Virus record (IMG/VR): IMGVR_UViG_3300035670_000025
Strand: one strand, 5' to 3'
Length of the DNA stretch: 64,000 nucleotides
Source: a virus
The stretch's first letter is position 1; the number at the start of each line of letters is the position of its first letter. The notes under the pieces are model-generated. The model did no database searches. It was not told the DNA's origin and saw nothing but the letters and a program-made list of their open reading frames with translations. Made by a program: the position numbers and the translations under genes. Shown here piece by piece: positions 1 through 64,000 of the stretch.

Positions 1-8
1 TATGTGAT

Positions 9-308
9 ATGAATGATTATCAAAAAGAATATTGCTCTATGATTACATATAAAGTAATTCCCAGAGATTCATATGTTCAATTGACAGGTAAAGTGATAGA
101 TGTCGAAATTATCATTTATCATATTGATGAAGAAGAAAGTCCTATTCTAACAGGTAGACTTGATTGGCAAGATGGTCTACATATCTGGCAGGCAGAATGT
201 ATTGATCCTTTCACATGGTCAACAGTTGCCAATCAAATGCTCTTGGCAATGAAAGCAGCAAAAGAACTGATAGATCCTGTGACATATTGTGCTGGTGAAC
301 CAGAATGA
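9..308 (+). CDS. hypothetical phage protein
   Basis: 99-aa ORF, first of a chain of ATGA-overlapped small ORFs. Confidence 0.6.
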   Translation: MNDYQKEYCSMITYKVIPRDSYVQLTGKVIDVEIIIYHIDEEESPILTGRLDWQDGLHIWQAECIDPFTWSTVANQMLLAMKAAKELIDPVTYCAGEPE

Positions 309-493
309 GTTACCATATCTTTGATGAAACAACATCTCAAATAAACAAAATATTTCATGATGTTTTAGATAAAACAGAAATAAATTATGAATTAGAAAGA
401 TTGATGGGTTTAAGAGCATCACAATTTGTTGGTATCTTTATTGAAAGAAATGTTTATGATGCTATTAATATGGAATTGAAAGATGATCTATAA
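305..493 (+). CDS. hypothetical protein
   Basis: ATGA overlap with the previous ORF. Confidence 0.6.
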   Translation: MSYHIFDETTSQINKIFHDVLDKTEINYELERLMGLRASQFVGIFIERNVYDAINMELKDDL

Positions 494-713
494 AGATATC
501 CTTGATAAATTAAAGTCAGATTCACAGATAGTTGAACTTGCCAGAAAACAAGCAGCAAAGTTTGATGATCCAGATAAAACAACTTTCAATATTCCATTAT
601 ACGAAAGTCTTATTGCTGCTTGTGTAAATGAGACTTGTCATCAGATGGGATTAGCATTATCAGAGACAGAAGAATTTCGTAAGATTCTGTTAGAGAATAT
701 GGAGAAGTTGTGA
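483..713 (+). CDS. hypothetical protein
   Basis: Tightly packed in the operon. Confidence 0.6.
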   Translation: MIYKDILDKLKSDSQIVELARKQAAKFDDPDKTTFNIPLYESLIAACVNETCHQMGLALSETEEFRKILLENMEKL

Positions 714-952
714 TGAATAGACCACCATGTAAAGAATGTAATGGAACCGGTGAAGTTGTCTTCACTAAAGAACGTGGTGGTCCTGTCTGCAATAACTGTG
801 GTGGTAATGGACACTTGACAGATGAGATAATTCAGCGTACAATGGCATCTATCATGGATCATCCATCAGTGTATATGGGTGGTCCATCTCATGGTAACAT
901 GAAAAGAGCACAGAAAATTATTGATTTCTTGAAGAAAGAAGGTTTGCTATGA
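710..952 (+). CDS. small DnaJ-type zinc-finger protein
   Basis: Two CxxCxGxG motifs (CKECNGTG, CNNCGGNG); GGAG RBS. Confidence 0.7.
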   Translation: MMNRPPCKECNGTGEVVFTKERGGPVCNNCGGNGHLTDEIIQRTMASIMDHPSVYMGGPSHGNMKRAQKIIDFLKKEGLL

Positions 953-1176
953 TTTTGAATAACATGATGATTATTGATCGTAACAGGGTTGAAGAATCAA
1001 GAAGAGCAATTATTATGTTTGACTATGTGATCATTCGTGAAGAAGATAATACATATACTTTCTTAAAGAACAGACATAACGGAATTAACTATTCAGGATT
1101 GTCTGAATATCAGTTGAATGAAAAACTGAATGATATTGCTATTGGTATTATACCCGAAGGAATAGATAATGTCTGA
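949..1176 (+). CDS. hypothetical protein
   Basis: ATGA overlap. Confidence 0.6.
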   Translation: MILNNMMIIDRNRVEESRRAIIMFDYVIIREEDNTYTFLKNRHNGINYSGLSEYQLNEKLNDIAIGIIPEGIDNV

Positions 1177-1396
1177 AGATACCTCACTAAAATGTATTCT
1201 AGCAGTTTATCTGTTTGTATTATCATCCGTTGTTTTTTATGGTGTTGATATTATTATACAACACTTGTTTCATAAGAATATTGACTGGACTAAATACATC
1301 AGCAATGCACTATCTCATGGTTTTATGGTAGCATTTGGTGCAACACAAGGATGGTCATACTGCAAAGACTGGTATGAAGGAGAAAATAATGGATAA
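1169..1396 (+). CDS. small predicted membrane protein
   Basis: Hydrophobic stretch CILAVYLFVLSSVVFYGV. Confidence 0.6.
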   Translation: MSEDTSLKCILAVYLFVLSSVVFYGVDIIIQHLFHKNIDWTKYISNALSHGFMVAFGATQGWSYCKDWYEGENNG

Positions 1397-1748
1397 AGAC
1401 AAACAATTAACAGATGAACAATCTTTTCATGAACATCTTCTTAATGTTTTAGATTATGATCCTAATACCGGCATTTTTACTTGGAAAATTGAAAAATCAA
1501 CTGGTGGTGCTAGAATAAAAGGAAAAAGGGCAGGTTCAATATATTATAAAGGTTATAGATATATAAAGATAAACAAAAAAAGATATAGAGCAGGACGATT
1601 AGCTTTTTTTTATGTTCATAAAAGATTTCCTAAAAATACAATAGATCATATAAACAGACAAAGAGACGATGATAGAATTGAAAATTTAAGAGAAGCAGAT
1701 TTCAATATTCAAAATAAAAATAGGAAATTTAAAAATGGAAAAAAATAA
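1389..1748 (+). CDS. HNH homing-type endonuclease (HNH_3-like, no AP2 domain)
   Basis: LDYDPNTGIFTW...KRAGS...GYRYIKI...IDHINRQRDDDRIENLR; start moved to the ATG at 1389 after AAGGAG. Confidence 0.85.
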   Translation: MDKDKQLTDEQSFHEHLLNVLDYDPNTGIFTWKIEKSTGGARIKGKRAGSIYYKGYRYIKINKKRYRAGRLAFFYVHKRFPKNTIDHINRQRDDDRIENLREADFNIQNKNRKFKNGKK

Positions 1749-1869
1749 AATTCAAGAAGGATGGTTATGTCCTAGATGTGGTTCTGTTAACGCACCACAA
1801 AAAGATAAATGTCAATGTATTAAGACAGAAGATACTGATAAAGATACTCGTCAACTATTGGTGGAATAA
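1735..1869 (+). CDS. 44-aa zinc-ribbon protein (not in ORF track)
   Basis: Hand translation MEKNKIQEGWLCPRCGSVNAPQKDKCQC...QLLVE. Confidence 0.7.
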   Translation: MEKNKIQEGWLCPRCGSVNAPQKDKCQCIKTEDTDKDTRQLLVE

Positions 1870-1871
1870 TC

Positions 1872-2081
1872 ATGAAAACCGTGAACCTAGACATTCTTGA
1901 ACTTATTGAAAATGAAGATGGTACATGTGATGTCAAATTTGAAATGGATGAAGACACAAAATATGCACTTGTTCAATATGCACTAAAGCATATCATCATT
2001 GAAGCAGCAACTAAAACTATAAAAGAAAACACAACAACAACGGACAGTGAAAATGGAAACCCTCAATTGTTGGTTGATTAA
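1872..2081 (+). CDS. hypothetical protein
   Basis: 69-aa ORF abutting the previous stop. Confidence 0.65.
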   Translation: MKTVNLDILELIENEDGTCDVKFEMDEDTKYALVQYALKHIIIEAATKTIKENTTTTDSENGNPQLLVD

Positions 2082-2259
2082 GAACCAATGGAAGTTGTCG
2101 AGTTTACTAGAAATTACTTTTGTATCAATGTTATTCATAATTAATAGAGCAACCCAATGATAGAAACTGTCGTTGGGGTTTTTTATGTTTTGGGTACTTT
2201 TGTATTGACAATGATTTGTCTCATCTGTATAATCATAAGTGTCTATGAAATGAATAGTA

Positions 2260-2508
2260 ATGGAGATAGAGATGAAAGAATTACTAGAAGAGATTCAGAT
2301 AGCATCAAATAGAAATCCTGATTTATCAATATTAGACTTGATTGAATATGTAACAAACTTCAAATATCCAACAAGGAAAATGGATAGTGACTATTTTCGT
2401 AATAGTTGTTCTAGATTTGAAGATGATTTTGTTAGAATGACACCGAAATATCATTTAACAAATTATGATATCTTAAGAGCATTTAAGACTTATAATAAGA
2501 CAAAGTAA
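2260..2508 (+). CDS. hypothetical protein
   Basis: ORF with TAATG coupling to the next gene. Confidence 0.6.
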   Translation: MEIEMKELLEEIQIASNRNPDLSILDLIEYVTNFKYPTRKMDSDYFRNSCSRFEDDFVRMTPKYHLTNYDILRAFKTYNKTK

Positions 2509-2696
2509 TGATAGATAAACAAACAATAATAGAAATACTGGTTGAATCAGAATCAATTCAACCAGTATCTAAGAATGATATCATTGCAGAAAAACTATTA
2601 TCCCTTATTCAAGATGAAATTAATGCTGCATATCAAGAAGGATATGATTCTGCACATTTATGGTGGGATAAAGATTCATCAGAATACTATAAGTAG
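2508..2696 (+). CDS. hypothetical protein
   Basis: TAATG coupling. Confidence 0.6.
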   Translation: MIDKQTIIEILVESESIQPVSKNDIIAEKLLSLIQDEINAAYQEGYDSAHLWWDKDSSEYYK

Positions 2697-2903
2697 TTAC
2701 TTAACGTATTTCTGAATTCTTTCATATAGTTCTTTTGCTGCTCTCTTAACTTCCTCTGGTGTTCCATCTTTTGGATTACCAGTTGGATAATTAACTACAT
2801 TTCCGTCACTATCAAATGTAACGGTTTTGATATCAGGTTTATTCTTATTTGATATTTCAATATTTCTGAATGATTTAAAAAAATCAAAAAATCCTCCAAA
2901 CAT
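2697..2903 (-). CDS. hypothetical protein, probably late-expressed
   Basis: AAGGAG RBS and CATAAATA upstream on the minus strand. Confidence 0.7.
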   Translation of the reverse strand: MFGGFFDFFKSFRNIEISNKNKPDIKTVTFDSDGNVVNYPTGNPKDGTPEEVKRAAKELYERIQKYVK

Positions 2904-2934
2904 TGTTTTCTCCTTTTGTTAGAACCAACTCAAG

Positions 2935-2957
2935 TATTTATGTTGATTTCATAAATA
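2935..2957. promoter_or_regulatory. divergent pair of T4-type late promoter variants (CATAAATA)
   Basis: TATTTATG at 2935-2942 and CATAAATA at 2950-2957, between divergent genes. Confidence 0.55.
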
Positions 2958-2979
2958 ATAATACGAAAGGAGAAAATAA

Positions 2980-3276
2980 ATGAGTGCAGATGATTGTATT
3001 GCAATTTTAGAAACCTCGGTATATCCTTCATGGAATGTACGAGAATATAGGGTTGAACATTGTCAAGCAATAGATAATGTTCAGATTTCTCCATATTACG
3101 TATTTCATTATTTTAAAAAATCTCCTACATTTGATACTTTACAAGATGCCCTTACATATGCTAGACAATTAGAAAAAAGATTTGGTCCAACAGAATATGG
3201 TATTCTCAAAATTACAAAGTATAGTAAATTCATGTGGGAAGAAATATATGAATTGGTACAACGAAAGGTGAAATAA
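2980..3276 (+). CDS. hypothetical protein
   Basis: Strong AAGGAG RBS. Confidence 0.7.
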   Translation: MSADDCIAILETSVYPSWNVREYRVEHCQAIDNVQISPYYVFHYFKKSPTFDTLQDALTYARQLEKRFGPTEYGILKITKYSKFMWEEIYELVQRKVK

Positions 3277-3277
3277 T

Positions 3278-3511
3278 ATGATTACAATTTATACAAGAGA
3301 TGGATGTTCGTTTTGTGATAAAGCAAAACAAATAATGAATGAAAATAATATGAAGTATACAGAAATGATTATAGGTGAAAATATTCAGAGGGAAGAAGTT
3401 ATTCAAAAATTTCCAGGTATTAAATTACTACCTATAATTGTAAATGTAGATGGAACTCTACTTGGAGGATATGATGCTTTAGTAAAGCATATGCAACAAA
3501 AAAGTGCTTGA
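3278..3511 (+). CDS. glutaredoxin (NrdC/NrdH-like)
   Basis: IYTRDGCSFCDKAK, LLPII, LGGY. Confidence 0.9.
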   Translation: MITIYTRDGCSFCDKAKQIMNENNMKYTEMIIGENIQREEVIQKFPGIKLLPIIVNVDGTLLGGYDALVKHMQQKSA

Positions 3512-3536
3512 CAATTGGATTGTGGTGTGTTATAGT
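3508..3536 (+). promoter_or_regulatory. early sigma70-type promoter
   Basis: A-tract, GTGC, TTGACA-N17-TATAGT with extended TG. Confidence 0.85.
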
Positions 3537-3564
3537 ATGAACATAATGATGAGAGGAGAATATA

Positions 3565-3813
3565 ATGTTTGCTCGTGAAGAACTGCTTGATGTCCTTCGT
3601 ACTGGTACGGTCAATGTAACCTTTACAAAGAAGGATGGAACTGAACGTAATATGCGTTGTACTCTTCGTGAAGCAATGATTCCAACAGAAGCATTGCCAA
3701 CTGGTGAAAGCACACGAAAGAAGTCTGATGCAGTGATTTCTGTATTTGATCTTGAAAAGGATGATTGGAGATCATTCCGAGTAGATTCAGTGACATCTTA
3801 TCAGGTAGAGTAA
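3565..3813 (+). CDS. WYL_2/DUF2693 Sm-like SH3-barrel protein
   Basis: VTFTKKDGTERNMRCTL...VFDLEKDDWRSFRVDSV. Confidence 0.85.
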   Translation: MFAREELLDVLRTGTVNVTFTKKDGTERNMRCTLREAMIPTEALPTGESTRKKSDAVISVFDLEKDDWRSFRVDSVTSYQVE

Positions 3814-3818
3814 TATAT

Positions 3819-3850
3819 AGACCATAGGAGAAATCCTATGGTCTTTTTTT
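3819..3850 (+). terminator. Rho-independent terminator
   Basis: AGACCATAGGA-GAAA-TCCTATGGTCT followed by a T-run. Confidence 0.85.
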
Positions 3851-3866
3851 ATATGGAGAAAATGAA

Positions 3867-4565
3867 ATGGCAGTAGTTAGACTATTTACAGAAGAAGTAT
3901 TTGGAACAGATTCACAAGAGTATGATATTCTCGTCAATGCTGTAAATCAGATTAGAGGAGTTTCTGGGGCAGTTGTAGAAATTGGTACTAGACGTGGTGG
4001 TTCTGCCAAGATGGTCATAGATACTCTTGCAAACAACGCAGATACTAATCGTTCTATGTTCTGCATTGATCCTTATGGTAATATTGAAATCCCATGTACA
4101 AATTATAACATGGCAATTCATTATCCAGGAGTTGTAATTGAAGGTGATCCTACTTCCAAAGAAATCACATCACAACGCAGATTTGATTATACAAATGATA
4201 TGAGAAATAGAACAATTCCATCATTATATTATTGTGCATATCAAGCAGGATTGAATTTCACCTTTTTCTGTTTAGAAGATACCGAGTTCTTTAAACGATA
4301 TGCAGATGGCGTTCCTGTATATAACAATTTCAAGAAGATTGAAAATGAATATGCATTTGTTTTCTTTGATGGTCCTCACGATAATCCATCAGTAGAACTA
4401 GAAACCAAGTTCTTTATTGAAAGATCTGTAGTTGGTTCTGTATATGTCTATGATGATATTTGGATGTATGACCACGATAAGATCGAAACAGATTTGTTGT
4501 TTCCGAATGGTTTTGAAGTTCTGGAAAGAAGAGATATTAAGGCAAGTTATAAGAGGGTTAAATGA
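3867..4565 (+). CDS. class I SAM-dependent methyltransferase (Methyltransf_24/TylF-like, possibly a sugar O-methyltransferase)
   Basis: VVEIGTRRGGS, IDPY, FFDGPH, VYDD motifs. Confidence 0.75.
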   Translation: MAVVRLFTEEVFGTDSQEYDILVNAVNQIRGVSGAVVEIGTRRGGSAKMVIDTLANNADTNRSMFCIDPYGNIEIPCTNYNMAIHYPGVVIEGDPTSKEITSQRRFDYTNDMRNRTIPSLYYCAYQAGLNFTFFCLEDTEFFKRYADGVPVYNNFKKIENEYAFVFFDGPHDNPSVELETKFFIERSVVGSVYVYDDIWMYDHDKIETDLLFPNGFEVLERRDIKASYKRVK

Positions 4566-4978
4566 TAGTTGGATTTACATGCGGTGCATTTGATCTTTTA
4601 CATCCTGGACATCTTGCTTTATTTAAAGAAGCAAGACAACATTGTGATTATTTAATCGTTGGACTGCATACCAATCCTCAAACAGATCGTTCATACAAAA
4701 ACATTCCTATTCAATCAATGTATGAACGATATGTACAATTGGTGTCTTGTAAATTAGTAAATCAAGTAATTCCATATGACACAGAAAATGATTTAGAAAA
4801 CATTCTAGCAATAGAATCAATTAATGTAAGATTTATGGGAGAAGAATATCTTGGTCAATCGATAACAGGACAAAAGATATGTGAAGAGAGAAATATCAAG
4901 ATTGTTTATTTAAATAGAAAACATAGTTATAGTTCAACTGAATTGAGGAAAAGAATTGAAAAAAGCAGTGTTCTTTGA
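4562..4978 (+). CDS. HxGH nucleotidyltransferase (TagD/RfaE-like cytidylyltransferase family)
   Basis: GAFDLLHPGH, LIVGL, YSSTELR. Confidence 0.9.
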   Translation: MIVGFTCGAFDLLHPGHLALFKEARQHCDYLIVGLHTNPQTDRSYKNIPIQSMYERYVQLVSCKLVNQVIPYDTENDLENILAIESINVRFMGEEYLGQSITGQKICEERNIKIVYLNRKHSYSSTELRKRIEKSSVL

Positions 4979-5501
4979 TAGAGATGGTGTTATTAATGAA
5001 TTAGTAGAAAGAAAAGATGGTTCTTTTACTTCTCCATGGACTTTGGCAGAATTTAAGTTTTTTCCAAAAGTAAAAGAATCTTTTTCATTAGTTCAATCTT
5101 TAGGATTCATGACCTTCATCGTTACAAATCAACCTGGAGTAAAAGATGGAGATATGAGCAAAGATGAACTTGATCTTATTTGTGATATGTTAAAATCAAC
5201 TCTACAAATTGATGAAATCGTTTGTGCTTTAGATAAAAGTTCAAACGATTACAAACCTAATAATGGAATGTTTGAATATCTTATCAATAAGTATGATATT
5301 GATAGAGACAATAGTTATTTGATTGGAGATAGATGGAAAGACATTGTTCCAGGAAATAGAAGTGGTTTGAAAACCATTTTTGTTGGGAATGAATATAAGT
5401 ATTCATGTCCTCCAGAATATGATTTCTGTTATCCTGTTTATAAAACAACTAATATATACAATGCTTGTCATACAATTATGGAGATAGAGAATGCAAGATA
5501 A
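4956..5501 (+). CDS. gmhB: heptose-1,7-bisphosphate phosphatase (HAD IIIA)
   Basis: FFDRDGVIN, VTNQPG, KPNNGM, IGDRWKD; TTG start; pathway context. Confidence 0.85.
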   Translation: MKKAVFFDRDGVINELVERKDGSFTSPWTLAEFKFFPKVKESFSLVQSLGFMTFIVTNQPGVKDGDMSKDELDLICDMLKSTLQIDEIVCALDKSSNDYKPNNGMFEYLINKYDIDRDNSYLIGDRWKDIVPGNRSGLKTIFVGNEYKYSCPPEYDFCYPVYKTTNIYNACHTIMEIENAR

Positions 5502-6543
5502 TTTTGATTTGATGGAAACAAATGAAATTTCTAACTCAAATGCATCAGGTGGAACTGAGATGTATATGAGGTTTCTATATGATGGTCATATTCCTCGACA
5601 TCTATTAGAAAATGTTCAAATCATTCCAAGTAGATTACGACAACTAAAAGAAGATAAAATACGAATTTGGTTTGAACATAATCTACCAAATGATCCAGAA
5701 AGTAGAAAACCTTTTGAATCTGAAGAAATGAAAAACAGTTTTCATAAAATGGTGTTTTTATCTAATTGGCATTATAATACTTTCGTAGCAGCAATTGGTG
5801 CACCATATTCATCACAATGTAGTGTTATAGAAGGTGGTATGCATTGTATAGATTCATATGAAAAAGATCCTGAACTACCAAAGAAACCAGATCCAAAGAA
5901 AGTAGTGAATATATCATATCATACAACCCCACATCGTGGATTGGAATTGCTGGTTCCTGTATTTTTGAAATTGGCAGAAGAAGATAAGAACATTCATCTT
6001 CATGTGCATTCTTCTTTTAAAATGTATGGTTGGGATGCTAGAGATCAACAATATGAAAAGTTATTTAATATTTGTAAAGATCATCCACAAATAACATATC
6101 ATGGATTTACAAAGCATACTGATTTAATAAAAGAATTGAGAGATAACTATCATATTTTTGCATATCCAAATATATGGCCAGAAACCATGTGCAGAGCATT
6201 GCTTGAAGCAATGTATTATGGTATGGTATGTGTTCATCCAGACCTAGCAGCATTACCAGATACTTCTGGTGCTTTGAATAAGTATATGTATAATGGTTCT
6301 GAGAATCCTAATGAACATGCTGGAATTCATTATTTGAATCTTAAACAAGCAATTGAAGATGTAAGAAATAATGACCCATCTCATATAGAATCATTAAAGT
6401 TTATTCGTAGATATATTCAAAATAGATATAATACAGAATTTGTTTATAGTAAGTGGATACGAATTCTAGAAGAGTTGAATGCTAAGTATCCTACAGCAGA
6501 ATCAAGAGCACTTCCAACCAAATATTTTGTTTATAGAACTTGA
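5491..6543 (+). CDS. GT-B glycosyltransferase (GT4-like)
   Basis: GGTE, TPHRGL, and the EX7E motif ETMCRALLE. Confidence 0.85.
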   Translation: MQDNFDLMETNEISNSNASGGTEMYMRFLYDGHIPRHLLENVQIIPSRLRQLKEDKIRIWFEHNLPNDPESRKPFESEEMKNSFHKMVFLSNWHYNTFVAAIGAPYSSQCSVIEGGMHCIDSYEKDPELPKKPDPKKVVNISYHTTPHRGLELLVPVFLKLAEEDKNIHLHVHSSFKMYGWDARDQQYEKLFNICKDHPQITYHGFTKHTDLIKELRDNYHIFAYPNIWPETMCRALLEAMYYGMVCVHPDLAALPDTSGALNKYMYNGSENPNEHAGIHYLNLKQAIEDVRNNDPSHIESLKFIRRYIQNRYNTEFVYSKWIRILEELNAKYPTAESRALPTKYFVYRT

Positions 6544-6550
6544 GGATAAT

Positions 6551-7516
6551 ATGAAAACAGTTTTGATTACTGGTTGTTGTGGATTTATCGGAAGCAATCT
6601 TACATTAAGGTTGCTTCAATCTAACATCAGAATTATTGGTGTAAGTAGATTTCAACCAATGCATGAAAAAATTCTTCAAGAATTAAATGAATACAATAAT
6701 TTTAAATTTTATGATATAGATTTGTCAAAACCTAATTCTCTAAATGAGATTGTTGAATCTGATATTGAAATGGTATTTCATTTAGCAGCAAATGCAGATG
6801 TTAGATTTAGTTCTGTTTATCCTGACAAAGATATTAATGATGGAATACTTGCAACTTATAATGTTCTTCGTTGGATCAAACAAAGAGAAATTAAAAAGAT
6901 TGCTTATTCATCTACTTCAGCAGTATATGGAGATTCAGAAATAATTCCTACTCCAGAAAATAGTTCTTTTATACAAACATCATTTTATGGAGCAGCAAAA
7001 TTAGCAGGTGAAGGATTAGTACAAGCACATTGTGCCGCATATGATACACAATCTTGGATCTTTAGATATTCATCAATAACAGGTCCAAGATATTCTCATG
7101 GATTCATTTATAATTTTTATTCCATGTTGAAAAAGAATCCTAATGAATTATATGTACATGGTGGTAAAGATCAAAGAAAAACATATTTGGATGTAGATGA
7201 TTGTATAGATGCAATGTTAACAATTGTTAGTAATACTAATAATCCTGTTAATATATTCAATATAGGAAATACAACTACTTGTAGTCTCACAGAATCTATT
7301 CCAATTATTATTAATTATATGAAAATTAATCCTGAGATTACTTGGTCGGGCAATGAAGTAGGATGGATTGGTGATAGTAAGATCAATTATTTAGATGTGT
7401 CCCGATTAATTTCTCTGGGATGGAATCCAAAATATTCTATACCAGAAACAATTGTTCGTACATTAGATTGGTTAGAAAACAATCAGTGGATCTTGGATGT
7501 TAGAGAAGAAATATAA
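6551..7516 (+). CDS. NAD-dependent nucleotide-sugar epimerase/dehydratase (extended SDR)
   Basis: TGCCGFIGS, HLAA, SSTSAVYG, YGAAK; start at 6551 after GAGGA. Confidence 0.9.
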   Translation: MKTVLITGCCGFIGSNLTLRLLQSNIRIIGVSRFQPMHEKILQELNEYNNFKFYDIDLSKPNSLNEIVESDIEMVFHLAANADVRFSSVYPDKDINDGILATYNVLRWIKQREIKKIAYSSTSAVYGDSEIIPTPENSSFIQTSFYGAAKLAGEGLVQAHCAAYDTQSWIFRYSSITGPRYSHGFIYNFYSMLKKNPNELYVHGGKDQRKTYLDVDDCIDAMLTIVSNTNNPVNIFNIGNTTTCSLTESIPIIINYMKINPEITWSGNEVGWIGDSKINYLDVSRLISLGWNPKYSIPETIVRTLDWLENNQWILDVREEI

Positions 7517-8493
7517 TGATATTAACAAAAACTCCTTTAAGAATAAGTTTCTTTGGTGGTGGCAGTGATATACCACAATATTATGAAAACAATGAAGGAT
7601 TGGTAGTATCAACTACTATCAATCAACACATTTACATTGCTTCAAATTTTTGTGTTGCAGATCATATCAAACTTGTTTATTCTAAAATGGAATATCCAAA
7701 AACTATTGATGATATAGAACACGATAGAATCAAAGAAATTCTAAAGCATTATGATATTAAAAATAACATTGAAATTGCTAGTTTCTCTGATGTTCCTACA
7801 AAAGGAACTGGACTTGGTTCATCATCTACATTTACTGTAGGACTGATTAATGCTTTACATTATATGAAATATAATTGTGCATTGAGTCCAGCAATGTTAG
7901 CAGAATTGTCGTCTTATATTGAAATTGATAGATGCAAACAACCTATTGGAAAACAAGACCAATATGCAGCAGCATATGGTGGATTGAATTGTTTCATATT
8001 TAATAAGTATGATGTAGAAGTAAAACCAATTGAAATTAATTTCTTCACTAAACAAAACTTAAATCAAAGATTATTTTTTGTTAATACAAAAACAGATAGA
8101 TTTGCTTCTGATATATTGGCAGAACAAGTTCAAAATCTATCAGAAAATAAAAAAGTATCTGATGTATCAATATTAGTTGATATGGCAGAAAAATCTATTT
8201 CCTATCTACAACAAAACAAATTAGATGACTTTGGTTCATTATTGCATGAATCTTGGAAAGTTAAAAAAACACTATCAACAAATATCACCAATCCTTTATT
8301 AGATGAAATATATGATTATGGGTTGAAATCTGGTGCACTTGGTGGTAAGTTGTTAGGTGCTGGTGGAGGAGGATATTTTATGTTCTATGTACCAGAACAA
8401 AATCAAAATAAATTCCTTGATTTATTTTCAAATAAAAATCTAGTGAAATTTAAATTTACAGATAAAGGCAGTTCTATAGAGATGTGTTCATGA
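7516..8493 (+). CDS. hddA: D-glycero-alpha-D-manno-heptose-7-phosphate kinase (GHMP)
   Basis: TPLRISFFGGGSD, GTGLGSSS, GKQDQYAAAYGG, GKLLGAGGGG. Confidence 0.9.
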   Translation: MILTKTPLRISFFGGGSDIPQYYENNEGLVVSTTINQHIYIASNFCVADHIKLVYSKMEYPKTIDDIEHDRIKEILKHYDIKNNIEIASFSDVPTKGTGLGSSSTFTVGLINALHYMKYNCALSPAMLAELSSYIEIDRCKQPIGKQDQYAAAYGGLNCFIFNKYDVEVKPIEINFFTKQNLNQRLFFVNTKTDRFASDILAEQVQNLSENKKVSDVSILVDMAEKSISYLQQNKLDDFGSLLHESWKVKKTLSTNITNPLLDEIYDYGLKSGALGGKLLGAGGGGYFMFYVPEQNQNKFLDLFSNKNLVKFKFTDKGSSIEMCS

Positions 8494-9071
8494 ATAATTA
8501 TATCATATCTTACCAAAAGATGTTAAATGATGCATTAAATCAAATAAATCTTTTTTCATTGGAAGAAGTAAAACGATCTTTATTATCATGTGCAAATAAT
8601 AATAAAACAATTTTTGTATGTGGTAATGGAGGTTCTTCTGCTATATCAGAACATCTTTCATGTGATCATATGAAAGGAATTAGAACAGATACTGAAGTAC
8701 ATACTAAAGTTATTTCATTGACTTCTAATGTTTCCTTGTTAACTGCTATTGCCAATGATTTTGGATATGAATATGTATTCAGCAAACAATTGGAATGGTA
8801 TGGATCAGAGAATTGTGTATTGTTTGTAATATCATCTAGTGGAAATTCAAAAAATGTTGTTACTGCAATTAAAACTGCTAAAGAATTGAATATAAAAACC
8901 ATATCATTTGTTGGTTTTGATGGAGGAGAATGTAAAAAACTTAGTGATATATGCATTCATGTTAACTCTAACAATTATGGTATTGTAGAAGATTGTCATC
9001 AAATATTGATGCATTCTTTAGCACAAGATATTAGATTAGAATATTCTTTTAATAAAAAAATCATACTATAA
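8490..9071 (+). CDS. gmhA: phosphoheptose isomerase (SIS domain)
   Basis: CGNGGS, TAIANDFGY, ISSSGNS, VEDCHQ. Confidence 0.9.
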   Translation: MNNYIISYQKMLNDALNQINLFSLEEVKRSLLSCANNNKTIFVCGNGGSSAISEHLSCDHMKGIRTDTEVHTKVISLTSNVSLLTAIANDFGYEYVFSKQLEWYGSENCVLFVISSSGNSKNVVTAIKTAKELNIKTISFVGFDGGECKKLSDICIHVNSNNYGIVEDCHQILMHSLAQDIRLEYSFNKKIIL

Positions 9072-9077
9072 ATCTTA

Positions 9078-9106
9078 TTGACAACAATCTCTGTCTTTGC
9101 TATGGT
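9078..9106 (+). promoter_or_regulatory. early sigma70-type promoter
   Basis: TTGACA-N17-TATGGT with extended TG. Confidence 0.65.
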
Positions 9107-9134
9107 AGATCATAACTCTAACACAGGAATAAAA

Positions 9135-9515
9135 ATGTCAAATAACATTATTACTTTTCCTATTAAAAATAAATCAGTTCCTTCTCCCCCTACAATTGAA
9201 GAAGTAAGAGAAAACATTCTCACACAAAAAGAAGAACAGATTGAAGAGATTTCAGAAATCTTAGCAAATCTACTTCTTGAACAAATTGCTAATGCTGGTT
9301 TTCATTTATCAAATGATGATAAAACAGTAAAAGAACTTTGTTTTTGCATGGAAGCATTGAAAGCATTGATGTGTAAGTATTATGATATTGAACATCCATT
9401 CCATGCATTTGCTAATGCTTGTTTTGAACAAGTAGATGATGATAGAATCGTTTTTATTGCCCCAACCTTCAAAGAAAAAATTGAAATCAAAGAAGAACCA
9501 AATGATAATCCTTGA
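9135..9515 (+). CDS. hypothetical protein
   Basis: Start MSNNIITFP after AGGA; lies directly upstream of rnh. Confidence 0.7.
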   Translation: MSNNIITFPIKNKSVPSPPTIEEVRENILTQKEEQIEEISEILANLLLEQIANAGFHLSNDDKTVKELCFCMEALKALMCKYYDIEHPFHAFANACFEQVDDDRIVFIAPTFKEKIEIKEEPNDNP

Positions 9516-10332
9516 TCTAAACAATGTGTTATTTTCTGCTGTTCTTAAAGATTTGAATAAAACATCAGAAATCAATGTTGATTTGTTTCGACATATTGCT
9601 CTCAACTCTATTCGTTCTTTGAATGCTAAATTCAAACACGAGTACGGTGAAATGGTCTTTGCTGTTGATTCCTTCAATTACTGGAGGAAACAACAGTTCC
9701 CATACTACAAAGCATCCAGGAAAAAAGCACGGGAGAAATCTGAACTAAATTGGACTAAGATCTTTGAATCTTTAGATGAATTGAAGAAAGATCTTCAAGA
9801 AGTGTTTCCATATAAATATGTTCGTGTTGATACTGCTGAAGCAGATGATATCATTGCTATAGCATGTAAAAATACAAAAGAACCTATTTTAATCGTTAGT
9901 ACAGATAAAGACTATTTACAATTGCAAACAAATCCACATGTCAAACAATATGATCCGGTGAAGATGATTATGTTAAAAACAGATGACCCAAAAGCATATC
10001 TGTTTGAACATATCGTTCGTGGAGACTCTAACGATGGTGTTCCAAACATTGCTTCTCCTGATAACTGTTTTGTCATTGGACAAAGACAAAGTAGAATCAC
10101 ATCTAAGATGTTAGAAACTTATTCTAATATCGAAAGTAATCCAGAACATTCTCTTTATAGGAATTATGTCAGAAATAAGATGCTTATTGATTTGACACAA
10201 ATTCCAGATCACATCGAACAACAAATTGTTTTTGAATTAAATAAAGAGAATACTAACGATAGAAGTAAATTGTTTGGATATTTTGTAAAAAATAGGATGA
10301 AGAATTTAATGGAACATATAAATGATTTTTGA
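9502..10332 (+). CDS. rnh: T4-type RNase H / 5'-3' exonuclease
   Basis: MIILD, YWRK..FPYYKASR, EADDII, STDKDYLQL, GDSNDGVPNI. Confidence 0.95.
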   Translation: MIILDLNNVLFSAVLKDLNKTSEINVDLFRHIALNSIRSLNAKFKHEYGEMVFAVDSFNYWRKQQFPYYKASRKKAREKSELNWTKIFESLDELKKDLQEVFPYKYVRVDTAEADDIIAIACKNTKEPILIVSTDKDYLQLQTNPHVKQYDPVKMIMLKTDDPKAYLFEHIVRGDSNDGVPNIASPDNCFVIGQRQSRITSKMLETYSNIESNPEHSLYRNYVRNKMLIDLTQIPDHIEQQIVFELNKENTNDRSKLFGYFVKNRMKNLMEHINDF

Positions 10333-10346
10333 TATAAGAGGAAACC

Positions 10347-10757
10347 ATGAGATTATCAATATCTGAGATTTTAGAGAAATCTCAGGATTTCAAGACAAGA
10401 AAAGAAAAGGTTGCTTGGTTACAACGCAATGATAGTCCTGCACTTAGAACAGTTATTAAGTATGCCTGGGATGATAACATCAAATTCTTGTTGCCAAAAG
10501 GACCAGCACCATATAAACCTATGCCTACCAATGAGGGACATGGGATGTTATATCATGAAGCAAGAAAACTCTATCTGTTTGTTGAAGGAGGTAATCCAAA
10601 TCTGAAACAACTTAGAAGAGAACAACTTTTCGTTCAATTATTGGAAAGCATTGATCCAAAAGATGCTGAACTAATAATTAATGTAAAAGATAAGAAACTA
10701 CCCTACAAAGGACTAGACAGAAACCTAATTAAGGAGGCATTTAAGGACTTACTATGA
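10347..10757 (+). CDS. conserved T4-like phage hypothetical protein
   Basis: LPKGPAPY, EARKLYLF, RREQLFVQLLE pattern typical of the gene after rnh. Confidence 0.75.
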   Translation: MRLSISEILEKSQDFKTRKEKVAWLQRNDSPALRTVIKYAWDDNIKFLLPKGPAPYKPMPTNEGHGMLYHEARKLYLFVEGGNPNLKQLRREQLFVQLLESIDPKDAELIINVKDKKLPYKGLDRNLIKEAFKDLL

Positions 10758-10918
10758 GCAAATCTCGTAATCAAAAATGGTATGACTATGAAGATGATGA
10801 TTATTCAGAAAAGAATCGTCGAAAGAAGGACATTGATCGTAGAAAGCAAAAGAGAATGAAGTCTGCTCTTAAAACAAAAGATGTTAGAGCATTATCAGAG
10901 CATTCGGACGATTATTGA
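10754..10918 (+). CDS. 54-aa charged protein (not in ORF track)
   Basis: ATGA overlap, AAGGA RBS, MSKSRNQKWYDYEDD... Confidence 0.65.
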   Translation: MSKSRNQKWYDYEDDDYSEKNRRKKDIDRRKQKRMKSALKTKDVRALSEHSDDY

Positions 10919-10919
10919 T

Positions 10920-11150
10920 ATGCCATCGTATAAGTTCTTAAATAAAGATACAAACGAAGAGATAGATGTGTTTATGTCTATCTCTGAAAGAGATAAGTAT
11001 TTACAGGAAAATCCTAATATGGAACAACTTGTAAATGGTGCTCCCAGTATAGGGTATTCTACACTTACCAAGAAACCTGATAGTGGATTCCGTGATGTTT
11101 TGAAAGAAGTGAAAAAGAAGCATCGGAGATCAACTATTAACACTTGGTAA
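10920..11150 (+). CDS. FmdB-like small protein (Cys-less variant)
   Basis: MPSYKF...KPDSGFRDVLKEVKK, upstream of phoH. Confidence 0.7.
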   Translation: MPSYKFLNKDTNEEIDVFMSISERDKYLQENPNMEQLVNGAPSIGYSTLTKKPDSGFRDVLKEVKKKHRRSTINTW

Positions 11151-11157
11151 AGGTTTA

Positions 11158-11877
11158 ATGCAAGATAAAAAACTAACTAAAAAAGAAAGAAGAATCCTTA
11201 GAGCACAAGGAATCACAGTCAACAATGTGATGAATCTAAGTGATATATCACCCAAAACAATGAATCAAAAAAAAGCATTTGATTCATTCCGAAAAAACAA
11301 AAATGTGATGTTTCATGGTACAGCAGGTACAGGAAAAACATTCGTTGGTTTATATCTTGCATTAAAAGAAGTTTTACATCATGAAGAACAAGATAAAGTA
11401 ATTATTGTACGTTCTGTTGTTCCATCCAGAGATATCGGATTCCTTCCTGGTTCTCAAAAAGAAAAAATTAAAGTTTATGAATCTCCATATCAATTAATTT
11501 GTACTGAATTATTCAATAGAGGAGATGCATACGATATTCTCAAACAGAAAAATCAAATCGAATTTATATCTACATCATTCATTCGTGGTATAACTATTAA
11601 AAATGCCGTAGTAATTATTGATGAAGTTCAAAATATGAATTGGGCAGAAATATCTACAGTGTTAACTCGTATCGGAGAAAATTGTAGAGTTATTATTTCA
11701 GGTGATACTAAACAATCAGACCTTTCTGAAAGAGATGGTAAAAGAGATTTATTAAAACTAATTAATGTTTGTAGAAATATGAATAGTTTTGAATTTATTC
11801 AAATGACCAGAAATGATATTTGTAGAAGTGGTTTCGTTAAAGATTTCATTATTGAATGTGAAACTTTAGGTTATTAA
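11158..11877 (+). CDS. phoH: PhoH-like ATPase
   Basis: GTAGTGKT, IGFLPG, FIRG, DEVQN, TRIGE, GDTKQSDL. Confidence 0.95.
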   Translation: MQDKKLTKKERRILRAQGITVNNVMNLSDISPKTMNQKKAFDSFRKNKNVMFHGTAGTGKTFVGLYLALKEVLHHEEQDKVIIVRSVVPSRDIGFLPGSQKEKIKVYESPYQLICTELFNRGDAYDILKQKNQIEFISTSFIRGITIKNAVVIIDEVQNMNWAEISTVLTRIGENCRVIISGDTKQSDLSERDGKRDLLKLINVCRNMNSFEFIQMTRNDICRSGFVKDFIIECETLGY

Positions 11878-11913
11878 CAGCATACCTGTTATGCATTTTT
11901 GTGGTGACAGGTA

Positions 11914-11942
11914 TTGACACCTAAATAGAATTGTGGTATAGT
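11914..11942 (+). promoter_or_regulatory. early promoter overlapping an upstream stem-loop
   Basis: TTGACA-N17-TATAGT; hairpin ATACCTGTTA/TGACAGGTAT at 11882-11914. Confidence 0.8.
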
Positions 11943-11969
11943 ACAGCATAATCGTAATAGGAGATGTAA

Positions 11970-12425
11970 ATGGAACTTACATATACGGGCAAACCTGTGC
12001 GAGTTTCATTAAAAGAGTATGACTATGCAACCAATTGGATTATGTCCAGATTGGTATCAAAGAAACTCATGAAGAATATCAGTGTTGAGCTTTCTTTGCG
12101 TAAAATAAAAGGTCTCAACGGACAAACTGAAGTTGCAGATGATCGTAAATATCCACGGGAATTCGTGGTTGTTGTAAATCCATATCTATCTCGCAAAAGC
12201 CAATTGTCTACATTGGCACATGAACTCGTGCATGTCAAACAATTCGCAACCGGCGAATTGAAAAGTGAATTAAGAGGTACACTACAGAAATGGAAAGATT
12301 CGTATGTAGACCATTCTGAAACTGAGTATTTCGATCTTCCGTGGGAGGTTGAAGCTTGGGGCAGAGAACATGGTTTGTATGTACGATATCTAAGACATCT
12401 GCATGAGGAAAATATATCATTCTAA
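11970..12425 (+). CDS. zincin-type metallopeptidase-like protein
   Basis: TLAHELVHVKQ and LPWEVEA. Confidence 0.8.
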   Translation: MELTYTGKPVRVSLKEYDYATNWIMSRLVSKKLMKNISVELSLRKIKGLNGQTEVADDRKYPREFVVVVNPYLSRKSQLSTLAHELVHVKQFATGELKSELRGTLQKWKDSYVDHSETEYFDLPWEVEAWGREHGLYVRYLRHLHEENISF

Positions 12426-12451
12426 ATCCCTGAGAAATCAGGGATTTTTTT
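12425..12451 (+). terminator. Rho-independent terminator
   Basis: AATCCCTGA-GAAA-TCAGGGATT followed by a T-run. Confidence 0.85.
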
Positions 12452-12455
12452 CTGA

Positions 12456-12484
12456 TTGACTTCCATCTTGAAGTTTGCTATAGT
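12456..12484 (+). promoter_or_regulatory. early promoter
   Basis: TTGACT-N17-TATAGT with extended TG. Confidence 0.8.
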
Positions 12485-12507
12485 AGGAAAATCAAAGGAG
12501 AAATCAC

Positions 12508-12789
12508 ATGATGAAATATGTGCTTGATCTTTATCCAGAAGACTTACCGGATAATTGTATCTCCGAATGTTCAGCATCAGGAGATGTTACTGAAGCAGTA
12601 AATTACTGGCAACAGCAACTCAATTTTGTTGTTGACAGGAACGATGCAATCGTATATCTTAAATCTACTGGTGGTTGGTCAGAAGATGAATTGAAAGATT
12701 TGTCTGATGATGAACTTGCGCAGAAGGTTCTTTGGATCGCATGTTGCGATTTCAAGGAAGGCAACGATATGTTTTATCTTGGAGCATAA
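12508..12789 (+). CDS. hypothetical early protein
   Basis: AAGGAG RBS after the promoter. Confidence 0.75.
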   Translation: MMKYVLDLYPEDLPDNCISECSASGDVTEAVNYWQQQLNFVVDRNDAIVYLKSTGGWSEDELKDLSDDELAQKVLWIACCDFKEGNDMFYLGA

Positions 12790-12790
12790 T

Positions 12791-13108
12791 ATGCCTCGTA
12801 AAACCATACAAGTGACTACCGTTGTAGAAATGGCAAATAACTATTTGCGAAACTCTCAGGATGATAACGATAAGGAACGATTGGTTCTTGCGTCTTTTGT
12901 AGAATCTATCCTACATAAGACAGACCAATATGGTGGATTTGCATATCTTACTCATGATGATATGCGCAATTCTAATGAGGGTAAGTCTATAGGTATTGAG
13001 TTTACTGAGGAACATGATCCGGTGTATCACGACCAATCTCGTAGACGATATTGGGTGAAGAATCACCGAGATCATCTTGGTAAGCAAGTTCTGATAACTG
13101 AGTATTAA
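12791..13108 (+). CDS. hypothetical early protein
   Basis: Start MPRKT after GGAG. Confidence 0.7.
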   Translation: MPRKTIQVTTVVEMANNYLRNSQDDNDKERLVLASFVESILHKTDQYGGFAYLTHDDMRNSNEGKSIGIEFTEEHDPVYHDQSRRRYWVKNHRDHLGKQVLITEY

Positions 13109-13198
13109 TGGGGAGTTGCATCTTCATCTTTTCCTAAGAGTCATGCACTGACTGCATATCTGGTCTACACGGCAACATAAGTTGCCCAAAAAAAGTGT

Positions 13199-13227
13199 TT
13201 GACTCTTATGAAAAGGTTTGGTATAGT
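13199..13227 (+). promoter_or_regulatory. early promoter preceded by a stem-loop
   Basis: TTGACT-N17-TATAGT; hairpin GGCAAC-ATAA-GTTGCC at 13171-13186. Confidence 0.8.
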
Positions 13228-13253
13228 TCTTGTATCAATAACGGAGAACTTAA

Positions 13254-13550
13254 ATGTCTGGAATTGAGATTCTTGCTTCGGATTCTCGTGGAGTATATGT
13301 TCCGCAATTCTTTGCGGAGTATTGTTCCGACAACTGGAACGGCATTCATCCTGATGATTTGCAAGTTCTGGTTGAAGGTCCGGAGAATGAATGGTATTGG
13401 GAAACTTGGGATTCTGTTCTTACAACTGCAAAGTATGTTGACAAGAATGGAAAGGAGTGGTACCTTTACCAGGATGGTGATTTGTTTGCCATCTGTGATG
13501 AACTAATGACGGATGAGGAACGAGAGAACTTCGGATTCTCTGATCATTAA
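13254..13550 (+). CDS. acidic hypothetical early protein
   Basis: GGAG RBS; lies downstream of the promoter. Confidence 0.75.
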   Translation: MSGIEILASDSRGVYVPQFFAEYCSDNWNGIHPDDLQVLVEGPENEWYWETWDSVLTTAKYVDKNGKEWYLYQDGDLFAICDELMTDEERENFGFSDH

Positions 13551-13558
13551 TTCATCAG

Positions 13559-13634
13559 TACTACCACATAGTTTAGTGATCTAAAACACTAAGTTGTACT
13601 TAGGAGCGTGGGTTTAAATCCCACTGTGGTAGTA
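13559..13634 (+). ncRNA. tRNA-like element or pseudo-tRNA with a shortened anticodon arm and no CCA
   Basis: Acceptor TACCACA/TGTGGTA (extends to 10 bp), D stem GTTT/AAAC, CTAAG-TTGTA-CTTAG, T arm GTGGG-TTTAAAT-CCCAC. Confidence 0.75.
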
Positions 13635-13646
13635 TCAAAAAAGTGC

Positions 13647-13675
13647 TTGACTTTTCTTAAAAGACCTGCTACTAT
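13647..13675 (+). promoter_or_regulatory. early promoter with no downstream ORF
   Basis: AAAAAAGTGC-TTGACT-N17-TACTAT with extended TG. Confidence 0.75.
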
Positions 13676-13692
13676 ACAGGACACTTGAGAAG

Positions 13693-13795
13693 GTCAAGCA
13701 CAACGTCCACATCGGCACCATTTGTTGTTATACAATTGATTGCCGTGAACAGAGTAAAATGCCTTTATTTTGCTGGTGTGGACTTTGTGCTTGAC
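13693..13795 (+). ncRNA. putative structured small RNA (long terminal stem)
   Basis: 25-nt inverted repeat 13693-13717/13771-13795 with two G-U pairs and one mismatch, right after a promoter. Confidence 0.5.
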
Positions 13796-13819
13796 ATCTT
13801 ATGTAACTTGATGTAAGGT
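13791..13819 (+). promoter_or_regulatory. probable early promoter for the DUF932 gene
   Basis: GTGC-TTGACA-N17-TAAGGT. Confidence 0.55.
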
Positions 13820-13846
13820 ACATTTATAAACGACGGGAGATAACCT

Positions 13847-14815
13847 ATGTCGCATGAAATCGAGACGATGGCCTATGCTCACTCGCAAGGGTCTAACCTT
13901 GAACAGTATCAGACTCCTTGGCATGGCCTTGGTGTTCCTGTTCATAACGATCTCACTCCTATGCAGATGCTAGGAAAGGCTGGACTTGATTGGACAGTTG
14001 ATCGGCATCCGCAGTTCATCCAGTTGGGTGAAGAGAAGATTTATACCGGTAAGGATGTGCTTGTTCGTTCTTCGGACAATCGTATTCTCACTCATATTTC
14101 TTCTGATTGGGAGCCTGTCCAGAACACTGAAGCATTTGAGTTCTTCACCGAATTCGTTGCTGAAGGTGATATGGAAATGAACACTGCTGGTTCACTCAAG
14201 CAGGGTAACATGGTTTGGGCCTTGGCGAAAGTTAAGGACTCATTCTCAATCCTTGGGGATGATCAAGTAGATTCATATCTACTCTTTTCTAATCCTCATG
14301 AGTATGGCAAGTGCGTCGATGTTCGATTCACTGCCATCCGTGTTGTGTGCAACAATACTCTGACTCTTGCCCTTGGGCAAAAGAAAGATATGGTTGTTCG
14401 TCTGAATCATCGTCGTAAGTTCGATGCTGATCTTGTGAAGCAGACGCTTGGCATTGCTAAGAACAACATGGGCTCCTATAAGGAGATGGCAGAGTTTCTT
14501 TCTCGGAAGAAATTCAGCGTAGATTCTCTAAAGGAGTACTATCAGACTGTGTTTCCTTCTACTTCAAAGAAGGACGATGCTGAAGATAAGTTGTCTCGTC
14601 CCGGACAGACTGCTTATGATGCACTCGATACACAGCCCGGTGCAGATTTCGGTCGGGGTACTTGGTGGCAGGCATACAATTCTGCTACCTTTGTTATTGA
14701 CCACGTTCTTGGTCAGTCGCAAGATACCCGATTGACTTCTGCTTGGTACGGTCCAAATCGTCAGAAGAAGATTCTGGCACTGGAAAAGGCAGTGGACTTT
14801 GCTGAGGCTGCCTAA
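13847..14815 (+). CDS. DUF932 / TIGR03299 phage-plasmid protein
   Basis: MSHEIETMAY, TPWHGLG, AGLDWTV, VQNTEAFEFF, TAGSL, IRVVCNNTL. Confidence 0.9.
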   Translation: MSHEIETMAYAHSQGSNLEQYQTPWHGLGVPVHNDLTPMQMLGKAGLDWTVDRHPQFIQLGEEKIYTGKDVLVRSSDNRILTHISSDWEPVQNTEAFEFFTEFVAEGDMEMNTAGSLKQGNMVWALAKVKDSFSILGDDQVDSYLLFSNPHEYGKCVDVRFTAIRVVCNNTLTLALGQKKDMVVRLNHRRKFDADLVKQTLGIAKNNMGSYKEMAEFLSRKKFSVDSLKEYYQTVFPSTSKKDDAEDKLSRPGQTAYDALDTQPGADFGRGTWWQAYNSATFVIDHVLGQSQDTRLTSAWYGPNRQKKILALEKAVDFAEAA

Positions 14816-14817
14816 TC

Positions 14818-14852
14818 AAGAAACCCCTGGGGAAACCTGGGGGTTTCTTTTT
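14818..14852 (+). terminator. Rho-independent terminator
   Basis: AAGAAACCCCTGGG-GAAA-CCTGGGGGTTTCTT followed by a T-run. Confidence 0.85.
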
Positions 14853-14862
14853 ATGTGCAACA

Positions 14863-14954
14863 ATCGACAACTTCAAAAGAGTGTTCTGTATATAAAGTCT
14901 GCCTTCACAGGACCAATGTAATATACAAAACACTCTTGGTTATCGACAACTTCA
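14863..14954. repeat. 13-bp direct repeats enclosing a 17-bp inverted repeat
   Basis: ATCGACAACTTCA at 14863 and 14942; inverted repeat 14877-14893/14921-14937 with one mismatch. Confidence 0.85.
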
Positions 14955-14980
14955 GATTCCGTAGTCTGAGCAAATCCTGC

Positions 14981-15009
14981 TTGACAACATCTATGATATA
15001 TGTTATATT
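14981..15009 (+). promoter_or_regulatory. early promoter
   Basis: TGC-TTGACA-N17-TATATT with extended TG. Confidence 0.75.
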
Positions 15010-15036
15010 ATAGTCATGCAAAAGAAAGGGAACGAA

Positions 15037-15198
15037 ATGACCAGACCTTGGGGCACATACACCCTTACTATTACCAAAGATGGTAATGTAGTAAAGACCG
15101 TGGAATATACAAAAATGAGTGGTCACGCTATGATGGATGCTGCGTTTTATTGGCGCAAACAATATCCTGAAAAAGATGGGTATAAGGTTGACTGGTAA
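15037..15198 (+). CDS. small hypothetical early protein
   Basis: AAAGGGA RBS before MTRPWG. Confidence 0.65.
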   Translation: MTRPWGTYTLTITKDGNVVKTVEYTKMSGHAMMDAAFYWRKQYPEKDGYKVDW

Positions 15199-15237
15199 AT
15201 ATTTTAACTCAAACAATTGAATACTGCGAGATGAATA

Positions 15238-15786
15238 ATGGCAAAATACTTAAACGATTCTTCGGTTTTAGAAATAATAAATTCTGTAGAAAAGATTATT
15301 GAAATAAGAAATGTGATATACAAAAACCATGAAATAGATATTTTAGAAACTGATACTATAAGTCTGACGAAATTTTTTGTAATAATACGGTCAATAGACC
15401 CTAATTACAATTGCAACTATAGTAGAAATGGTGAAGATGGAAAAACGATAGTTGATAACAAAGAAATCAAAATAGAGACCAAGACTTCTAAAATAAATAA
15501 AGGCAAAGCTTCTTTTGCTTTTCATGCAAAAGGTCTAATCAATCACGATCTTTATATATTCAATGTGTGGCATAAAGAAAATCTAACACCTTTACGCACA
15601 TATTATGTTAGAAACCCAACTAATGTTAAAAAATTGAATGATACACTTCAGAATTTATCGGAAGAATGGCAAAGAAAACCCGCCACAAAAGCTGGTTATG
15701 ATGTAATTAGAATTCATGAGAATCTTCTAGAAAGCATGATTGAAAAAACAGAAACTGTTAATGGATGTAAGGTTCACTATTTATGA
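15238..15786 (+). CDS. putative PD-(D/E)XK restriction-endonuclease-like protein
   Basis: GEDG...IETKTS (D...E-x-K); ATGA-coupled to a DNA methyltransferase. Confidence 0.5.
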   Translation: MAKYLNDSSVLEIINSVEKIIEIRNVIYKNHEIDILETDTISLTKFFVIIRSIDPNYNCNYSRNGEDGKTIVDNKEIKIETKTSKINKGKASFAFHAKGLINHDLYIFNVWHKENLTPLRTYYVRNPTNVKKLNDTLQNLSEEWQRKPATKAGYDVIRIHENLLESMIEKTETVNGCKVHYL

Positions 15787-16322
15787 GAAATAGAAAACAA
15801 AAAGAATATTTAGAATATTATCCAACACCATTTCCTGCTATTGAATTAGCTCGCCCTCTTCTCGATGTTAATAAAAAATGGTGGGAACCATGTGCTGGAG
15901 ATGGAAGGATACTAGAGTATTTTGACAATGTGATTTTAGGAACTGATATCAATCCAAAATCTCCAAAAGTATTACAAGGAGATTTTACTTTGATGTCTAA
16001 ACCAGATAACATTGATGGTGTTATTACAAATCCACCATTTACTTTAGGATACAGCCTTATAAAAAAATGTTTATATGAATGGAAAGTTCCTTGCTTGCTT
16101 TTGCTTAGAGTTGAATATATAGCAGCTAAAGCAAGACAAGATGTTGTTAAACATTTAGTTGAAATGCATATCGTTTCTGATTTGATAAAATTTGAAACTG
16201 AAACTGGTAGAATTGTTAATGGAAATGGCACGGGAAGATGTGCATGGATGTTATTTGACCCAAAACAATTACCAGAATATATTCGAATGAAATATGTTTT
16301 GTATAAATCTTTTCCTGCTTGA
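15783..16322 (+). CDS. amino-DNA methyltransferase (N6-adenine type)
   Basis: YYPTP, WEPCAGDG (motif I), ITNPPF (motif IV). Confidence 0.85.
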   Translation: MRNRKQKEYLEYYPTPFPAIELARPLLDVNKKWWEPCAGDGRILEYFDNVILGTDINPKSPKVLQGDFTLMSKPDNIDGVITNPPFTLGYSLIKKCLYEWKVPCLLLLRVEYIAAKARQDVVKHLVEMHIVSDLIKFETETGRIVNGNGTGRCAWMLFDPKQLPEYIRMKYVLYKSFPA

Positions 16323-16347
16323 CATCCATCCTACCCTGTGCTATAGT
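16319..16347 (+). promoter_or_regulatory. early promoter
   Basis: TGC-TTGACA-N17-TATAGT with extended TG. Confidence 0.8.
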
Positions 16348-16375
16348 ATGTTCATCGTTGAAAAGGAGATACGGG

Positions 16376-16549
16376 ATGACTTATCTTGTTACACTGATCA
16401 ACTTTGGCACTCCCATCTACCGTGGAAACGATATCGTTTCTGCGATTGAGAAAGCAGAGAAGTCTGGTTTTGAATGTTCTCTTGCTTATATCATGGATGG
16501 AATTGCAGAGCACTTTGAAACTTACTCCCCACTAAATGGATGGCATTAA
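16376..16549 (+). CDS. small hypothetical early protein
   Basis: AAGGAG RBS before MTYLVT. Confidence 0.65.
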   Translation: MTYLVTLINFGTPIYRGNDIVSAIEKAEKSGFECSLAYIMDGIAEHFETYSPLNGWH

Positions 16550-16585
16550 TTTGCCATCCTTTTTTTATATAAATAGGAAACTAAA

Positions 16586-16765
16586 ATGAATAACGTAACT
16601 ATTATGATTCAAGATGTAGGTGGCAATTGGATGCCAGTTCGCATTATTGAAAACTTAAACGATAGGTATGTAATTCAACAGATGAAATTGACACAATCCA
16701 GTTTTGCTGGTAAACGTGTCAAGGCAGTTGATAGTAAGGGAAACCTAATAGACCTATTGGGGTAA
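16586..16765 (+). CDS. 59-aa hypothetical protein (not in ORF track)
   Basis: TATAAATA at 16568-16575, AGGA RBS, MNNVTIMIQD... Confidence 0.65.
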   Translation: MNNVTIMIQDVGGNWMPVRIIENLNDRYVIQQMKLTQSSFAGKRVKAVDSKGNLIDLLG

Positions 16766-16769
16766 GCAA

Positions 16770-17033
16770 ATGTTCAAGGTAGTGCTAATCGAATCTGAGG
16801 ATTGTTTCACAGTCCATACACTTTTTCGTTCTCGTGTAGAACGAGATTGTTGGAACTTTATTAAATTCCGTCTAACATCACCTTCTAAAACAATTCGTGA
16901 TATAGGACGGGAACTTCATGTCCACAATTCTCTCAATGAGTTTTGTGAACAACCCGAAGAGATTCGTCTTTTGAAAAATGCAGCATATCTAACTCCTGCA
17001 CTTGACAACCGACGATTTTGTGGTATGATGTAA
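16770..17033 (+). CDS. hypothetical protein
   Basis: 87-aa ORF in operon. Confidence 0.6.
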   Translation: MFKVVLIESEDCFTVHTLFRSRVERDCWNFIKFRLTSPSKTIRDIGRELHVHNSLNEFCEQPEEIRLLKNAAYLTPALDNRRFCGMM

Positions 17034-17054
17034 TTGTCTTCAACGGAGGAATCA

Positions 17055-17189
17055 ATGATCACTATTACCGTATTTGATAATACCAAGACTCGGATTGTTG
17101 CACGAATCAATGGTGCAATGAAAGAGATTCAATCAACGATTGATAGTCTTCTTTCAAACAATCAAAAGTTCACAATCGAGGTTCGATAA
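17055..17189 (+). CDS. 44-aa hypothetical protein (not in ORF track)
   Basis: Promoter-like TTGACA-N16-TATGAT at 17002-17029; GGAGG RBS. Confidence 0.6.
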   Translation: MITITVFDNTKTRIVARINGAMKEIQSTIDSLLSNNQKFTIEVR

Positions 17190-17356
17190 TGTTTACCATT
17201 ATACCCATGAATGAGAACTTTGATTACACATATAGTGATTCTTTAGAAGACGCAAAGAAGGTAGCAGAAGGATATGATTGCACTTGTGCGATTAAATCTG
17301 AACGAAATGTCATTATATGTGTTTTTCTATATGATGAATGGGTAACATATCATTGA
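17189..17356 (+). CDS. 55-aa hypothetical protein (not in ORF track)
   Basis: TAATG coupling; ends just before a terminator. Confidence 0.6.
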   Translation: MFTIIPMNENFDYTYSDSLEDAKKVAEGYDCTCAIKSERNVIICVFLYDEWVTYH

Positions 17357-17365
17357 ACTAAATTG

Positions 17366-17391
17366 GGGGACTTCGGTCCCCTGATTCTTTT
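17366..17391. terminator. terminator between convergent genes
   Basis: GGGGAC-TTCG-GTCCCC with a UUCG tetraloop. Confidence 0.8.
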
Positions 17392-17633
17392 CAATTTAAT
17401 TTCTCATAGAAGTCTGTTATATTCATGTTTGATTTATCTGAATGTGAAATTAGTATCTGATTTATAACTGCCAAATTGTTTTCTTTCCAGAACTTCAGAA
17501 ACTTATGTACCCTCGGAATATCAGGAACAATGTCTTCTGTTTGCCAAACAAACTCGTTGACAAGCATCGGATAATCTGGAATATAATAGAATATGTCTAA
17601 TGTGACTAGACTTGTTTTTCTAAGTATCAGCAT
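17391..17633 (-). CDS. usg: Usg-like family protein
   Basis: IFYYIPDYPMLVNEFVWQTEDIVPDIPRVHKFLKFW matches the Usg pattern Y.MPD.P..L..(Y/F)VWQ..D..P..P....FL.FW; TATAAATA 5 nt upstream. Confidence 0.75.
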   Translation of the reverse strand: MLILRKTSLVTLDIFYYIPDYPMLVNEFVWQTEDIVPDIPRVHKFLKFWKENNLAVINQILISHSDKSNMNITDFYEKLN

Positions 17634-17658
17634 ACATCTATTTATATGAAAAAAGTGC

Positions 17659-17687
17659 TTGACAAATACAGAGAGGTATGTTATTAT
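17659..17687 (+). promoter_or_regulatory. early promoter, back-to-back with a minus-strand late promoter (17639-17646)
   Basis: AAAAAAGTGC-TTGACA-N17-TATTAT with extended TG. Confidence 0.8.
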
Positions 17688-17713
17688 AGGTACATAATCA
17701 AGGAGGGACAAAA

Positions 17714-17977
17714 ATGGCCTTCACTGATCCGATGTTTCAACTTGGAATGAGGTTGACTATGCAATACTCAGAATTCACGGATACCGTAGTCCGAGTGGTT
17801 AGACTTATGGAGAAAGAAAAGTCTGTTCATTATGCTCTCGGATATATGATGCAATCATATATTTCACTTGCTAGTCGTACTAATAGATTGGAAAGTGAAC
17901 TGGAACATATGCAACAATTGGAGAGGGGATTGCGAGATATGCAATCTAGCATACCCACCTCTCAACAAAGTGCTTGA
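17714..17977 (+). CDS. hypothetical early protein
   Basis: AAGGAGG RBS. Confidence 0.7.
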   Translation: MAFTDPMFQLGMRLTMQYSEFTDTVVRVVRLMEKEKSVHYALGYMMQSYISLASRTNRLESELEHMQQLERGLRDMQSSIPTSQQSA

Positions 17978-18002
17978 CTTGAACTAAACCCTGTGCTATA
18001 GT
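17974..18002 (+). promoter_or_regulatory. early promoter
   Basis: AAAGTGC-TTGACT-N17-TATAGT; 24 bp identical to the 3531-3554 leader. Confidence 0.85.
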
Positions 18003-18032
18003 ATGAACATAATGATGAGAAAGGGAACAAAA

Positions 18033-18356
18033 ATGACTATCACTCTTACTGCTAATGAGAAGCTTGCTCTTCGTGGTATTATCTCTAGTCAGTTTCACGA
18101 TGGTAAGCACCCGGTTGGTAATCCTGTTTGGTCGCATTCTTGCAACCTCTTTGAAAAGAAGCGGTCATTTGCTGGTTCTACTTCTTCTCTTGTGAAGAAG
18201 GGACTGGCAGTTAAGGATGGTGTTGGTGAAGACGCAACTCTTACCATTACCCAACTTGGATATGATAGTTTTATGGCTGCTGAAGCACCCCAGAATACAG
18301 TTGATGCTTTGAAGCAGAATGCTGATGAGAAGAACGAAATGGCAGAAGCAGCATAA
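18033..18356 (+). CDS. hypothetical protein, possibly winged-helix-like
   Basis: LTANEKLAL...SLVKKGL...ITQLGY pattern. Confidence 0.65.
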   Translation: MTITLTANEKLALRGIISSQFHDGKHPVGNPVWSHSCNLFEKKRSFAGSTSSLVKKGLAVKDGVGEDATLTITQLGYDSFMAAEAPQNTVDALKQNADEKNEMAEAA

Positions 18357-18364
18357 CTCAAACG

Positions 18365-18393
18365 AGGCGGGAACTTCGGTTCCTGCCTTTTTT
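18365..18393 (+). terminator. Rho-independent terminator
   Basis: AGGCGGGAAC-TTCG-GTTCCTGCCT followed by a T-run. Confidence 0.9.
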
Positions 18394-18416
18394 GTTACCT
18401 AAATACCATACACAAT

Positions 18417-18905
18417 ATGGAGAACATCATGAACACATTCTATATGCTAGTTGGATTGCCAGGAAGTGGAAAAACAACATGGTGCCAGAACTTCAAAACT
18501 GACCAACCCACCACAATCATATCTACAGACGATATCATTCAAATGATTGCCGATAAACATCGATTAACTTACAATCAGATGTTTGACGATTTATCATATT
18601 CATTTGCAGAAAAGGTATCACATAAGATTGCACGATATGCATTTGATAGAAATGATGATGTGATATGGGACCAAGTTAATTTGACTTTCAAATCACGTGC
18701 AAAGAAACTTAAACTAGTTCCATCACATTATAAAAAGATTGCTGTATATTTTGATAATCCAACTGACTTAAATGAGAGATTAAAGAATAGACCTGGAAAG
18801 ATAATTCCCGTAGAAGTTCTTTCTAGAATGATTGTGACTCGTGATTTTCCATTAAAAGAAGAAGGGTTTGATGAAATACAGTTTGCCCAAAATGAAAGGA
18901 ATTGA
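18417..18905 (+). CDS. P-loop kinase (AAA_33 / polynucleotide-kinase-like)
   Basis: VGLPGSGKTT, ISTDD, IWDQVNL, EEGFDEI. Confidence 0.85.
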   Translation: MENIMNTFYMLVGLPGSGKTTWCQNFKTDQPTTIISTDDIIQMIADKHRLTYNQMFDDLSYSFAEKVSHKIARYAFDRNDDVIWDQVNLTFKSRAKKLKLVPSHYKKIAVYFDNPTDLNERLKNRPGKIIPVEVLSRMIVTRDFPLKEEGFDEIQFAQNERN

Positions 18906-18906
18906 A

Positions 18907-19470
18907 ATGACTGAACTTGCATTGAGAGATTTTTGTGCTGTTATTGATGGGACTATGACTCCAGAATTATGTGAGCAATTAATTTCATTATTTGAAAACA
19001 ACCCGGAACTTCACCAACGTTTTGATTTAAACAAAACACCAAACTTCACACAACTAAATTTCACACAACATAGTTCTATTGATACTGCTTTACATAATAA
19101 GGTTGTTGATCATTTGATTGCTGCTGTTCAAGTTTACAGAAAGAATGTGCCAGAAACATTTTTTTGGAAACCTGGATTTTCTTTTGAACAAGTACGAATT
19201 AAGAAGTATTTGAATGATGGAAATGATTTGTTTGATACCCATGTTGATGCATCATCATCTGAAACAATGAAAAGGTTTTTTGCTTTCTTTTGGTATTTAA
19301 ACGATGTTGATGAAGGTGGGGAAACTGAATTTTTAAATTTAGATTTAAAGGTAAAACCAAAGGCAGGAAGATTAGTAATGTTTCCTCCGATGTGGATGTA
19401 TCCGCATAAGGGGCATCCACCGATTTCAAACAACAAATATTTGTTGAGCACCTATCTACATTTCTCTTGA
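18907..19470 (+). CDS. 2OG-Fe(II) oxygenase (prolyl-hydroxylase-like)
   Basis: HVD, YLNDVDEGGETEF, FPP.WMYPH.G, KY. Confidence 0.9.
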   Translation: MTELALRDFCAVIDGTMTPELCEQLISLFENNPELHQRFDLNKTPNFTQLNFTQHSSIDTALHNKVVDHLIAAVQVYRKNVPETFFWKPGFSFEQVRIKKYLNDGNDLFDTHVDASSSETMKRFFAFFWYLNDVDEGGETEFLNLDLKVKPKAGRLVMFPPMWMYPHKGHPPISNNKYLLSTYLHFS

Positions 19471-19497
19471 CAACAAGATAACGATGAGATATAAATA
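19467..19497 (+). promoter_or_regulatory. overlapping early and late promoter for the tmRNA
   Basis: TTGACA (19467)-N17-TATAAA, whose -10 lies within TATAAATA (19490-19497). Confidence 0.7.
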
Positions 19498-19499
19498 AC

Positions 19500-19830
19500 C
19501 CTACATCGTTGAGATTATTAACGATTGATTCGGACTGGAGGGCAGTACTCCACGTCTCCACCATAGATACACTATCGTCTAAGAAAGCAGTAGGACACAG
19601 GGACGGAGTGCGGAGATTCCTGGAATGTGAGTGCCAATCTCACTAGTGTATCTTTGATGGGGACGAAATAGTTTCGACGGGTCAAGAGAAGGTAATGGAG
19701 ATGTCCCGTGCAAACTGGGTTAACGTAAGAAAAAACTTAGGTGTCGCAAATGATAACGCACCATTTGAAACTCGCCTAGCAGCATAGTTTCATTGGGTTT
19801 GGTAGTTTTCCTCGAAACAGAAAAACTACC
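19500..19830 (+). ncRNA. ssrA: circularly permuted two-piece tmRNA, alphaproteobacterial type (ends approximate)
   Basis: T arm TGGAG-GGCAGTA-CTCCA, then CGTCTCC-A-CCA ending at 19563; coding piece starts GGGGACG at 19659 (G3-U70 Ala pair); helix TTGATTCG/CGGGTCAA; tag ANDNAPFETRLAA* at 19746-19787; 3' hairpin GGTAGTTTT/AAAACTACC. Confidence 0.95.
19565..19653 (+). ncRNA. tRNA-like cloverleaf inside the tmRNA intervening segment
   Basis: 10-bp stem AGATACACTA/TAGTGTATCT, D stem GTCT/GGAC, CAGGGA/TTCCTG with a 13-nt loop, T arm GTGAG-TGCCAAT-CTCAC. Confidence 0.7.
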
Positions 19831-19841
19831 ATTATTTTTTT

Positions 19842-21122
19842 ATGGAGATAGCAATGCAAATTGTAAAGGTTTTATCTACAGGTAAAGATTATATAACCGT
19901 TGAAATTTCTGATGGTTCAAAACTGAAAAGATCACAAGGAACGATTTCATGGAGATGTAATAATCCAGGCAATTTAAAATTTGGAACTTTTGCAAAACAA
20001 TATGGTGCTATTGGAAAAGATAATAAAGGACATGCTATATTTCCTACTTACGAACATGGAAATAAAGCAAAACACGATTTGTTATTTTCTCCAACAACAC
20101 GATATTATAACTTATCATTGATTAATGCTATTAAAATTTATGCTCCAGAATATGATAATAACAATCCAACAGCATATGCTAAATTTCTATCAGACAAAAC
20201 TGGCATAGACATAAATACAAAACTATCTTCATTAACTGAAGAACAAAGAATTTCACTTCTTTCATATATTCAAATTTATGAAGGATTTAAAGAAGGTATT
20301 GTTGAAAAAATGTCAACCAAAAATATGAATAATTCTTATATCCAACAATTTCTAAAAGATGAAGGCATCTTTAATGGAAATGTTGATGGTATCATCGGAC
20401 CACAATCTCTTTCTGCAATTAGAAGATATTTAATAAAACAAGGAATTGGTATTAAAAGATGGACCAGATACAGATTGCTTATTGGTATAGAACAAAGCAT
20501 TTATAAAAAAGAAGGATTTGATACTGGTCCTATTGACGGGTTTGTGGGAGAACAAACAAGATTTGCAAGAGAACAATGGGAAGCAAAGGGAAAAGATCCA
20601 AGCATTCTTCATAACGTCTCTCTTTGGAGAGATATTAATATTATCACTCCTAAAAATGATTGGCCAAGACAACAAGACTGTTTGAAATACTTTGGCAAAC
20701 CAGGAGAGAACCAAACCAAAATACAATTACCCTGGGATATGTACATTGCATGGGATAAGAAAAAAGTTATTAAATCATTTTCTTGTCATGAAAAAGTTCA
20801 CGATTCAATGTTACGTTGTTTAGAAAGAATTGGTGATGCTTATCCAGATGCCAGTGTTAGAAGAAAACTAGGTATTGACTTATGGGGTGGATGTCTTAAT
20901 GTACGGAAAATGCGTGGTGGTTCCTCATGGTCAATGCATTCATGGGGCATTGCCGTTGATTTTGATCCTGATAGAAACCAATTGAGATGGGGAAGAGATA
21001 AGGCAAGATTAGCAAAACCTGATTGTGAACTTTTTTGGAAAATATGGGAAGAAGAAGGTTGGATATCATTAGGAAGATCACGCAATTTTGACTGGATGCA
21101 TGTTCAGGCAGCAAGACTTTAG
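19842..21122 (+). CDS. multidomain endolysin: lysozyme-like N-terminus, peptidoglycan-binding segment, M15 peptidase
   Basis: RCNNPGNLK...YAPEYDNNNP; two DGxxG motifs (VDGIIG, IDGFVG); R.MRGG..WSMHSWGIAVD...DWMHVQ. Confidence 0.85.
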   Translation: MEIAMQIVKVLSTGKDYITVEISDGSKLKRSQGTISWRCNNPGNLKFGTFAKQYGAIGKDNKGHAIFPTYEHGNKAKHDLLFSPTTRYYNLSLINAIKIYAPEYDNNNPTAYAKFLSDKTGIDINTKLSSLTEEQRISLLSYIQIYEGFKEGIVEKMSTKNMNNSYIQQFLKDEGIFNGNVDGIIGPQSLSAIRRYLIKQGIGIKRWTRYRLLIGIEQSIYKKEGFDTGPIDGFVGEQTRFAREQWEAKGKDPSILHNVSLWRDINIITPKNDWPRQQDCLKYFGKPGENQTKIQLPWDMYIAWDKKKVIKSFSCHEKVHDSMLRCLERIGDAYPDASVRRKLGIDLWGGCLNVRKMRGGSSWSMHSWGIAVDFDPDRNQLRWGRDKARLAKPDCELFWKIWEEEGWISLGRSRNFDWMHVQAARL

Positions 21123-21164
21123 TAACAAACCAATATGGTTAAAGGAGGTAGATGATAAAAAGAA

Positions 21165-21557
21165 ATGTTAAAACACCAGCACTTGATTATTAGAGCAGAA
21201 ATTGCCAATCCACCATACGAAGAAGACTTAGATTATATGCATGTTTGGTTCAAAGATTTAATTGAATCGATTAACATGAAGATATTATCTGGTCCACATG
21301 TCGTATATTGTAATATGCCCGGAAACAGAGGATTCACTGGTGTTTGTTGTATTGAAACCTCGCACATTGCCATGCATATTTGGGATGAAGATAATCCTTC
21401 CATAATTCAATTGGATGTTTATACTTGTTCAACCCTTGATATAGATGTTGTATTCAATAAGATGAAGAGATTTACTCCTAAGTTAATTGACTACACATAT
21501 ATAGATAGAGATAATAAACTAGAAATCATAGGTGGTGGAAAGTTTAAATATGAGTAA
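21165..21557 (+). CDS. speD: S-adenosylmethionine decarboxylase proenzyme
   Basis: GFTG...IETSHIAMHIWDE...LDVYTC. Confidence 0.85.
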   Translation: MLKHQHLIIRAEIANPPYEEDLDYMHVWFKDLIESINMKILSGPHVVYCNMPGNRGFTGVCCIETSHIAMHIWDEDNPSIIQLDVYTCSTLDIDVVFNKMKRFTPKLIDYTYIDRDNKLEIIGGGKFKYE

Positions 21558-21783
21558 GATCGTAATGGAAAGTATTTTACAAGTGAGCAGCACAATTGAA
21601 AAGTTTGTTAGAGATAATAACATTTCTTATATTGATGCCTGTATAATGTATTGTGAAAAAACTGGACTTGAGATAGAATACATTGGTGAAATCTTGGAAA
21701 AGAATCAACATATCAAACTTCTCATTCAACAAGAAGCAGAAGATCTTCATTTTCTAAAAAGAACAGGAACAATACTAGCATGA
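21550..21783 (+). CDS. 33: late transcription coactivator gp33
   Basis: IEKFV...ISYIDAC..YCE...I..EAEDLHFLK; position upstream of 59 and 32. Confidence 0.85.
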   Translation: MSKIVMESILQVSSTIEKFVRDNNISYIDACIMYCEKTGLEIEYIGEILEKNQHIKLLIQQEAEDLHFLKRTGTILA

Positions 21784-22445
21784 AAACCTTAAATAGCATC
21801 CTTTATCCATACACAAGTATCTGGGATTCAGATGTGTGGGATAAGGATGTTATTTTTGAATCTAATATTCCTGAACCTAAAATTGTAAAAACAAAACATA
21901 CTGATGGCAGCAATATTTCTCAACATGAACACATTTATCCTTTTGAACATGAAGGGCATAAGGGTGAAGTATCAATAACACATTATCTTCCTACCGATCC
22001 AAAAAAACCAGTCAAGTTTGAAGAAGAGGAAAATGAACCCGGTGCTGTTGATATATCTTTTTCTTTTGGTAAAGATAAGTATAGAAGTATTAATAAAGGA
22101 AAATATCCTCCAGCAACAAGAGCAGCAGTTGGTGCTAAGATTAGAGGTATAATACAAAATCATATTCTCACTCGTGGAAAACAATTTGCTGATGAAATGA
22201 AGCAGAATGGTATCCCAACATTTTTGAGAGCAGAAGCATATGAACCAGGTTTTGGAAAACCAAGTTTACATAAAGCAGCAAAAGCAAAACACATAGCATA
22301 CCAAAAGATGTTTACTTCTCTTGCTAAAAAGTATCCAGATGTTTTTCATCCTTTCCGAAAACCAGAAGATACTGGTTATGAAGATATCGTTAATGCATTT
22401 CCAAAACTTTATTTACATTATAAACAAAAAAACATTTTATCATGA
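21780..22445 (+). CDS. hypothetical protein inserted between genes 33 and 59
   Basis: 221-aa ORF with ATGA overlaps at both ends. Confidence 0.75.
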   Translation: MKTLNSILYPYTSIWDSDVWDKDVIFESNIPEPKIVKTKHTDGSNISQHEHIYPFEHEGHKGEVSITHYLPTDPKKPVKFEEEENEPGAVDISFSFGKDKYRSINKGKYPPATRAAVGAKIRGIIQNHILTRGKQFADEMKQNGIPTFLRAEAYEPGFGKPSLHKAAKAKHIAYQKMFTSLAKKYPDVFHPFRKPEDTGYEDIVNAFPKLYLHYKQKNILS

Positions 22446-23029
22446 AACCATTTGAGGCATTTTTGTTATATGTTGCTTTAAAGAATCATTTTACACAGAA
22501 GACTTATGATTTTCATAAGTATCAAGGTAAAACAAAAGTAACAGATAAACATTATCAAAAAAGAAAAGATAAGTATTACTTTCAAAAATTAGCAAAGCAT
22601 AGAGATCCACAAGGATATTTGATTGCTAATTTTATTGAGAATCCTACCTTTTGGGCAGGTGAAATATCTCACAATCAAGAGAGCACTAAGATATATCAAT
22701 CTTGGACAAAACGAGTGCAATCATTGCATTATAATTTTGAACAAGATATGAAGAAATTGTTCTTGACTTGCTCTTTAGAAGACCTTATAAAGGTTCCTGA
22801 TGACGGACATCCAACATGTATTGTCAAATATCTACAAAAGGAAATATCATTAGAATCCTTAATACTATTTGTTGTAGCATGTCGTTGTTATTCATATTGG
22901 AATAAACATCTTGCAAAAGATGTTGTTTGGAATTCTGTAGGAAAGGTTATTGTTAAGTATAAACCTTTCTTGCAGATAGAAAGTCAAAAGTGTAAGACTG
23001 TTGTGAAGTTGTTAGTAAATGCTGTATAA
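22442..23029 (+). CDS. 59: helicase loader gp59
   Basis: YVALKNHFT..YDFHKYQGK, RKDKYYFQKLA, ISLES, KYKPFL. Confidence 0.92.
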   Translation: MKPFEAFLLYVALKNHFTQKTYDFHKYQGKTKVTDKHYQKRKDKYYFQKLAKHRDPQGYLIANFIENPTFWAGEISHNQESTKIYQSWTKRVQSLHYNFEQDMKKLFLTCSLEDLIKVPDDGHPTCIVKYLQKEISLESLILFVVACRCYSYWNKHLAKDVVWNSVGKVIVKYKPFLQIESQKCKTVVKLLVNAV

Positions 23030-23103
23030 ATAACATTGTGAATGCTTTGTTATGGATACAATAATACAATAATATAAACAATACAGATAATACGGAGAAA
23101 ATC
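23025..23103 (+). promoter_or_regulatory. late promoter and A-rich gene 32 leader (likely autogenous translational operator)
   Basis: TATAAATA at 23025-23032; reiterated ATACA/ATAAT unstructured leader before GGAG. Confidence 0.6.
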
Positions 23104-24006
23104 ATGGTAAATACATCCTTTGCTGATCTTAAGAAGTCACGTCAAGCACAAATCGAAAAGCTAACCCAAGAAATCAATAAGGTTAGCACTCCCCAACAAA
23201 GCAATAATGGTCCAGATGAAAGGTTCTGGGAACCAACGGTAGATAAGGCAGGTAATGGTTATGCTGTTATTCGTTTTCTACCTGCACCAAAGGGAGAAGA
23301 TTTTCCGTTTGTTCGTGTATTTTCTCATGGATTTAAGGGACCATCAGGTTCTTGGTACATTGAGAATTCATTAACTACGATTGGCAAGTCTGATCCAGTC
23401 AGTGATTATAACACAACACTTTGGAACTCTGGTTCTGAAGCAGACAAGGAACAGGCAAGAGCACAGAAGCGTAAGTTGCATTTTATCTCTAACATCCTTG
23501 TAGTTAAGGATTCAGAGAATCCTGAGAATGAAGGTAAGGTATTTCTATACAAGTATGGTAAGAAGATTTTTGATAAGATCAATTATCTTATGGACCCAGA
23601 ATTTGATGATGAAGCACCAGTAAATCCTTTTGATTTTTGGGAAGGTGCAAATTTCAAGTTAAAGATTCGTAAGGTTGACGGATATCGTAACTATGATAAG
23701 TCAGAGTTTGATTCTTCTTCAGCAATTTCGGATGATGACGATGAACTTGAGGCAATTTGGAAGCAACAACATTCTCTACAAGAATTTATTGATCCAAAGA
23801 ACTTTAAGACTTACGAAGAACTAAAGACAAAACTTGATCGAGTTCTTGGTTTAACTAATGTTCCTGGTAAACTTGTTGAACTTACAGCAGAAGCACCAAA
23901 GGGTAAGCAAAAGTTTACTGAGAAGACCAAAGAATCAAAGACAGAAATGGCATTTGATGATGATGATGATGACCTAGAGCACATTCTAGGTAAGATCAAG
24001 GATTGA
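23104..24006 (+). CDS. 32: single-stranded DNA-binding protein gp32
   Basis: DERFW, GNGYAVIRFLP, WYIENSLTT, GKVFLYKYGKKIFDK, GANFKLKI, acidic tail. Confidence 0.97.
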   Translation: MVNTSFADLKKSRQAQIEKLTQEINKVSTPQQSNNGPDERFWEPTVDKAGNGYAVIRFLPAPKGEDFPFVRVFSHGFKGPSGSWYIENSLTTIGKSDPVSDYNTTLWNSGSEADKEQARAQKRKLHFISNILVVKDSENPENEGKVFLYKYGKKIFDKINYLMDPEFDDEAPVNPFDFWEGANFKLKIRKVDGYRNYDKSEFDSSSAISDDDDELEAIWKQQHSLQEFIDPKNFKTYEELKTKLDRVLGLTNVPGKLVELTAEAPKGKQKFTEKTKESKTEMAFDDDDDDLEHILGKIKD

Positions 24007-24021
24007 TCTTTTGGTAATAGG

Positions 24022-24049
24022 AGAGAGGCATTTCTGCCTCTCTTTTTTT
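24022..24049. terminator. terminator between convergent gene 32 and the tail gene block
   Basis: AGAGAGGCA-TTTC-TGCCTCTCT followed by a T-run. Confidence 0.85.
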
Positions 24050-27000
24050 ATACAAAACAACGTCCGTAGGAACCTGAACCACCTGAACCTGGAGATTCTC
24101 CTGCTGATTCTGGATGATTACCACCACCTCCTGAACTTGTTGATGGGCCTGGAGAACCTGATCTACCTGTTGATTCTTGTGGTGTTTTTGGTCCTGTATA
24201 TTGTTCTGCTGGGGTTGCTGCTGGAGGAGTTTGTGCTTGTTGTAGTGCTGCTGCGGATTCTGCTGCCGCCGCTCCTCCTTCAGATGGCATTCCTGCTGCT
24301 GCTCCTCCCATATAACCTCCAGTAATTCCTGCAATTGTTCCTGGTGCTGCTGGAGGTGCAGGAATAGGAGGAGTTTGTGGTTGTGGTGCTATCATTATTC
24401 CAGGAACGGGAGTTGGACCAGAAGGAATTGAAGGAACCGGTGGTCCTGGTGGTCCTGGTGGACCTGGAGGAACTGGTGGTGGAGGCGGTGTTGTTGTTGG
24501 TGCTGCTTGTGCTGGTGCTGGTGCAGTTGGTGCCCCTGGTGCTGGTGTTGCTACTGGTGCTGGTGCTGGTGTTGCTCCTGGTGTTGGTGCAGTTGGTGCT
24601 CCTGGTGCTGGTGCAGGAGTAACAGAAGGAGGAATTGCATTTGGGGTGGAGTTTTGTGGACCAAAAAGTCTTAACATTCCAGGAGTAAAAGGCGGAGCAA
24701 CTCCTTGAGTCGCAGGAGTAACACCTTGTTGTTGAGGAAAGAATTCTTTATGTTTATCAATAAAGAATTGACGAGTTTTTTCAAGTTCTGCCATTTTTTT
24801 AGATGCAAATTCTTTAAATAAGTCAGAGTTTATAATTTTCTCTAAAGAGTCCAATCCATAAAATTCAATTTCTTTTTGATATGATTGTTTGAATTTTTCC
24901 ATCAATCCTCTTTCAACAAATCTGTTAGAGGCATCATATCCTTTTTTATATCTGGATCTATCTTTTTCAGGAAGACCTTCAACAAACTTTATAGTGTCCA
25001 AATTTGCAAGAAGTTCTTCGTTTCTCATAGAATAAGGGGCCCTTTGTAAACTATATTCTAATGCGGCACGTTCTTCTGGTGTTGCTGTTCCTTTTTTGAT
25101 TTTCTCTTCTATTTTTTTTCTTACGTTATATCTTAATTGATGTCCTCTTTCATGTACAATTGTCGTTGCAGTTTCTCCATATTCCCTTAAAGTTAAAGCA
25201 GGATTAACAGTTACTTTGCCTTTTTGATGGAATCCAAGGGGCGCCCTACCATGTCCTGTCATTCCAAACTTAAATGTACTTTCTTTTTTAGGTCCAGTTG
25301 CTTCGGGCAATCCAGGAAACATTCCTTGAAATGCTTCTGCACCAGGACCAACAATAGATGTTCCTGGCATAATAGAAATTCCTGCTCCGGGTTTTAAATT
25401 TAATGACGATAAATTTTCAGGAACTTTGTTTGGTGCCATTCCCGTTTCTGGTATAGTATAAGCACTTGATGGATTTTTTGGGTCGTAGAAATTTTGACCA
25501 AATTTTGGTATTGGTTCAATGTGCCATGGTTCAAAAAGTCTACTTCTTCCTCCTCCCATCATAGGAAAATGTAATCCAAACTTTCTAGCATTTTCATGAA
25601 CCCATTTTCCTGCGGCAGTATTATGGAAATTTTTAAATCCACCAAAATCTACTGCTTCTCCTCTTACATGAGGCGCTCTAGAAGATGGTTTTGCGGCCAT
25701 TCCAGGAGATCTTGCATATATTTGTGCTTGTGTTTTTATACTTCTCCATGCTGATGTGATTGATAATTGTTGTCTTAGTTCTGGCGGCATAGCATTATAC
25801 ATTGCCATCAATCTTGCTCTAAATTCTAGAGAAAGATTGTTCCAAGAACTTCTTTCTCCTCTTGAGGATGCTCCACCTACCATTCTTATTGGTGCTCTTC
25901 CTTCCCCTGGTTGAGGTTGAGGTTGAGGTTGAGGTTGTACACCAGAAGTTATTCCTCCTCCAGGACCAAGACTTGCTCCTTCAGGCAATCCAAAAAAACC
26001 ACCAACTCGGGGCAACATAGATGTTGCTCCTGGTGCTGGTGTTGCTCCTGGTGTTGGTGCTGCTCCTGATGTTGGTGTTCCTGTTGGAGGTGAAGGAACT
26101 ACAAATCCCCCGGCTTCAAGCATTTTTCTATATTTTTCTATGTTTTCTGCGGTTAAACTTGGTATTTTTTTTGCTTTGCCCAGTTCTTCTGGTTTATTGT
26201 ATAAAAACTCACCACGAACCATAGAACCATGTTGTCCAGATCTAGGCCACGCAAAATTGTGCATTGCGGGATTTCCTGATGGATCGACTGCTTGTTTTCT
26301 ACCGGCAAGAACTTCTCCTAAAGCGGATTCCAACATTCTCATCATTTCTGGATTTTTTCTTATTGCCTCTTGCGCTGCTGAAGTTTTTCCCTTTAAGTGA
26401 GGTTCAAAATAATGTGCTAAACCAAAAATTTCTTTTGATAATACATTATTTGATCTTCCTGCGGCCCTATTAAATATTGTTTCCATAATATCTGCAAAAT
26501 CTTCTTTTCTTTTTTTATTTGCTTCATTATATACAAGAGCAAAAAGTCTCTCTTTATTTTCTGGAGACATCTGATTAAAAAATGCTGATCTATCAACACC
26601 ACCCACCTGAAATGCATTAACTTGCGCCCCTGGAGAATATCCTTGTCCAGTGCCAACACCTCTACCTCCTGCACTAGTAGATTCTGCACCACCACCGGCA
26701 GTTGTACCACCACCAGTTGTTTCTCTACCTCCTACATTTGTTCCTTCTCTTCCAACATTCGCAGTTGGTCCTGTAGTATATCCAGCAGCATTTCCACCAC
26801 CTGTAGCATAACCACCACTTGGCATTCCAGGAACACCTGCAACACCACCATAACCACCCAATGGCATAGCACCACGAGCAGCAACTGCCTCTGGTTGACC
26901 TAACCTACCCATATGTCCTGGTAAGAACTCAAACCCTCTAGGTAATTGTCCAAACTGAAGGAATTGGGACTTCTCACGTTCAATCATCTGACGATCAAAT

Positions 27001-28349
27001 GATTCTCCAAATGAAGATTCTTTCTTAAATCTTTGTGCGTATTGTTGTATTGAAGAAGAAGGAGAAGGTCTTGATGTAGATGGAAAACCACCTAAACCAA
27101 ATAAACCTTTCTTTTGTTGGGTGGTTGCATAAGGTTTAATAAGAGGGTTGTTTTGTGTAGGTTTTGTTATTGGAGCAGTAGGACCAAATTTTTTTAATTC
27201 TGATTCTGGTCCTTGAATGAGTTCCATTCTGGACTTTTTACTTATATATCTTTTTCTTCGTTCTTCCGTTTCAATTAATTGTTTTACTTTATTTTGTTCA
27301 TCCTCTTCAGGTGGTTCTTCTTCTAGTGCCTTTACTGCATCATACAAATCTTTCGTGGTCCAAGCAACCATTATAGCAGCAACAACTCCTCCTGAGAGAG
27401 CACCACCCACAGCACCAACCGCAATTTTTCCAACCAAAGACGCTGCTGCTCTATATCCTAGTTTTCTTGCTATAATTTCAATAGATCTTTTAAAACCAAA
27501 TTTTTTAATAAGTCTGTATAGAGTATAAACAACACCACCAGAAACAAGTGCTTTTGTTGGATCTATTCCAAGAGCTTCTGGTTTAGATGAAGTCTTTTTA
27601 TTTGGTTGTGCAAAATTGCTAGATATTGAAGAAGGCATTTCTGATTTGCCCTCTAATACAGATAGTCTTCTTTCTACATTATCTCTAAACTGTCTAAAAT
27701 TAACATTTTGAAATTCATAAAACTCTTCTTTGAGTTTTGTTACTGTTCCATCAATATTTTCAATTTTATCGGCAACATTTTTTGTTACCTTCGTTAATTC
27801 TTCTTGTCCTTTTTTTAATTTTTGAAAATTAAAGTTTGCTTGTTTCAAATCATTAGAAACGGCAAGAAAGTTTCCCTTTTCTCTTTCAAACTCTTTTTGA
27901 GGATCTTCATTAAATGTTCTTTGGTCTCTGAGTCTATTAGCAATTCCTTCACCAATGATGCCCATACTACCAATAGTTGATGTTAATTGTCTGAGATAAG
28001 CACCACCAAATGTTGATAATTTCTTTCCTGGTTCTGCACGTCTTGATTCTCTTAATGCAGCACCTATTTTAGAACCAAATACATTAGTCAATTCTCTTTC
28101 TACAGTAGAAGCAAAACGAGCAGCACCAACTGCCATTGTGTTTTTTCCAAAAACAACAGGAGTCTCTGCTAATTCATCTCTTCTTTTTAGTTTTTCGGCA
28201 CGACTTTCACGACTTTCACGACTTTCCCTAAGTTTTTCTGCAAACTTTTGCACCCGAGATTTTGTTTCTGTTTTTCCAGTTCCTGGTGCAGACGCAGCAT
28301 TTGCTGCTTCAACTGCCGATTTTCCTGGTGGTTTTGGTAAGTCTGCCAA
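24048..28349 (-). CDS. large baseplate-hub / tape-measure-like protein with muralytic domains
   Basis: Follows genes 26 and 51; coiled-coil N-terminus; Hydrolase_2-like LVYNEA...IFNRA; M15 ITSAWRS...PH.RGEAVD...EPWHIE; HERGH; Pro/Gly-rich linkers; TTG start. Confidence 0.7.
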
Positions 28350-28352
28350 AGA

Positions 28353-28562
28353 TTAATATCCTCTTCTCTGCATTGCTTCTGCTTTCAATCGTGCCTGTTT
28401 TGCTTCTTCTTCACGTTTCTCAATATCTTCCTTAATCAATGACATATAGATATCACGTTCAAAAGGTATCAGATTTTCTAAATCTAATACCGTCACGAAC
28501 TTATGCTGATGAACTAGGTTGAACGCCACCTTGTAGTAATTCTCCAAGGTGTTATGGTTCAA
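28353..28562 (-). CDS. 51: baseplate hub assembly protein gp51-like
   Basis: LENYYK..F.L..QHK...LENLIPFERDIY. Confidence 0.85.
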   Translation of the reverse strand: MNHNTLENYYKVAFNLVHQHKFVTVLDLENLIPFERDIYMSLIKEDIEKREEEAKQARLKAEAMQRRGY

Positions 28563-29269
28563 CCAAATGTAAAAAAATCTTCTAAGGTTCTCAATTCAAT
28601 CTTTCTTTCTGTCCCCTTTTCGTTCTTATATTCAATTGCATAATATAGTGTTGGTATTGAATTAAAAAATTCTTGAATCTTTTCGTATTGTTTTGCTGGA
28701 ATTGAATTAACAAATTCTAACAACTCTTCTTTATTCACTGTTTTACAATCATATGCTTTATCATTTTCAAATATCTTTGTCATACTGGAAAGCAGAACCG
28801 TTTCAAATACTTTGTCATCTGACAAATTAAAGAACTCCTTATCCGTATAAACAGATACTGGAGGATATCTAAGAACCAATGAGATATTATCTCCGAGATC
28901 AATAACAGGATTTGCTTCTATTTCTTGTTTGATTTCTACTTTATCAAAATCAATTTCAAAATTATAAACCTTTTCATCTTCATTGTCTCTATAAGATGCT
29001 TTAGTTTTATTTGAAATTGAATATGAACGAATCTTAAGGAACAGATATTCCATATCAACGAATGAAAGATCATCCACTTTTATATTTGGGGTAACTATGC
29101 AATTATTGCATACTTGTTTGATAGCATTTAATTGTTCTGCCCTTTCTTCTGATTGTTTTGCCATTAGAAGAATCTTTTCTTCTTTGACAAGCATTGGACG
29201 AACTTTAATTTTTTCTTTTGTTGTAGGAATAACAACGTCAAATGTTGGGTGTGATAATTTAGGTAGCAT
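28559..29269 (-). CDS. 26: baseplate hub subunit gp26
   Basis: MLPK...RPMLVKEEKILLMA, DMEYLFLKIRS, LEDFF. Confidence 0.92.
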   Translation of the reverse strand: MLPKLSHPTFDVVIPTTKEKIKVRPMLVKEEKILLMAKQSEERAEQLNAIKQVCNNCIVTPNIKVDDLSFVDMEYLFLKIRSYSISNKTKASYRDNEDEKVYNFEIDFDKVEIKQEIEANPVIDLGDNISLVLRYPPVSVYTDKEFFNLSDDKVFETVLLSSMTKIFENDKAYDCKTVNKEELLEFVNSIPAKQYEKIQEFFNSIPTLYYAIEYKNEKGTERKIELRTLEDFFTFG

Positions 29270-29286
29270 TTCAATGTTTCTCCTTA

Positions 29287-29892
29287 TTATTCATTTTCTC
29301 TGATAGTATACCAATCTAAGTATTCAAAAACAACACCAACTCTAGCAGTGTTGTTGGTATCTGCCCAATTTAGGTTTGTGTCAATCACCTGTGAAGGAAA
29401 TGCTTCCTTACAAATAATGTTAATAGGTTTCTTTTTTCCAGTTTCATCAAACACAGCAATATTCAATTGAGTAACATAATCAATTTTATATTTAAGTTCG
29501 TATGGAAATCCACCAAAATTAGAAATAGTATTAAATCCTACGTCAGTATCATGCGGCATTATTTTCTGCAACCAATTATTAAAAAACTTCCAAACCTCTC
29601 CTTTCCCATCAGAAATAAATGAACACTGTAATGATTGAAAGTTTGGAGCAAATGGTCTTTTTTCTGATGGTCCATATGTCCATCTTCTGGTATCATGCTG
29701 CATTAACTGATATCCGGGAAGATTAATGGACTCACACCAAAACTCAATTGACCTATTTATTGATGCTGTTTCTCCACCTGTTCCTAACATTATTCTTGGA
29801 GAAGGAAATGTAATGAGAAATTTGTTGTTTCTCATTACACTATTTCTACTATTCAATTCAGATTTAAAATTTTCTATATTAAATCCTGGCAT
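29287..29892 (-). CDS. 54: tail tube initiator gp54-like (gp19 fold)
   Basis: R.NKF.I, CESINLPG, YGP, EAFP..V. Confidence 0.7.
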   Translation of the reverse strand: MPGFNIENFKSELNSRNSVMRNNKFLITFPSPRIMLGTGGETASINRSIEFWCESINLPGYQLMQHDTRRWTYGPSEKRPFAPNFQSLQCSFISDGKGEVWKFFNNWLQKIMPHDTDVGFNTISNFGGFPYELKYKIDYVTQLNIAVFDETGKKKPINIICKEAFPSQVIDTNLNWADTNNTARVGVVFEYLDWYTIRENE

Positions 29893-29895
29893 TTA

Positions 29896-30519
29896 TTAAC
29901 CTTTTCTAATCTTATCTAAAGATTCTTGATAGACTCTTCTCTTGTTTGCTTTTGCCCATCTTTCTGTTGGTAAAAACAAAGCAATATTCCAATCATCTGG
30001 ATCTACAATATATATCCGTGATCTTAAATGGTCATACAAATATCGTTTAACACAAGGCAGATAATTTCTATTTCTTGATGCCATTTTAACTAATTGATAT
30101 GATATTATAATTCTTTTTCTTTCGTCCAAATGTCTATTTTTAATAACATTTCTATACAGAGCATCCATAAGAACTGCTCTTCTGTTTGGAGGAAGATAAT
30201 GTAAATTCAATCCAAGAAATCCGTCTTTATAAATTTCAATAGGAATAACTAATGGAAATCTATCAAAGTAAGGCAGTTCTTCTTTCCACTTTGGATCATA
30301 GAAATACATACACATTCTACCAAGATGTTTTGGTTGTAACAAAGTAATAAGTCTATCTGGATCACGCATAACTTCACGACCGTTTGCTTGTTTTCCAGCA
30401 AGTTGTCTTGATAATTTCAAATATGCGTCAATAGCATTTTGTGTTGCTTCTTTTAATTTTGAACCCAATGTATTTTTTAGTCTATCAAAATATGTTTCTT
30501 TATGTTTTTCTTCTGCCAT
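29896..30519 (-). CDS. 2: DNA end protector gp2
   Basis: YFYDPKWKEELPYFDRFPLV, GFLGLNLHYLP, CVKRYL, LPTE. Confidence 0.93.
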   Translation of the reverse strand: MAEEKHKETYFDRLKNTLGSKLKEATQNAIDAYLKLSRQLAGKQANGREVMRDPDRLITLLQPKHLGRMCMYFYDPKWKEELPYFDRFPLVIPIEIYKDGFLGLNLHYLPPNRRAVLMDALYRNVIKNRHLDERKRIIISYQLVKMASRNRNYLPCVKRYLYDHLRSRIYIVDPDDWNIALFLPTERWAKANKRRVYQESLDKIRKG

Positions 30520-30962
30520 TATTTGATGCCTAGACTTTCTTCTGTTAAAATAAGAAATTTCCATTTTCTATCAGCACAAAAATTTTCTGCTGCTTTCCAT
30601 TTTGCTTGATTAATGGCAAAAGTTGCTGTCTCGTGTAACACCATTTTTTTATTTCTTTTTGTTGTAGGTGGTTGTGTCTGATGTTTTGGTTTGATTTCTA
30701 TCACCAAAGTTTCTATTATACCTTGTTTATTCTTTCTTTTGACAAGCATATCAGGATAATACTTATGCAATCTATTATCCACTGGTGATAAATAAGGTAT
30801 AAAAAATTCTTCTGAAGCATAAGATATTACATCAGGATGAGAGTCAAGATAACTTAGCATCTTTTTCTCCCAACTTGATCTATAAACAATATTATTTGCA
30901 TCACCCATATATTTTTTGGGATTTTTGGGTTTAAAATATCCTTGGTGATAGTTTCTTGCCAT
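30519..30962 (-). CDS. 4: head completion nuclease gp4
   Basis: PKNPKKY.GD, YRSSWE, YYPD, IEIKP, NQAKWKAA. Confidence 0.95.
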   Translation of the reverse strand: MARNYHQGYFKPKNPKKYMGDANNIVYRSSWEKKMLSYLDSHPDVISYASEEFFIPYLSPVDNRLHKYYPDMLVKRKNKQGIIETLVIEIKPKHQTQPPTTKRNKKMVLHETATFAINQAKWKAAENFCADRKWKFLILTEESLGIK

Positions 30963-31005
30963 GATAATACTCTATGTTTATTGGCAATATACTATTGCCT
31001 CTTAG

Positions 31006-31019
31006 TATTTATATAAATA
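31006..31019. promoter_or_regulatory. overlapping divergent late promoters
   Basis: Palindrome TATTTATATAAATA gives TATAAATA on both strands, between genes 4 and 48. Confidence 0.85.
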
Positions 31020-31050
31020 ACTAAAAACGCATATTATTACAGGGAATCAA

Positions 31051-32025
31051 ATGGCATTACTTCCACGCAGTGTGCAATCAGGACAATCAAACGCACCACA
31101 ATCTTCTCAAAGAACATTTTTTGATGAGCAAGGGTATAATGTTTCAGGATATCAAACATCAAACATAATTGGAAATCCTTCTAGAGTAATTGAAGAACGT
31201 ATAGCAGGACAAATTAGACAAGCAGACTATAGATTCCCGTTTGATGTGCCAAAATATCATTTTACTTTAATTGAAAACGAATGGACTATAGGAAACCGAA
31301 TAATATTTCAAAAAATGTTTAAACTGCCTCTTCCAACAGGACTAACGGCAGAACATGAAGTCAATTATAATACAGGATTCAATTATCTTTCAGTTCTTAG
31401 TTCTGCTGCTTCAGTACTTGCAGGAGCAGCATCGCAAGTTGGACAAACTGCTGCCCAAGCCGGGGGTGCTGCTTTTGGTCTTGCCGTAAATAACTTCAAA
31501 TCAGTAACCTTAGATGTTCCAGATTTCAGAACTTTTCAGTTATCTTGGAAACTGTCCCCAAAAAGTTTTGATGAATCAGAAACGATACAAAAAATTATAT
31601 TTTTATTAAAAAAGGCAATGCATCCAAGATCTCTTGGTGACAATTTTGCTCCTGGGGTTGTGGCGACGGTTGCTACTGGGGTTTTAATTTTTCCAAAAAT
31701 ATTTACTATGTATTTTGTTCCAAATGCAAAATTTTTATATAAATTCAAACCGTGCGTACTATCCTCTATAAGAGTAGATTACGCAGGTGGGCAACCCGTT
31801 CCTTCTTTTTACGCATCACCGGGAAATCCTAGTGATTCTCCGCCAGAGTCCGTTTTAGTATCAATGAATTTCATTGAGTTAGAATATTGGTTATCTAGAG
31901 ACTTTATTTTACAAAATGATATGCCAACAAATAATCCATTTGATGCCTTTAGATATTATACTTATGATTCCAGTGAAACACAAAGAGCAGACGCACGAGA
32001 TGCACAAGATAGAGGCATTAATTAG
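31051..32025 (+). CDS. 48: baseplate tail-tube cap gp48-like
   Basis: LPLP, FRTFQLSWKLSPKS..ES..IQKII, FKPCVLSSIRVDY, FIELE. Confidence 0.85.
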   Translation: MALLPRSVQSGQSNAPQSSQRTFFDEQGYNVSGYQTSNIIGNPSRVIEERIAGQIRQADYRFPFDVPKYHFTLIENEWTIGNRIIFQKMFKLPLPTGLTAEHEVNYNTGFNYLSVLSSAASVLAGAASQVGQTAAQAGGAAFGLAVNNFKSVTLDVPDFRTFQLSWKLSPKSFDESETIQKIIFLLKKAMHPRSLGDNFAPGVVATVATGVLIFPKIFTMYFVPNAKFLYKFKPCVLSSIRVDYAGGQPVPSFYASPGNPSDSPPESVLVSMNFIELEYWLSRDFILQNDMPTNNPFDAFRYYTYDSSETQRADARDAQDRGIN

Positions 32026-32027
32026 AA

Positions 32028-32951
32028 ATGGATAGATATTTTCAAAAACTGCCAAATCTATATTACAATAATTATCTCGTCAAGGATATCTCTAGACGAG
32101 CAAAACTTATTGAAGAACCTCGTAAGTCTCCTTACTTATTTTATCCATACGAAATTAAACACCAACTTCGTTCTGATCATATCGCAGAATACTATTATAA
32201 TGATTCAGAACTTGATTGGTTAATCTATATGTCAAACGAAATCATCGATCCATATTATCAATGGTATCTAAATGATGCTCAGTTTGAATCTTTAATCATT
32301 GAAAAATATGGTTCAATAGAACACGCACAAAAGAAAATTATTTTCTATAGAAATAATTGGGATTCTGATGATAGAGAACTGTCCGTATCATTTTATAATA
32401 ATACACTTCAACAATCATGGAAGAAATACTATTCTCCAATATGGGGACCAGGAAACAAAATTGTTTCTTATAAAAGAAAACAATTTGATGCAACAACAAA
32501 TTTAAACAGAATAGTAGAATACAACATCTCGGCAAATAATACATCAAACGGATTTATTGCTGGAGAACTTGTTGATATTAAGATTCCAGGACAAGATGCA
32601 ACCGTTGGAACAGGTGAAGTAATTATAGCAAACTCAACAATATTAAGAATAAAGAATGTTGATGGAAATACATCAGCAAACTCCACATTTAATAAAACTA
32701 TTGTTGGTGAAACAACTTTTGCAAATGTAACAGTATCTAATGCAGATATAACATTTCAAAACTTTACTGTTGATGAAGGGGTATTTTGGTCTGCTGTTTC
32801 TTATTATGATTATGAAACAGAAATAAATGAACAGAAAAAGAACATTAAATTAGTTGGTTCTGGACAACACATTTTATTAGTTGACCAATTCCAACAAGCA
32901 ATGAATGAAGATGTAGATTCAACAACAAATCTGAGCACGAATATAACATAA
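32028..32951 (+). CDS. 53: baseplate wedge subunit gp53
   Basis: YFQKLP, RSDHIAEYYY, NEIIDPYYQW, YDYETEINEQKKNIKL. Confidence 0.9.
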   Translation: MDRYFQKLPNLYYNNYLVKDISRRAKLIEEPRKSPYLFYPYEIKHQLRSDHIAEYYYNDSELDWLIYMSNEIIDPYYQWYLNDAQFESLIIEKYGSIEHAQKKIIFYRNNWDSDDRELSVSFYNNTLQQSWKKYYSPIWGPGNKIVSYKRKQFDATTNLNRIVEYNISANNTSNGFIAGELVDIKIPGQDATVGTGEVIIANSTILRIKNVDGNTSANSTFNKTIVGETTFANVTVSNADITFQNFTVDEGVFWSAVSYYDYETEINEQKKNIKLVGSGQHILLVDQFQQAMNEDVDSTTNLSTNIT

Positions 32952-34276
32952 TGGCAGTTATACAACCGACAAAAGCAGTTTTAAGAACATGTACAATTAA
33001 TTCTGTACAATATTATGAACTTGTTAATGGAGATGTTAAAAATAATTTCCATGTAAAAGAATTGCGTATTTATGAAGACATATGCAAGGCATATTTCACA
33101 GGACAATTAGTAATTGAAACCATGTTAAACACATGGGAATTATTCGTTCAACCAACATTTCCTGTTACTATCACCTTTGAAGCACCTAGGTCAGATGGTG
33201 GACAAACTAAAACTTATACAGAACAATTTCGTATCTATTCATATGATTCAAAACCTTTAGGTGGAGGTGGTGATGCAAGAATGCAACATACTATACAATT
33301 GATAGGACAAGAATACTACAATGATAAGCATAATACTGTATTAGAGAATTTTGCAAACATACCCGGAACTGCTGCTGCTGCTGCGATACATAACGCATAT
33401 ATGGCAGTAAACGGTGGATTGAGAATATTGATGCCCTCAACTGGACTTATTGGCAGTGAAAAAAAACCTCATGAAGTAAAGAATAAGAAACCTATTAAAG
33501 CAATACATGATATTCTTGATAGATGTGTCTATGGTGCTTATAAAACTTGTGCTCCTGTATATTTCAGAAATAAACCTGGATATGTGATGGCACCGTTGCA
33601 AATGATATTAGAGACAGGTTCTGTATTAGAGTCATTTAAGCATATTCCTGCACAAGGAGCATCTTTACAAGAAACAATGTTTGGATATAACAATATCATA
33701 CATTTTAGACCTGTTGCTCCTGCTGGAGAATCTTCTGGCGCTGCATCTGCGGGAACAATTGCAGGATTGATAAATGCAACCTCATTTTTTGATGTACAAA
33801 CTGGTAATTATATCAATAGTTTTAATGTTGCCGCAAAAGTATTGAATCTTTCTTTTATGAATAAAATAAAAGGGTTAAAAGGTAAAGCACAACAAATGTT
33901 ACAACAAGCATCTCGTGGCAGATATGGTGCTAGAATGATGTTTAGTATGCTTGATGAATTAATGCAACAAAGACAAATAGATAAAAACGGTCCAGGTGGA
34001 TATAATACTTCAGAAGAAGCATTTTTGACGACATTAAATTATGCTCCCAAATATTGGATATCTGTTCCATTACAAACAGGAGTAAATGTTACTTGTGGTA
34101 GTAGAATAACAGTAACTGCTCCCATTGGAGTATCAGATAGACCACAAATAATGAACAAAGTTTTATTTGTACCAAGATTAATACATGAAATTAGATTTAC
34201 TGAAAATGGTCAAGGGAATAAACGAGAACCACTAAATATAAATGGTACAACCGACATATATTGTGTTCAATGGTAG
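32951..34276 (+). CDS. baseplate hub protein (gp27-like)
   Basis: ELRIYEDI...TGQLVI N-terminus; position between genes 53 and 5. Confidence 0.6.
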   Translation: MAVIQPTKAVLRTCTINSVQYYELVNGDVKNNFHVKELRIYEDICKAYFTGQLVIETMLNTWELFVQPTFPVTITFEAPRSDGGQTKTYTEQFRIYSYDSKPLGGGGDARMQHTIQLIGQEYYNDKHNTVLENFANIPGTAAAAAIHNAYMAVNGGLRILMPSTGLIGSEKKPHEVKNKKPIKAIHDILDRCVYGAYKTCAPVYFRNKPGYVMAPLQMILETGSVLESFKHIPAQGASLQETMFGYNNIIHFRPVAPAGESSGAASAGTIAGLINATSFFDVQTGNYINSFNVAAKVLNLSFMNKIKGLKGKAQQMLQQASRGRYGARMMFSMLDELMQQRQIDKNGPGGYNTSEEAFLTTLNYAPKYWISVPLQTGVNVTCGSRITVTAPIGVSDRPQIMNKVLFVPRLIHEIRFTENGQGNKREPLNINGTTDIYCVQW

Positions 34277-34282
34277 GTAAAG

Positions 34283-35272
34283 ATGGCATATAATCCTAGT
34301 GATAAACAAGGTCCGTTACAAAGTCAGACATTTCAATATGCTGTTGTGGTTGATGATAAAGACCCTGATGAATCAGGACGATTTAAATGTAGAATCCTTG
34401 GTGAGCAAGATGACCAAGGAAAAATACCAGACGAAAAATTGCCTTGGGTTGCTTGTTTAACAAATAATCAACCACAATTAAGACAAGTTGGAAAATTCCC
34501 TGCTGGCAATTATGCAATTGGTTCTAAAGTCTTATTATTTAATCTTGGACAACAAGGTTGGGTAATTATGGGATCAGTCACCAATCATGAAAAAGAAAAA
34601 AATAAAGCAGACAGACACGATGAGTCAACATCAACTTCTCTAAAGTTAGTTACCGCTGTTTTTGGTAACATATTCACAAAGATAATTGGAGGCAAAGGAT
34701 TATTTAATAATAAAACAGTTTCTGAAGGCATATCAGCAACAACACAGACTGCGTATTCGTTAATGAACGGAATATTACCATCTGTTCCATTTAATGGAGA
34801 TCCAATTAATGCCATAAAAACAATGGCAAAAACAGAAGCAAAATATGATTTAAGAGGAGCATCAAAAGTTTTATCTGGATTTTTGTCTTTTGGAAATGTT
34901 GCATTCAATAACATGGACATGACAAATCCTACAAAAGAAGTACAAAAAATATCTCAAGAATTAATACCAAATGCTGTTAATATGATTGAACAATTAAAAA
35001 CAACTGCTAAATCTGGTCAAAACATATTAGCAAATTTATCTGTTGGTGGATTTGGAAACATATTAGGTGCGATACAGGGAATAGCATCTTTAATAAAACA
35101 AGAATCAAACCGAGACAACAAAAAAGATAATGAAAATGCACTGGAAGAAGAATTAAGAAGACTGTATAAAGAATTAACTAAAAAAGAACCACTGAATGAA
35201 TTTGGTAAAGAAACCGCACAATATATAAAATGGAAACAAGCATATTTGAACGGAGAAATATTATATGAGTAA
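34283..35272 (+). CDS. 5: gp5 N-terminal OB-fold part
   Basis: VVDDKDPDESGRFKCRILG...LPW...GSKV...IMGS. Confidence 0.8.
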   Translation: MAYNPSDKQGPLQSQTFQYAVVVDDKDPDESGRFKCRILGEQDDQGKIPDEKLPWVACLTNNQPQLRQVGKFPAGNYAIGSKVLLFNLGQQGWVIMGSVTNHEKEKNKADRHDESTSTSLKLVTAVFGNIFTKIIGGKGLFNNKTVSEGISATTQTAYSLMNGILPSVPFNGDPINAIKTMAKTEAKYDLRGASKVLSGFLSFGNVAFNNMDMTNPTKEVQKISQELIPNAVNMIEQLKTTAKSGQNILANLSVGGFGNILGAIQGIASLIKQESNRDNKKDNENALEEELRRLYKELTKKEPLNEFGKETAQYIKWKQAYLNGEILYE

Positions 35273-35882
35273 TAGATATGAAGATCCAGGCAAACAAAGA
35301 GCAAACGAAACAACAACACCAGAATCAAAATACCCATATAATCATGTATATCAAACTGCTGGTGGAATCAGAGTAATTGTTGGAAATGAACCTGGAAAAG
35401 AAGCATTGAAGGTATTTCATCCATCGGGATCATATGTAGAATTTATGCCAAATGGCAAAGTAGTTTCTATGAATATAGGTGAAAACAAACAATATAATAA
35501 AGGTGGAGTAACAATTACTGTAGATGAAAATAATGATGTTCATATTAAAGGACATTCAAAATTACAAGTTGGTGGTGGAACACACATAGAAGTTGCTGGT
35601 GATGCAGGAATTGTTGTCGGAGGATCGGTTGCAATGTCAATGCCACAAGGAGATTTGGGAATACAAGCAAAAAATGTTTATATGGGAGCAACTGGCAATT
35701 TTAATTTAAATGTTGAAGGAACAATGAAAATTTCTTCTAAAGGAAGAGGAGTGCTCGAATCATCTGAAGTTTTAAGAGTAGGATCAGCAACCGAAGTTGA
35801 TGTTCAATCTCCAGCAACAAACTTAAATAAGTCTGGAGGTGCTTCAGGATATGCAGGACCAGAAAGTCCTGGAGAAGCATAA
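35265..35882 (+). CDS. 5: gp5 C-terminal beta-helix spike part
   Basis: YPYNHVYQT.GG, PGKE....HPSGSYVE, VxG repeats. Confidence 0.85.
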   Translation: MSNRYEDPGKQRANETTTPESKYPYNHVYQTAGGIRVIVGNEPGKEALKVFHPSGSYVEFMPNGKVVSMNIGENKQYNKGGVTITVDENNDVHIKGHSKLQVGGGTHIEVAGDAGIVVGGSVAMSMPQGDLGIQAKNVYMGATGNFNLNVEGTMKISSKGRGVLESSEVLRVGSATEVDVQSPATNLNKSGGASGYAGPESPGEA

Positions 35883-35884
35883 AA

Positions 35885-36181
35885 ATGCCAGGGGCACATA
35901 GAGATACGGATTTTAGACTTTGTGGGGCAAGAACAATAGTAACAGAACAAAATTCTGTTAGAGTAAACGGATTGTTATGGTCTGTTGAAGATGATATTTG
36001 TGATCATGGATTGAGTGGACCACTAAAACCAATCGTCGGAGATTCCGTCAAAATTCACGGAAAAAAAGTAATTGTGTTTGGAGACCAAGCAAAAACACAA
36101 GACAGTGAAGGGCATGATCCAGCAACAGGAACAATACCATTACAAAGAAGTCAAAATGTTTTTGCATACGGACAAGGATAA
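35885..36181 (+). CDS. PAAR-like spike tip protein
   Basis: MPGAHRDTD.R.CGA.T...V.VNG...CDHG. Confidence 0.8.
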   Translation: MPGAHRDTDFRLCGARTIVTEQNSVRVNGLLWSVEDDICDHGLSGPLKPIVGDSVKIHGKKVIVFGDQAKTQDSEGHDPATGTIPLQRSQNVFAYGQG

Positions 36182-36187
36182 CAAAAA

Positions 36188-36610
36188 TTGTCAAGAGCAG
36201 ATAAATATTCTTTAGAACAAAAGAAAACAGAAATATATACAGACTTTCTTAATTCTTTTGAACAAAATCCTTTAACTGGTGCTCTTGCCAGAGTCACTAA
36301 CGAAGAATCTGTTAAACAGGCACTTAAAAATATTGTCTTAACAAATATTGGTGAAAGATTTTATGATTCAAACAAAGGTTCAAAAATTAAACAATCTTTG
36401 TTTGAATTGTATGATCCATCAACAATTGAAATAATTAGAATACAACTAGGTGAAGCAATTGCAGCATATGAACCAAGAGCAATTATACAAGATATTAGAT
36501 TACAAGAAGATTTGGACAATAATGGATATTATATAACACTTGTTTTTTCAATTATAAATATACCAGATCAGACCTTCTCATTAGACCTATCAATTCAAAG
36601 AGTTAGATGA
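36188..36610 (+). CDS. 25: baseplate wedge subunit gp25
   Basis: NEESVKQALKNIVLTNIGER, YEPRA; TTG start. Confidence 0.93.
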   Translation: MSRADKYSLEQKKTEIYTDFLNSFEQNPLTGALARVTNEESVKQALKNIVLTNIGERFYDSNKGSKIKQSLFELYDPSTIEIIRIQLGEAIAAYEPRAIIQDIRLQEDLDNNGYYITLVFSIINIPDQTFSLDLSIQRVR

Positions 36611-36613
36611 TAA

Positions 36614-38428
36614 ATGGCAAATACAAGCATAAATCTAGTTGATCTGGATTTCGCATCTTTAAAAAATAGTTTCAAAACATACCTACAAGAACAAACAATT
36701 TTCAAAGATTATGACTTTGAAGGTTCAAACTTAAATGTTCTTCTGGATCTATTATCCTACAATACCTTCAAAAATGCATTTTATCTTAATATGGTGCTAT
36801 CAGAAGCATTCCTTGATTCAGCACAACTTAGAAATTCAGTTCTATCACACGCAAAAGAATTAAATTATCTACCAAATTCAGTTCGTTCTGCAAAAGCAAC
36901 TGTTCAAGTCACTTTTAATGTAGAAGAAGGAAATGATGGTCCATTCACAATCCAAAAAGGTTCTCCATTCACAACACTAGTAAAAAGTGATGCATATACC
37001 TTTACAATTCCAGAAACAATCACAGTTTCATCTGCAAATAATACTTACAGTTTTGAAACAGACATATATGAAGGAATTTATGTAAAAGATACTTATACAT
37101 TTTTAGAAGGAATTGAAAATCAAAGATTTAGAATAACCAATAGAAATGTTGATACTAATTCAATAACAGTTGTTGTATATGAAGATAATACCGAAATCGG
37201 AGACATTTATACTGTTACAAATACTTTATTAGGAGTGACAGAAACATCAAAAGTATTTTTCATACAACCTGTAGGAAATGGTTATTATGAAATCTTATTT
37301 GGTGAAAATTTATTTGGCAGACAACCAAAAATAAATTCAACAATTGTAATTGATTACAGAATATCTGCCGGATCACTTGCAAACGGTGCTAGATCATTTT
37401 CATTGGATTTTGATCCAACTGATCTTGGAGCAATGAGTTCATATACTATATCAACTGTAGAAAATGCTTCTGGAGGTGCAGATGAACAATCCATTGAATC
37501 TATCAGAAAATTAGCACCAAGATATTTTGCTGCACAACAAAGAGCAGTTGCATCAGATGACTACAAATCATTGGTTCTTAGTGCGTTTAGTGAAGTTGTT
37601 TCAGATGTTTCTGTTTATGGTGGAGAAACTGTTGAACCAAAACAATATGGTAAAGTTATTGTTTCAATTAAACCAGTTGGAAATGAAATAGCAACAGATA
37701 CTGTAAAAACAACTATTGCTTCATATCTTGAAAAATATGCATCTATCCCAACAAGAATTGTTGTTAAAGATCCAGAATATTTCTTTCTTGAAATAAAAAC
37801 AACGATTCAATATGATACAACTTTGACATCAAAAACTGCAACAGAATTAAGAAGCACAGTAAGAAGAGCAATTGACGATTATAGTAACGAGAATTTAGAA
37901 ATATTCAATAATGATTTTAGATATTCTAAGTTTGTAAAAGAAATCGACGATAGTGATGTTAGCATTGTAAGCAATGATACAAATGTTAGATTGATTAAAA
38001 AGTTATCACCAAGAATTAATTTTAGAGAAACTTTCGTTATTGGTTATAATAATGCTTTACATCCTGGTAGGGTAACACCAACACTAGAACAATCTTTAGG
38101 ATTGACAATTGTGGAAAGTTCTATTTTTACTTTCCAAGACGAATCTGGAAATAATTACACAGACAGTAAAATCATAGATGACGGTAGAGGTAGATTAATA
38201 GTATATGCATATATAAATGATATTTTTACTGTATTAAATTCAAATGTTGGAAGTGTAAATTATGAAACTGGTAGAGTATCAATAAGTAATTTAAGAGTTT
38301 CTGATTATTCTGGATTTGTTTCAATTTATGTAACATTAAGAGCAAAAGATGTGATTGTAAAACAATCAGATTTTCTTTCTGTTAATTTACAAGATGTAAC
38401 TATAAACGTAATTGAACGATTAGACTAA
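36614..38428 (+). CDS. 6: baseplate wedge subunit gp6
   Basis: LDF..LK, DYDFEGSNL..LLDLLSYNT, FLDSAQLR, QQRAVASDDY. Confidence 0.95.
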   Translation: MANTSINLVDLDFASLKNSFKTYLQEQTIFKDYDFEGSNLNVLLDLLSYNTFKNAFYLNMVLSEAFLDSAQLRNSVLSHAKELNYLPNSVRSAKATVQVTFNVEEGNDGPFTIQKGSPFTTLVKSDAYTFTIPETITVSSANNTYSFETDIYEGIYVKDTYTFLEGIENQRFRITNRNVDTNSITVVVYEDNTEIGDIYTVTNTLLGVTETSKVFFIQPVGNGYYEILFGENLFGRQPKINSTIVIDYRISAGSLANGARSFSLDFDPTDLGAMSSYTISTVENASGGADEQSIESIRKLAPRYFAAQQRAVASDDYKSLVLSAFSEVVSDVSVYGGETVEPKQYGKVIVSIKPVGNEIATDTVKTTIASYLEKYASIPTRIVVKDPEYFFLEIKTTIQYDTTLTSKTATELRSTVRRAIDDYSNENLEIFNNDFRYSKFVKEIDDSDVSIVSNDTNVRLIKKLSPRINFRETFVIGYNNALHPGRVTPTLEQSLGLTIVESSIFTFQDESGNNYTDSKIIDDGRGRLIVYAYINDIFTVLNSNVGSVNYETGRVSISNLRVSDYSGFVSIYVTLRAKDVIVKQSDFLSVNLQDVTINVIERLD

Positions 38429-40986
38429 TGGAAAATATAGAACAAAAAATATCAAATCTAGTCGAACAACAATTTCCTGCTTTCTATCAAGAAGAAGGTC
38501 CAGCATTTATTTCATTCGTAAAAGCATATTATGCCTGGATGGAAGAAGAAGGAAATACAATCAACCAATCAAGAAATATTCTGAATTACAGAGATTTAGA
38601 TGAAACTCTTGAAGATTTTCTTTTATTCTTTCAAAAGAAATATTTGTATGGAATACCATTTAATACAATCATTAACAAAAGAAAATTGTTAAAACATGTA
38701 TTAGATGTATACAGAACAAAAGGTTCTATACAATGTTTTGAGTTATTATTCAAATTAATTTATAATCAAAAAATGGAACTCTATTTACCGAGTAGAGATA
38801 TATTAAAACCTTCTGATGGAACTTGGAAAGAAAGAAAATATATTGAAATATCAGAATCGGAATTAAGTCCATCATTTGTTGGTAAAACAATTCGTGGCAT
38901 TGCTTCTGGCACAACAGCAATCGTTGAAAGTTATGTAACAGAACCATTTTATGATAATATAATTCACATATTTTACCTATCAAACATTTCTCCAAAAGGA
39001 GGAGATTTTGCGGTTGGTGAAAAAATAGTCAGTCAACAATTATTAGATACCACCGACAACTTATCTGCAACCTTATTAAATTCTCCAGTAATAAGTGGAT
39101 CTTTGGATAATGTAGAAATTATTTCAGGAGGAAAAGGATTTAGTCTTGGTGATGTGTTAAAAATTGCGCACAGAGACGCAAATAATAATATAATTTCTCT
39201 TGGTAAAGAAGGTCAAGTTAAAGTAACATCATTGAGAAATGGTAGAGGGCAATTAGTATTTACACTCATTAATGGTGGGTGGGGATATATGCTTGATTCT
39301 GAAACATTTATATACAGGTTTGAAGGTGATACCACTGGATTTGGAGCATCTTTTGGAATTGATAGTTTAGCATATACAAAACAAATTGAATACTGTTGTG
39401 ATTTGATTTGTGGATTTTTGGGAGATGTAATCAACACTGTTAATACTAATGGATTTACTGCTCTTTTCAACAACGATCCTCCTATTCCTTTAGTTTTTGA
39501 TGAAACTCCTCTAGGAACAATATTAACATTCAAAGAAGGTCAAATAGGAGCAATTGCTTCTTTAGGAAATCTTAATTCTGGAAATAATTATACAGCAGTT
39601 CCTTATACTTTTATTAAAACAGTAATACAATCAAGTCCTTTAGATGGAAGTTTGAAATATAATAGTAACAGCACGATAGTGTATGGTGCTAATACCGAGT
39701 TTGATAGCTTCTTGGAAGCAAATGGAATTATTTACATACAAGCAGATTTTAATGATGGTAACACAATAGAATCTCATATAATTAGATCTATAGACAATCA
39801 AGTTAATATATTTGCCAATACTTTTGGAGTAGATGCGGCAAATGATGTATTATACATCACTGATGCTAATTCTATTTTCAATGTCAATGATTATGTTTTT
39901 TATGCTGTTCCATCAACGAATACTGTTATTGCTGGATTAACTGCCAATTCTTATTATTATATCTCATTTGCAAACAGCAGTTCTTTAGCATTATCATTAA
40001 CTGAAGGTGGAACAAATATTGATATAACAGAAACTAGAACATCTTTTCCTGGTGAAACGCACACATTAACCAATGAAGTTTCAAGAAAATTAACTCTTTA
40101 TGGAAAACCATCATTAAATTCTACTGCAACTGCTGTTTATCGTATAGGAGCAGACATATTAACATCAAATTATCCACCAAATTCCTCGGTGTTTGATTTG
40201 ATTTCAGAGTTTTCTTTGAATGCTATAGCAAATGTTTATGCTACTCCATATGACACAAGCAATAGCATTGTTGCAACAACAAAAGCAGTAGTTTCTGGTA
40301 GTGGTTATTACGAAGGAGAATTTGTCAAACTATATTTGTATGGTGGAGTAAATACTCCTTCGATATTAAACGGTGGAATTGATTATACCAATAACGATGT
40401 TGTTTTATTTTCTGGCGGTGATCCAAATGTGCCTGCAAAAGGATTTGTTACTACTGATTCAACTGGTAAAATAAATGCGGTTGGTATGACCTTTTTTGGT
40501 TCTGGATATACATCTGTCCCAACCATTTATGTTAAGTCTAACACTGGTTCTAATGCTATTTTAACAACAACTTTAACAGATTACAATTATGAGAATGAAG
40601 TAACTGGCAGAGTTAGAAAATCTGGTCTTGGCACTGAAAAAGGTAGGTGGACAACCACAAGAGGATTTTTAAATTCCGATAAATATATACAAGACAGTTA
40701 TTATTACCAAGATTTTTCATACGAGTTACAAACATCTGTTAAATTGAACAAGTATAAAAAGATATTATATGATACTTTTCATATTGCCGGAACAGAAATG
40801 TTTGGCAAGTATTTGTTAGTTAAAACAGAAAGTTCTCCGATAACAGTTGGTGATGGATTTGGACCGTTCTTAGCAACAATAACATATGCAAATACAATAA
40901 CTGTAGATTCAACGAATACTCTTTTCAATAGTGATAGCACATTAATTTCAATAGATCAAACATATGTTGCTAACACTACAATATAA
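38428..40986 (+). CDS. 7: baseplate wedge initiator gp7-like
   Basis: QFPAFY, FVKAYY.WME, YRTKGS, KPSDG.W, IQDSYYYQDFSY, HIAGTEMFG. Confidence 0.8.
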   Translation: MENIEQKISNLVEQQFPAFYQEEGPAFISFVKAYYAWMEEEGNTINQSRNILNYRDLDETLEDFLLFFQKKYLYGIPFNTIINKRKLLKHVLDVYRTKGSIQCFELLFKLIYNQKMELYLPSRDILKPSDGTWKERKYIEISESELSPSFVGKTIRGIASGTTAIVESYVTEPFYDNIIHIFYLSNISPKGGDFAVGEKIVSQQLLDTTDNLSATLLNSPVISGSLDNVEIISGGKGFSLGDVLKIAHRDANNNIISLGKEGQVKVTSLRNGRGQLVFTLINGGWGYMLDSETFIYRFEGDTTGFGASFGIDSLAYTKQIEYCCDLICGFLGDVINTVNTNGFTALFNNDPPIPLVFDETPLGTILTFKEGQIGAIASLGNLNSGNNYTAVPYTFIKTVIQSSPLDGSLKYNSNSTIVYGANTEFDSFLEANGIIYIQADFNDGNTIESHIIRSIDNQVNIFANTFGVDAANDVLYITDANSIFNVNDYVFYAVPSTNTVIAGLTANSYYYISFANSSSLALSLTEGGTNIDITETRTSFPGETHTLTNEVSRKLTLYGKPSLNSTATAVYRIGADILTSNYPPNSSVFDLISEFSLNAIANVYATPYDTSNSIVATTKAVVSGSGYYEGEFVKLYLYGGVNTPSILNGGIDYTNNDVVLFSGGDPNVPAKGFVTTDSTGKINAVGMTFFGSGYTSVPTIYVKSNTGSNAILTTTLTDYNYENEVTGRVRKSGLGTEKGRWTTTRGFLNSDKYIQDSYYYQDFSYELQTSVKLNKYKKILYDTFHIAGTEMFGKYLLVKTESSPITVGDGFGPFLATITYANTITVDSTNTLFNSDSTLISIDQTYVANTTI

Positions 40987-40989
40987 ATA
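40982..40989 (+). promoter_or_regulatory. late promoter
   Basis: TATAAATA upstream of the 41018 ORF. Confidence 0.75.
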
Positions 40990-41017
40990 ATGTGAACAAA
41001 GAAATTAAAGGAAGACG

Positions 41018-42232
41018 ATGGCAAAGAAAATAGTTCAAACAGGTTCATCACCAAACGACGGCACAGGAGACACTCTCCGAGATGCAATGACGAAGGTGAA
41101 TGATAATTTTACCGAAATTTATACCGGATTAGCATTTCTTGGATTATCAAATTCTGCCACAATAACAGCAAACTCTTTAGGATTTTCTAATACAGATAAT
41201 GTTTTATTTGTATCATTAGCAAATTCTAAATTTCCAGTGAACACAGAAGTAACATATACCGTTCCATCTGGCAACACACCAATTTCACCATTAACAGGCA
41301 ACACTGTTTATTATGTTTCATTTGCTAATTCTACAGCACTTGCTTTATCAGCAACTGAAGGTGGAGCAAATATTGATATTAATGATGCTAGAACAACCAG
41401 TTCAGGAGAATCACACTCGTTAACTAGTGATGTTGATTCAAACATTGTTTTTGCTACAGATTCAATTACACTAGAATCTGTAACTGTTAATACCACAAGC
41501 ATTTTCGTAGGAAATTCTACTGTAAATACTGTTGCTAATTCAACACACACAAAGATTTCAAACTCTACTACAAATTCTACATTAACCAGTACAGCATTGA
41601 GCATTGGAAATACTGTAGTAAATTCTACAGTAGTTTATTTGGCATCTAATCTTTATGTAAATTCCACGACAATATATGTTAGTAATGGCACATCAACAAA
41701 TGTGAATATTGTTGGGAATAGATTTGCTATAGGTAACAGTTCTGTAAACAACAACATAACATCAAATTCTATACACATTTCAAATACTAATGTAAACACA
41801 CAAATAACACTTAGACAAATTACATTAAATAACAATACTAGTGTTTCTGCTGTATACAGTGGAAATTCCATATCTATTGGAAACTCTACAGTAAATGTTT
41901 TTTCAAACTCTAGTTATTTGTTTGTACAAACTGCAAATGTTGCGACAAATACTGGATTAACTCTAGGCAGTTCTACATCAGCAGCAAACGGATATACATT
42001 TTTACCAAATGGACTTAAATTAAATTGGGGATGGGTTTCTGCAAATAGCAGTGACGGCAATGCTACATTTACTTCAGCATATACGACAAATTGTTGGTCT
42101 GTTACTGCAACTAGTAATACTAGTGTTGCTACATATCAAGCATCTGTACAAAGTGTAAATAATACTGTTGCTGTTATAAGAACTGCTAATGCAACATCTA
42201 CAAATGTATTTTGGATGTCTATAGGATCTTAA
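41018..42232 (+). CDS. gp9/gp10-like N-terminus fused to a short fibre
   Basis: PNDGTGDTLRDAMTKVNDNFTEIY; C-terminal GYTFLPNGLKLNWG fibre-tip motif. Confidence 0.75.
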   Translation: MAKKIVQTGSSPNDGTGDTLRDAMTKVNDNFTEIYTGLAFLGLSNSATITANSLGFSNTDNVLFVSLANSKFPVNTEVTYTVPSGNTPISPLTGNTVYYVSFANSTALALSATEGGANIDINDARTTSSGESHSLTSDVDSNIVFATDSITLESVTVNTTSIFVGNSTVNTVANSTHTKISNSTTNSTLTSTALSIGNTVVNSTVVYLASNLYVNSTTIYVSNGTSTNVNIVGNRFAIGNSSVNNNITSNSIHISNTNVNTQITLRQITLNNNTSVSAVYSGNSISIGNSTVNVFSNSSYLFVQTANVATNTGLTLGSSTSAANGYTFLPNGLKLNWGWVSANSSDGNATFTSAYTTNCWSVTATSNTSVATYQASVQSVNNTVAVIRTANATSTNVFWMSIGS

Positions 42233-42241
42233 AGGAAGATA

Positions 42242-43816
42242 ATGGGAAAATTAACACCACATTTTAAAACTGCGATGGTAGAAGATATCATTAAGTCTAT
42301 ACAGACAGGCAGTTCATATTATTACGGGTTTGCTGCCAATCCGGACGAATGGACTGGAAATACAATTCCTATAGAAACTTCTGATGAATATACTTCTTAT
42401 TTTTTTAATAATTGGACAATGTTATTTGGCAAAAGAATAACTAATACTGATATTTTTCCAGTAATAAGAAGAATTACTTGGGCAGCAAACACAGTATATG
42501 ACAAATTTGATAATACAAAAACAACATTAGGCAATTCAAATTTTTATGTTATTGTAAATCCTTCAGAAGAAGGAGGATTTTATAACATTTTTAAGTGCCT
42601 CAACAATGCAAATGGTGCTGCATCAACTGCAAAACCAGAACAAATTCAAGCAACATCATTCACTACAGAAGACGGATATGTTTGGAGATATATTACTTCT
42701 ATTGCAGATAAAGTAGTAAAAAGATTTGGAACAGAAGCATTTATGCCTGTATATGCAAATGGAGAAATGGTAGAATCTGCATACGAATATTCTGGTATAG
42801 ATGTAGTAACAATACAAAATTCAGGAGTTGGTTATGATGTAACCAGCAACGGAACAATATTAGGAATAGTAAATAGCACAGTATTACAGATTAGCAGTGC
42901 TGCTGAAGGACAAACTGGTTATTATACGAACAATTCAATTTATATAACATCCAACACACAACCATCACAATTGAGAGTTGTTAGCAATTCATTTTCAAAT
43001 GCATCTGGTATATATGTTCGGTTGTCAAGTCCTGCAACAACATCATACATAACACCATCAATATCAAGATATTATATTGGTCCTCAAGTAAAATTTTCCA
43101 CTGACGGTGATGAAAGTCCATCAGCAATTGCATTAGTGAATGCTTCTACAAAAGGCATACACACTATACAATTAGTAAATAAAGGATATGGTATAACCAG
43201 AGCAGACATACAAATAATAACATCTCCGGTTGCAACTGCATCACAAAATACTGCCACTGCTGCAAATGTTGTTTGTATTCCTGCTCCTCCTGGTGGGCAT
43301 GGAGCAAATCCAGTAACAGAACTTTATTCACAAGGAGTATCATTCAATTTTAATTTTGCAAACAGTGAATTAGGAACAATTCCAATAAATGTAAAATACA
43401 ACAAAATAGGATTGATTAAAAACCCATCAACATTGACTCTGACTGCTGAAAAGGGTGGAGCATATACTGCGAACACATTTAATTCACTAATTAATGCAGC
43501 ATTAACGAGCAACGGAACCCCTTCTCCATTTACCGTGGGGGATATACTGACTGGACAAACTTCTGGTGCAAAAGCAAAAATTGCAGCAATAGAGAATGTT
43601 GAAGGAACTTCAATAAAACTTGTTGGGGATAAAAATTTCATTGATACAGAAACTGTTATTGATAGTTCAAACAACAGTTCAACAATGACAACTGAATATT
43701 CTTCGATAAAAGATATATATACAAAAGACTTATATCCTATGTATTTTCAAAATATTGAAGCTACAGAAAGATCAAATTCACAAATAGAATCATTTAAAAT
43801 AATTATACAGGTATAA
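42242..43816 (+). CDS. 8: baseplate wedge subunit gp8-like
   Basis: IRRITW...YD, FKCLNN, EDGYVWRY, PPGGHGANPVTEL, ERSNSQIESFKII. Confidence 0.85.
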   Translation: MGKLTPHFKTAMVEDIIKSIQTGSSYYYGFAANPDEWTGNTIPIETSDEYTSYFFNNWTMLFGKRITNTDIFPVIRRITWAANTVYDKFDNTKTTLGNSNFYVIVNPSEEGGFYNIFKCLNNANGAASTAKPEQIQATSFTTEDGYVWRYITSIADKVVKRFGTEAFMPVYANGEMVESAYEYSGIDVVTIQNSGVGYDVTSNGTILGIVNSTVLQISSAAEGQTGYYTNNSIYITSNTQPSQLRVVSNSFSNASGIYVRLSSPATTSYITPSISRYYIGPQVKFSTDGDESPSAIALVNASTKGIHTIQLVNKGYGITRADIQIITSPVATASQNTATAANVVCIPAPPGGHGANPVTELYSQGVSFNFNFANSELGTIPINVKYNKIGLIKNPSTLTLTAEKGGAYTANTFNSLINAALTSNGTPSPFTVGDILTGQTSGAKAKIAAIENVEGTSIKLVGDKNFIDTETVIDSSNNSSTMTTEYSSIKDIYTKDLYPMYFQNIEATERSNSQIESFKIIIQV

Positions 43817-43819
43817 CAA

Positions 43820-46800
43820 ATGGCATTAGAAAAAGACCTCAACGTCCCACCATATTTTGATGATTATGATCCAGAAAAGAATTATTATAGAGTTTTGTAT
43901 AGACCTACTGTTGCTGTTCAAGCAAGAGAATTGACACAACAACAGACAATATTACAATCTCAAATTGAAAGATTTGGAAATCATGTATTCAAAGATGGTT
44001 CAATTGTTGACGGTGTTGGTATAATTTATTATCCTAATGTTCATTTTATTGCGGTTGATGATTTCTTTTCATTTGCAAACGGATTAATTTCTGATATTTA
44101 TCCAACCACACTAACATCTAATACTGAAGAAACATATCTTGTAACAAATTCTACAGAATCAAACAGTGCAGTTCGTGCAACAATAAGAATTGCGAAAGAT
44201 GGTACTAAAGAAAATGCAAATAATACTTTTAGGGAAACAAATAGATTTTATTTAGATTATACTTTTACGGGAACAGATCTTGATGGAGATGATGTTAATA
44301 GATTTGCTCCTGGAGATACATTATATTTTTATAATTCCAATCAGAACAAATTTGGAACATTAGATGCTAATAATTTAACATATACAATTAATGCGTTGTC
44401 GTCTAATAGTGTATTTGATGCTGATGGAAATGCCTATTTGATTGGATGTACAGATGGTACAATTTATCAAAAAGGATTTTTCAGTTTAGTTAATAGACAA
44501 GTTATTACTGTCAGAGATTTTTCAACGAATGTAGATTCATATGTAGTTGGATTTGATACTACAGAAACAATTGTTGATGAAAATCAAGATGAATCTTTAT
44601 TGGATAATGCGTTAGGATATCCAAATGAAAATGCTCCTGGTGCACATAGATTAAAGTTGACCCCAACTTTAGTTTCCAAATTAAACACTGATACTTCAAA
44701 CAACAAAAATTTCTTTGCTATTGTTGAATTTGATAACGGATTTCCAACACAACAAAAAGATGATCCGTTTTATAATGTTTTAAACGAACAACTTGCAAGA
44801 AAAACATATGAAGAATCTGGAGATTATGTAGTCAATCCTTTTCAAGTAGAATCTATATTAGATGAAAACGATTCTCAACAATTTCGTTACAGAATATCTC
44901 CTGGAATAGGATATGTGAGAGGAAATAGAATTGAAAAAGTTGGAACATCGAAAGTAACTGTTCAGAAAGCAACAATAACAGAGGTTGCTGAAAACCAAAT
45001 AATAACAGCAAATTATGGAAATTATGTCATATGTAATGAATATTTGGGACAATTTGATTTTAAAAAATTGTCTGAAATTTCTTTATATGACCAACCACAA
45101 AAATCTATTTCTGAATATGAAGGAATTACAACGATTCCATCAGGGTCTGTTGTAGGATATGCTAACATAAGAGCAGTTGTTCATGAAGATGGTACAAAAG
45201 GATCTCCAAATGCTAGATATTATCTATATTTGTTTAATATAAGAATGAATTCTGGGAAAAATTTTTCCACAGATGTTAAAAGTATGTACATGGATGGAAC
45301 TTTTGGGAAAGCAAAAGCAGACATTATTCTTGAAAATGGAATTGCAGTAATAAAAGAATCTACAAAAACACAATCATATTTTGATACTGGGTTATCTGCG
45401 ATAAAGAGATTGACCAATAATACTGGCATAGGAGATACTAGTTTTATTTACAATCAAATAAAACAAGCAACACTTGCGACAGATGGTACAATATCTGTGA
45501 CCATAGATACTGCATATGCTGGCGCATCTTCAGAAAGATTAAATTCTACTACTGGTTCAACTTTAACAGGAAATTCTTTAGACGATTATAATATTTGCAT
45601 ATCATCAAGTACATATACTGCAAATTTAACAAGCACAGTTGCAGTAACATCAGGCACAAAGACCATAACAGGGTCAGGAACAAATTTTACCACAGAATTG
45701 GAAGCAAATTGTAATATAAGAATATATGCAAACACAACACAAACATATATCAGAAGAGTTGTTTCAATTGCAAATAACACATCTTTAACAATTGATACTG
45801 CATTACCATTTAGTAATGGCACATCTAATTATCAAAGATTTTTTGTTGCTGGATCACCATTGCCAATTCAATCTATTTCTATAACTTCTAACACAACATT
45901 TACAGCAAACGTAAACATACCAACAGCATCTTTTGACTCTGCAACAACACCACAAACAGTTTATTGTTCTTATCCAGTTAATAGAAATCAAGCAATTTCT
46001 ATTCCAAAAATAATTAACAAATCCAGATATGTAAAAATTAATTGTTCAAACAACACAACCACAACAACAGGTCCATGGGATTTGGGGCTTGTAGATGTTC
46101 ACAAAATAAAAAACATATATGTTGGAACAACATATGCAAACACAAATGCAGAGAGATCAACTTGGTTTGAATTAGATACAGGACAAAGAGATTCCTTTTA
46201 TGATCATGGCAGATTAATTGTAAAACCAGAATATTCTTCTGAAATAACAAGTTCAACAAGAATTCTCGTAGAATTAGATGTTTTTACAGCAAACTCCTCT
46301 GCCTCTATTGGATTTTTTTCAGTAGAATCTTATCCAATAGATGATGCAAACACTGCAAATACAACTGCTATACAAACAATAGAAATACCAACATATCAAA
46401 ATGTTAGTTTGAGAAATGTTATTGATTTTAGACCAGTAAAATACAACACAGCAAACGTTAATGCAACTGCAATTGGAGATGCTACAGAAAATCCAGCAAC
46501 ATCAAACACATCATTCAATGTTTCTGCATCTGGACAGCATTTTATCGCACCTGATTCTAATTTCACAGCAGACATTGAAAATTATTTACCACGAATTGAT
46601 TTGGTTACTCTTGATCCAAATGGTGTTTTTACAGTAAAACAAGGACAACCATCTACATTACCAAGAGCACCTTTTGTTGATGGTGATAGAAGCATAATTG
46701 CAGAATGTTATGTTCCAGCATATCCAACACCAACTAGAAAAGATTTTGAATTATATGGTCCTAACATAGATTATATTAGAATCAACTTAAAGACAAATAA

Positions 46801-49800
46801 AAGATATACTATGAAGGATGTTGGAACTCTAGAAGATAGAATTAGAAGATTAGAATATTATACGGTATTAAATGCATTAGAACAACAAGCTAAAGATTTG
46901 ACTATTCCAGATGCCAACGGATTAGATAGATTTAAAAATGGAATATTTGCAGACCCATTCAATTCTCATGGGTTGGGTAATGTTTCTGATATAGAATATA
47001 AAATATCAATTGATAAAGATGAAACTGTTGCCAGACCTATTTTTGATGTTCATGATGTCGATTTTAGATATATCAGTTCTAATTCTACCAACGTCCAAAT
47101 GACTGGACCAATTTTAACACTACCATATAATGAAGTAGTTGCTATTGGACAAAGATACGCTACAAAAGTAAGAAATACAACAGAAGCACTATGGCAATGG
47201 AACGGAAGAGTAAAACTATATCCATCTTATGATTTTTATCGTGATAGTAAAGAAGCACCAAACGTAAATGTAAATCTGGACTTAAGTACAGCATGGGAAA
47301 AATATGCAAACATGCCTTGGGACAAACTAGGATTACAAAATCCATTCTCGGCAATATATGGAGATTGGAGAAATGTTAAGAATTTGTCTGTTACTTCAGA
47401 ATCTGTTGTTGATGGTTATATAACCACAACAACAACGACAACAGAAACTTTGCAACAACAAATTGTAAAGCAAATGAAAATCAATTCTATTAATGAAGAA
47501 ATAAATTTGGGTTCATATGTAAAAGATATTACAGTACAACCTTATATGAGATCAAGGATTGTTGCTTTTGTTGCAACAAATATGAAACCAAATACTACTC
47601 TTCATGCATTTTTTGATGATATTAATGTAGATGAATATTGTGTTCAAGGAAATTTAAATGAAGATGATTTTCCAATCATTCCTGGTGTTCCAATTGCAGT
47701 AGCCGAAGGACAAGAAGATCTTGTCGTAAAACAACAAGTAGGATTTAATTGGGGAGAGGGATTAACATCAGACGCAAATGGATTTGTATGCGGGTTGTTT
47801 AGAATTCCTGAAGCACAATTCAGGACAGGAGATAGAGTATTTCAATTAACAAATGTTGATGATCTAGTTATTGGAGCTTCTGCGCAAATAACAACCTCAA
47901 AAGCAACCTTTACAGCAGATAACATTGCAGTGACAAAAGGTTCAACTACGATTAATATCAGGCAACCAGAATTTAATTACACAGAAACAGTAAAAGAAAG
48001 AACCATACAAAGCATTTCCGTTGATGTTGTTGATAATACTCCACAACAAACATATATACACGATGATCCAATCGCACAATCATTTTATGTAGAACCTCCA
48101 GAATACATTCCTGGTGTTTTTATGACAGGTGTGGGTGTATATTTTAAAAGCAAAGATCAAAATCTTGGGTGTTCTGTGTATCTTTGTGAAATGGAAAATA
48201 ATATGCCAGACACAAGGAGAATTTTGGCATCTTCATATTTAGAATCAAGTGCAATTTCTACAAGCAACAATGCTTCATTGGAAACAAAATTTAATTTTGA
48301 TTATCCTGTATACCTACTAAGAAATCAATATGCATTTTTTGTTCAACCTGACGGCAACAGTCCAGAATATCTAATATGGACTGCTGAAACAGGGGGGTAT
48401 GATGTTTCTTCAAATACACAAATTTTCTCCAATCCTTATACTGGATTGATGTTTATATCTGCAAATAGAGATACATGGACCGCATTTCAAAAAGAAGATT
48501 TGAAATTTAATATATATAGACCAAATTTCACTTCAAACACAGGAACTGCAATATTTAAAAATGATGATGACGAATTTTTAACTGTTGACGGATTTACTAA
48601 AGCAAATTCTTCAACAAGACTAGAAATTGGAGATACAGTATTTACTGTTAACACAACATCAGTTGATGTTGCAAATATTAATAGTATAATAGCAAATACT
48701 TTAGTTACAAATTTTGTTTCTGGTAGAATACAATATTTTGATGAAGCAAACGGTACACTATGGTTAGATTCTTCAACTGCAAATTCTACAACATATTTTT
48801 CAAATACAACAAATAAAACAATTGCAATTTATAGACCACAGGACGCATCAAACACATCCCATATCAATGTAAGCACTCTTGTTGCCTATGCTAATATTGT
48901 TACTGTTAACAATTTGAAATATCATGCGGTTGTTCCTAAATTTGGAATATTAGAACCAACAAGAACCTCTTTATCATTTTCATTTAAAGGCACATCAAAT
49001 TCAAACACATTTGATACAAAATACCAAAATGTTATCAATGAACTTGATTACCAATTCATTGATAATGAAAGACATATTGTGTCTAGGTCAAATGAAATAA
49101 CTTCTTTATCTTCAAATAAATCTTCAGAGTTTAAAATTGAATTGTCTACAGAGAATAGTTTGATTTCTCCTGTAATCAATCTTTCAAGAAAAGTAATGAT
49201 GTTTGTTCAAAATATTATCAATGATGATAATACTGATGAACACACCCGATATGGAAATGCAGCAAGCAAATATATTTCTAAAAAAGTTGTGTTGGCAGAC
49301 GGACAAGAAGCAGAGTCTTTGAACATTTATCTTACAGCATATAGACCTGTAGAAACTAATGTTGAAGTATATGCTAAATTTTTAAACAATGAAGATCCAC
49401 AACCATTTGATGATAAAGTATGGACAAAATTGCAGTATGCAAATAATAGCAATTTTATATATTCATCACAAACAAATACATCTGATTTTAAAGAATATTT
49501 GTTTACAGTACCTATCGTAAATTCTGTGCCATATGCAGCATTTGCAAATTCTGGATTTGATATATATAATCCTTTCCCTGGAGGGATATCAATCGAATCA
49601 AGCAATACCGCAATTTCTGCGAAAAAACACAATTTTAATGCAAACACACAAGTAAACAACACGAACGATACTATTACAATCACAGACGCAAATACATATT
49701 TTAGAGTAGGAGATCAAGTTTTATATTCTGTAGATTCTGGCAACACTGCAATAACAGGATTAATTTCAGGAATTTCTTATTTTATAAGTTATGCAAATGC

Positions 49801-50209
49801 CAGCCATATTGCACTTTCACAAACTAGAGATGGTGCTAATGTTGACATTGGTGCATCAACTACATCTGAAACAGGACATAATATTACAGGAACCTTCTTC
49901 TTGGAAGACATAACAGTAGGACAATTGATTAGAATAGAAGCAGATGATTATTTTGCTATAAGAACTGTTACTTCTATTGCAAACAATACATATCTTACGG
50001 TCGATAAAGGATTAGAACAAACAAACACAGCAGCAGTGTATTATATCTATCCAGATTCTCCAGATGATGGAATTGTGGAATATACAAACTCAGAAGGGTC
50101 AAGATTTGTTGGGTTTAAAGAATTTGCAATAAAAATTGTTCTATTATCAAATAATGCAGTAAGAGTGCCAAAATTGCAAGATGTAAGAGCAATTGCATTG
50201 CAAATGTGA
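43820..50209 (+). CDS. VrlC-like / DUF4815 giant virion structural protein
   Basis: LNVPPYFDDYD, VQARELTQQQTILQ.QIERFG, APGAHRL, RYTMKDVG.LE.RI..LEYYT, DPIAQSF, VRAIAL. Confidence 0.9.
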   Translation: MALEKDLNVPPYFDDYDPEKNYYRVLYRPTVAVQARELTQQQTILQSQIERFGNHVFKDGSIVDGVGIIYYPNVHFIAVDDFFSFANGLISDIYPTTLTSNTEETYLVTNSTESNSAVRATIRIAKDGTKENANNTFRETNRFYLDYTFTGTDLDGDDVNRFAPGDTLYFYNSNQNKFGTLDANNLTYTINALSSNSVFDADGNAYLIGCTDGTIYQKGFFSLVNRQVITVRDFSTNVDSYVVGFDTTETIVDENQDESLLDNALGYPNENAPGAHRLKLTPTLVSKLNTDTSNNKNFFAIVEFDNGFPTQQKDDPFYNVLNEQLARKTYEESGDYVVNPFQVESILDENDSQQFRYRISPGIGYVRGNRIEKVGTSKVTVQKATITEVAENQIITANYGNYVICNEYLGQFDFKKLSEISLYDQPQKSISEYEGITTIPSGSVVGYANIRAVVHEDGTKGSPNARYYLYLFNIRMNSGKNFSTDVKSMYMDGTFGKAKADIILENGIAVIKESTKTQSYFDTGLSAIKRLTNNTGIGDTSFIYNQIKQATLATDGTISVTIDTAYAGASSERLNSTTGSTLTGNSLDDYNICISSSTYTANLTSTVAVTSGTKTITGSGTNFTTELEANCNIRIYANTTQTYIRRVVSIANNTSLTIDTALPFSNGTSNYQRFFVAGSPLPIQSISITSNTTFTANVNIPTASFDSATTPQTVYCSYPVNRNQAISIPKIINKSRYVKINCSNNTTTTTGPWDLGLVDVHKIKNIYVGTTYANTNAERSTWFELDTGQRDSFYDHGRLIVKPEYSSEITSSTRILVELDVFTANSSASIGFFSVESYPIDDANTANTTAIQTIEIPTYQNVSLRNVIDFRPVKYNTANVNATAIGDATENPATSNTSFNVSASGQHFIAPDSNFTADIENYLPRIDLVTLDPNGVFTVKQGQPSTLPRAPFVDGDRSIIAECYVPAYPTPTRKDFELYGPNIDYIRINLKTNKRYTMKDVGTLEDRIRRLEYYTVLNALEQQAKDLTIPDANGLDRFKNGIFADPFNSHGLGNVSDIEYKISIDKDETVARPIFDVHDVDFRYISSNSTNVQMTGPILTLPYNEVVAIGQRYATKVRNTTEALWQWNGRVKLYPSYDFYRDSKEAPNVNVNLDLSTAWEKYANMPWDKLGLQNPFSAIYGDWRNVKNLSVTSESVVDGYITTTTTTTETLQQQIVKQMKINSINEEINLGSYVKDITVQPYMRSRIVAFVATNMKPNTTLHAFFDDINVDEYCVQGNLNEDDFPIIPGVPIAVAEGQEDLVVKQQVGFNWGEGLTSDANGFVCGLFRIPEAQFRTGDRVFQLTNVDDLVIGASAQITTSKATFTADNIAVTKGSTTINIRQPEFNYTETVKERTIQSISVDVVDNTPQQTYIHDDPIAQSFYVEPPEYIPGVFMTGVGVYFKSKDQNLGCSVYLCEMENNMPDTRRILASSYLESSAISTSNNASLETKFNFDYPVYLLRNQYAFFVQPDGNSPEYLIWTAETGGYDVSSNTQIFSNPYTGLMFISANRDTWTAFQKEDLKFNIYRPNFTSNTGTAIFKNDDDEFLTVDGFTKANSSTRLEIGDTVFTVNTTSVDVANINSIIANTLVTNFVSGRIQYFDEANGTLWLDSSTANSTTYFSNTTNKTIAIYRPQDASNTSHINVSTLVAYANIVTVNNLKYHAVVPKFGILEPTRTSLSFSFKGTSNSNTFDTKYQNVINELDYQFIDNERHIVSRSNEITSLSSNKSSEFKIELSTENSLISPVINLSRKVMMFVQNIINDDNTDEHTRYGNAASKYISKKVVLADGQEAESLNIYLTAYRPVETNVEVYAKFLNNEDPQPFDDKVWTKLQYANNSNFIYSSQTNTSDFKEYLFTVPIVNSVPYAAFANSGFDIYNPFPGGISIESSNTAISAKKHNFNANTQVNNTNDTITITDANTYFRVGDQVLYSVDSGNTAITGLISGISYFISYANASHIALSQTRDGANVDIGASTTSETGHNITGTFFLEDITVGQLIRIEADDYFAIRTVTSIANNTYLTVDKGLEQTNTAAVYYIYPDSPDDGIVEYTNSEGSRFVGFKEFAIKIVLLSNNAVRVPKLQDVRAIALQM

Positions 50210-50238
50210 TATACTCAGTTTTACTAAGAGGATAAACA

Positions 50239-50442
50239 ATGAAACGGTCTGATGGTTTTATTAGAGATAAACATAATCCAGGAGCAGTCATAAATACTGA
50301 TAACGCTGCTCTAAAAGCATATAAATTACAAAAAGCAAAACAAAAAAAATTGGATAACCAATTAAATGAAATCGAAAATGTAAAAAATGAAGTGAAAGAA
50401 ATGAAACAAATGCTTAACCTAATTCTAGAAAGATTAAAGTAA
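50239..50442 (+). CDS. small conserved coiled-coil protein following VrlC
   Basis: RD...GAVINTD...EMKQML. Confidence 0.75.
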   Translation: MKRSDGFIRDKHNPGAVINTDNAALKAYKLQKAKQKKLDNQLNEIENVKNEVKEMKQMLNLILERLK

Positions 50443-51246
50443 ATGACAATTTCCGTAGCAAATACATCAAATGGATCAACATTCCAATTCTGGTTAGATA
50501 GAACCAATGATCTTGCTGATGCTATGTCAAATAAAGTCATAACAGTCAATTCTGATACAACAACAGGTAATGCAGTTGTTAATGGAATATTTACTTCTAC
50601 TACACTTACCGCAAATACTTTAAGAGGCGGTAATACATCTACTGCTACCGTTCTTACACTTTCTTCAAATCTTCTAATAACTGGAACAAGGCTTGCCGTA
50701 GGAGATTCTACTGATAATCTCTATATAACTTCTTCTACAATTACTATAGGCAATTCTTCATCAAATACTGTTGCAAACAGTACTATAATTTCAATCGGAA
50801 ACTCAACTGTAAATACTATTGCAAATTCAATACAAGTATCTACTACAAATATATCTGTTGGAAATTCTACTCAAAATACTACAGTAAATTCAACAGGATT
50901 ATCTATCAATAATATTCCAATAGTATTATCATTAACTCTCAATGTCCAAACAACAAGTACTGCAACACAATTGGTTGATAGTTTTACTATTAGCACACAT
51001 AGAGCAGCAGAATACTTTGTAACAATAAAAGACAATAATGCTAATGCACATCAAGCAAATAAGTTAATGGTATTACATGAAGGAGCAGATGGTAATAGTT
51101 TAATCAATGATTTTGGTGTATTGATTACTAATACACAATTAGGAACATTTAGTTCTAATTCAAATACTACACATTGTAGAGTTTATGTAACACCTACAGT
51201 AAGCAATACCCAAATCAAAGGTATAAGAAATCTAATCGTTATTTAA
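50443..51246 (+). CDS. virion structural / fibre protein
   Basis: TFQFWLDRTN N-terminus; (A/G)NST repeats. Confidence 0.7.
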   Translation: MTISVANTSNGSTFQFWLDRTNDLADAMSNKVITVNSDTTTGNAVVNGIFTSTTLTANTLRGGNTSTATVLTLSSNLLITGTRLAVGDSTDNLYITSSTITIGNSSSNTVANSTIISIGNSTVNTIANSIQVSTTNISVGNSTQNTTVNSTGLSINNIPIVLSLTLNVQTTSTATQLVDSFTISTHRAAEYFVTIKDNNANAHQANKLMVLHEGADGNSLINDFGVLITNTQLGTFSSNSNTTHCRVYVTPTVSNTQIKGIRNLIVI

Positions 51247-51270
51247 TATTATGTTTTCACTGACACAGTG

Positions 51271-51298
51271 ATTATACAGGTACAAAAAACATTGTCAA
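51271..51298 (-). promoter_or_regulatory. antisense consensus sigma70 promoter
   Basis: Minus strand reads TTGACA-N16-TATAAT in the intergenic gap. Confidence 0.55.
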
Positions 51299-51313
51299 GG
51301 AAAAAATGCATCA

Positions 51314-51634
51314 ATGGCAAAAATTAATTTAGTCATAGATCAAGGAACAACTTTTACTCAAGTTATTTCATTAACAACAGCAGCAGATGTTTCTGTTAAT
51401 ACTGATGTATACACTGCCCGTGGTCAAATTAGAAAACATTACTTATCAAACTCCTCTGTATCTTTTACAACCGCATTAGCAAATGGTGATTTGACTCTTT
51501 CTTTAACATCTGCACAAACAGCAAACATTGTTGCTGGAAGATATGTGTATGATGTAGAGTTGGTTGATACTTCAAATAATGTTACCAGATTACTAGAAGG
51601 AATTGTTACTATAACTCCGGAAGTTACTAAATGA
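51314..51634 (+). CDS. small Ig-like virion protein
   Basis: NLVIDQGTTF...QIRK...LSLT..QT....GRYVYDVE...RLLEG...TPEVT. Confidence 0.8.
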   Translation: MAKINLVIDQGTTFTQVISLTTAADVSVNTDVYTARGQIRKHYLSNSSVSFTTALANGDLTLSLTSAQTANIVAGRYVYDVELVDTSNNVTRLLEGIVTITPEVTK

Positions 51635-51879
51635 CCATTAAAGTAAAATTAAAAACACAACCAAAAATTATCACAAAGGTTGATATTGGAGAACCAACAG
51701 TTCCTGCTCGCATAACAGCAGGTGTTATTTCAACGAGATTAGATCAACTTACAGATGTAAATGCTGCTTCAGAGGTAGATGGGGGAACCCTTGTTTATAA
51801 TGCTAATACTGACACATACAATGTTGAAAAATTGGATTTTGATGATATTGACGGTCCTATTGATGCGGGAACATTTTAA
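51631..51879 (+). CDS. small fibre-associated protein
   Basis: LDQLTDV...G.TLVYN; ends IDAGTF. Confidence 0.7.
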   Translation: MTIKVKLKTQPKIITKVDIGEPTVPARITAGVISTRLDQLTDVNAASEVDGGTLVYNANTDTYNVEKLDFDDIDGPIDAGTF

Positions 51880-51912
51880 AAATATAAATAAGAAATAAAA
51901 AAAGGATTTCCT

Positions 51913-53439
51913 ATGCCCAATTTAATACAGATTAAAAGGTCGTTAAATACCGCAATTCCTGCATCATTAGCAAACGGTGAACTTGCTTTCACTGCAAATG
52001 GTGATGTGCTCTATATTGGTTCTAATGGTTCAATTGTTGCTATTGGTGGCAAAAGAAATCCAGGAGTATTAACTGCCAATCAAGCACTGATTGCTAATGC
52101 AAATTCTGAAATAGATAAAATCATTGTTGCAAATGCTGCGATAACATCTATTTGGGCAAATGGTTCTTCCGGTTCAAATGGGCAAGTTTTAGTATCAAAT
52201 GGAACATCAATTTATTGGGGAACCGGAACATCTGGTTCAGATACATTTGTTCAATTTAATGATGGTGGTGTGGCAAATGGTGTTGCTGGATTCACCTTTA
52301 CTAAATCAACAAATACTCTTTTTGTCTCTAATACAATAACCATTGGTTCTGGTTCTATTACTGCAACCAATTATTCTGGTACTGCAAATAATGCAAATAA
52401 TCTTGGTGGAACTGCTGCATCCGATTATGCATTAAAAACTTATGCAGATGATAAAGCAGCAAATGCATATTCAAATGCTGTTTCATATGCTGCTACTGTT
52501 TCTGGTTCTGCATATTCAAATGCTATGTCAGATACTCTTTCTAGAAATGGTTCTTATACTGGAAATAATACCCTTGGTGGAACTAATACTGTAATTTCTT
52601 CTAATTTAACAGTCACTTCTGCAAAAATTGATGCTGCTGCTGCCAACTTATCTGTTAATAATGTGACAATTACAACAGATTTAACAGTTATTGGTAATAC
52701 CAGTTTAGGAAACAATGTCGCAGATACAATCTCTGTACTAGGTGTTATTACAGGCAATCTAAATCCTTCTGCTAATGTTACTTACCATCTTGGTAATAAT
52801 ACCATGAGATGGACTCAAGTCCATACACAAAATGTCCATTCTACAACAGGTTACTTTGATGGAAATGTTGAAATTGGTGGAGATCTTATTGTTTCTGGTA
52901 ATGTCACTACTACAAATGTTGGTTCGTTAATTGTAGGTGATGCCCAGATTCTTCTTGCTGCAAATAATCCAGGCGATTTATTAGATATTGGTTTCTCTGG
53001 TACTTATACTGATGGAGGTGCTACTGTCAGACATGCTGGATTTTTTAGAGATGCTACCGATCAATTATTTAAATTATTTGACAATCTTACACAAGATTTA
53101 ACTGGTAATAATACTATTGATACTGCTAATGCTTCTTATAGAATTGCTACTCTGAATACATATCTTTCATCAGGTGGTTTGTTTACAAATTCATCAGTGG
53201 TTTCTATTACTGCAAATTCAACTCTTAATGTTGATATTACTGCTAATACTATATCACTGTCTTCTCCATTATCAGGAAATTCAGGTGGTACTGGTTATAA
53301 TTCATATACTGCTGAAGAAATTCTTGTGGCAAATACTTCTAATGGATTTAGAAAACTTTCATTAGGAACAGATGGACAGGTTCTACAATCTAATGGTTCT
53401 GCATTGATTTATGAAGCGCTTGATGGCGGAAGTTTTTGA
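51913..53439 (+). CDS. tail fibre protein
   Basis: IQIKRS...P.SLANGELA N-terminus; ends LDGGSF; TATAAATA at 51883-51890. Confidence 0.8.
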   Translation: MPNLIQIKRSLNTAIPASLANGELAFTANGDVLYIGSNGSIVAIGGKRNPGVLTANQALIANANSEIDKIIVANAAITSIWANGSSGSNGQVLVSNGTSIYWGTGTSGSDTFVQFNDGGVANGVAGFTFTKSTNTLFVSNTITIGSGSITATNYSGTANNANNLGGTAASDYALKTYADDKAANAYSNAVSYAATVSGSAYSNAMSDTLSRNGSYTGNNTLGGTNTVISSNLTVTSAKIDAAAANLSVNNVTITTDLTVIGNTSLGNNVADTISVLGVITGNLNPSANVTYHLGNNTMRWTQVHTQNVHSTTGYFDGNVEIGGDLIVSGNVTTTNVGSLIVGDAQILLAANNPGDLLDIGFSGTYTDGGATVRHAGFFRDATDQLFKLFDNLTQDLTGNNTIDTANASYRIATLNTYLSSGGLFTNSSVVSITANSTLNVDITANTISLSSPLSGNSGGTGYNSYTAEEILVANTSNGFRKLSLGTDGQVLQSNGSALIYEALDGGSF

Positions 53440-53499
53440 AATAGACACTATTATAATATAACGGATAATTTTTATACTGACTAATTTATGGAGTGAGAC

Positions 53500-54018
53500 A
53501 TGGACGAAAATTCTGATAATATGCATTTGCTTTACATACAAAAACAAGAACAGTTGTTGGTTGAAAACATGAGGAGTAAAGTTGATTATGAGATTAAATT
53601 ACATATTCTCAGTGAAAAGAATAATAATTTAATTGAGCAAATAAAACAAATGCAACATGCTTTTCAGAATCAACAAGATATTGGAAAACAAGCAATAGAC
53701 TCTTTTGAAAGGGTAACAAATGAGAACAACATGTTAAAATCTAGGTTGGAAGAAGAACAAACCAAGTTTAAAGAAGTTTCAAGCAGATTAGAGCAGAAAA
53801 TCCAAGAACTTGAGACTGGAGCACACGAACTAACAACCAAGGTTATACAGTTCTCTAATGAGAGATCTAATTATGAAAAACAAATTAAAGATTTACAAAT
53901 AGAAATAAATAGACAGACAGAAGAATTAGAACGGTTACATAACAATACTAATTCTAAACAAAAGAAAAAGAAATCAGAATTATTGGTAGAACAATCAACT
54001 GATTCTGGTACTTTTTAA
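53500..54018 (+). CDS. coiled-coil protein
   Basis: E/Q/K-rich heptads; ends TDSGTF. Confidence 0.7.
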   Translation: MDENSDNMHLLYIQKQEQLLVENMRSKVDYEIKLHILSEKNNNLIEQIKQMQHAFQNQQDIGKQAIDSFERVTNENNMLKSRLEEEQTKFKEVSSRLEQKIQELETGAHELTTKVIQFSNERSNYEKQIKDLQIEINRQTEELERLHNNTNSKQKKKKSELLVEQSTDSGTF

Positions 54019-54064
54019 GTAGGCATATTTGCCAATCAGTATATACTGATTTAGGAGACCAAAA

Positions 54065-54763
54065 TTGGCCAATACAATATTCAAATTACGAAGATCTTCT
54101 GTTGCTGGTAAAGCACCAAACACATCTACATTAAGCATTGGTGAACTAGCAATCAATCTCACAGATAGAAAACTATATTCATCTGACGGAACAAATATAT
54201 TTGAAACAGGTAGTAATTTAACATCATTATCTGTATTTTCTGATATAAAAATAGGAAATAGTTCTGTTAATTCTAGTATCAATTCTACTTCTTTTTCTGG
54301 TGCTTCTAATTCTGCCACATATGCCAATGCATCTATATCAAATACCTTTACTGTAGGAAATTCTGTTTATTTTGTTGCTAATGGTAATGTTGGTATTGGC
54401 ACAAGCAGTCCTTCATATCCATTAGATGTCGCAGGGAATATAAATTCCTCAAATACAGTCTTTGCTGTCCATTTTGATAATGTGTCTGATATTTCTCTCA
54501 AAGAAAATATTCAACAAATCAATAATTCAATTGATATAATCAATCAATTCAATCCTGTGTCTTTTCAATGGAAAAACAATAAAAACATTTCATATGGTTT
54601 AATTGCTCAGGAAATTGAGAAAATTCTACCTTCAATTGTACACGAAAAAGCAGATGGTACAAAAACAATTAACTATATTGAAATAATTGCTTTTCTAATT
54701 GCAGCAATTAAAGAACAACAAAAGCAAATAGATAATATAAATAGTAATATCAACAATGCCTAG
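54065..54763 (+). CDS. short fibre with C-terminal S74 intramolecular chaperone
   Basis: KLRRSSVAGKAP...GELAIN; SDISLKENI...GLIAQE; TTG start. Confidence 0.85.
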   Translation: MANTIFKLRRSSVAGKAPNTSTLSIGELAINLTDRKLYSSDGTNIFETGSNLTSLSVFSDIKIGNSSVNSSINSTSFSGASNSATYANASISNTFTVGNSVYFVANGNVGIGTSSPSYPLDVAGNINSSNTVFAVHFDNVSDISLKENIQQINNSIDIINQFNPVSFQWKNNKNISYGLIAQEIEKILPSIVHEKADGTKTINYIEIIAFLIAAIKEQQKQIDNINSNINNA

Positions 54764-54783
54764 TAATCCAACGGAGGTCGAAA

Positions 54784-55101
54784 ATGGCAAAGTACTCAAC
54801 AACTAAAACACTTAAAAAAGCACAACCCACAGTTAATATTGCTGACAATATTGTCAAAAAGTGGGATATTGAAGTAATATACAAACACACAAGAAATGAT
54901 GGAACAACATGGTCTCGTGCATATCCACATACAGAAGATGTGGAATATCTTAACAAAACAACATCACAATTCACAAAAGCAGAATTGATTGGTTTTATGC
55001 CACCAAATATGGATGTAATTTTTGATGCTCACTATGAAGCACATAATACACCAGCAACCGAAGAAAAAGTATCTGATTTTAATATTAACGATTTGAACTA
55101 A
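54784..55101 (+). CDS. hypothetical fibre-associated protein
   Basis: GGAGG RBS; TATAAATA at 54736-54743. Confidence 0.7.
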   Translation: MAKYSTTKTLKKAQPTVNIADNIVKKWDIEVIYKHTRNDGTTWSRAYPHTEDVEYLNKTTSQFTKAELIGFMPPNMDVIFDAHYEAHNTPATEEKVSDFNINDLN

Positions 55102-55109
55102 AAGGATGA

Positions 55110-55829
55110 ATGATTATGAAAAAAATGAAAAATGTAAAGACAGAAACTCCAGAAGTTTCTGAACAACCTAAAATGCGAACTGTTATGCTTGCAGCACCCT
55201 CTTATGATGGAAAAGTGAATGTATGGCATGCATCTGCATTATCGGAAACCTGTAAAATTGGTTTAACAAGAAATATCAATGTTATTGCTGTTTATATGAG
55301 TTTTGATGCTTTAGTTCAAAGAGCAAGGAATGATATTGTTAAGATGGCAATAGATTCTAATGTTGATGATTTATTCTTCATTGATTGTGATATGGATTGG
55401 AATCCAAATGATTTCTTTCGGATGTTAGAATATGATGTTGGTATTGTTGGTGCACCTGTTGTTAAGAAAAGTGATTTTGAACAATACAATGTTAAATTAA
55501 CATCACAACTAAAGATTGAAGATAATGGTTTATCAATTGTAGATGCAGTTGGTACAGGAATGATGCGTATTAGGAGAGATGCTTTATTGAAACTATGGGA
55601 AGCAAGTCCTGAATACAAAGAACCACATAAACCTGAACCAACAAGAATGGTATTTGACATTCAAGTTATTGATGGACAATTAGTTAGTGAAGATATTGTA
55701 ATGTGTAGAAAATGGGTTGATATGGGTGAAAAGATTTATATTGATCCAGTTGTAAGTTGTGGACATTCTGGTGAAAAGAGATGGATTGGCAATTTTTACG
55801 AATGGTATAAAGTAAATATTAGAAGGTAA
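55110..55829 (+). CDS. GT-A fold glycosyltransferase within the tail fibre cluster
   Basis: LVQRARN, FFIDCD (DxD), VGTGMM, SEDI..C, CGHSG. Confidence 0.8.
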   Translation: MIMKKMKNVKTETPEVSEQPKMRTVMLAAPSYDGKVNVWHASALSETCKIGLTRNINVIAVYMSFDALVQRARNDIVKMAIDSNVDDLFFIDCDMDWNPNDFFRMLEYDVGIVGAPVVKKSDFEQYNVKLTSQLKIEDNGLSIVDAVGTGMMRIRRDALLKLWEASPEYKEPHKPEPTRMVFDIQVIDGQLVSEDIVMCRKWVDMGEKIYIDPVVSCGHSGEKRWIGNFYEWYKVNIRR

Positions 55830-55832
55830 AAA

Positions 55833-58571
55833 ATGGCAATAAAAATCCAAGGTTCGGTTGTTTTGGATTATGATGGTGCTAGTTATTCTAGCACCAACAT
55901 TGCTGTTGGTATTGATGCGTTGAAGAATAATACAACAGGCATTAGTAATGTAGCAGTTGGTTATCAAGCATTATTTGATAATACAACAGGTGTTAATAAT
56001 ACAGCAGTTGGTTTTCAAGCATTATATACAAATACAATAGGCGGTGATAATACAGCAGTTGGTCGTCAAGCATTATTTTCAAATACAACAGGTGTTAATA
56101 ATACAGCAGTTGGTTTTCAAGCATTATATACAAATACAATAGGCGGTGATAATACAGCAGTTGGTTATCTAGCATTATTTTCAAATACAACAGGTGTTAA
56201 TAATACAGCAGTTGGCAGATCAGCATTATATACAAATACAACAGGCGGTGATAATACAGCAGTTGGTCGTCAAGCACTTGGTGCAAATACAACAGGGGTT
56301 GATAATACAGCAGTTGGTTTTCAAGCATTATTTGATAATACAATAGGTGTTAGAAATACAGCAGTTGGTGATAGCACACTAGCAAACAATACAACAGGCA
56401 ATGATAATACAGCAGTTGGCAGATCAGCACTAAATGCAAATACAACAGGCATTAATAATACAGCAGTTGGTGTAGAAGTACTAAATTCAAATACGATTGG
56501 TATTGAAAATACAGCAGTTGGTCGTGGTGCTTTATTTGCAAATACAACAGGCAGTAATAACACATCGGTTGGAAGATTATCATTAAGATTTAATACAATA
56601 GGCAATGATAACACAGCAGTTGGATTTGCAGCACTATATTCAAACACAACAGGAGTTGATAATACAGCACTTGGACAATCAGCACTATATTCAAACACAA
56701 CAGGCAATGATAATACAGCAGTTGGTAGATCAGCACTATCATCAAACACAACAGGTGTTAGAAATACAGCAGTAGGTTTAAATTCACTTTATGCAAATAC
56801 AACAGGCAATGATAATACCGCAGTTGGCAGAGATTCGCTGGAAAATAACACAACAGGTGTTAGTAACACAGCAGTTGGTTCTCCTGCATTAGAAAGTAAT
56901 ACAACAGGTGTTAGAAATACAGCAGTTGGTGGTTCAGCACTACTTTCAAATACAGTTGGTATTGATAATACAGCAATTGGTGCGCAAGCATTACAAAATA
57001 ACACAACAGGCAACAATAATACAGCAGTTGGTAGAGGATCATTACTAGCAAATACAACAGGTATTGAAAACACAGCAGTTGGTTATCTAGCATTATTTGA
57101 TAATACAATAGGTGTTAGAAATACAGCAATCGGTGAAAACACACTAGCAAACAATACAACAGGCACTGATAATACAGCAGTTGGCCGACGAGCATTATTT
57201 ACAAATACAACAGGTGCTCATAACACCGCAGTTGGAATGACTGCACTATTAAGTAATACAATAGGTATTAATAATATAGCAGTTGGTTCTGCAAGTTTAT
57301 ATAATAATACAACAGGTGTTAGTAATGTAGCAGTTGGTAGATCAGCATTATTAAGTAATACAATAGGTGTTGAAAATACAGCAGTTGGTTTGCAGGCACT
57401 ATATTCAAATATAACAGGTGTTAGTAATGTAGCAGTCGGAATGAATGCATTATATTACAATACAACAGGCAATTATAATACAGCAGTTGGTAGATCAGCA
57501 CTATTTAATAATACAACAGGTTACTACAATACAGCAGTTGGTCAGGGAGCACTATTTAATAGTACAACTGGTGTTAATAATACAGCAGTTGGTTTAAACG
57601 CACTATATTCAAATACAATAGGTGTTAATAATACAGCAGTTGGATTGAATGCATTATATTACAATACAACAGGCACTAATAATACAGCAGTTGGTGTTAA
57701 TGCATTATATTACAATACAACAGGTTACTACAATACAGCAGTTGGATTGAATGCATTATTATCAAATACAACAGGTATTCAAAATACAGCAGTTGGTTAT
57801 CAAGCATTAATTCTTAATACAACAGGTTACTACAATACAGCATTTGGTGTTAATGCATTATATTCAAATACAACAGGTGTTCAAAATACAGCAGTTGGTC
57901 AAAATGCGTTATACTCCAACACAATTGGTTATGATAATGTAGCAGTTGGATTGAATGCATTATATTACAATACAACAGGTTACTACAATACAGCAGTTGG
58001 TCAGGGAGCACTATTTAATAGTACAACTGGTGTTAATAATACAGCAGTTGGTCGGCATGCTCTAATTTCAAATACAACAGGTGTTAATAATACAGCAGTT
58101 GGTCTAACAGCAGGAAGCAACATAACAACAGGAACCAACAATACATTACTTGGATATAATGCACAACCATCATCAGCAACAGTATCAAACGAATTTACTT
58201 TAGGTGATGCTAATATAAGTAATCTTCGTTGTGCTGATACCTCCATTTCATCTCTATCAGATATCCGTGATAAAACAAATATCCAAAATATACCAGTTGG
58301 TCTCAATTATATCAAAGCAGTTAGACCAGTTATGTTTGATTGGAATACCAGAGATAGAACCAGAAAAGGTAAAAAAGATTTTGGTTTCATAGCACAAGAA
58401 TTGGATCAAGTAGAACAACAATTTGGTTATGCTGAATATACCAGATTAGTTCATAAAGAAAATCCCGATAAATGGGAAGCAGATCCAATGAAAATGTTTC
58501 CTATTCTAATTAAAGCAATACAAGAATTATCAGAAGAAGTAGAACAACTTAAAGCAAAATTAGCAGCATAA
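55833..58571 (+). CDS. long beta-roll tail fibre with S74 chaperone
   Basis: About 44 repeats of 17 aa; SDIRDKTNI...GFIAQE...LIKAIQEL. Confidence 0.9.
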   Translation: MAIKIQGSVVLDYDGASYSSTNIAVGIDALKNNTTGISNVAVGYQALFDNTTGVNNTAVGFQALYTNTIGGDNTAVGRQALFSNTTGVNNTAVGFQALYTNTIGGDNTAVGYLALFSNTTGVNNTAVGRSALYTNTTGGDNTAVGRQALGANTTGVDNTAVGFQALFDNTIGVRNTAVGDSTLANNTTGNDNTAVGRSALNANTTGINNTAVGVEVLNSNTIGIENTAVGRGALFANTTGSNNTSVGRLSLRFNTIGNDNTAVGFAALYSNTTGVDNTALGQSALYSNTTGNDNTAVGRSALSSNTTGVRNTAVGLNSLYANTTGNDNTAVGRDSLENNTTGVSNTAVGSPALESNTTGVRNTAVGGSALLSNTVGIDNTAIGAQALQNNTTGNNNTAVGRGSLLANTTGIENTAVGYLALFDNTIGVRNTAIGENTLANNTTGTDNTAVGRRALFTNTTGAHNTAVGMTALLSNTIGINNIAVGSASLYNNTTGVSNVAVGRSALLSNTIGVENTAVGLQALYSNITGVSNVAVGMNALYYNTTGNYNTAVGRSALFNNTTGYYNTAVGQGALFNSTTGVNNTAVGLNALYSNTIGVNNTAVGLNALYYNTTGTNNTAVGVNALYYNTTGYYNTAVGLNALLSNTTGIQNTAVGYQALILNTTGYYNTAFGVNALYSNTTGVQNTAVGQNALYSNTIGYDNVAVGLNALYYNTTGYYNTAVGQGALFNSTTGVNNTAVGRHALISNTTGVNNTAVGLTAGSNITTGTNNTLLGYNAQPSSATVSNEFTLGDANISNLRCADTSISSLSDIRDKTNIQNIPVGLNYIKAVRPVMFDWNTRDRTRKGKKDFGFIAQELDQVEQQFGYAEYTRLVHKENPDKWEADPMKMFPILIKAIQELSEEVEQLKAKLAA
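55929..58172 (+). repeat. about 44 tandem 51-bp coding repeats
   Basis: NTTGxxNTAVGxxALxx; nucleotide core AATACAGCAGTTGG. Confidence 0.95.
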
Positions 58572-58614
58572 ATATAAATAATAATAAAAACACTAACCAA
58601 GGGAGAATAGGAAC

Positions 58615-61248
58615 TTGGCAGACAAGAACTTTGAAGTCCGCAAAGGACTTACAGTAGCAAATACCGTAATCGTAACATCAGGTGCTAATGTTGGTATCAA
58701 TAATACATCACCAACACATACTTTATCCGTCAACGGAACTGGATTCGTAAATACTTCTTTACAAGTATCAACCACCGTCACAGCAAATGCAACTGGGTTA
58801 TATGTTGGTCTTGTCAATGCAACTACCATCACTACTACTACTATAAATGCAACAACAATTAATGCCAGTTCTTACGGTACTATAAATTCAACAAGTGTTA
58901 ATGCAATATCTATAAATGCTAACACAATAAATGCAGCATCACATACTGTTGGTACATCAACAATTGCTAATTCTACTGGTGTTTATACCACAGGAACAAT
59001 GAATGCAGCATCACATACTGTTGGTACATCAACAATTGCCAATTCTACTGGTGTTTATACTAACTTTGTTGGGTCTAATACTTTTATTGTTGGGAATACT
59101 ACAACTGGAACTGGTGGTAGTTTACAAAATACGACAACGGTTTTTGTTGGAAACAATCTTGTCAATACTTTGATTACTTCTGGAGGGTTGAATGTAAATG
59201 GAGCATCTTTAGTAAATAGTTCTGGTTTTCATACCAGTGGAAATTTGGCTATTGGTGGAACAATATTAATTGATGGTGTTGCGGGAAATACAAATGAAAT
59301 TATTGCTTCTGACGGAACTTCAGCATATTGGACTTCTTTTGGTCTTACTCCGGGTCTTATACCTTCAGAATATGTCCGTGATGATGAAAATGTTACTTTT
59401 AATGGAAATCTGGTATTTAATAGTTCCAACAATTCTTTTACAAATACTATTGGTTCTGTTACTATATCAACAAACACTTTTGTCGTTAATTCTAATACAT
59501 CTTTTTCTAGTCCTAATATATCCTTTAGTGGAACTAATCTCAGTGTTTCTTCAAATGCAAGTTTTAGTGGAAATTTATCAGTATTAAGAATAACATCTAC
59601 TCAAAATGTAACCACACTAGGAACAACTCTTTACATAACAACTTCTGGAAATGTTGGAATTTCAAATTCTGCACCAACACACAAATTTAGAGTAAACGGA
59701 ACATCATCGTTAGCAGGTGCAGTTAGTGATGTTACAACACTTTCTGCTGGAAATACAACAATAACAGGTTTTGTAAATTCTTCTGTATCAGTAAATTCTG
59801 CTTTAATAACAGTTGGTTCTTCAGTAATATCAAATACTTCTGGTGTTTATACCACAGGAACAATGAATGCTGCATCACATACTGTTGGTACATCAACAAT
59901 TGCAAATTCTACTGGTGTTTATACTACAGGAACAATGAATGCAGCATCACATACTGTTGGTACATCATTCGTTGCAAATTCTACTGTTGTAAATGCCTTC
60001 GCATATAATATTGGAACTGCTTTTATTGCTAATACTCTTGGGGCATATCATATAGGAACTGTAAACGCACAGTTGTTTTCTGTTGGTACAAGCACAATTG
60101 CTAATTCTACTGGTGTTTATACTACAGGAACAATGAATGCTGCATCACACACTGTTGGTACAAGCACAATTGCTAATTCTACTGGTGTTTATACCGGTGT
60201 AGTTAATGCTGCATCACACACTGTTGGTACAAGTACAATTGCTAATTCTACTGGTGTTTATACCGGTGTAGTTAATGCTGCATCACACACTGTTGGTACA
60301 AGTACAATTGCTAATTCTACTGGTGTTTATACTACAGGAACAATGAATGCAGCATCACATACTGTTGGCACATCAACAATTGCCAACTCTACTGGTGTTT
60401 ATACTGGTGTAGTTAATGCAACATCACATACTGTTGGCACAAATACAATTGCTAATTCTACTGGTGTTTATACTGGTGTAGTTAACGGTTCTACATTATC
60501 TGTTGGATCATCTGTAACCGCAAACTCAACACGGGTTGTTCTTGGAACCTCTGTAGGTTTACAAGCAAATGGTGGTATTGGCACTTCCGGACAAGTTTTA
60601 CACTCAAACGGAACCACTGTTTATTGGGCAACAGATGACCAAGGAGTGACATCTGTAGCAACTGGCAATGGTATGATTGGTGGAACTATTACTAGTACAG
60701 GAACCGTGTCTGTTCGTGCTAATACTGGTATAATAGCAAATGCTACTGGCACTTATGTAAATTCTGCTTATATTGCAACTATAGCATCAAACAGTGCAAC
60801 TTATGCTAATGCATCTATATCAAATACCTTTACTATAGGAACTTCTGTTTATTTTGTTGCTAATGGTAATGTTGGTGTTGGAACTGCATCTCCAGCAACG
60901 ACCCTAGATGTTTCTGGCACAGTATCTATTGCAAAAGCAAATGTACAATCACAAACATTAACAGATGCTTCAACAATTAGTTGGAATACTGCATTGGGAC
61001 AAATTGCTACAGTTACATTAGGTGGAAATAGAACATTTGGTGCACCAACCAATTTGAAAATTGGTACATATATTCTTCATGTTATACAAGATGGTGCCGG
61101 TAATAGAACAATGACTTGGAATTCTGTATTTAAATGGACAGCAGGGGTTGCGCCTCCATTAACAACAACAGGAGGAGCAAGAGATGTGTTTTCTTTTGTT
61201 TGTGATGGTACAAATCTATATGGATCATTCTTACCGGATGTAAAATAA
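58615..61248 (+). CDS. long tail fibre protein
   Basis: MADKNFEVRKGL N-terminus, GNVGI motifs, internal repeats; TATAAATA at 58573-58580; TTG start. Confidence 0.85.
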   Translation: MADKNFEVRKGLTVANTVIVTSGANVGINNTSPTHTLSVNGTGFVNTSLQVSTTVTANATGLYVGLVNATTITTTTINATTINASSYGTINSTSVNAISINANTINAASHTVGTSTIANSTGVYTTGTMNAASHTVGTSTIANSTGVYTNFVGSNTFIVGNTTTGTGGSLQNTTTVFVGNNLVNTLITSGGLNVNGASLVNSSGFHTSGNLAIGGTILIDGVAGNTNEIIASDGTSAYWTSFGLTPGLIPSEYVRDDENVTFNGNLVFNSSNNSFTNTIGSVTISTNTFVVNSNTSFSSPNISFSGTNLSVSSNASFSGNLSVLRITSTQNVTTLGTTLYITTSGNVGISNSAPTHKFRVNGTSSLAGAVSDVTTLSAGNTTITGFVNSSVSVNSALITVGSSVISNTSGVYTTGTMNAASHTVGTSTIANSTGVYTTGTMNAASHTVGTSFVANSTVVNAFAYNIGTAFIANTLGAYHIGTVNAQLFSVGTSTIANSTGVYTTGTMNAASHTVGTSTIANSTGVYTGVVNAASHTVGTSTIANSTGVYTGVVNAASHTVGTSTIANSTGVYTTGTMNAASHTVGTSTIANSTGVYTGVVNATSHTVGTNTIANSTGVYTGVVNGSTLSVGSSVTANSTRVVLGTSVGLQANGGIGTSGQVLHSNGTTVYWATDDQGVTSVATGNGMIGGTITSTGTVSVRANTGIIANATGTYVNSAYIATIASNSATYANASISNTFTIGTSVYFVANGNVGVGTASPATTLDVSGTVSIAKANVQSQTLTDASTISWNTALGQIATVTLGGNRTFGAPTNLKIGTYILHVIQDGAGNRTMTWNSVFKWTAGVAPPLTTTGGARDVFSFVCDGTNLYGSFLPDVK
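59866..60540 (+). repeat. about 10 tandem 69/72-bp coding repeats (two more copies at about 58930-59060)
   Basis: NAASHTVGTSTIANSTGVYT(TGTM/GVV). Confidence 0.9.
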
Positions 61249-62216
61249 TGTTTATTATACCAATCTTAAGACCTACTAAAGTTGTTACAATTTCTGCCGG
61301 AACAAATAATGTTGATTTATACTCAACATCAGGAAATCCATTATATCCGTTGAATTTATTGTGTTTTATCAATGCAAATATTGGTTCAACATCTAACACA
61401 ACTCCAGCATTTAGAACTGGAACTGGTTGGAAAGCAGGAACATTTTTGTATGTAGATAATAATTCTACTATAACAGGAGGCACTGGCCCTGCTGGAAGTC
61501 CAGGAACTCCTGGTGCTAATGGTGCAGGTGGAGCAGGGGGTCCTGGTACTTTTTTCTCAAACAGCGCTCCCGCACCTTCTGGTTCTGGTGGAAGTCCTGG
61601 AGCAACAGGAGGAACTGGAGGAACTGGTAGTAATGGAGGAACAGCATTTGCAGCAAATTCAAACCCAGGAGTTATATTATATGTAGATAATGCATCAGCA
61701 ACATTTACTGGTGGTTCTGGTGGTACTGGTGGTCCAGGAGGTTCTGGTGGTACTGGTGGTGGAGGTGGTGGAGGTGCTGGTGGTTATTACTATTCTAGCA
61801 TTCCAAATAAAAAAGGTCCTTCTATAGATACTGCCTATGCTGGTGGTGGTGGTGGAGGTGGTGCTGGTTCTCCCGCTGGTGCTGGGGGTCCTGGTGGTGC
61901 TGGTATTGGAGGACCATCTTCCAGTCCAGGAAGTCCAGGTACAGCAACAACAGGTGGTGCTGGAGGTAATGGTGTTTTAGGTGCTCCAGGATTTCCTTCA
62001 TTTTCAGCCAATGGTGGTGGTGGTGGTAATTTAGGTTCAGCAGGAATTTCAGGTGATAATTATTCTGGTGTTAGTGGTGGTTCTGGTGGTTCTGGCGGTG
62101 GTGTTGGATCTACAGGTTCAACAGGACCAGCAGGTGCACAAGGTCCAGCAGTATCAGGCAATTCAAATATTACAGCATATATAAATACAGGAACTAGAAA
62201 TGGTCCTATTTCTTAA
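61248..62216 (+). CDS. glycine-rich fibre-tip adhesin (gp38-like architecture)
   Basis: Long polyglycine runs; TAATG-coupled to the long fibre gene. Confidence 0.65.
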   Translation: MFIIPILRPTKVVTISAGTNNVDLYSTSGNPLYPLNLLCFINANIGSTSNTTPAFRTGTGWKAGTFLYVDNNSTITGGTGPAGSPGTPGANGAGGAGGPGTFFSNSAPAPSGSGGSPGATGGTGGTGSNGGTAFAANSNPGVILYVDNASATFTGGSGGTGGPGGSGGTGGGGGGGAGGYYYSSIPNKKGPSIDTAYAGGGGGGGAGSPAGAGGPGGAGIGGPSSSPGSPGTATTGGAGGNGVLGAPGFPSFSANGGGGGNLGSAGISGDNYSGVSGGSGGSGGGVGSTGSTGPAGAQGPAVSGNSNITAYINTGTRNGPIS

Positions 62217-62231
62217 AGGAGAAGAACTTAA

Positions 62232-62642
62232 ATGAACATTTACTATAAAATAGTAGAAGTTTGGCCACAAGATCACTTAATTGTTGTTAGATATTTCACA
62301 GATACTATTACTGAAAATGAATTGGCATCTGCTCCTGGTACAAAACCAGATGGAACTCCTGTAAGATGTAGAACAGATGTATCATTATCAATTCCAATTC
62401 CAGAACCTACAGAAGAAGAATTAAAGAAAATTATTCTATTGAATTGTCCAATTGGTTTTTTTGAAACACAAGAAAAACTAAAAGATCCAGAAATTGATAC
62501 TTCAATGAGTACATATCAAGCACAATTGAATGTAGTGAAAACAACAACACTTGAAGAAATTGGTTCGTTAAGAATCCCACCAGAATCTACACCACAAGAT
62601 TTAACCGAAGAAGAGATCAATCAATTTATTAAACAATTATAA
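62232..62642 (+). CDS. hypothetical protein, possible fibre assembly factor
   Basis: AAGGAG RBS; follows the adhesin. Confidence 0.7.
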   Translation: MNIYYKIVEVWPQDHLIVVRYFTDTITENELASAPGTKPDGTPVRCRTDVSLSIPIPEPTEEELKKIILLNCPIGFFETQEKLKDPEIDTSMSTYQAQLNVVKTTTLEEIGSLRIPPESTPQDLTEEEINQFIKQL

Positions 62643-63670
62643 TGACAATATTTTGGTATGATGCAGACAAAAATGTTTATAAAACACATATAGATGCTTT
62701 GAAATCTGGTAAAGAATGTTGTATATATTACAACGATTCATTATATGGTTCTGTTGATTGGAAAACAGAACCATCTTTTTCTTTAAAAGAATTATACAAA
62801 TTAAGAGCACAAGAGATACGAGATTCATATGAAAGAGTTATATTATGTTTATCAGGTGGTATTGACTCCCGCAATGTATTAGAATCTTTTTATTACAATA
62901 ATATACAGATAGATGAAATCATATCTGTTGGTGCATTTTCTCAAGATAAATATTTTGGTTCTGATGAAAATAACAACAGAGAAATATATGTAAATGTAAA
63001 ACAATTATTGAACGAATTAGATTTGCCAAACACTAAAATATCATTTTTAGATTACACAGAATACTTCAGAAATCCAAAATCTTTTTCATTGATATCTGAA
63101 TATCAAGATTATTGGATGTATAATATAAGTTGTTGGAAAAGTCCACATCATTTATATTGGAATGATTTATCAAAACATATTGTTAAAGATAACAAAAAGA
63201 CCTGTTGGGTAACAGGTACTGGAAAAACTGGTATTTCTGTTTTTGAACAAATTCCATATGTTTCTTTCAGTGAATTAGAGTTGATGAATTATTCTGGTAA
63301 ATATTTTGATGGTAATTTATATCGTGAGAATTTCTATTGGGGAAATACCTTACTCTCAACAGAGATAATCAAAAAACAAGCATATACTATGTTAAAAGTA
63401 TTTGATATAATGAAAGATAAAAAAACATTTATGAAAAATTATAATGAAATATATAATAAAGCAATTTATGAACTGGTCAATCCAATGATTATGAAAACCA
63501 AAAAATCATCAAATGTTTTAATGAGTATTAGAGATACTTTTATTAAAAACAAAACAGACAGTGATATGTATAAATACTACAAGAATGGATTACAAAAATT
63601 GTTGCATGAGGTTCCAAATGCACAGAAAACATATTACACGAGAAAATATTATTTAAGGGAATTAACATGA
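62642..63670 (+). CDS. PP-loop (adenine nucleotide alpha-hydrolase-like) protein
   Basis: LCLSGGIDS motif. Confidence 0.75.
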   Translation: MTIFWYDADKNVYKTHIDALKSGKECCIYYNDSLYGSVDWKTEPSFSLKELYKLRAQEIRDSYERVILCLSGGIDSRNVLESFYYNNIQIDEIISVGAFSQDKYFGSDENNNREIYVNVKQLLNELDLPNTKISFLDYTEYFRNPKSFSLISEYQDYWMYNISCWKSPHHLYWNDLSKHIVKDNKKTCWVTGTGKTGISVFEQIPYVSFSELELMNYSGKYFDGNLYRENFYWGNTLLSTEIIKKQAYTMLKVFDIMKDKKTFMKNYNEIYNKAIYELVNPMIMKTKKSSNVLMSIRDTFIKNKTDSDMYKYYKNGLQKLLHEVPNAQKTYYTRKYYLRELT

Positions 63671-64000
63671 TTGTAGAAAACAATTGGTTAACAACAAATA
63701 TCAAAGAAAGACTAATTAACAAAAATATTGATTTTGATGTTACTATAACACCCTATTCTTTTACAAAAATGAAATTTATTGAAGCATGTGAAGCAACTGC
63801 AATAAAAATTGCAGCAATGAACAAATCTATTTACATAGCATTTAGTGGTGGTGCTGATTCGGAGTATGTTGTCAGATTATTCAAAAGATTAAATATTCCG
63901 TTTACCGCAGTAACAGTTAAAACTCCCGGCAATGAGTATGAGTTAATGTATGTAGATTTAGTTTATGAGGAATTTCCTGACATTCAAAAAACATATATTG
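63667..64000 (+). CDS. second PP-loop protein, truncated by the window end (not in ORF track)
   Basis: ATGA overlap; hand translation MIVENNWL...IAFSGGADSEYV. Confidence 0.75.
   Translation, partial: MIVENNWLTTNIKERLINKNIDFDVTITPYSFTKMKFIEACEATAIKIAAMNKSIYIAFSGGADSEYVVRLFKRLNIPFTAVTVKTPGNEYELMYVDLVYEEFPDIQKTYI

Follow-up and report, generated by a model that had tools for sequence, protein, structure and literature searches.

What occupies the intervening segment of a permuted phage tmRNA gene, the spacer of a two-piece tmRNA that is usually treated as waste? The question was raised by a 64,000-nt stretch of viral DNA (IMG/VR record IMGVR_UViG_3300035670_000025; hereafter the window), which belongs to the low-G+C genome (about 0.33) of a T4-like phage. 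An original prediction, made from this sequence, placed a tRNA-shaped cloverleaf in the 95-nt spacer and suggested that the phage may release a third stable RNA from the same transcript, serving as a decoy for anticodon nucleases, a protein sponge or a processing scaffold. Our analysis indicates that the spacer holds a degenerate tRNA-shaped insert, probably tRNA-derived, whose stems appear to be under selection, and that in related phages the same slot carries more than 100 unrelated inserts behind a conserved closing helix.

The tmRNA gene is circularly permuted, two-piece and of the alpha type, with the acceptor piece preceding the coding piece. Two Rfam models match it over their full length at 19503–19787 (RF04321: 92.1 bits, threshold 47; alpha-type RF01849: 73 bits, threshold 50), and both treat 19564–19658 as an insertion, in agreement with the predicted placement of the segment between the CCA at 19563 and the 5′ end at 19659. 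The 7-bp acceptor stem is formed by 19659–19665 and 19553–19559, with a G-U at the third pair, and the T stem of the acceptor piece shows a compensatory change relative to that of a second phage locus, L313. The tag frame (19746–19787) encodes ANDNAPFETRLAA followed by a stop, and the end of the tag is hydrophobic. BLASTn analysis of the tmRNA region against GenBank phages returned no match, and scanning metagenomes for the T-arm pattern of the window was equally without result.

The gene has its own promoter (Table 1), whose TATAAATA box (19490–19497) is also a T4-type late promoter motif. The TTGACA and TATAAATA boxes are kept in loci L313, L369, L370, L371 and L492, and 6 of the 17 bases between them match when the window is compared with L313; conserved boxes around a spacer saturated with changes fit a candidate combined early and T4-late promoter. 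A consensus promoter scan did not flag this promoter because its rule demands a T at position 6 of the −10 box. Likewise, a terminator-like hairpin downstream of the gene was passed over by a consensus terminator scan because its loop exceeds the length that the rule allows.

Table 1. Coordinates of the tmRNA gene, its spacer and the tRNA gene of the window
Feature	Position	Strand	Description
tRNA-Thr(UGU)	13558–13637		Sole high-scoring tRNA of the window; Rfam 53.6 bits, own model R1 35.7 bits
tmRNA promoter	19467–19497	+	−35 TTGACA 19467–19472, 17-nt spacer, TATAAATA 19490–19497
Acceptor piece	19503–19563	+	T arm 19536–19552, acceptor 3′ strand 19553–19559, ACCA 19560–19563
Intervening segment (95 nt)	19564–19658	+	Between CCA (ends 19563) and G1 (19659)
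Closing helix, 5′ strand	19565–19574	+	Begins 1 nt past CCA; minimum-energy fold
D-like arm	19577–19596	+	Stem 19577–19580/19593–19596, 4 bp; 12-nt loop; TC before, A after
Anticodon-position arm	19598–19622	+	Stem 19598–19603/19617–19622, 6 bp; 13-nt loop; then 4-nt linker
T-like arm	19627–19643	+	Stem 19627–19631/19639–19643, 5 bp; 7-nt loop; abuts closing helix
Closing helix, 3′ strand	19644–19653	+	10 bp with 19565–19574
Leader TTGAT (5 nt)	19654–19658	+	Precedes G1 of coding piece; common to many spacer families
Coding piece	19659–19787	+	Acceptor 5′ strand 19659–19665; tag frame 19746–19787
Terminator-like hairpin and T run	19801–19842	+	Precursor fold and sequence

Each helix listed in the original prediction was reproduced in the minimum-energy fold of 19564–19658, including cloverleaf linkers of 2/1/4–5/0 nt and the stacking of the T stem (5 bp, 7-nt loop) on the acceptor-like helix. 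An identical cloverleaf domain was present in the fold of the whole 346-nt precursor, where it is stacked under the acceptor stem of the tmRNA across a small internal loop. The acceptor-like and T-like helices form a stack of 15 bp, compared with 12 bp in a tRNA. The folding energy of the spacer is unexceptional (z −1.41; 19 of 200 dinucleotide shuffles fold as well), and the interior taken without its closing helix is no more stable than shuffled sequence (z +0.86). The five GGA motifs reported within about 35 nt were counted again; two are in a loop and most are in stems.

How closely the element resembles a tRNA was assessed with several models. ARAGORN found no tRNA at the spacer, and the Rfam tRNA model RF00005 (gathering score 29) gave no match at E values up to 10 when the spacer was scanned alone, as was necessary because the tRNA and alpha_tmRNA models share a clan and overlapping matches are suppressed. 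The homologous spacer of L487 scored 31.0 bits with the same model, above threshold, in an alignment that adopts a register different from that of the original prediction; thus, the relaxed RF00005 scan that had been proposed as a check failed for the window copy and succeeded for its homologue. We also derived a covariance model of the standard cloverleaf (R1) from 90 aligned genuine phage tRNAs of the fetched loci and ran it with its filters off, as weak matches are lost at the default setting. R1 matched the window spacer at 19568–19654 with 15.7 bits (E value 0.028 for 91.5 kb, R1 E values being rough), over its full length and in the register of the original prediction, aligning 19577–19596 as the D arm and 19627–19643 as the T arm. 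The L487 spacer scored 15.3 bits. The next non-tRNA match in the window reached 8.7 bits, making the spacer the second-best tRNA-like site there.

The best such site, the tRNA-Thr(UGU) gene, is itself unusual in that pairing between its leader and trailer lengthens the acceptor helix to approximately 11 bp, CCA is not encoded, the D loop lacks GG and the anticodon arm is able to close to a 5-nt loop. It therefore has the same extended-helix, CCA-less design as the spacer cloverleaf.

Among 294 phage tRNAs of the fetched loci, the letters of the D-like linker-stem-linker occur in tRNA-Gln and tRNA-Glu alone, which bears out the predicted resemblance to the D arm of tRNA-Glu. The best local match of the L313 spacer is a phage tRNA-Gln(UUG); that of the window spacer is a phage tRNA-Leu with an identical T stem, followed by tRNA-Gln genes. 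The spacer element is not a decoding or working tRNA, since a 7-nt anticodon loop with U33, a GG in the D-like loop, a canonical T loop and a CCA end are all absent. The T-like loop keeps positions 54, 56 and 58 and has G at 55 and C at 57, and the acceptor-like helix has 10 bp and not 7 bp. Read from the sequence and the fold, the missing anticodon loop of normal size, the missing CCA and the degenerate T loop were as originally described.

Evidence of selection on the fold was sought in 337 permuted tmRNA loci with 227 unique spacers, extracted from viral, metagenome and assembly collections. Approximately half of these loci were retrieved by a pattern fixing one closing-helix sequence, so counts of that helix type are biased; the diversity of families among the loci found with T-arm patterns is free of this bias. 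The sole other spacer homologous to the window interior is that of L313, which lies on the same contig as L487 and is identical in L488. A search of 2.9 Mb of fetched loci with the interior (nhmmer and BLASTn) matched L313 alone, and two patterns, one combining the T-like loop with the closing strand and the other the D-like loop with the T-like loop, retrieved L313 or chance matches and nothing else. In GTDB genomes, the matches to the D-arm 20-mer were ribosomal protein L11 genes, and no free-standing copy of the cloverleaf module was found in viral contigs or GTDB genomes.

The L313 phage shares its gene order with the window (kinase, tmRNA, AdoMet decarboxylase, gp59 and gp32) but is distant from it, its neighbour proteins being 39–64 % identical to those of the window. 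The two spacers are 90 % identical and differ by eight substitutions and one 7-nt indel, the latter inside the anticodon-position loop (13 nt in the window, 6 nt in L313). All 25 base pairs are standard in both sequences. The 6-bp stem carries one double change (C-G to U-A) and one G-U to A-U replacement, and the 5-bp T-like stem carries one double change (G-C to A-U) below an unchanged loop; the remaining three substitutions fall in unpaired linkers, and the D-like arm is identical. The homologous segment thus keeps the D- and T-like arms with covariation, as the original prediction had asked of it, in this one homologue.

The shuffle control of the covariation tool (140/500) has no power with two sequences; hence, we simulated neutral change by placing eight random substitutions on the window sequence and counting as successes those trials in which all pairs stayed standard with at least two double changes. 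Success was rare (P = 0.0002, 0.02 % of trials; P = 0.0024, 0.24 %, if only transitions were allowed). With 25 pairs kept, two double changes and simulated probabilities of 0.0002–0.0024, the cloverleaf helices appear to be under selection, as judged from one comparison of two distinct sequences.

Across the related loci, the spacer behaves as a slot with a constant frame and a variable interior. The shortest spacer has 4 nt and the longest 293 nt, and the median over the first 171 unique spacers is 85 nt. A closing helix of at least 8 bp is present in 183 of the 211 unique spacers of at least 25 nt, most often with 10–11 bp, and it usually begins 1 nt past the CCA and ends 5 nt before G1. Because 73 different 8-mers occur at this helix, its pairing is maintained by covariation. 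Where the helix starts 1 nt past the CCA (72 families), it is preceded by U in 57 families (79 %). The tail before G1 is usually TTGAT; of 105 spacer families, 66 share this 5-nt tail and 28 have a 4-nt form of it. Between these borders, the interiors fall into 116 unrelated families, 89 of which are singletons. Double-change pairs were seen in the own folds of many of the larger interior families, interiors are on average slightly more stable than shuffles (mean z −0.45, 92 families) and four-way junctions occur in 29 of 128 spacer folds.

Comparison of close relatives shows that the slot is swapped as a unit between phages. Two contigs outside this set of loci encode neighbour proteins 98–100 % identical to those of the window; within the set, judged by neighbouring genes, L369 is the closest relative (kinase 85 % identical, promoter spacer nearly unchanged, acceptor piece one base different), yet its 89-nt spacer is unrelated to that of the window and homologous to that of the more distant L370. 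A third spacer type is present in L371 and a fourth in the L477 group. In L492 (950–975), a relative with a 79 %-identical 2OG-Fe(II) oxygenase, the tmRNA spacer has only 21 nt; the spacers of such minimal relatives have 21–28 nt, and that of L317 consists of the closing hairpin only. At the other extreme, the two long spacers L154:394–686 (293 nt) and L443:1087–1370 (284 nt) contain apparent, putative ORFs, that of L443 being cysteine-rich.

Among the spacer families, tRNA likeness is the exception. When 58 families were scanned exhaustively with R1, matches inside a spacer came from approximately three of them: the window type with 15.3 bits, L040 with 11.1 bits and, in its T arm, L369. At default settings, ARAGORN found no tRNA in any of the 227 unique spacers; at relaxed settings, it made eight calls compared with 1.8 in shuffled sets. 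T-arm-like hairpins are mildly enriched (15 spacers against a shuffle mean of 6.3), several of them coming from one family. The spacer family shared by the syntenic phages L369 (2764–2852) and L370 (4186–4276), unrelated to that of the window, has a canonical T arm in a class II-like cloverleaf with compensatory changes between its two copies, and is called as tRNA-Leu(tag) by ARAGORN at the relaxed threshold; the Rfam tRNA model gave no match to the L370 copy.

The arrangement has a published counterpart. The original prediction knew of no description of it; however, an intact tRNA-Ala gene has been reported in the intervening sequence of a permuted tmRNA and called a unique feature by its authors; that two-piece tmRNA is cut from one transcript by tRNA-processing enzymes is established (PMC11915505). 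As in the window, a tRNA-type cloverleaf lies there in the gap that separates the acceptor-piece CCA from the start of the coding piece. The tRNA-Ala is high-scoring and intact, whereas the window element has degenerate D and T loops, lacks an anticodon loop and CCA and is closed by a 10-bp helix. What is new here is, therefore, a degenerate tRNA-shaped insert whose stems appear to be selected. The OM43 phage Melnitz and the pelagimyophages resemble the window in that their low-G+C, T4-like genomes carry a permuted ssrA of the alpha type under a promoter of its own; the report on Melnitz deals with a glutamine riboswitch and the host-transition signal and leaves aside how the intervening segment is structured and how it varies (PMC9004378).

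Taking these observations together, we tentatively favour, at a little under an even chance, the reading that the spacer is a degenerate, tRNA-derived passenger module in an exchangeable slot, with a role in cis in tmRNA processing. The module would most likely descend from a phage tRNA of the Gln/Glu type. In approximately 100 of the 337 loci, tRNA genes, tRNA-Gln among them, lie directly downstream of the tmRNA on the same strand, so a donor is close at hand. The decoding parts would have been lost and the tRNA-like four-way junction retained.

Acting in cis, the 10-bp closing helix may stack beneath the acceptor stem over the small internal loop and so hold both acceptor strands together, and the self-contained cloverleaf may keep the 95-nt loop compact so that the two strands meet, its fold not competing with the tmRNA domains. 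RNase P makes the 5′ end of tmRNA at G1 and would here cut at G19659. We infer that a second cut falls 1–4 nt past the CCA, where the closing helix begins or slightly within it, and would free the acceptor piece for trimming by exonucleases back to the CCA; RNase P might make this cut too, as the cloverleaf's tRNA shape and the U preceding the helix would permit. The shared extended-helix, CCA-less design of the tRNA-Thr suggests a common maturation route in the window phage. If the cloverleaf does guide RNase P to free the CCA end, this would explain the removal of structured spacers.

A eukaryotic parallel is the tRNA-like mascRNA of MALAT1, which guides RNase P in generating the 3′ end of the RNA upstream; mascRNA has been shown to be cleaved by RNase P and RNase Z and to acquire a CCA. 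There too, a non-decoding tRNA-shaped element directly follows the mature 3′ end of a functional RNA, so that cleavage by RNase P on the 5′ side of the element would produce that end. The position of the window spacer fits this scheme, its helix starting 1 nt past the CCA, and U precedes the helix in 79 % of the families with that start. In the window element, described here from its sequence and predicted fold, the stacked helices comprise 15 bp, not 12, which argues against a simple tRNA-like measurement by RNase P. The polycistronic tRNA clusters of T4-like phages offer a second comparison, as their stable RNAs are likewise co-transcribed and separated by tRNA-processing enzymes; here, however, the tRNA-like unit is degenerate and lies inside another stable-RNA gene.

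Several observations count against the favoured reading of a cis-acting passenger module. The covariation comes from a single comparison, there being two distinct sequences of this spacer type; the folding energy is unexceptional, and the window copy fails the Rfam tRNA model. In addition, relatives with spacers of 21–28 nt, or with unrelated ones, indicate that a cloverleaf is not needed for tmRNA maturation. Of the three functions originally proposed, the processing scaffold is nevertheless the most plausible, with the reservation that the tRNA shape is not required for tmRNA maturation, given those relatives and the approximately 3 of 58 families that are tRNA-like.

Alternatively, the excised cloverleaf may persist as a stable, trans-acting tRNA mimic, a decoy against tRNA-targeting defence, an enzyme sponge or a regulator, possibly once its acceptor stem has been trimmed to 7 bp and CCA has been added, and bind a host or phage factor that recognises tRNAs. 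We regard this as unlikely. Selection on the helices, the passage of the homologue over the Rfam threshold, a maturation route that could be shared with the tRNA-Thr and the presence in relatives of an RNA ligase 1 and a P-loop kinase upstream of the tmRNA, recalling tRNA repair, would all suit such a role, as would the lack of any substitution in the D-like loop, the T-like loop or the shared part of the third loop. This loop invariance is not significant taken alone, however (P about 0.07, from 25 loop columns among 88), the module did not turn up on its own in viral contigs or GTDB genomes, and close relatives do without the cloverleaf. Two specific forms of the idea were set aside. A decoy for anticodon nucleases is improbable for an element that lacks a 7-nt anticodon loop and whose loop at that position varies from 13 to 6 nt, leaving no anticodon-loop mimicry; and a CsrA/RsmA-type protein sponge fits poorly with a GGA count that falls from five to three, with two of the five motifs in a loop here and one of the three in the homologue. 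Should the cloverleaf persist after excision all the same, undescribed small RNAs would be arising from phage tmRNA genes.

About equally improbable, in our estimate, is a tRNA relic in neutral decay, whose similarity to L313 would reflect a recent transfer of the cassette and not function. The element has indeed lost the 7-nt anticodon loop, the D-loop GG, a proper T loop and the CCA, its interior is no more stable than shuffled sequence, and intact tRNAs in such spacers are known (PMC11915505). Cassette exchange is also evident from L369, where a near-identical acceptor piece and promoter spacer accompany an unrelated spacer, so the 90 % identity with L313 may stem from recent transfer and not from long-term constraint. 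Against neutral decay, two double changes and one wobble repair with no broken pair among eight substitutions would be improbable in the absence of selection.

A broader proposal, that the slot in two-piece tmRNA genes of phages serves to launch stable, trans-acting small RNAs, the window's mimic included, seems to us more doubtful still. It starts from the more than 100 unrelated interior families, which are exchanged as cassettes and in many cases maintained by compensatory change, and it would make them, for example, decoys or regulators in phage–host conflict.

Two further readings are very improbable: a ligand-sensing element such as the glutamine riboswitch, a glnA-type element tied to ssrA in a related phage group (PMC9004378), was set aside since no Rfam covariance model except those for tmRNA matches the spacer or its flanks at E values up to 10 and, elsewhere in the window, the tRNA at 13562 alone reaches its gathering score; and a chance fold of a meaningless spacer, with which the modest energy z score and the frequency of four-way junctions among spacer folds would agree, conflicts with the conservation accompanied by compensatory changes and with tRNA-model scores well above the window background.

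The T4-like assignment of the window draws on a gp59 loader and gp32 encoded at 22.4–24 kb, the latter approximately 63 % identical to cyanomyophage proteins. Immediately 3′ of the tmRNA (19842–21122) lies a gene for a 426-aa endolysin-like protein with an M15 peptidase and a peptidoglycan-binding domain, part of whose N-terminal region also matches an annotated phage endolysin. On the 5′ side, a kinase gene alone (18417–18905) adjoins the tmRNA in the window, while L370, L371, L476, L477 and L487 encode a T4-type RNA ligase 1 together with a P-loop kinase (AAA_33/KTI12-like) 1–2 kb 5′ of the tmRNA or its site, a pairing that recalls tRNA repair modules. The tmRNA is absent from the corresponding site in L476 and L489, and a kinase-based search of viral contigs led to distant phages, few of which have a tmRNA at this site. 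Finally, the tmRNA is often the first gene of a tRNA cluster: in approximately 100 of the 337 fetched loci, L153, L160 and L264 among them, tRNA genes (Arg-tct, Gln-ttg, Ile-tat and Met across these loci) lie within 250–600 nt 3′ of the permuted tmRNA.

Follow-up and report, generated by a model that had tools for sequence, protein, structure and literature searches.

A pairing between a virus-only glycosyltransferase of the GT-A fold and one family of repeat tail fibres, and a beta-barrel inserted into the baseplate protein gp53, are probably the real features of a phage module that had drawn attention for its many N-X-S/T sequons, with the sequon richness itself being a by-product. This module occupies positions 32028-61248 of the stretch analysed here (the window, 64,000 nucleotides; all features given below lie on its + strand) and corresponds to the baseplate and host-recognition (fibre) genes of an uncultured T4-like phage. 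Megablast found no cultured phage that matches the module, and its nearest relatives share just 34-38% identity in gp6. We found that its sequons are mostly due to amino-acid composition and repeats, with no footprint of Asn-linked glycosylation, so that sequon density is very likely not an N-glycosylation signature in this case. Three causes would contribute to it: Asn, Ser and Thr are abundant in tail proteins; Ser and Thr tend to come after Asn at +1 and +2, as they also do in T4 and in the Caulobacter phage Cr30; and the units of two tandem-repeat fibres happen to include N-T-T or N-S-T.

Sequon counts in the baseplate and fibre module

The initial annotation had proposed, from hand counts, that the tail may be selected for Asn-linked glycans. 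On recount, all these counts were reproduced exactly. Thirteen sequons occur in gp53 (32028-32951), whose last ~150 aa contain 19 Asn, 11 of them within sequons. The gp9-like fibre connector (41018..42232; phrog_677, PF21882), an N/S/T-rich protein with a Gp53-like_C tip domain, has 21, including five in its final 70 aa, while the short fibre protein that ends in a Peptidase_S74 chaperone domain (54065..54763; PF13884, E = 3.5e-16) has 11, every one within its first 180 aa. We counted 50 in the VrlC-like/DUF4815 giant tail protein (2129 aa; 43820..50209; phrog_358, with PF16075 on homologues), two in gp32 and one in PhoH, and 11 of the 35 Asn encoded by the 50443 ORF are in sequons.

These numbers were then compared with those of shuffled proteins, using whole-protein and local shuffles (20- or 40-aa windows) as well as repeat-masked sequences. 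An excess over chance, as had been claimed, was clear for gp53 (see below), was also seen for the VrlC-like protein (50 sequons when 35-38 are expected, p about 0.004-0.013) and was marginal for the proteins at 54065 (11 versus 6.6, p about 0.03) and 51913 (p about 0.04-0.08). It was not seen for the 41018, 50443, gp6, gp7, gp8 and gp48 proteins: the 41018 protein is at its compositional expectation (21 versus 17.8, z 0.9) and the caveat already attached to the 50443 ORF, that it sits near expectation, turned out to be justified. The two biggest excesses belonged to tandem-repeat proteins, encoded at 55833-58571 (54 versus 28-31) and at 58615-61248 (43 versus 29-31), and came from their repeats, since masking these left 3 versus 1.4 and 27 versus 17.3 sequons, respectively. 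Once repeats were masked in the whole module, 188 sequons remained for 152 expected (1.24x), which is the ratio found in control phages such as T4 (114/95.6, 1.19x) and Cr30 (118/95.6, 1.23x), the value for Mosig being 92/93. This shuffle comparison with repeats excluded had been set beforehand as a test of the glycan proposal, and it left most proteins at expectation.

The enrichment outside gp53 also showed no specificity for the +2 position. In the VrlC-like protein and in the 58615 protein, N[ST] (hydroxyl residue at +1) was enriched as strongly as N.[ST] (+2), and it was enriched far more strongly in gp6-8 and in the 41018 and 50443 proteins taken together. The reverse pattern S/T-X-N, another control that the initial annotation had asked for, was more enriched than the sequon among 117 VrlC homologues (sequon 1.37x, reverse pattern 1.57x, N[ST] 1.64x). 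Residues 591-920 of the VrlC-like protein hold 18 sequons for 8.6 expected with no equal excess of the +1 or reverse patterns, this stretch having been picked after the data were seen.

In the fibre encoded at 55833..58571 (912 aa; C-terminal Peptidase_S74 chaperone, PF13884; phrog_6002, 23837, 4636), a 17-residue unit, L-x-x-N-T-T-G-x-x-N-T-A-V-G-x-x-A, is repeated about 42 times, and just 3 of the 54 sequons of this fibre lie outside the repeats. The second repeat fibre or adhesin (58615..61248, 877 aa) carries ~10 copies of a ...TIANSTGVYT... unit and degenerate I-N-A-x runs, and shares a ~35-aa segment with the 54065 protein. In 644 distinct units of the 17-residue family, the +2 residue of intact units was T in 222, I in 40, S in 12 and V in 9 cases, and the N was retained in 84% of the units with I, V or L at +2 versus 74% of those with S or T. 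The association between the N and a hydroxyl at +2 (N0-[ST]2, odds ratio 1.7) was also below that of N0-G3 (10.9) and N0-L14 (2.9), so that the repeat statistics point to no need for Ser or Thr at +2. Fibres from the complete genomes of Venkman, CRP-1 and CRP-7, in which no GT1, GT2, GT9, GT41 or GT-A homologue is detectable, have 3.8-5.1 sequons per 100 aa, compared with 4.2-5.9 for fibres linked to a glycosyltransferase (GT) gene. The comparison with relatives lacking sugar genes therefore went against the proposal too, and we rejected the fibre N-T-T as a selected sequon because I and V are tolerated at +2 and GT-less phages are equally dense.

Selection for Asn-linked glycans is thus not supported, considering that most proteins are at expectation, that T4 and Cr30 give matching ratios, that GT-less fibres are equally dense and that no GT41 enzyme was found in the window or in a complete related genome (see below). 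More generally, sequon counting appears to be an unreliable indicator of glycosylation in Asn/Ser/Thr-rich and repeat-rich phage fibres, and this case offers a set of controls for it: shuffles, repeat masking, +1 and reverse patterns, and glycosyltransferase-less relatives.

The gp53 barrel and the candidate sugar genes

The baseplate wedge protein gp53 (307 aa; 32028..32951; phrog_232, E = 2.8e-30; PF11246 on homologues) is where the sequon excess is strongest in its position dependence. Its 13 sequons compare with 4.2-5.3 expected in whole-protein and local shuffles (z 4-4.8), only 6 of 200,000 shuffles reached 13 (p = 3e-5), and the excess is specific for +2 (z 5.0, versus 0.4 at +1). Its predicted structure (pLDDT 87.8) matches T4 gp53 (5iv5_BF, E = 2.5e-4; 5hx2_F, Z 8.7 over 169 residues) and carries an inserted beta-barrel of ~85 aa (residues ~160-245) with conserved A-N-S-T, A-N-V-T and E-N-I-T motifs. 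This insertion, which resembles barrels of the EF-Tu domain II type (Z 6-6.7), is not in the gp53 of T4, Cr30 or Mosig.

Across ~90 relatives, 4-5 of the gp53 sequons fall in conserved columns of the barrel (202, 218, 233, 245, 214), where Ser and Thr swap freely at +2. Since the middle residue is conserved as well (S at 203 and 219, V or A at 234, I or F at 246), we read these motifs as structural turns; in the predicted model they occupy a hairpin turn, a loop and the ends of strands, and they are probably Asx-turn-type motifs. They may also be glycosites, for which the +2-specific excess and the Ser/Thr interchange would look the same.

The sugar genes on which the initial annotation had relied, a heptose pathway and a GT-B enzyme, are indeed present, outside the module: a nucleotide-heptose-type cluster at 3867..9071, assigned from Pfam domains, encodes a methyltransferase, a cytidylyltransferase-like protein, a HAD phosphatase, a GT1-family GT-B enzyme, an SDR epimerase, a GHMP kinase and an SIS isomerase. 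No late-promoter motif was found upstream of this cluster, and it is missing from a complete 156-kb relative (G001) that keeps both the GT-A gene and the fibre gene. A search with PF13844 gave no GT41/NGT match among the sizeable ORFs of the window, in agreement with what had been noted from the sequence, nor in G001 or nine further records, either related or bearing the fibre. GT9 (PF01075) was likewise without a match among the window ORFs that were scanned against Pfam. Separately, a periplasmic PglB-type glycosylation was rejected because phage virions assemble in the cytoplasm.

Could the tail, baseplate and fibre proteins nevertheless be N-glycosylated on selected sequons in the cytoplasm, by the GT-A enzyme or by an NGT encoded elsewhere in the phage or host, possibly with phage-made heptose? 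The gp53 excess with its S/T interchange in conserved columns, residues 591-920 of the VrlC-like protein, the N-T-T of the fibre repeat, the GT gene adjoining the fibre gene and the heptose cluster would all fit such a scenario. We nonetheless consider it improbable, given the module-wide ratios, the +1 and reverse patterns, the N kept regardless of I or V at +2, the unchanged density of GT-less fibres and the missing GT41 described above. In addition, G001 has the GT-A and fibre genes and lacks both the gp53 insert and the heptose kinase, while a second record with GT-A (G002) has a gp53 with only 4 sequons; among the related contigs, which are fragmentary, gp53 sequons showed no correlation with GT-A or heptose kinase, and the heptose pathway, the GT-A gene and the sequon-rich gp53 domain were not inherited together. 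Finally, the enzyme here is a GT-A, whereas the known soluble N-glycosyltransferases are all GT41 enzymes (PMC3012730, PMC10507012).

A GT-A enzyme beside the repeat fibre

That a GT-A enzyme is encoded inside the fibre cluster was confirmed by its predicted fold. The 239-aa product of 55110..55829 belongs to no Pfam family, Pfam and PDB sequence searches gave no match and its identification comes from structure prediction only (pLDDT 91.8; best BFVD match TM 0.84). Foldseek returned 299 PDB matches at E <= 0.001, the top 50 of which are all nucleotide-sugar enzymes, the closest being STIV A197 (2c0n, E = 1.8e-9), followed by ColGalT1, LH3, ppGalNAc-T and PBCV-1 A64R. The DxDxD motif (D92-x-D94-x-D96, in I-D-C-D-M-D-W) is invariant in 38 aligned homologues. 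With 613 homologues, a single match among 185,579 cellular genomes and viral Atlas clusters, the family is essentially virus-only. Directly upstream lies the gene of a 105-aa virus-only protein (54784..55101), a putative partner of the GT-A enzyme, whose homologues adjoin GT-A at many loci and whose listed Atlas neighbours are 100% viral. A T4-type late-promoter-like motif, TATAAATA (54736..54743), precedes the 105-aa ORF, and with it the GT-A gene, by 41 bp, and motifs of this kind also occur 30-60 bp ahead of further late genes (31012, 40982, 51883, 58573, 62180).

We collected 42 metagenomic loci (23 clusters at 90% identity), all through GT similarity, of which 38 were informative and 4 were not. 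In 37 of the 38, a gene homologous to that of the 17-residue-repeat fibre was located no more than 2.1 kb away from the GT-A gene (<=1.5 kb in 35 and 2.1 kb in 2), with a spacing of 0-19 bp in T4-like contexts; the remaining locus was negative. The pair was found on three backbones: that of T4-like phages, that of a ~37-kb phage whose coat is of the P22 type and that of a phage of ~63 kb. It persists through inverted order (fibre-GT or GT-fibre), intervening genes and moves between these backbones, with additional sugar genes within the cassette in two loci (L060 and L069). Of the virion glycosylation system that had initially been suggested, the sequon argument is lost, while the idea gains independent support from the near-constant presence of the GT-A gene beside a single family of repeat fibres, on three backbones.

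This gene order leads us to propose, tentatively, that the GT-A enzyme glycosylates the adjacent 17-residue-repeat fibre. The soluble enzyme would act in the cytoplasm, on fibre protein just synthesised and not yet assembled, and, because the repeats are Thr-rich, O-linkage is at least as likely as N-linkage. A more specific version, which we hold with less confidence, is that the GT-A family, in many cases together with the 105-aa protein, serves as a dedicated fibre glycosyltransferase that would decorate each 17-residue NTTG/NTAVG unit on Thr or possibly Asn, and that enzyme and fibre genes form a mobile two-gene cassette spread over at least three aquatic-phage backbones, a phage counterpart of HMW1C-HMW1 and TibC-TibA.

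Alternatively, the enzyme may modify a glycan of the host envelope (LPS O-chain or capsule) rather than the virion, for example by masking the receptor of the fibre, so that superinfection, or the loss of progeny to cell debris, would be prevented, in which case enzyme and fibre would be a receptor-matched pair. This corresponds to the published view of GTs in the pelagimyophage host-recognition cluster, as given in the part of PMC7029224 concerned with it. The L060 locus, where GT17-like, GT2 and methyltransferase genes come after GT-A as in polysaccharide clusters, is in line with it, and so is the fact that the fibre family does without GT-A in Venkman, CRP-1, CRP-7 and P-SSM2. It appears rather unlikely to us, considering that GT-A identity across backbones (55-70%) exceeds that of the adjacent fibres (38-57%), which one would not expect if the enzyme had to keep up with variable glycans of the host, and that the family is virtually absent from cellular genomes, unlike typical host-derived LPS genes. 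The late-promoter-like motif ahead of GT-A, its close spacing to the fibre gene and its closest structural matches, which are protein- or virion-glycosylating GT-A enzymes, argue in the same direction.

The adjacency could also be an inherited gene order with no functional link, the GT-A enzyme having a different substrate, DNA or a small molecule for instance: all loci were retrieved by way of their similarity to the GT, and a single cassette may be ancestral to them all. This is most unlikely, since the pair has withstood inversion, the presence of genes in between and transfers among three backbones. In T4-type phages, moreover, the DNA glycosyltransferases known so far are early genes, whereas GT-A sits within late structural modules, between fibre genes here and between fibre and scaffold/coat genes, directly ahead of the latter, in one other locus (L053).

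Neither phage tail-fibre N-glycosylation nor this GT-A/repeat-fibre pairing was described in the literature that we searched. The outcome of the analysis is a testable pairing, in aquatic phages that are abundant, between a small virus-only GT-A enzyme and a single family of fibres. If the fibre is glycosylated by GT-A, virion glycosylation would reach tail fibres, beyond mycobacteriophages, the usual reading of GTs in host-recognition clusters as host-surface modifiers would be revised, and a compact enzyme/acceptor-repeat pair would become available for glycoengineering.

Comparison with known glycosylation systems

The pelagimyophage host-recognition cluster resembles the module in that GT genes lie among tail-fibre genes in T4-like phages of aquatic bacteria; in the part of PMC7029224 that describes it, these GTs are interpreted as modifiers of the host O-chain, with no mention there of a GT-A/repeat-fibre family pairing or of backbones other than T4. 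STIV A197 (2c0n) and PBCV-1 A64R (2p72) are, like the enzyme described here, small virus-encoded GT-A enzymes with DxD, and both are linked to virion-protein glycosylation, the former in PMC10551542 and the latter by its PDB title. They share only 13-17% identity with it, they come from viruses of archaea or algae, and no repeat fibre is paired with either. In mycobacteriophages, phage GTs act on structural proteins and virion glycans were found (Freeman et al. 2023), located on the C-termini of capsid and tail-tube subunits in actinobacteriophages, as summarised in PMC12619734 and PMC12801897. The candidate substrate here is instead a repeat fibre in the tails of aquatic phages, and the putative fibre-modifying GT belongs to another family.

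The BAHT enzymes TibC and AAH, encoded beside the beta-helical repeat adhesins TibA and AIDA-I, use ADP-heptose, the product of a heptose pathway, to hyperglycosylate Ser/Thr of each repeat (PMC4358343, PMC3835316). The window similarly combines a cluster of putative heptose genes with a Thr-rich solenoid-type repeat, but it encodes no GT9/BAHT enzyme and its GT-A is unrelated; since G001 retains the GT-A and fibre genes without the heptose kinase, heptose is not required for the cassette. The Pelagibacter podophages HTVC111P and HTVC112P have a homologous fibre gene followed by an annotated glycosyl transferase gene, whose product in HTVC112P is marginally GT9-like, not homologous to the window GT-A and without an informative PDB sequence match.

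The HMW1C/NGT enzymes of Haemophilus and Actinobacillus are soluble cytoplasmic GTs encoded beside a long repetitive adhesin (HMW1) that they modify at many sites (PMC3012730, PMC10507012). HMW1C belongs to GT41 (GT-B, with TPR-like repeats), whereas the enzyme here is a GT-A with DxD, the window has no detected GT41, and the fibre repeats gave, at the level of their sequences, no sign that a hydroxyl is needed at +2; the partner is a phage fibre here and a secreted bacterial adhesin there. Both systems nevertheless place a GT gene beside a repeat protein, and the N-X-S/T acceptor motif is present in the fibre repeat.

Sequon counts in the baseplate and fibre module

The window has a GC content of ~32% and carries T4-type replication genes (RNase H, gp32 and PhoH) and, from 31 kb on, a T4-like baseplate and fibre module. 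This module comprises gp53 (starting at 32028), a tail protein (32951), a gp5 homologue split into two overlapping ORFs (34283-35272 and 35265-35882), gp6 (36614), a gp7-like protein (38428), a gp9-like connector (41018), gp8 (42242), a VrlC-like/DUF4815 protein of 2129 aa (43820) and then several fibres, in the same gene order as in Pelagibacter phage Mosig. Its gp6 is just 34-38% identical to those of the closest cultured relatives, which are Caulobacter phage Cr30, the Sinorhizobium phiM phages and Methylophilales and Pelagibacter myophages. In phrog_430, the two gp5 ORFs align to the N-terminal OB part and to a later segment, and no lysozyme domain was detected in either. Among the baseplate hub genes lies a 1433-aa ORF (24048-28349, minus strand) with a VanY/D-Ala-D-Ala carboxypeptidase domain, in a stretch with a GC content of 0.40 versus 0.30-0.33 in its surroundings; its product may combine a tape-measure/hub role with a cell-wall hydrolase domain.

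From hand counts of N-X-S/T sequons in these proteins and from sugar genes in the window, the initial annotation had inferred that the tail may be under selection for Asn-linked glycans. All the counts were reproduced and the sugar genes are real: one is a GT-A glycosyltransferase gene (55110-55829, plus strand), and the others form a heptose-type cluster outside the tail module (3867-9071, plus strand), recognized from domains of a methyltransferase, a cytidylyltransferase-like protein, a HAD phosphatase, a GT1-family enzyme, an SDR epimerase, a GHMP kinase and a SIS isomerase, with no T4-type late-promoter motif found ahead of it.

Sequon counts were compared with expectations from whole-protein shuffles, from local shuffles (20- and 40-residue windows) and from a repeat-masked version. 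The excess held for gp53 (13 versus 4.2-5.3 expected, z 4-4.8, with 13 reached in 6 of 200,000 shuffles), for the VrlC-like protein (50 versus 35-38, p 0.004-0.013) and for the 54065 protein (11 versus 6.6, p about 0.03), but was absent from the 41018 and 50443 proteins, gp6, gp7, gp8 and gp48; the 51913 protein had 20 sequons versus 14-15 expected (p 0.04-0.08). The two largest raw excesses belonged to tandem-repeat proteins: the repeat fibre encoded at 55833-58571 (54 versus 28-31; outside its repeats, 3 versus 1.4) and the 58615-61248 protein, with ~10 copies of ...TIANSTGVYT... and degenerate I-N-A-x runs (43 versus 29-31; with repeats masked, 27 versus 17.3). The repeat-masked module as a whole reached 188 sequons versus 152 expected (1.24x), and by the same statistic the structural proteins of T4 gave 114/95.6 (1.19x), those of Cr30 118/95.6 (1.23x) and those of Mosig 92/93. 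Virion glycosylation is not known from T4.

Outside gp53, other spacings of the same residues were as enriched as the sequon, or more so. The adjacent pattern N-[ST] (+1) had a z of 3.0 in the VrlC-like protein (sequon 3.0), 2.6 in the 58615 protein (3.3), 4.6 in gp6-8 (-1.3) and 4.4 in the 41018 and 50443 proteins together (0.9), and in the densest VrlC stretch, followed through 117 homologues, the sequon stood at 1.37x expectation versus 1.57x for the reverse pattern and 1.64x for N-[ST]. The signal outside gp53 therefore appears to be local clustering of Asn with Ser/Thr and not a +2-specific motif. The sequon counts were accurate, but their meaning is mostly ordinary. In the VrlC-like protein of the window phage itself, residues 591-920 (330 residues) hold 18 sequons versus 8.6 expected, about nine at positions conserved in homologues and about ten lineage-specific; this phage stands at the top of its family distribution, the family mean z being 1.2 over the aligned stretch 560-960.

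Asn motifs of gp53 and of the repeat fibre

Only gp53, among the non-repeat proteins, displayed a strong +2-specific excess (z 5.0 versus 0.4 at +1). Its AlphaFold model (pLDDT 87.8) consists of the T4 gp53 core (5iv5_BF; 5hx2_F, Z 8.7) and an inserted barrel (residues 160-243) whose type also occurs in translation-factor domain II and several baseplate proteins of phages, and matches from cultured phages were confined to residues 1-125. Pooling 89 metagenomic homologues gave 574 sequons versus 364 expected, concentrated in conserved columns at 202 (78 of 90 sequences in the alignment, counting the query), 218 (67), 233 (54), 245 (50) and 214 (34). Ser and Thr were interchangeable at +2 in these columns and the middle residues were conserved as well (S at 203 and 219, V/A at 234, I/F at 246), the actual motifs being A-N-S-[ST], A-N-[VA]-[ST] and E-N-[IF]-[ST]. 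In the model, they occupy a hairpin turn (202-204), the 213-222 loop and both ends of the 233-244 strand; distant homologues kept the barrel and had lost most of the motifs. The conserved N-x-S/T motifs of gp53 are a real feature. Since N-x-S/T is the classic Asx-turn sequence, we read them as probably structural, although they may instead be conserved glycosites.

The repeat fibre (55833-58571, plus strand) consists of about 42 copies of the 17-residue unit L-x-x-N-T-T-G-x-x-N-T-A-V-G-x-x-A, and we collected 644 distinct units from 32 such fibres. In intact units, the +2 residue after the first Asn was T in 222 cases, I in 40, S in 12 and V in 9: tolerance of beta-branched residues together with the rarity of Ser fits a strand/solenoid constraint and not a hydroxyl requirement. 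Asn was retained in 84% of the units with I/V/L at +2 versus 74% of those with S/T, and its odds ratio was 1.7 with [ST] at +2, 10.9 with the following Gly and 2.9 with a distant Leu. These statistics argue against a sequon-defined Asn acceptor site in the repeat. Two neighbouring proteins, encoded at 54065-54763 and 58615-61248, share a near-identical ~35-residue segment (SATYANASISNTFT.G.SVYFVANGNVG.GT) that looks like a recombination joint of fibre modules.

Homologous fibres are also present in Methylophilales phage Venkman and in Roseobacter phages CRP-1 and CRP-7, in whose complete genomes no GT1, GT2, GT9, GT41 or window GT-A homologue was found. Their fibres nevertheless hold 3.8-5.1 sequons per 100 aa, versus 4.2-5.9 in GT-linked fibres, an equal density that the initial annotation had itself named as refuting its proposal. 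A GT41/HMW1C-type enzyme (NGT), which it had suggested seeking beyond the window, was found neither among the window ORFs nor in the complete, terminally repeated 156-kb genome of the relative G001, nor in nine other records. The heptose pathway, GT-A and sequon-rich gp53 were not co-inherited as one system either: G001 has GT-A and the fibre and lacks the gp53 insert and the heptose kinase, a second relative has GT-A with just 4 sequons in gp53, and a third combines the heptose kinase with a 9-sequon gp53, GT-A not being found in the available 57% of its genome. With a mostly ordinary excess, equal density in GT-less relatives and no GT41 enzyme found, Asn-linked glycosylation of the tail is not supported.

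The GT-A gene and its neighbouring fibre

The 239-aa GT-A protein matched no Pfam family, and its model (pLDDT 91.8) is a confident GT-A fold that resembles most closely, among PDB entries, A197, the virion-associated glycosyltransferase of STIV (E = 1.8e-9), followed by collagen galactosyltransferase, LH3 and polypeptide GalNAc-transferases and, lower, PBCV-1 A64R and mimivirus R699. Its family (613 matches) is unusually conserved, at 55-70% identity, with D92-x-D94-x-D96 invariant across 38 aligned homologues, and is essentially virus-only: its Atlas clusters are viral and the sole match among 185,579 cellular genomes was one 1.7-kb MAG contig.

The viral loci sampled through GT similarity numbered 42 and fell into 23 clusters at 90% identity. 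In 35 of the loci, GT-A had a 17-residue-repeat fibre homologue within 1.5 kb, and in 2 more the distance was 2.1 kb; four others break off at the GT and carry no information, and one, divergent, lacks the fibre. Four gene orders were seen: short fibre, 105-aa ORF, GT and repeat fibre, in T4-like contexts with gaps of 0-19 bp; repeat fibre, GT, scaffold and P22-type coat; repeat fibre, 100-aa ORF, GT, methyltransferase, 202-aa ORF, GT17-like and GT2; and repeat fibre, cytidylyltransferase fused to mannose-6-P-isomerase/cupin, 115-aa ORF, GT and repeat fibre. The backbones were T4-like, a ~37-kb phage with P22-type coat and a ~63-kb phage without gp6 homologue or P22-type coat. The association is one-way, several cultured phages carrying the fibre without any adjoining GT. 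The GT-A/repeat-fibre cassette is a real feature and, judged by comparative genomics, a plausible candidate for tail-fibre glycosylation; our literature searches found no description of it.

Several neighbouring genes were also recorded. Many loci pair GT-A with the virus-only 105-aa protein (54784-55101, plus strand; 33-84% identity), usually with its gene directly ahead of GT-A; it may be an accessory subunit or fibre chaperone. In the ~63-kb phage (IMGVR_UViG_3300013093_000054, locus positions 8894-12108), GT-A is followed, directly behind a 1922-aa repeat fibre, by four ORFs, namely a methyltransferase, a 202-aa ORF without assignment, a GT17-like enzyme and a GT2 enzyme. Three of the four have Pfam hits related to sugars, and the set may amount to a glycan pathway of several steps within the structural module. 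In IMGVR_UViG_3300034418_008706 (6818-7663), the fused cytidylyltransferase-like/mannose-6-phosphate-isomerase (cupin) protein lies between two giant repeat fibres, adjoining the 115-aa ORF and GT-A, and is thus a sugar-activation gene embedded in the fibre cassette. Annotated glycosyl transferases directly follow homologous repeat fibres in Pelagibacter podophages HTVC112P (gp49, 4439-5320) and HTVC111P (gp53, 5091-5972); that of HTVC112P is unrelated to the window GT-A, with a marginal GT9 (heptosyltransferase)-like score.

T4-type late-promoter-like motifs precede many structural genes of the window, including the 105-aa ORF/GT-A operon (motif at 54736), their total of 14 versus 9.6 expected not being itself significant. 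The TATAAATA motifs at 31006-31019, 36553, 40982, 51883, 54736, 58573 and 62180 are found 30-60 bp ahead of the starts of structural genes, and those at 31006/31012 form a divergent pair.

For GT-A, the analysis establishes the fold, the conserved motif, the gene order, the promoter-like motif and the restriction to viruses. The enzyme would be made late, together with the fibres, and would transfer sugar onto the repeat fibre in the cytoplasm, ahead of assembly; the Thr-rich repeat could supply O-acceptors. Such an action would parallel that of HMW1C, which modifies HMW1 (PMC3012730), and that of TibC, which modifies TibA and AIDA-I (PMC4358343). The main rival reading is that GT-A remodels the host O-chain, the published interpretation for glycosyltransferases of pelagimyophage host-recognition clusters (PMC7029224). 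Against it, GT-A is far more conserved than the fibres, is virtually absent from cellular genomes and is located in late structural operons.
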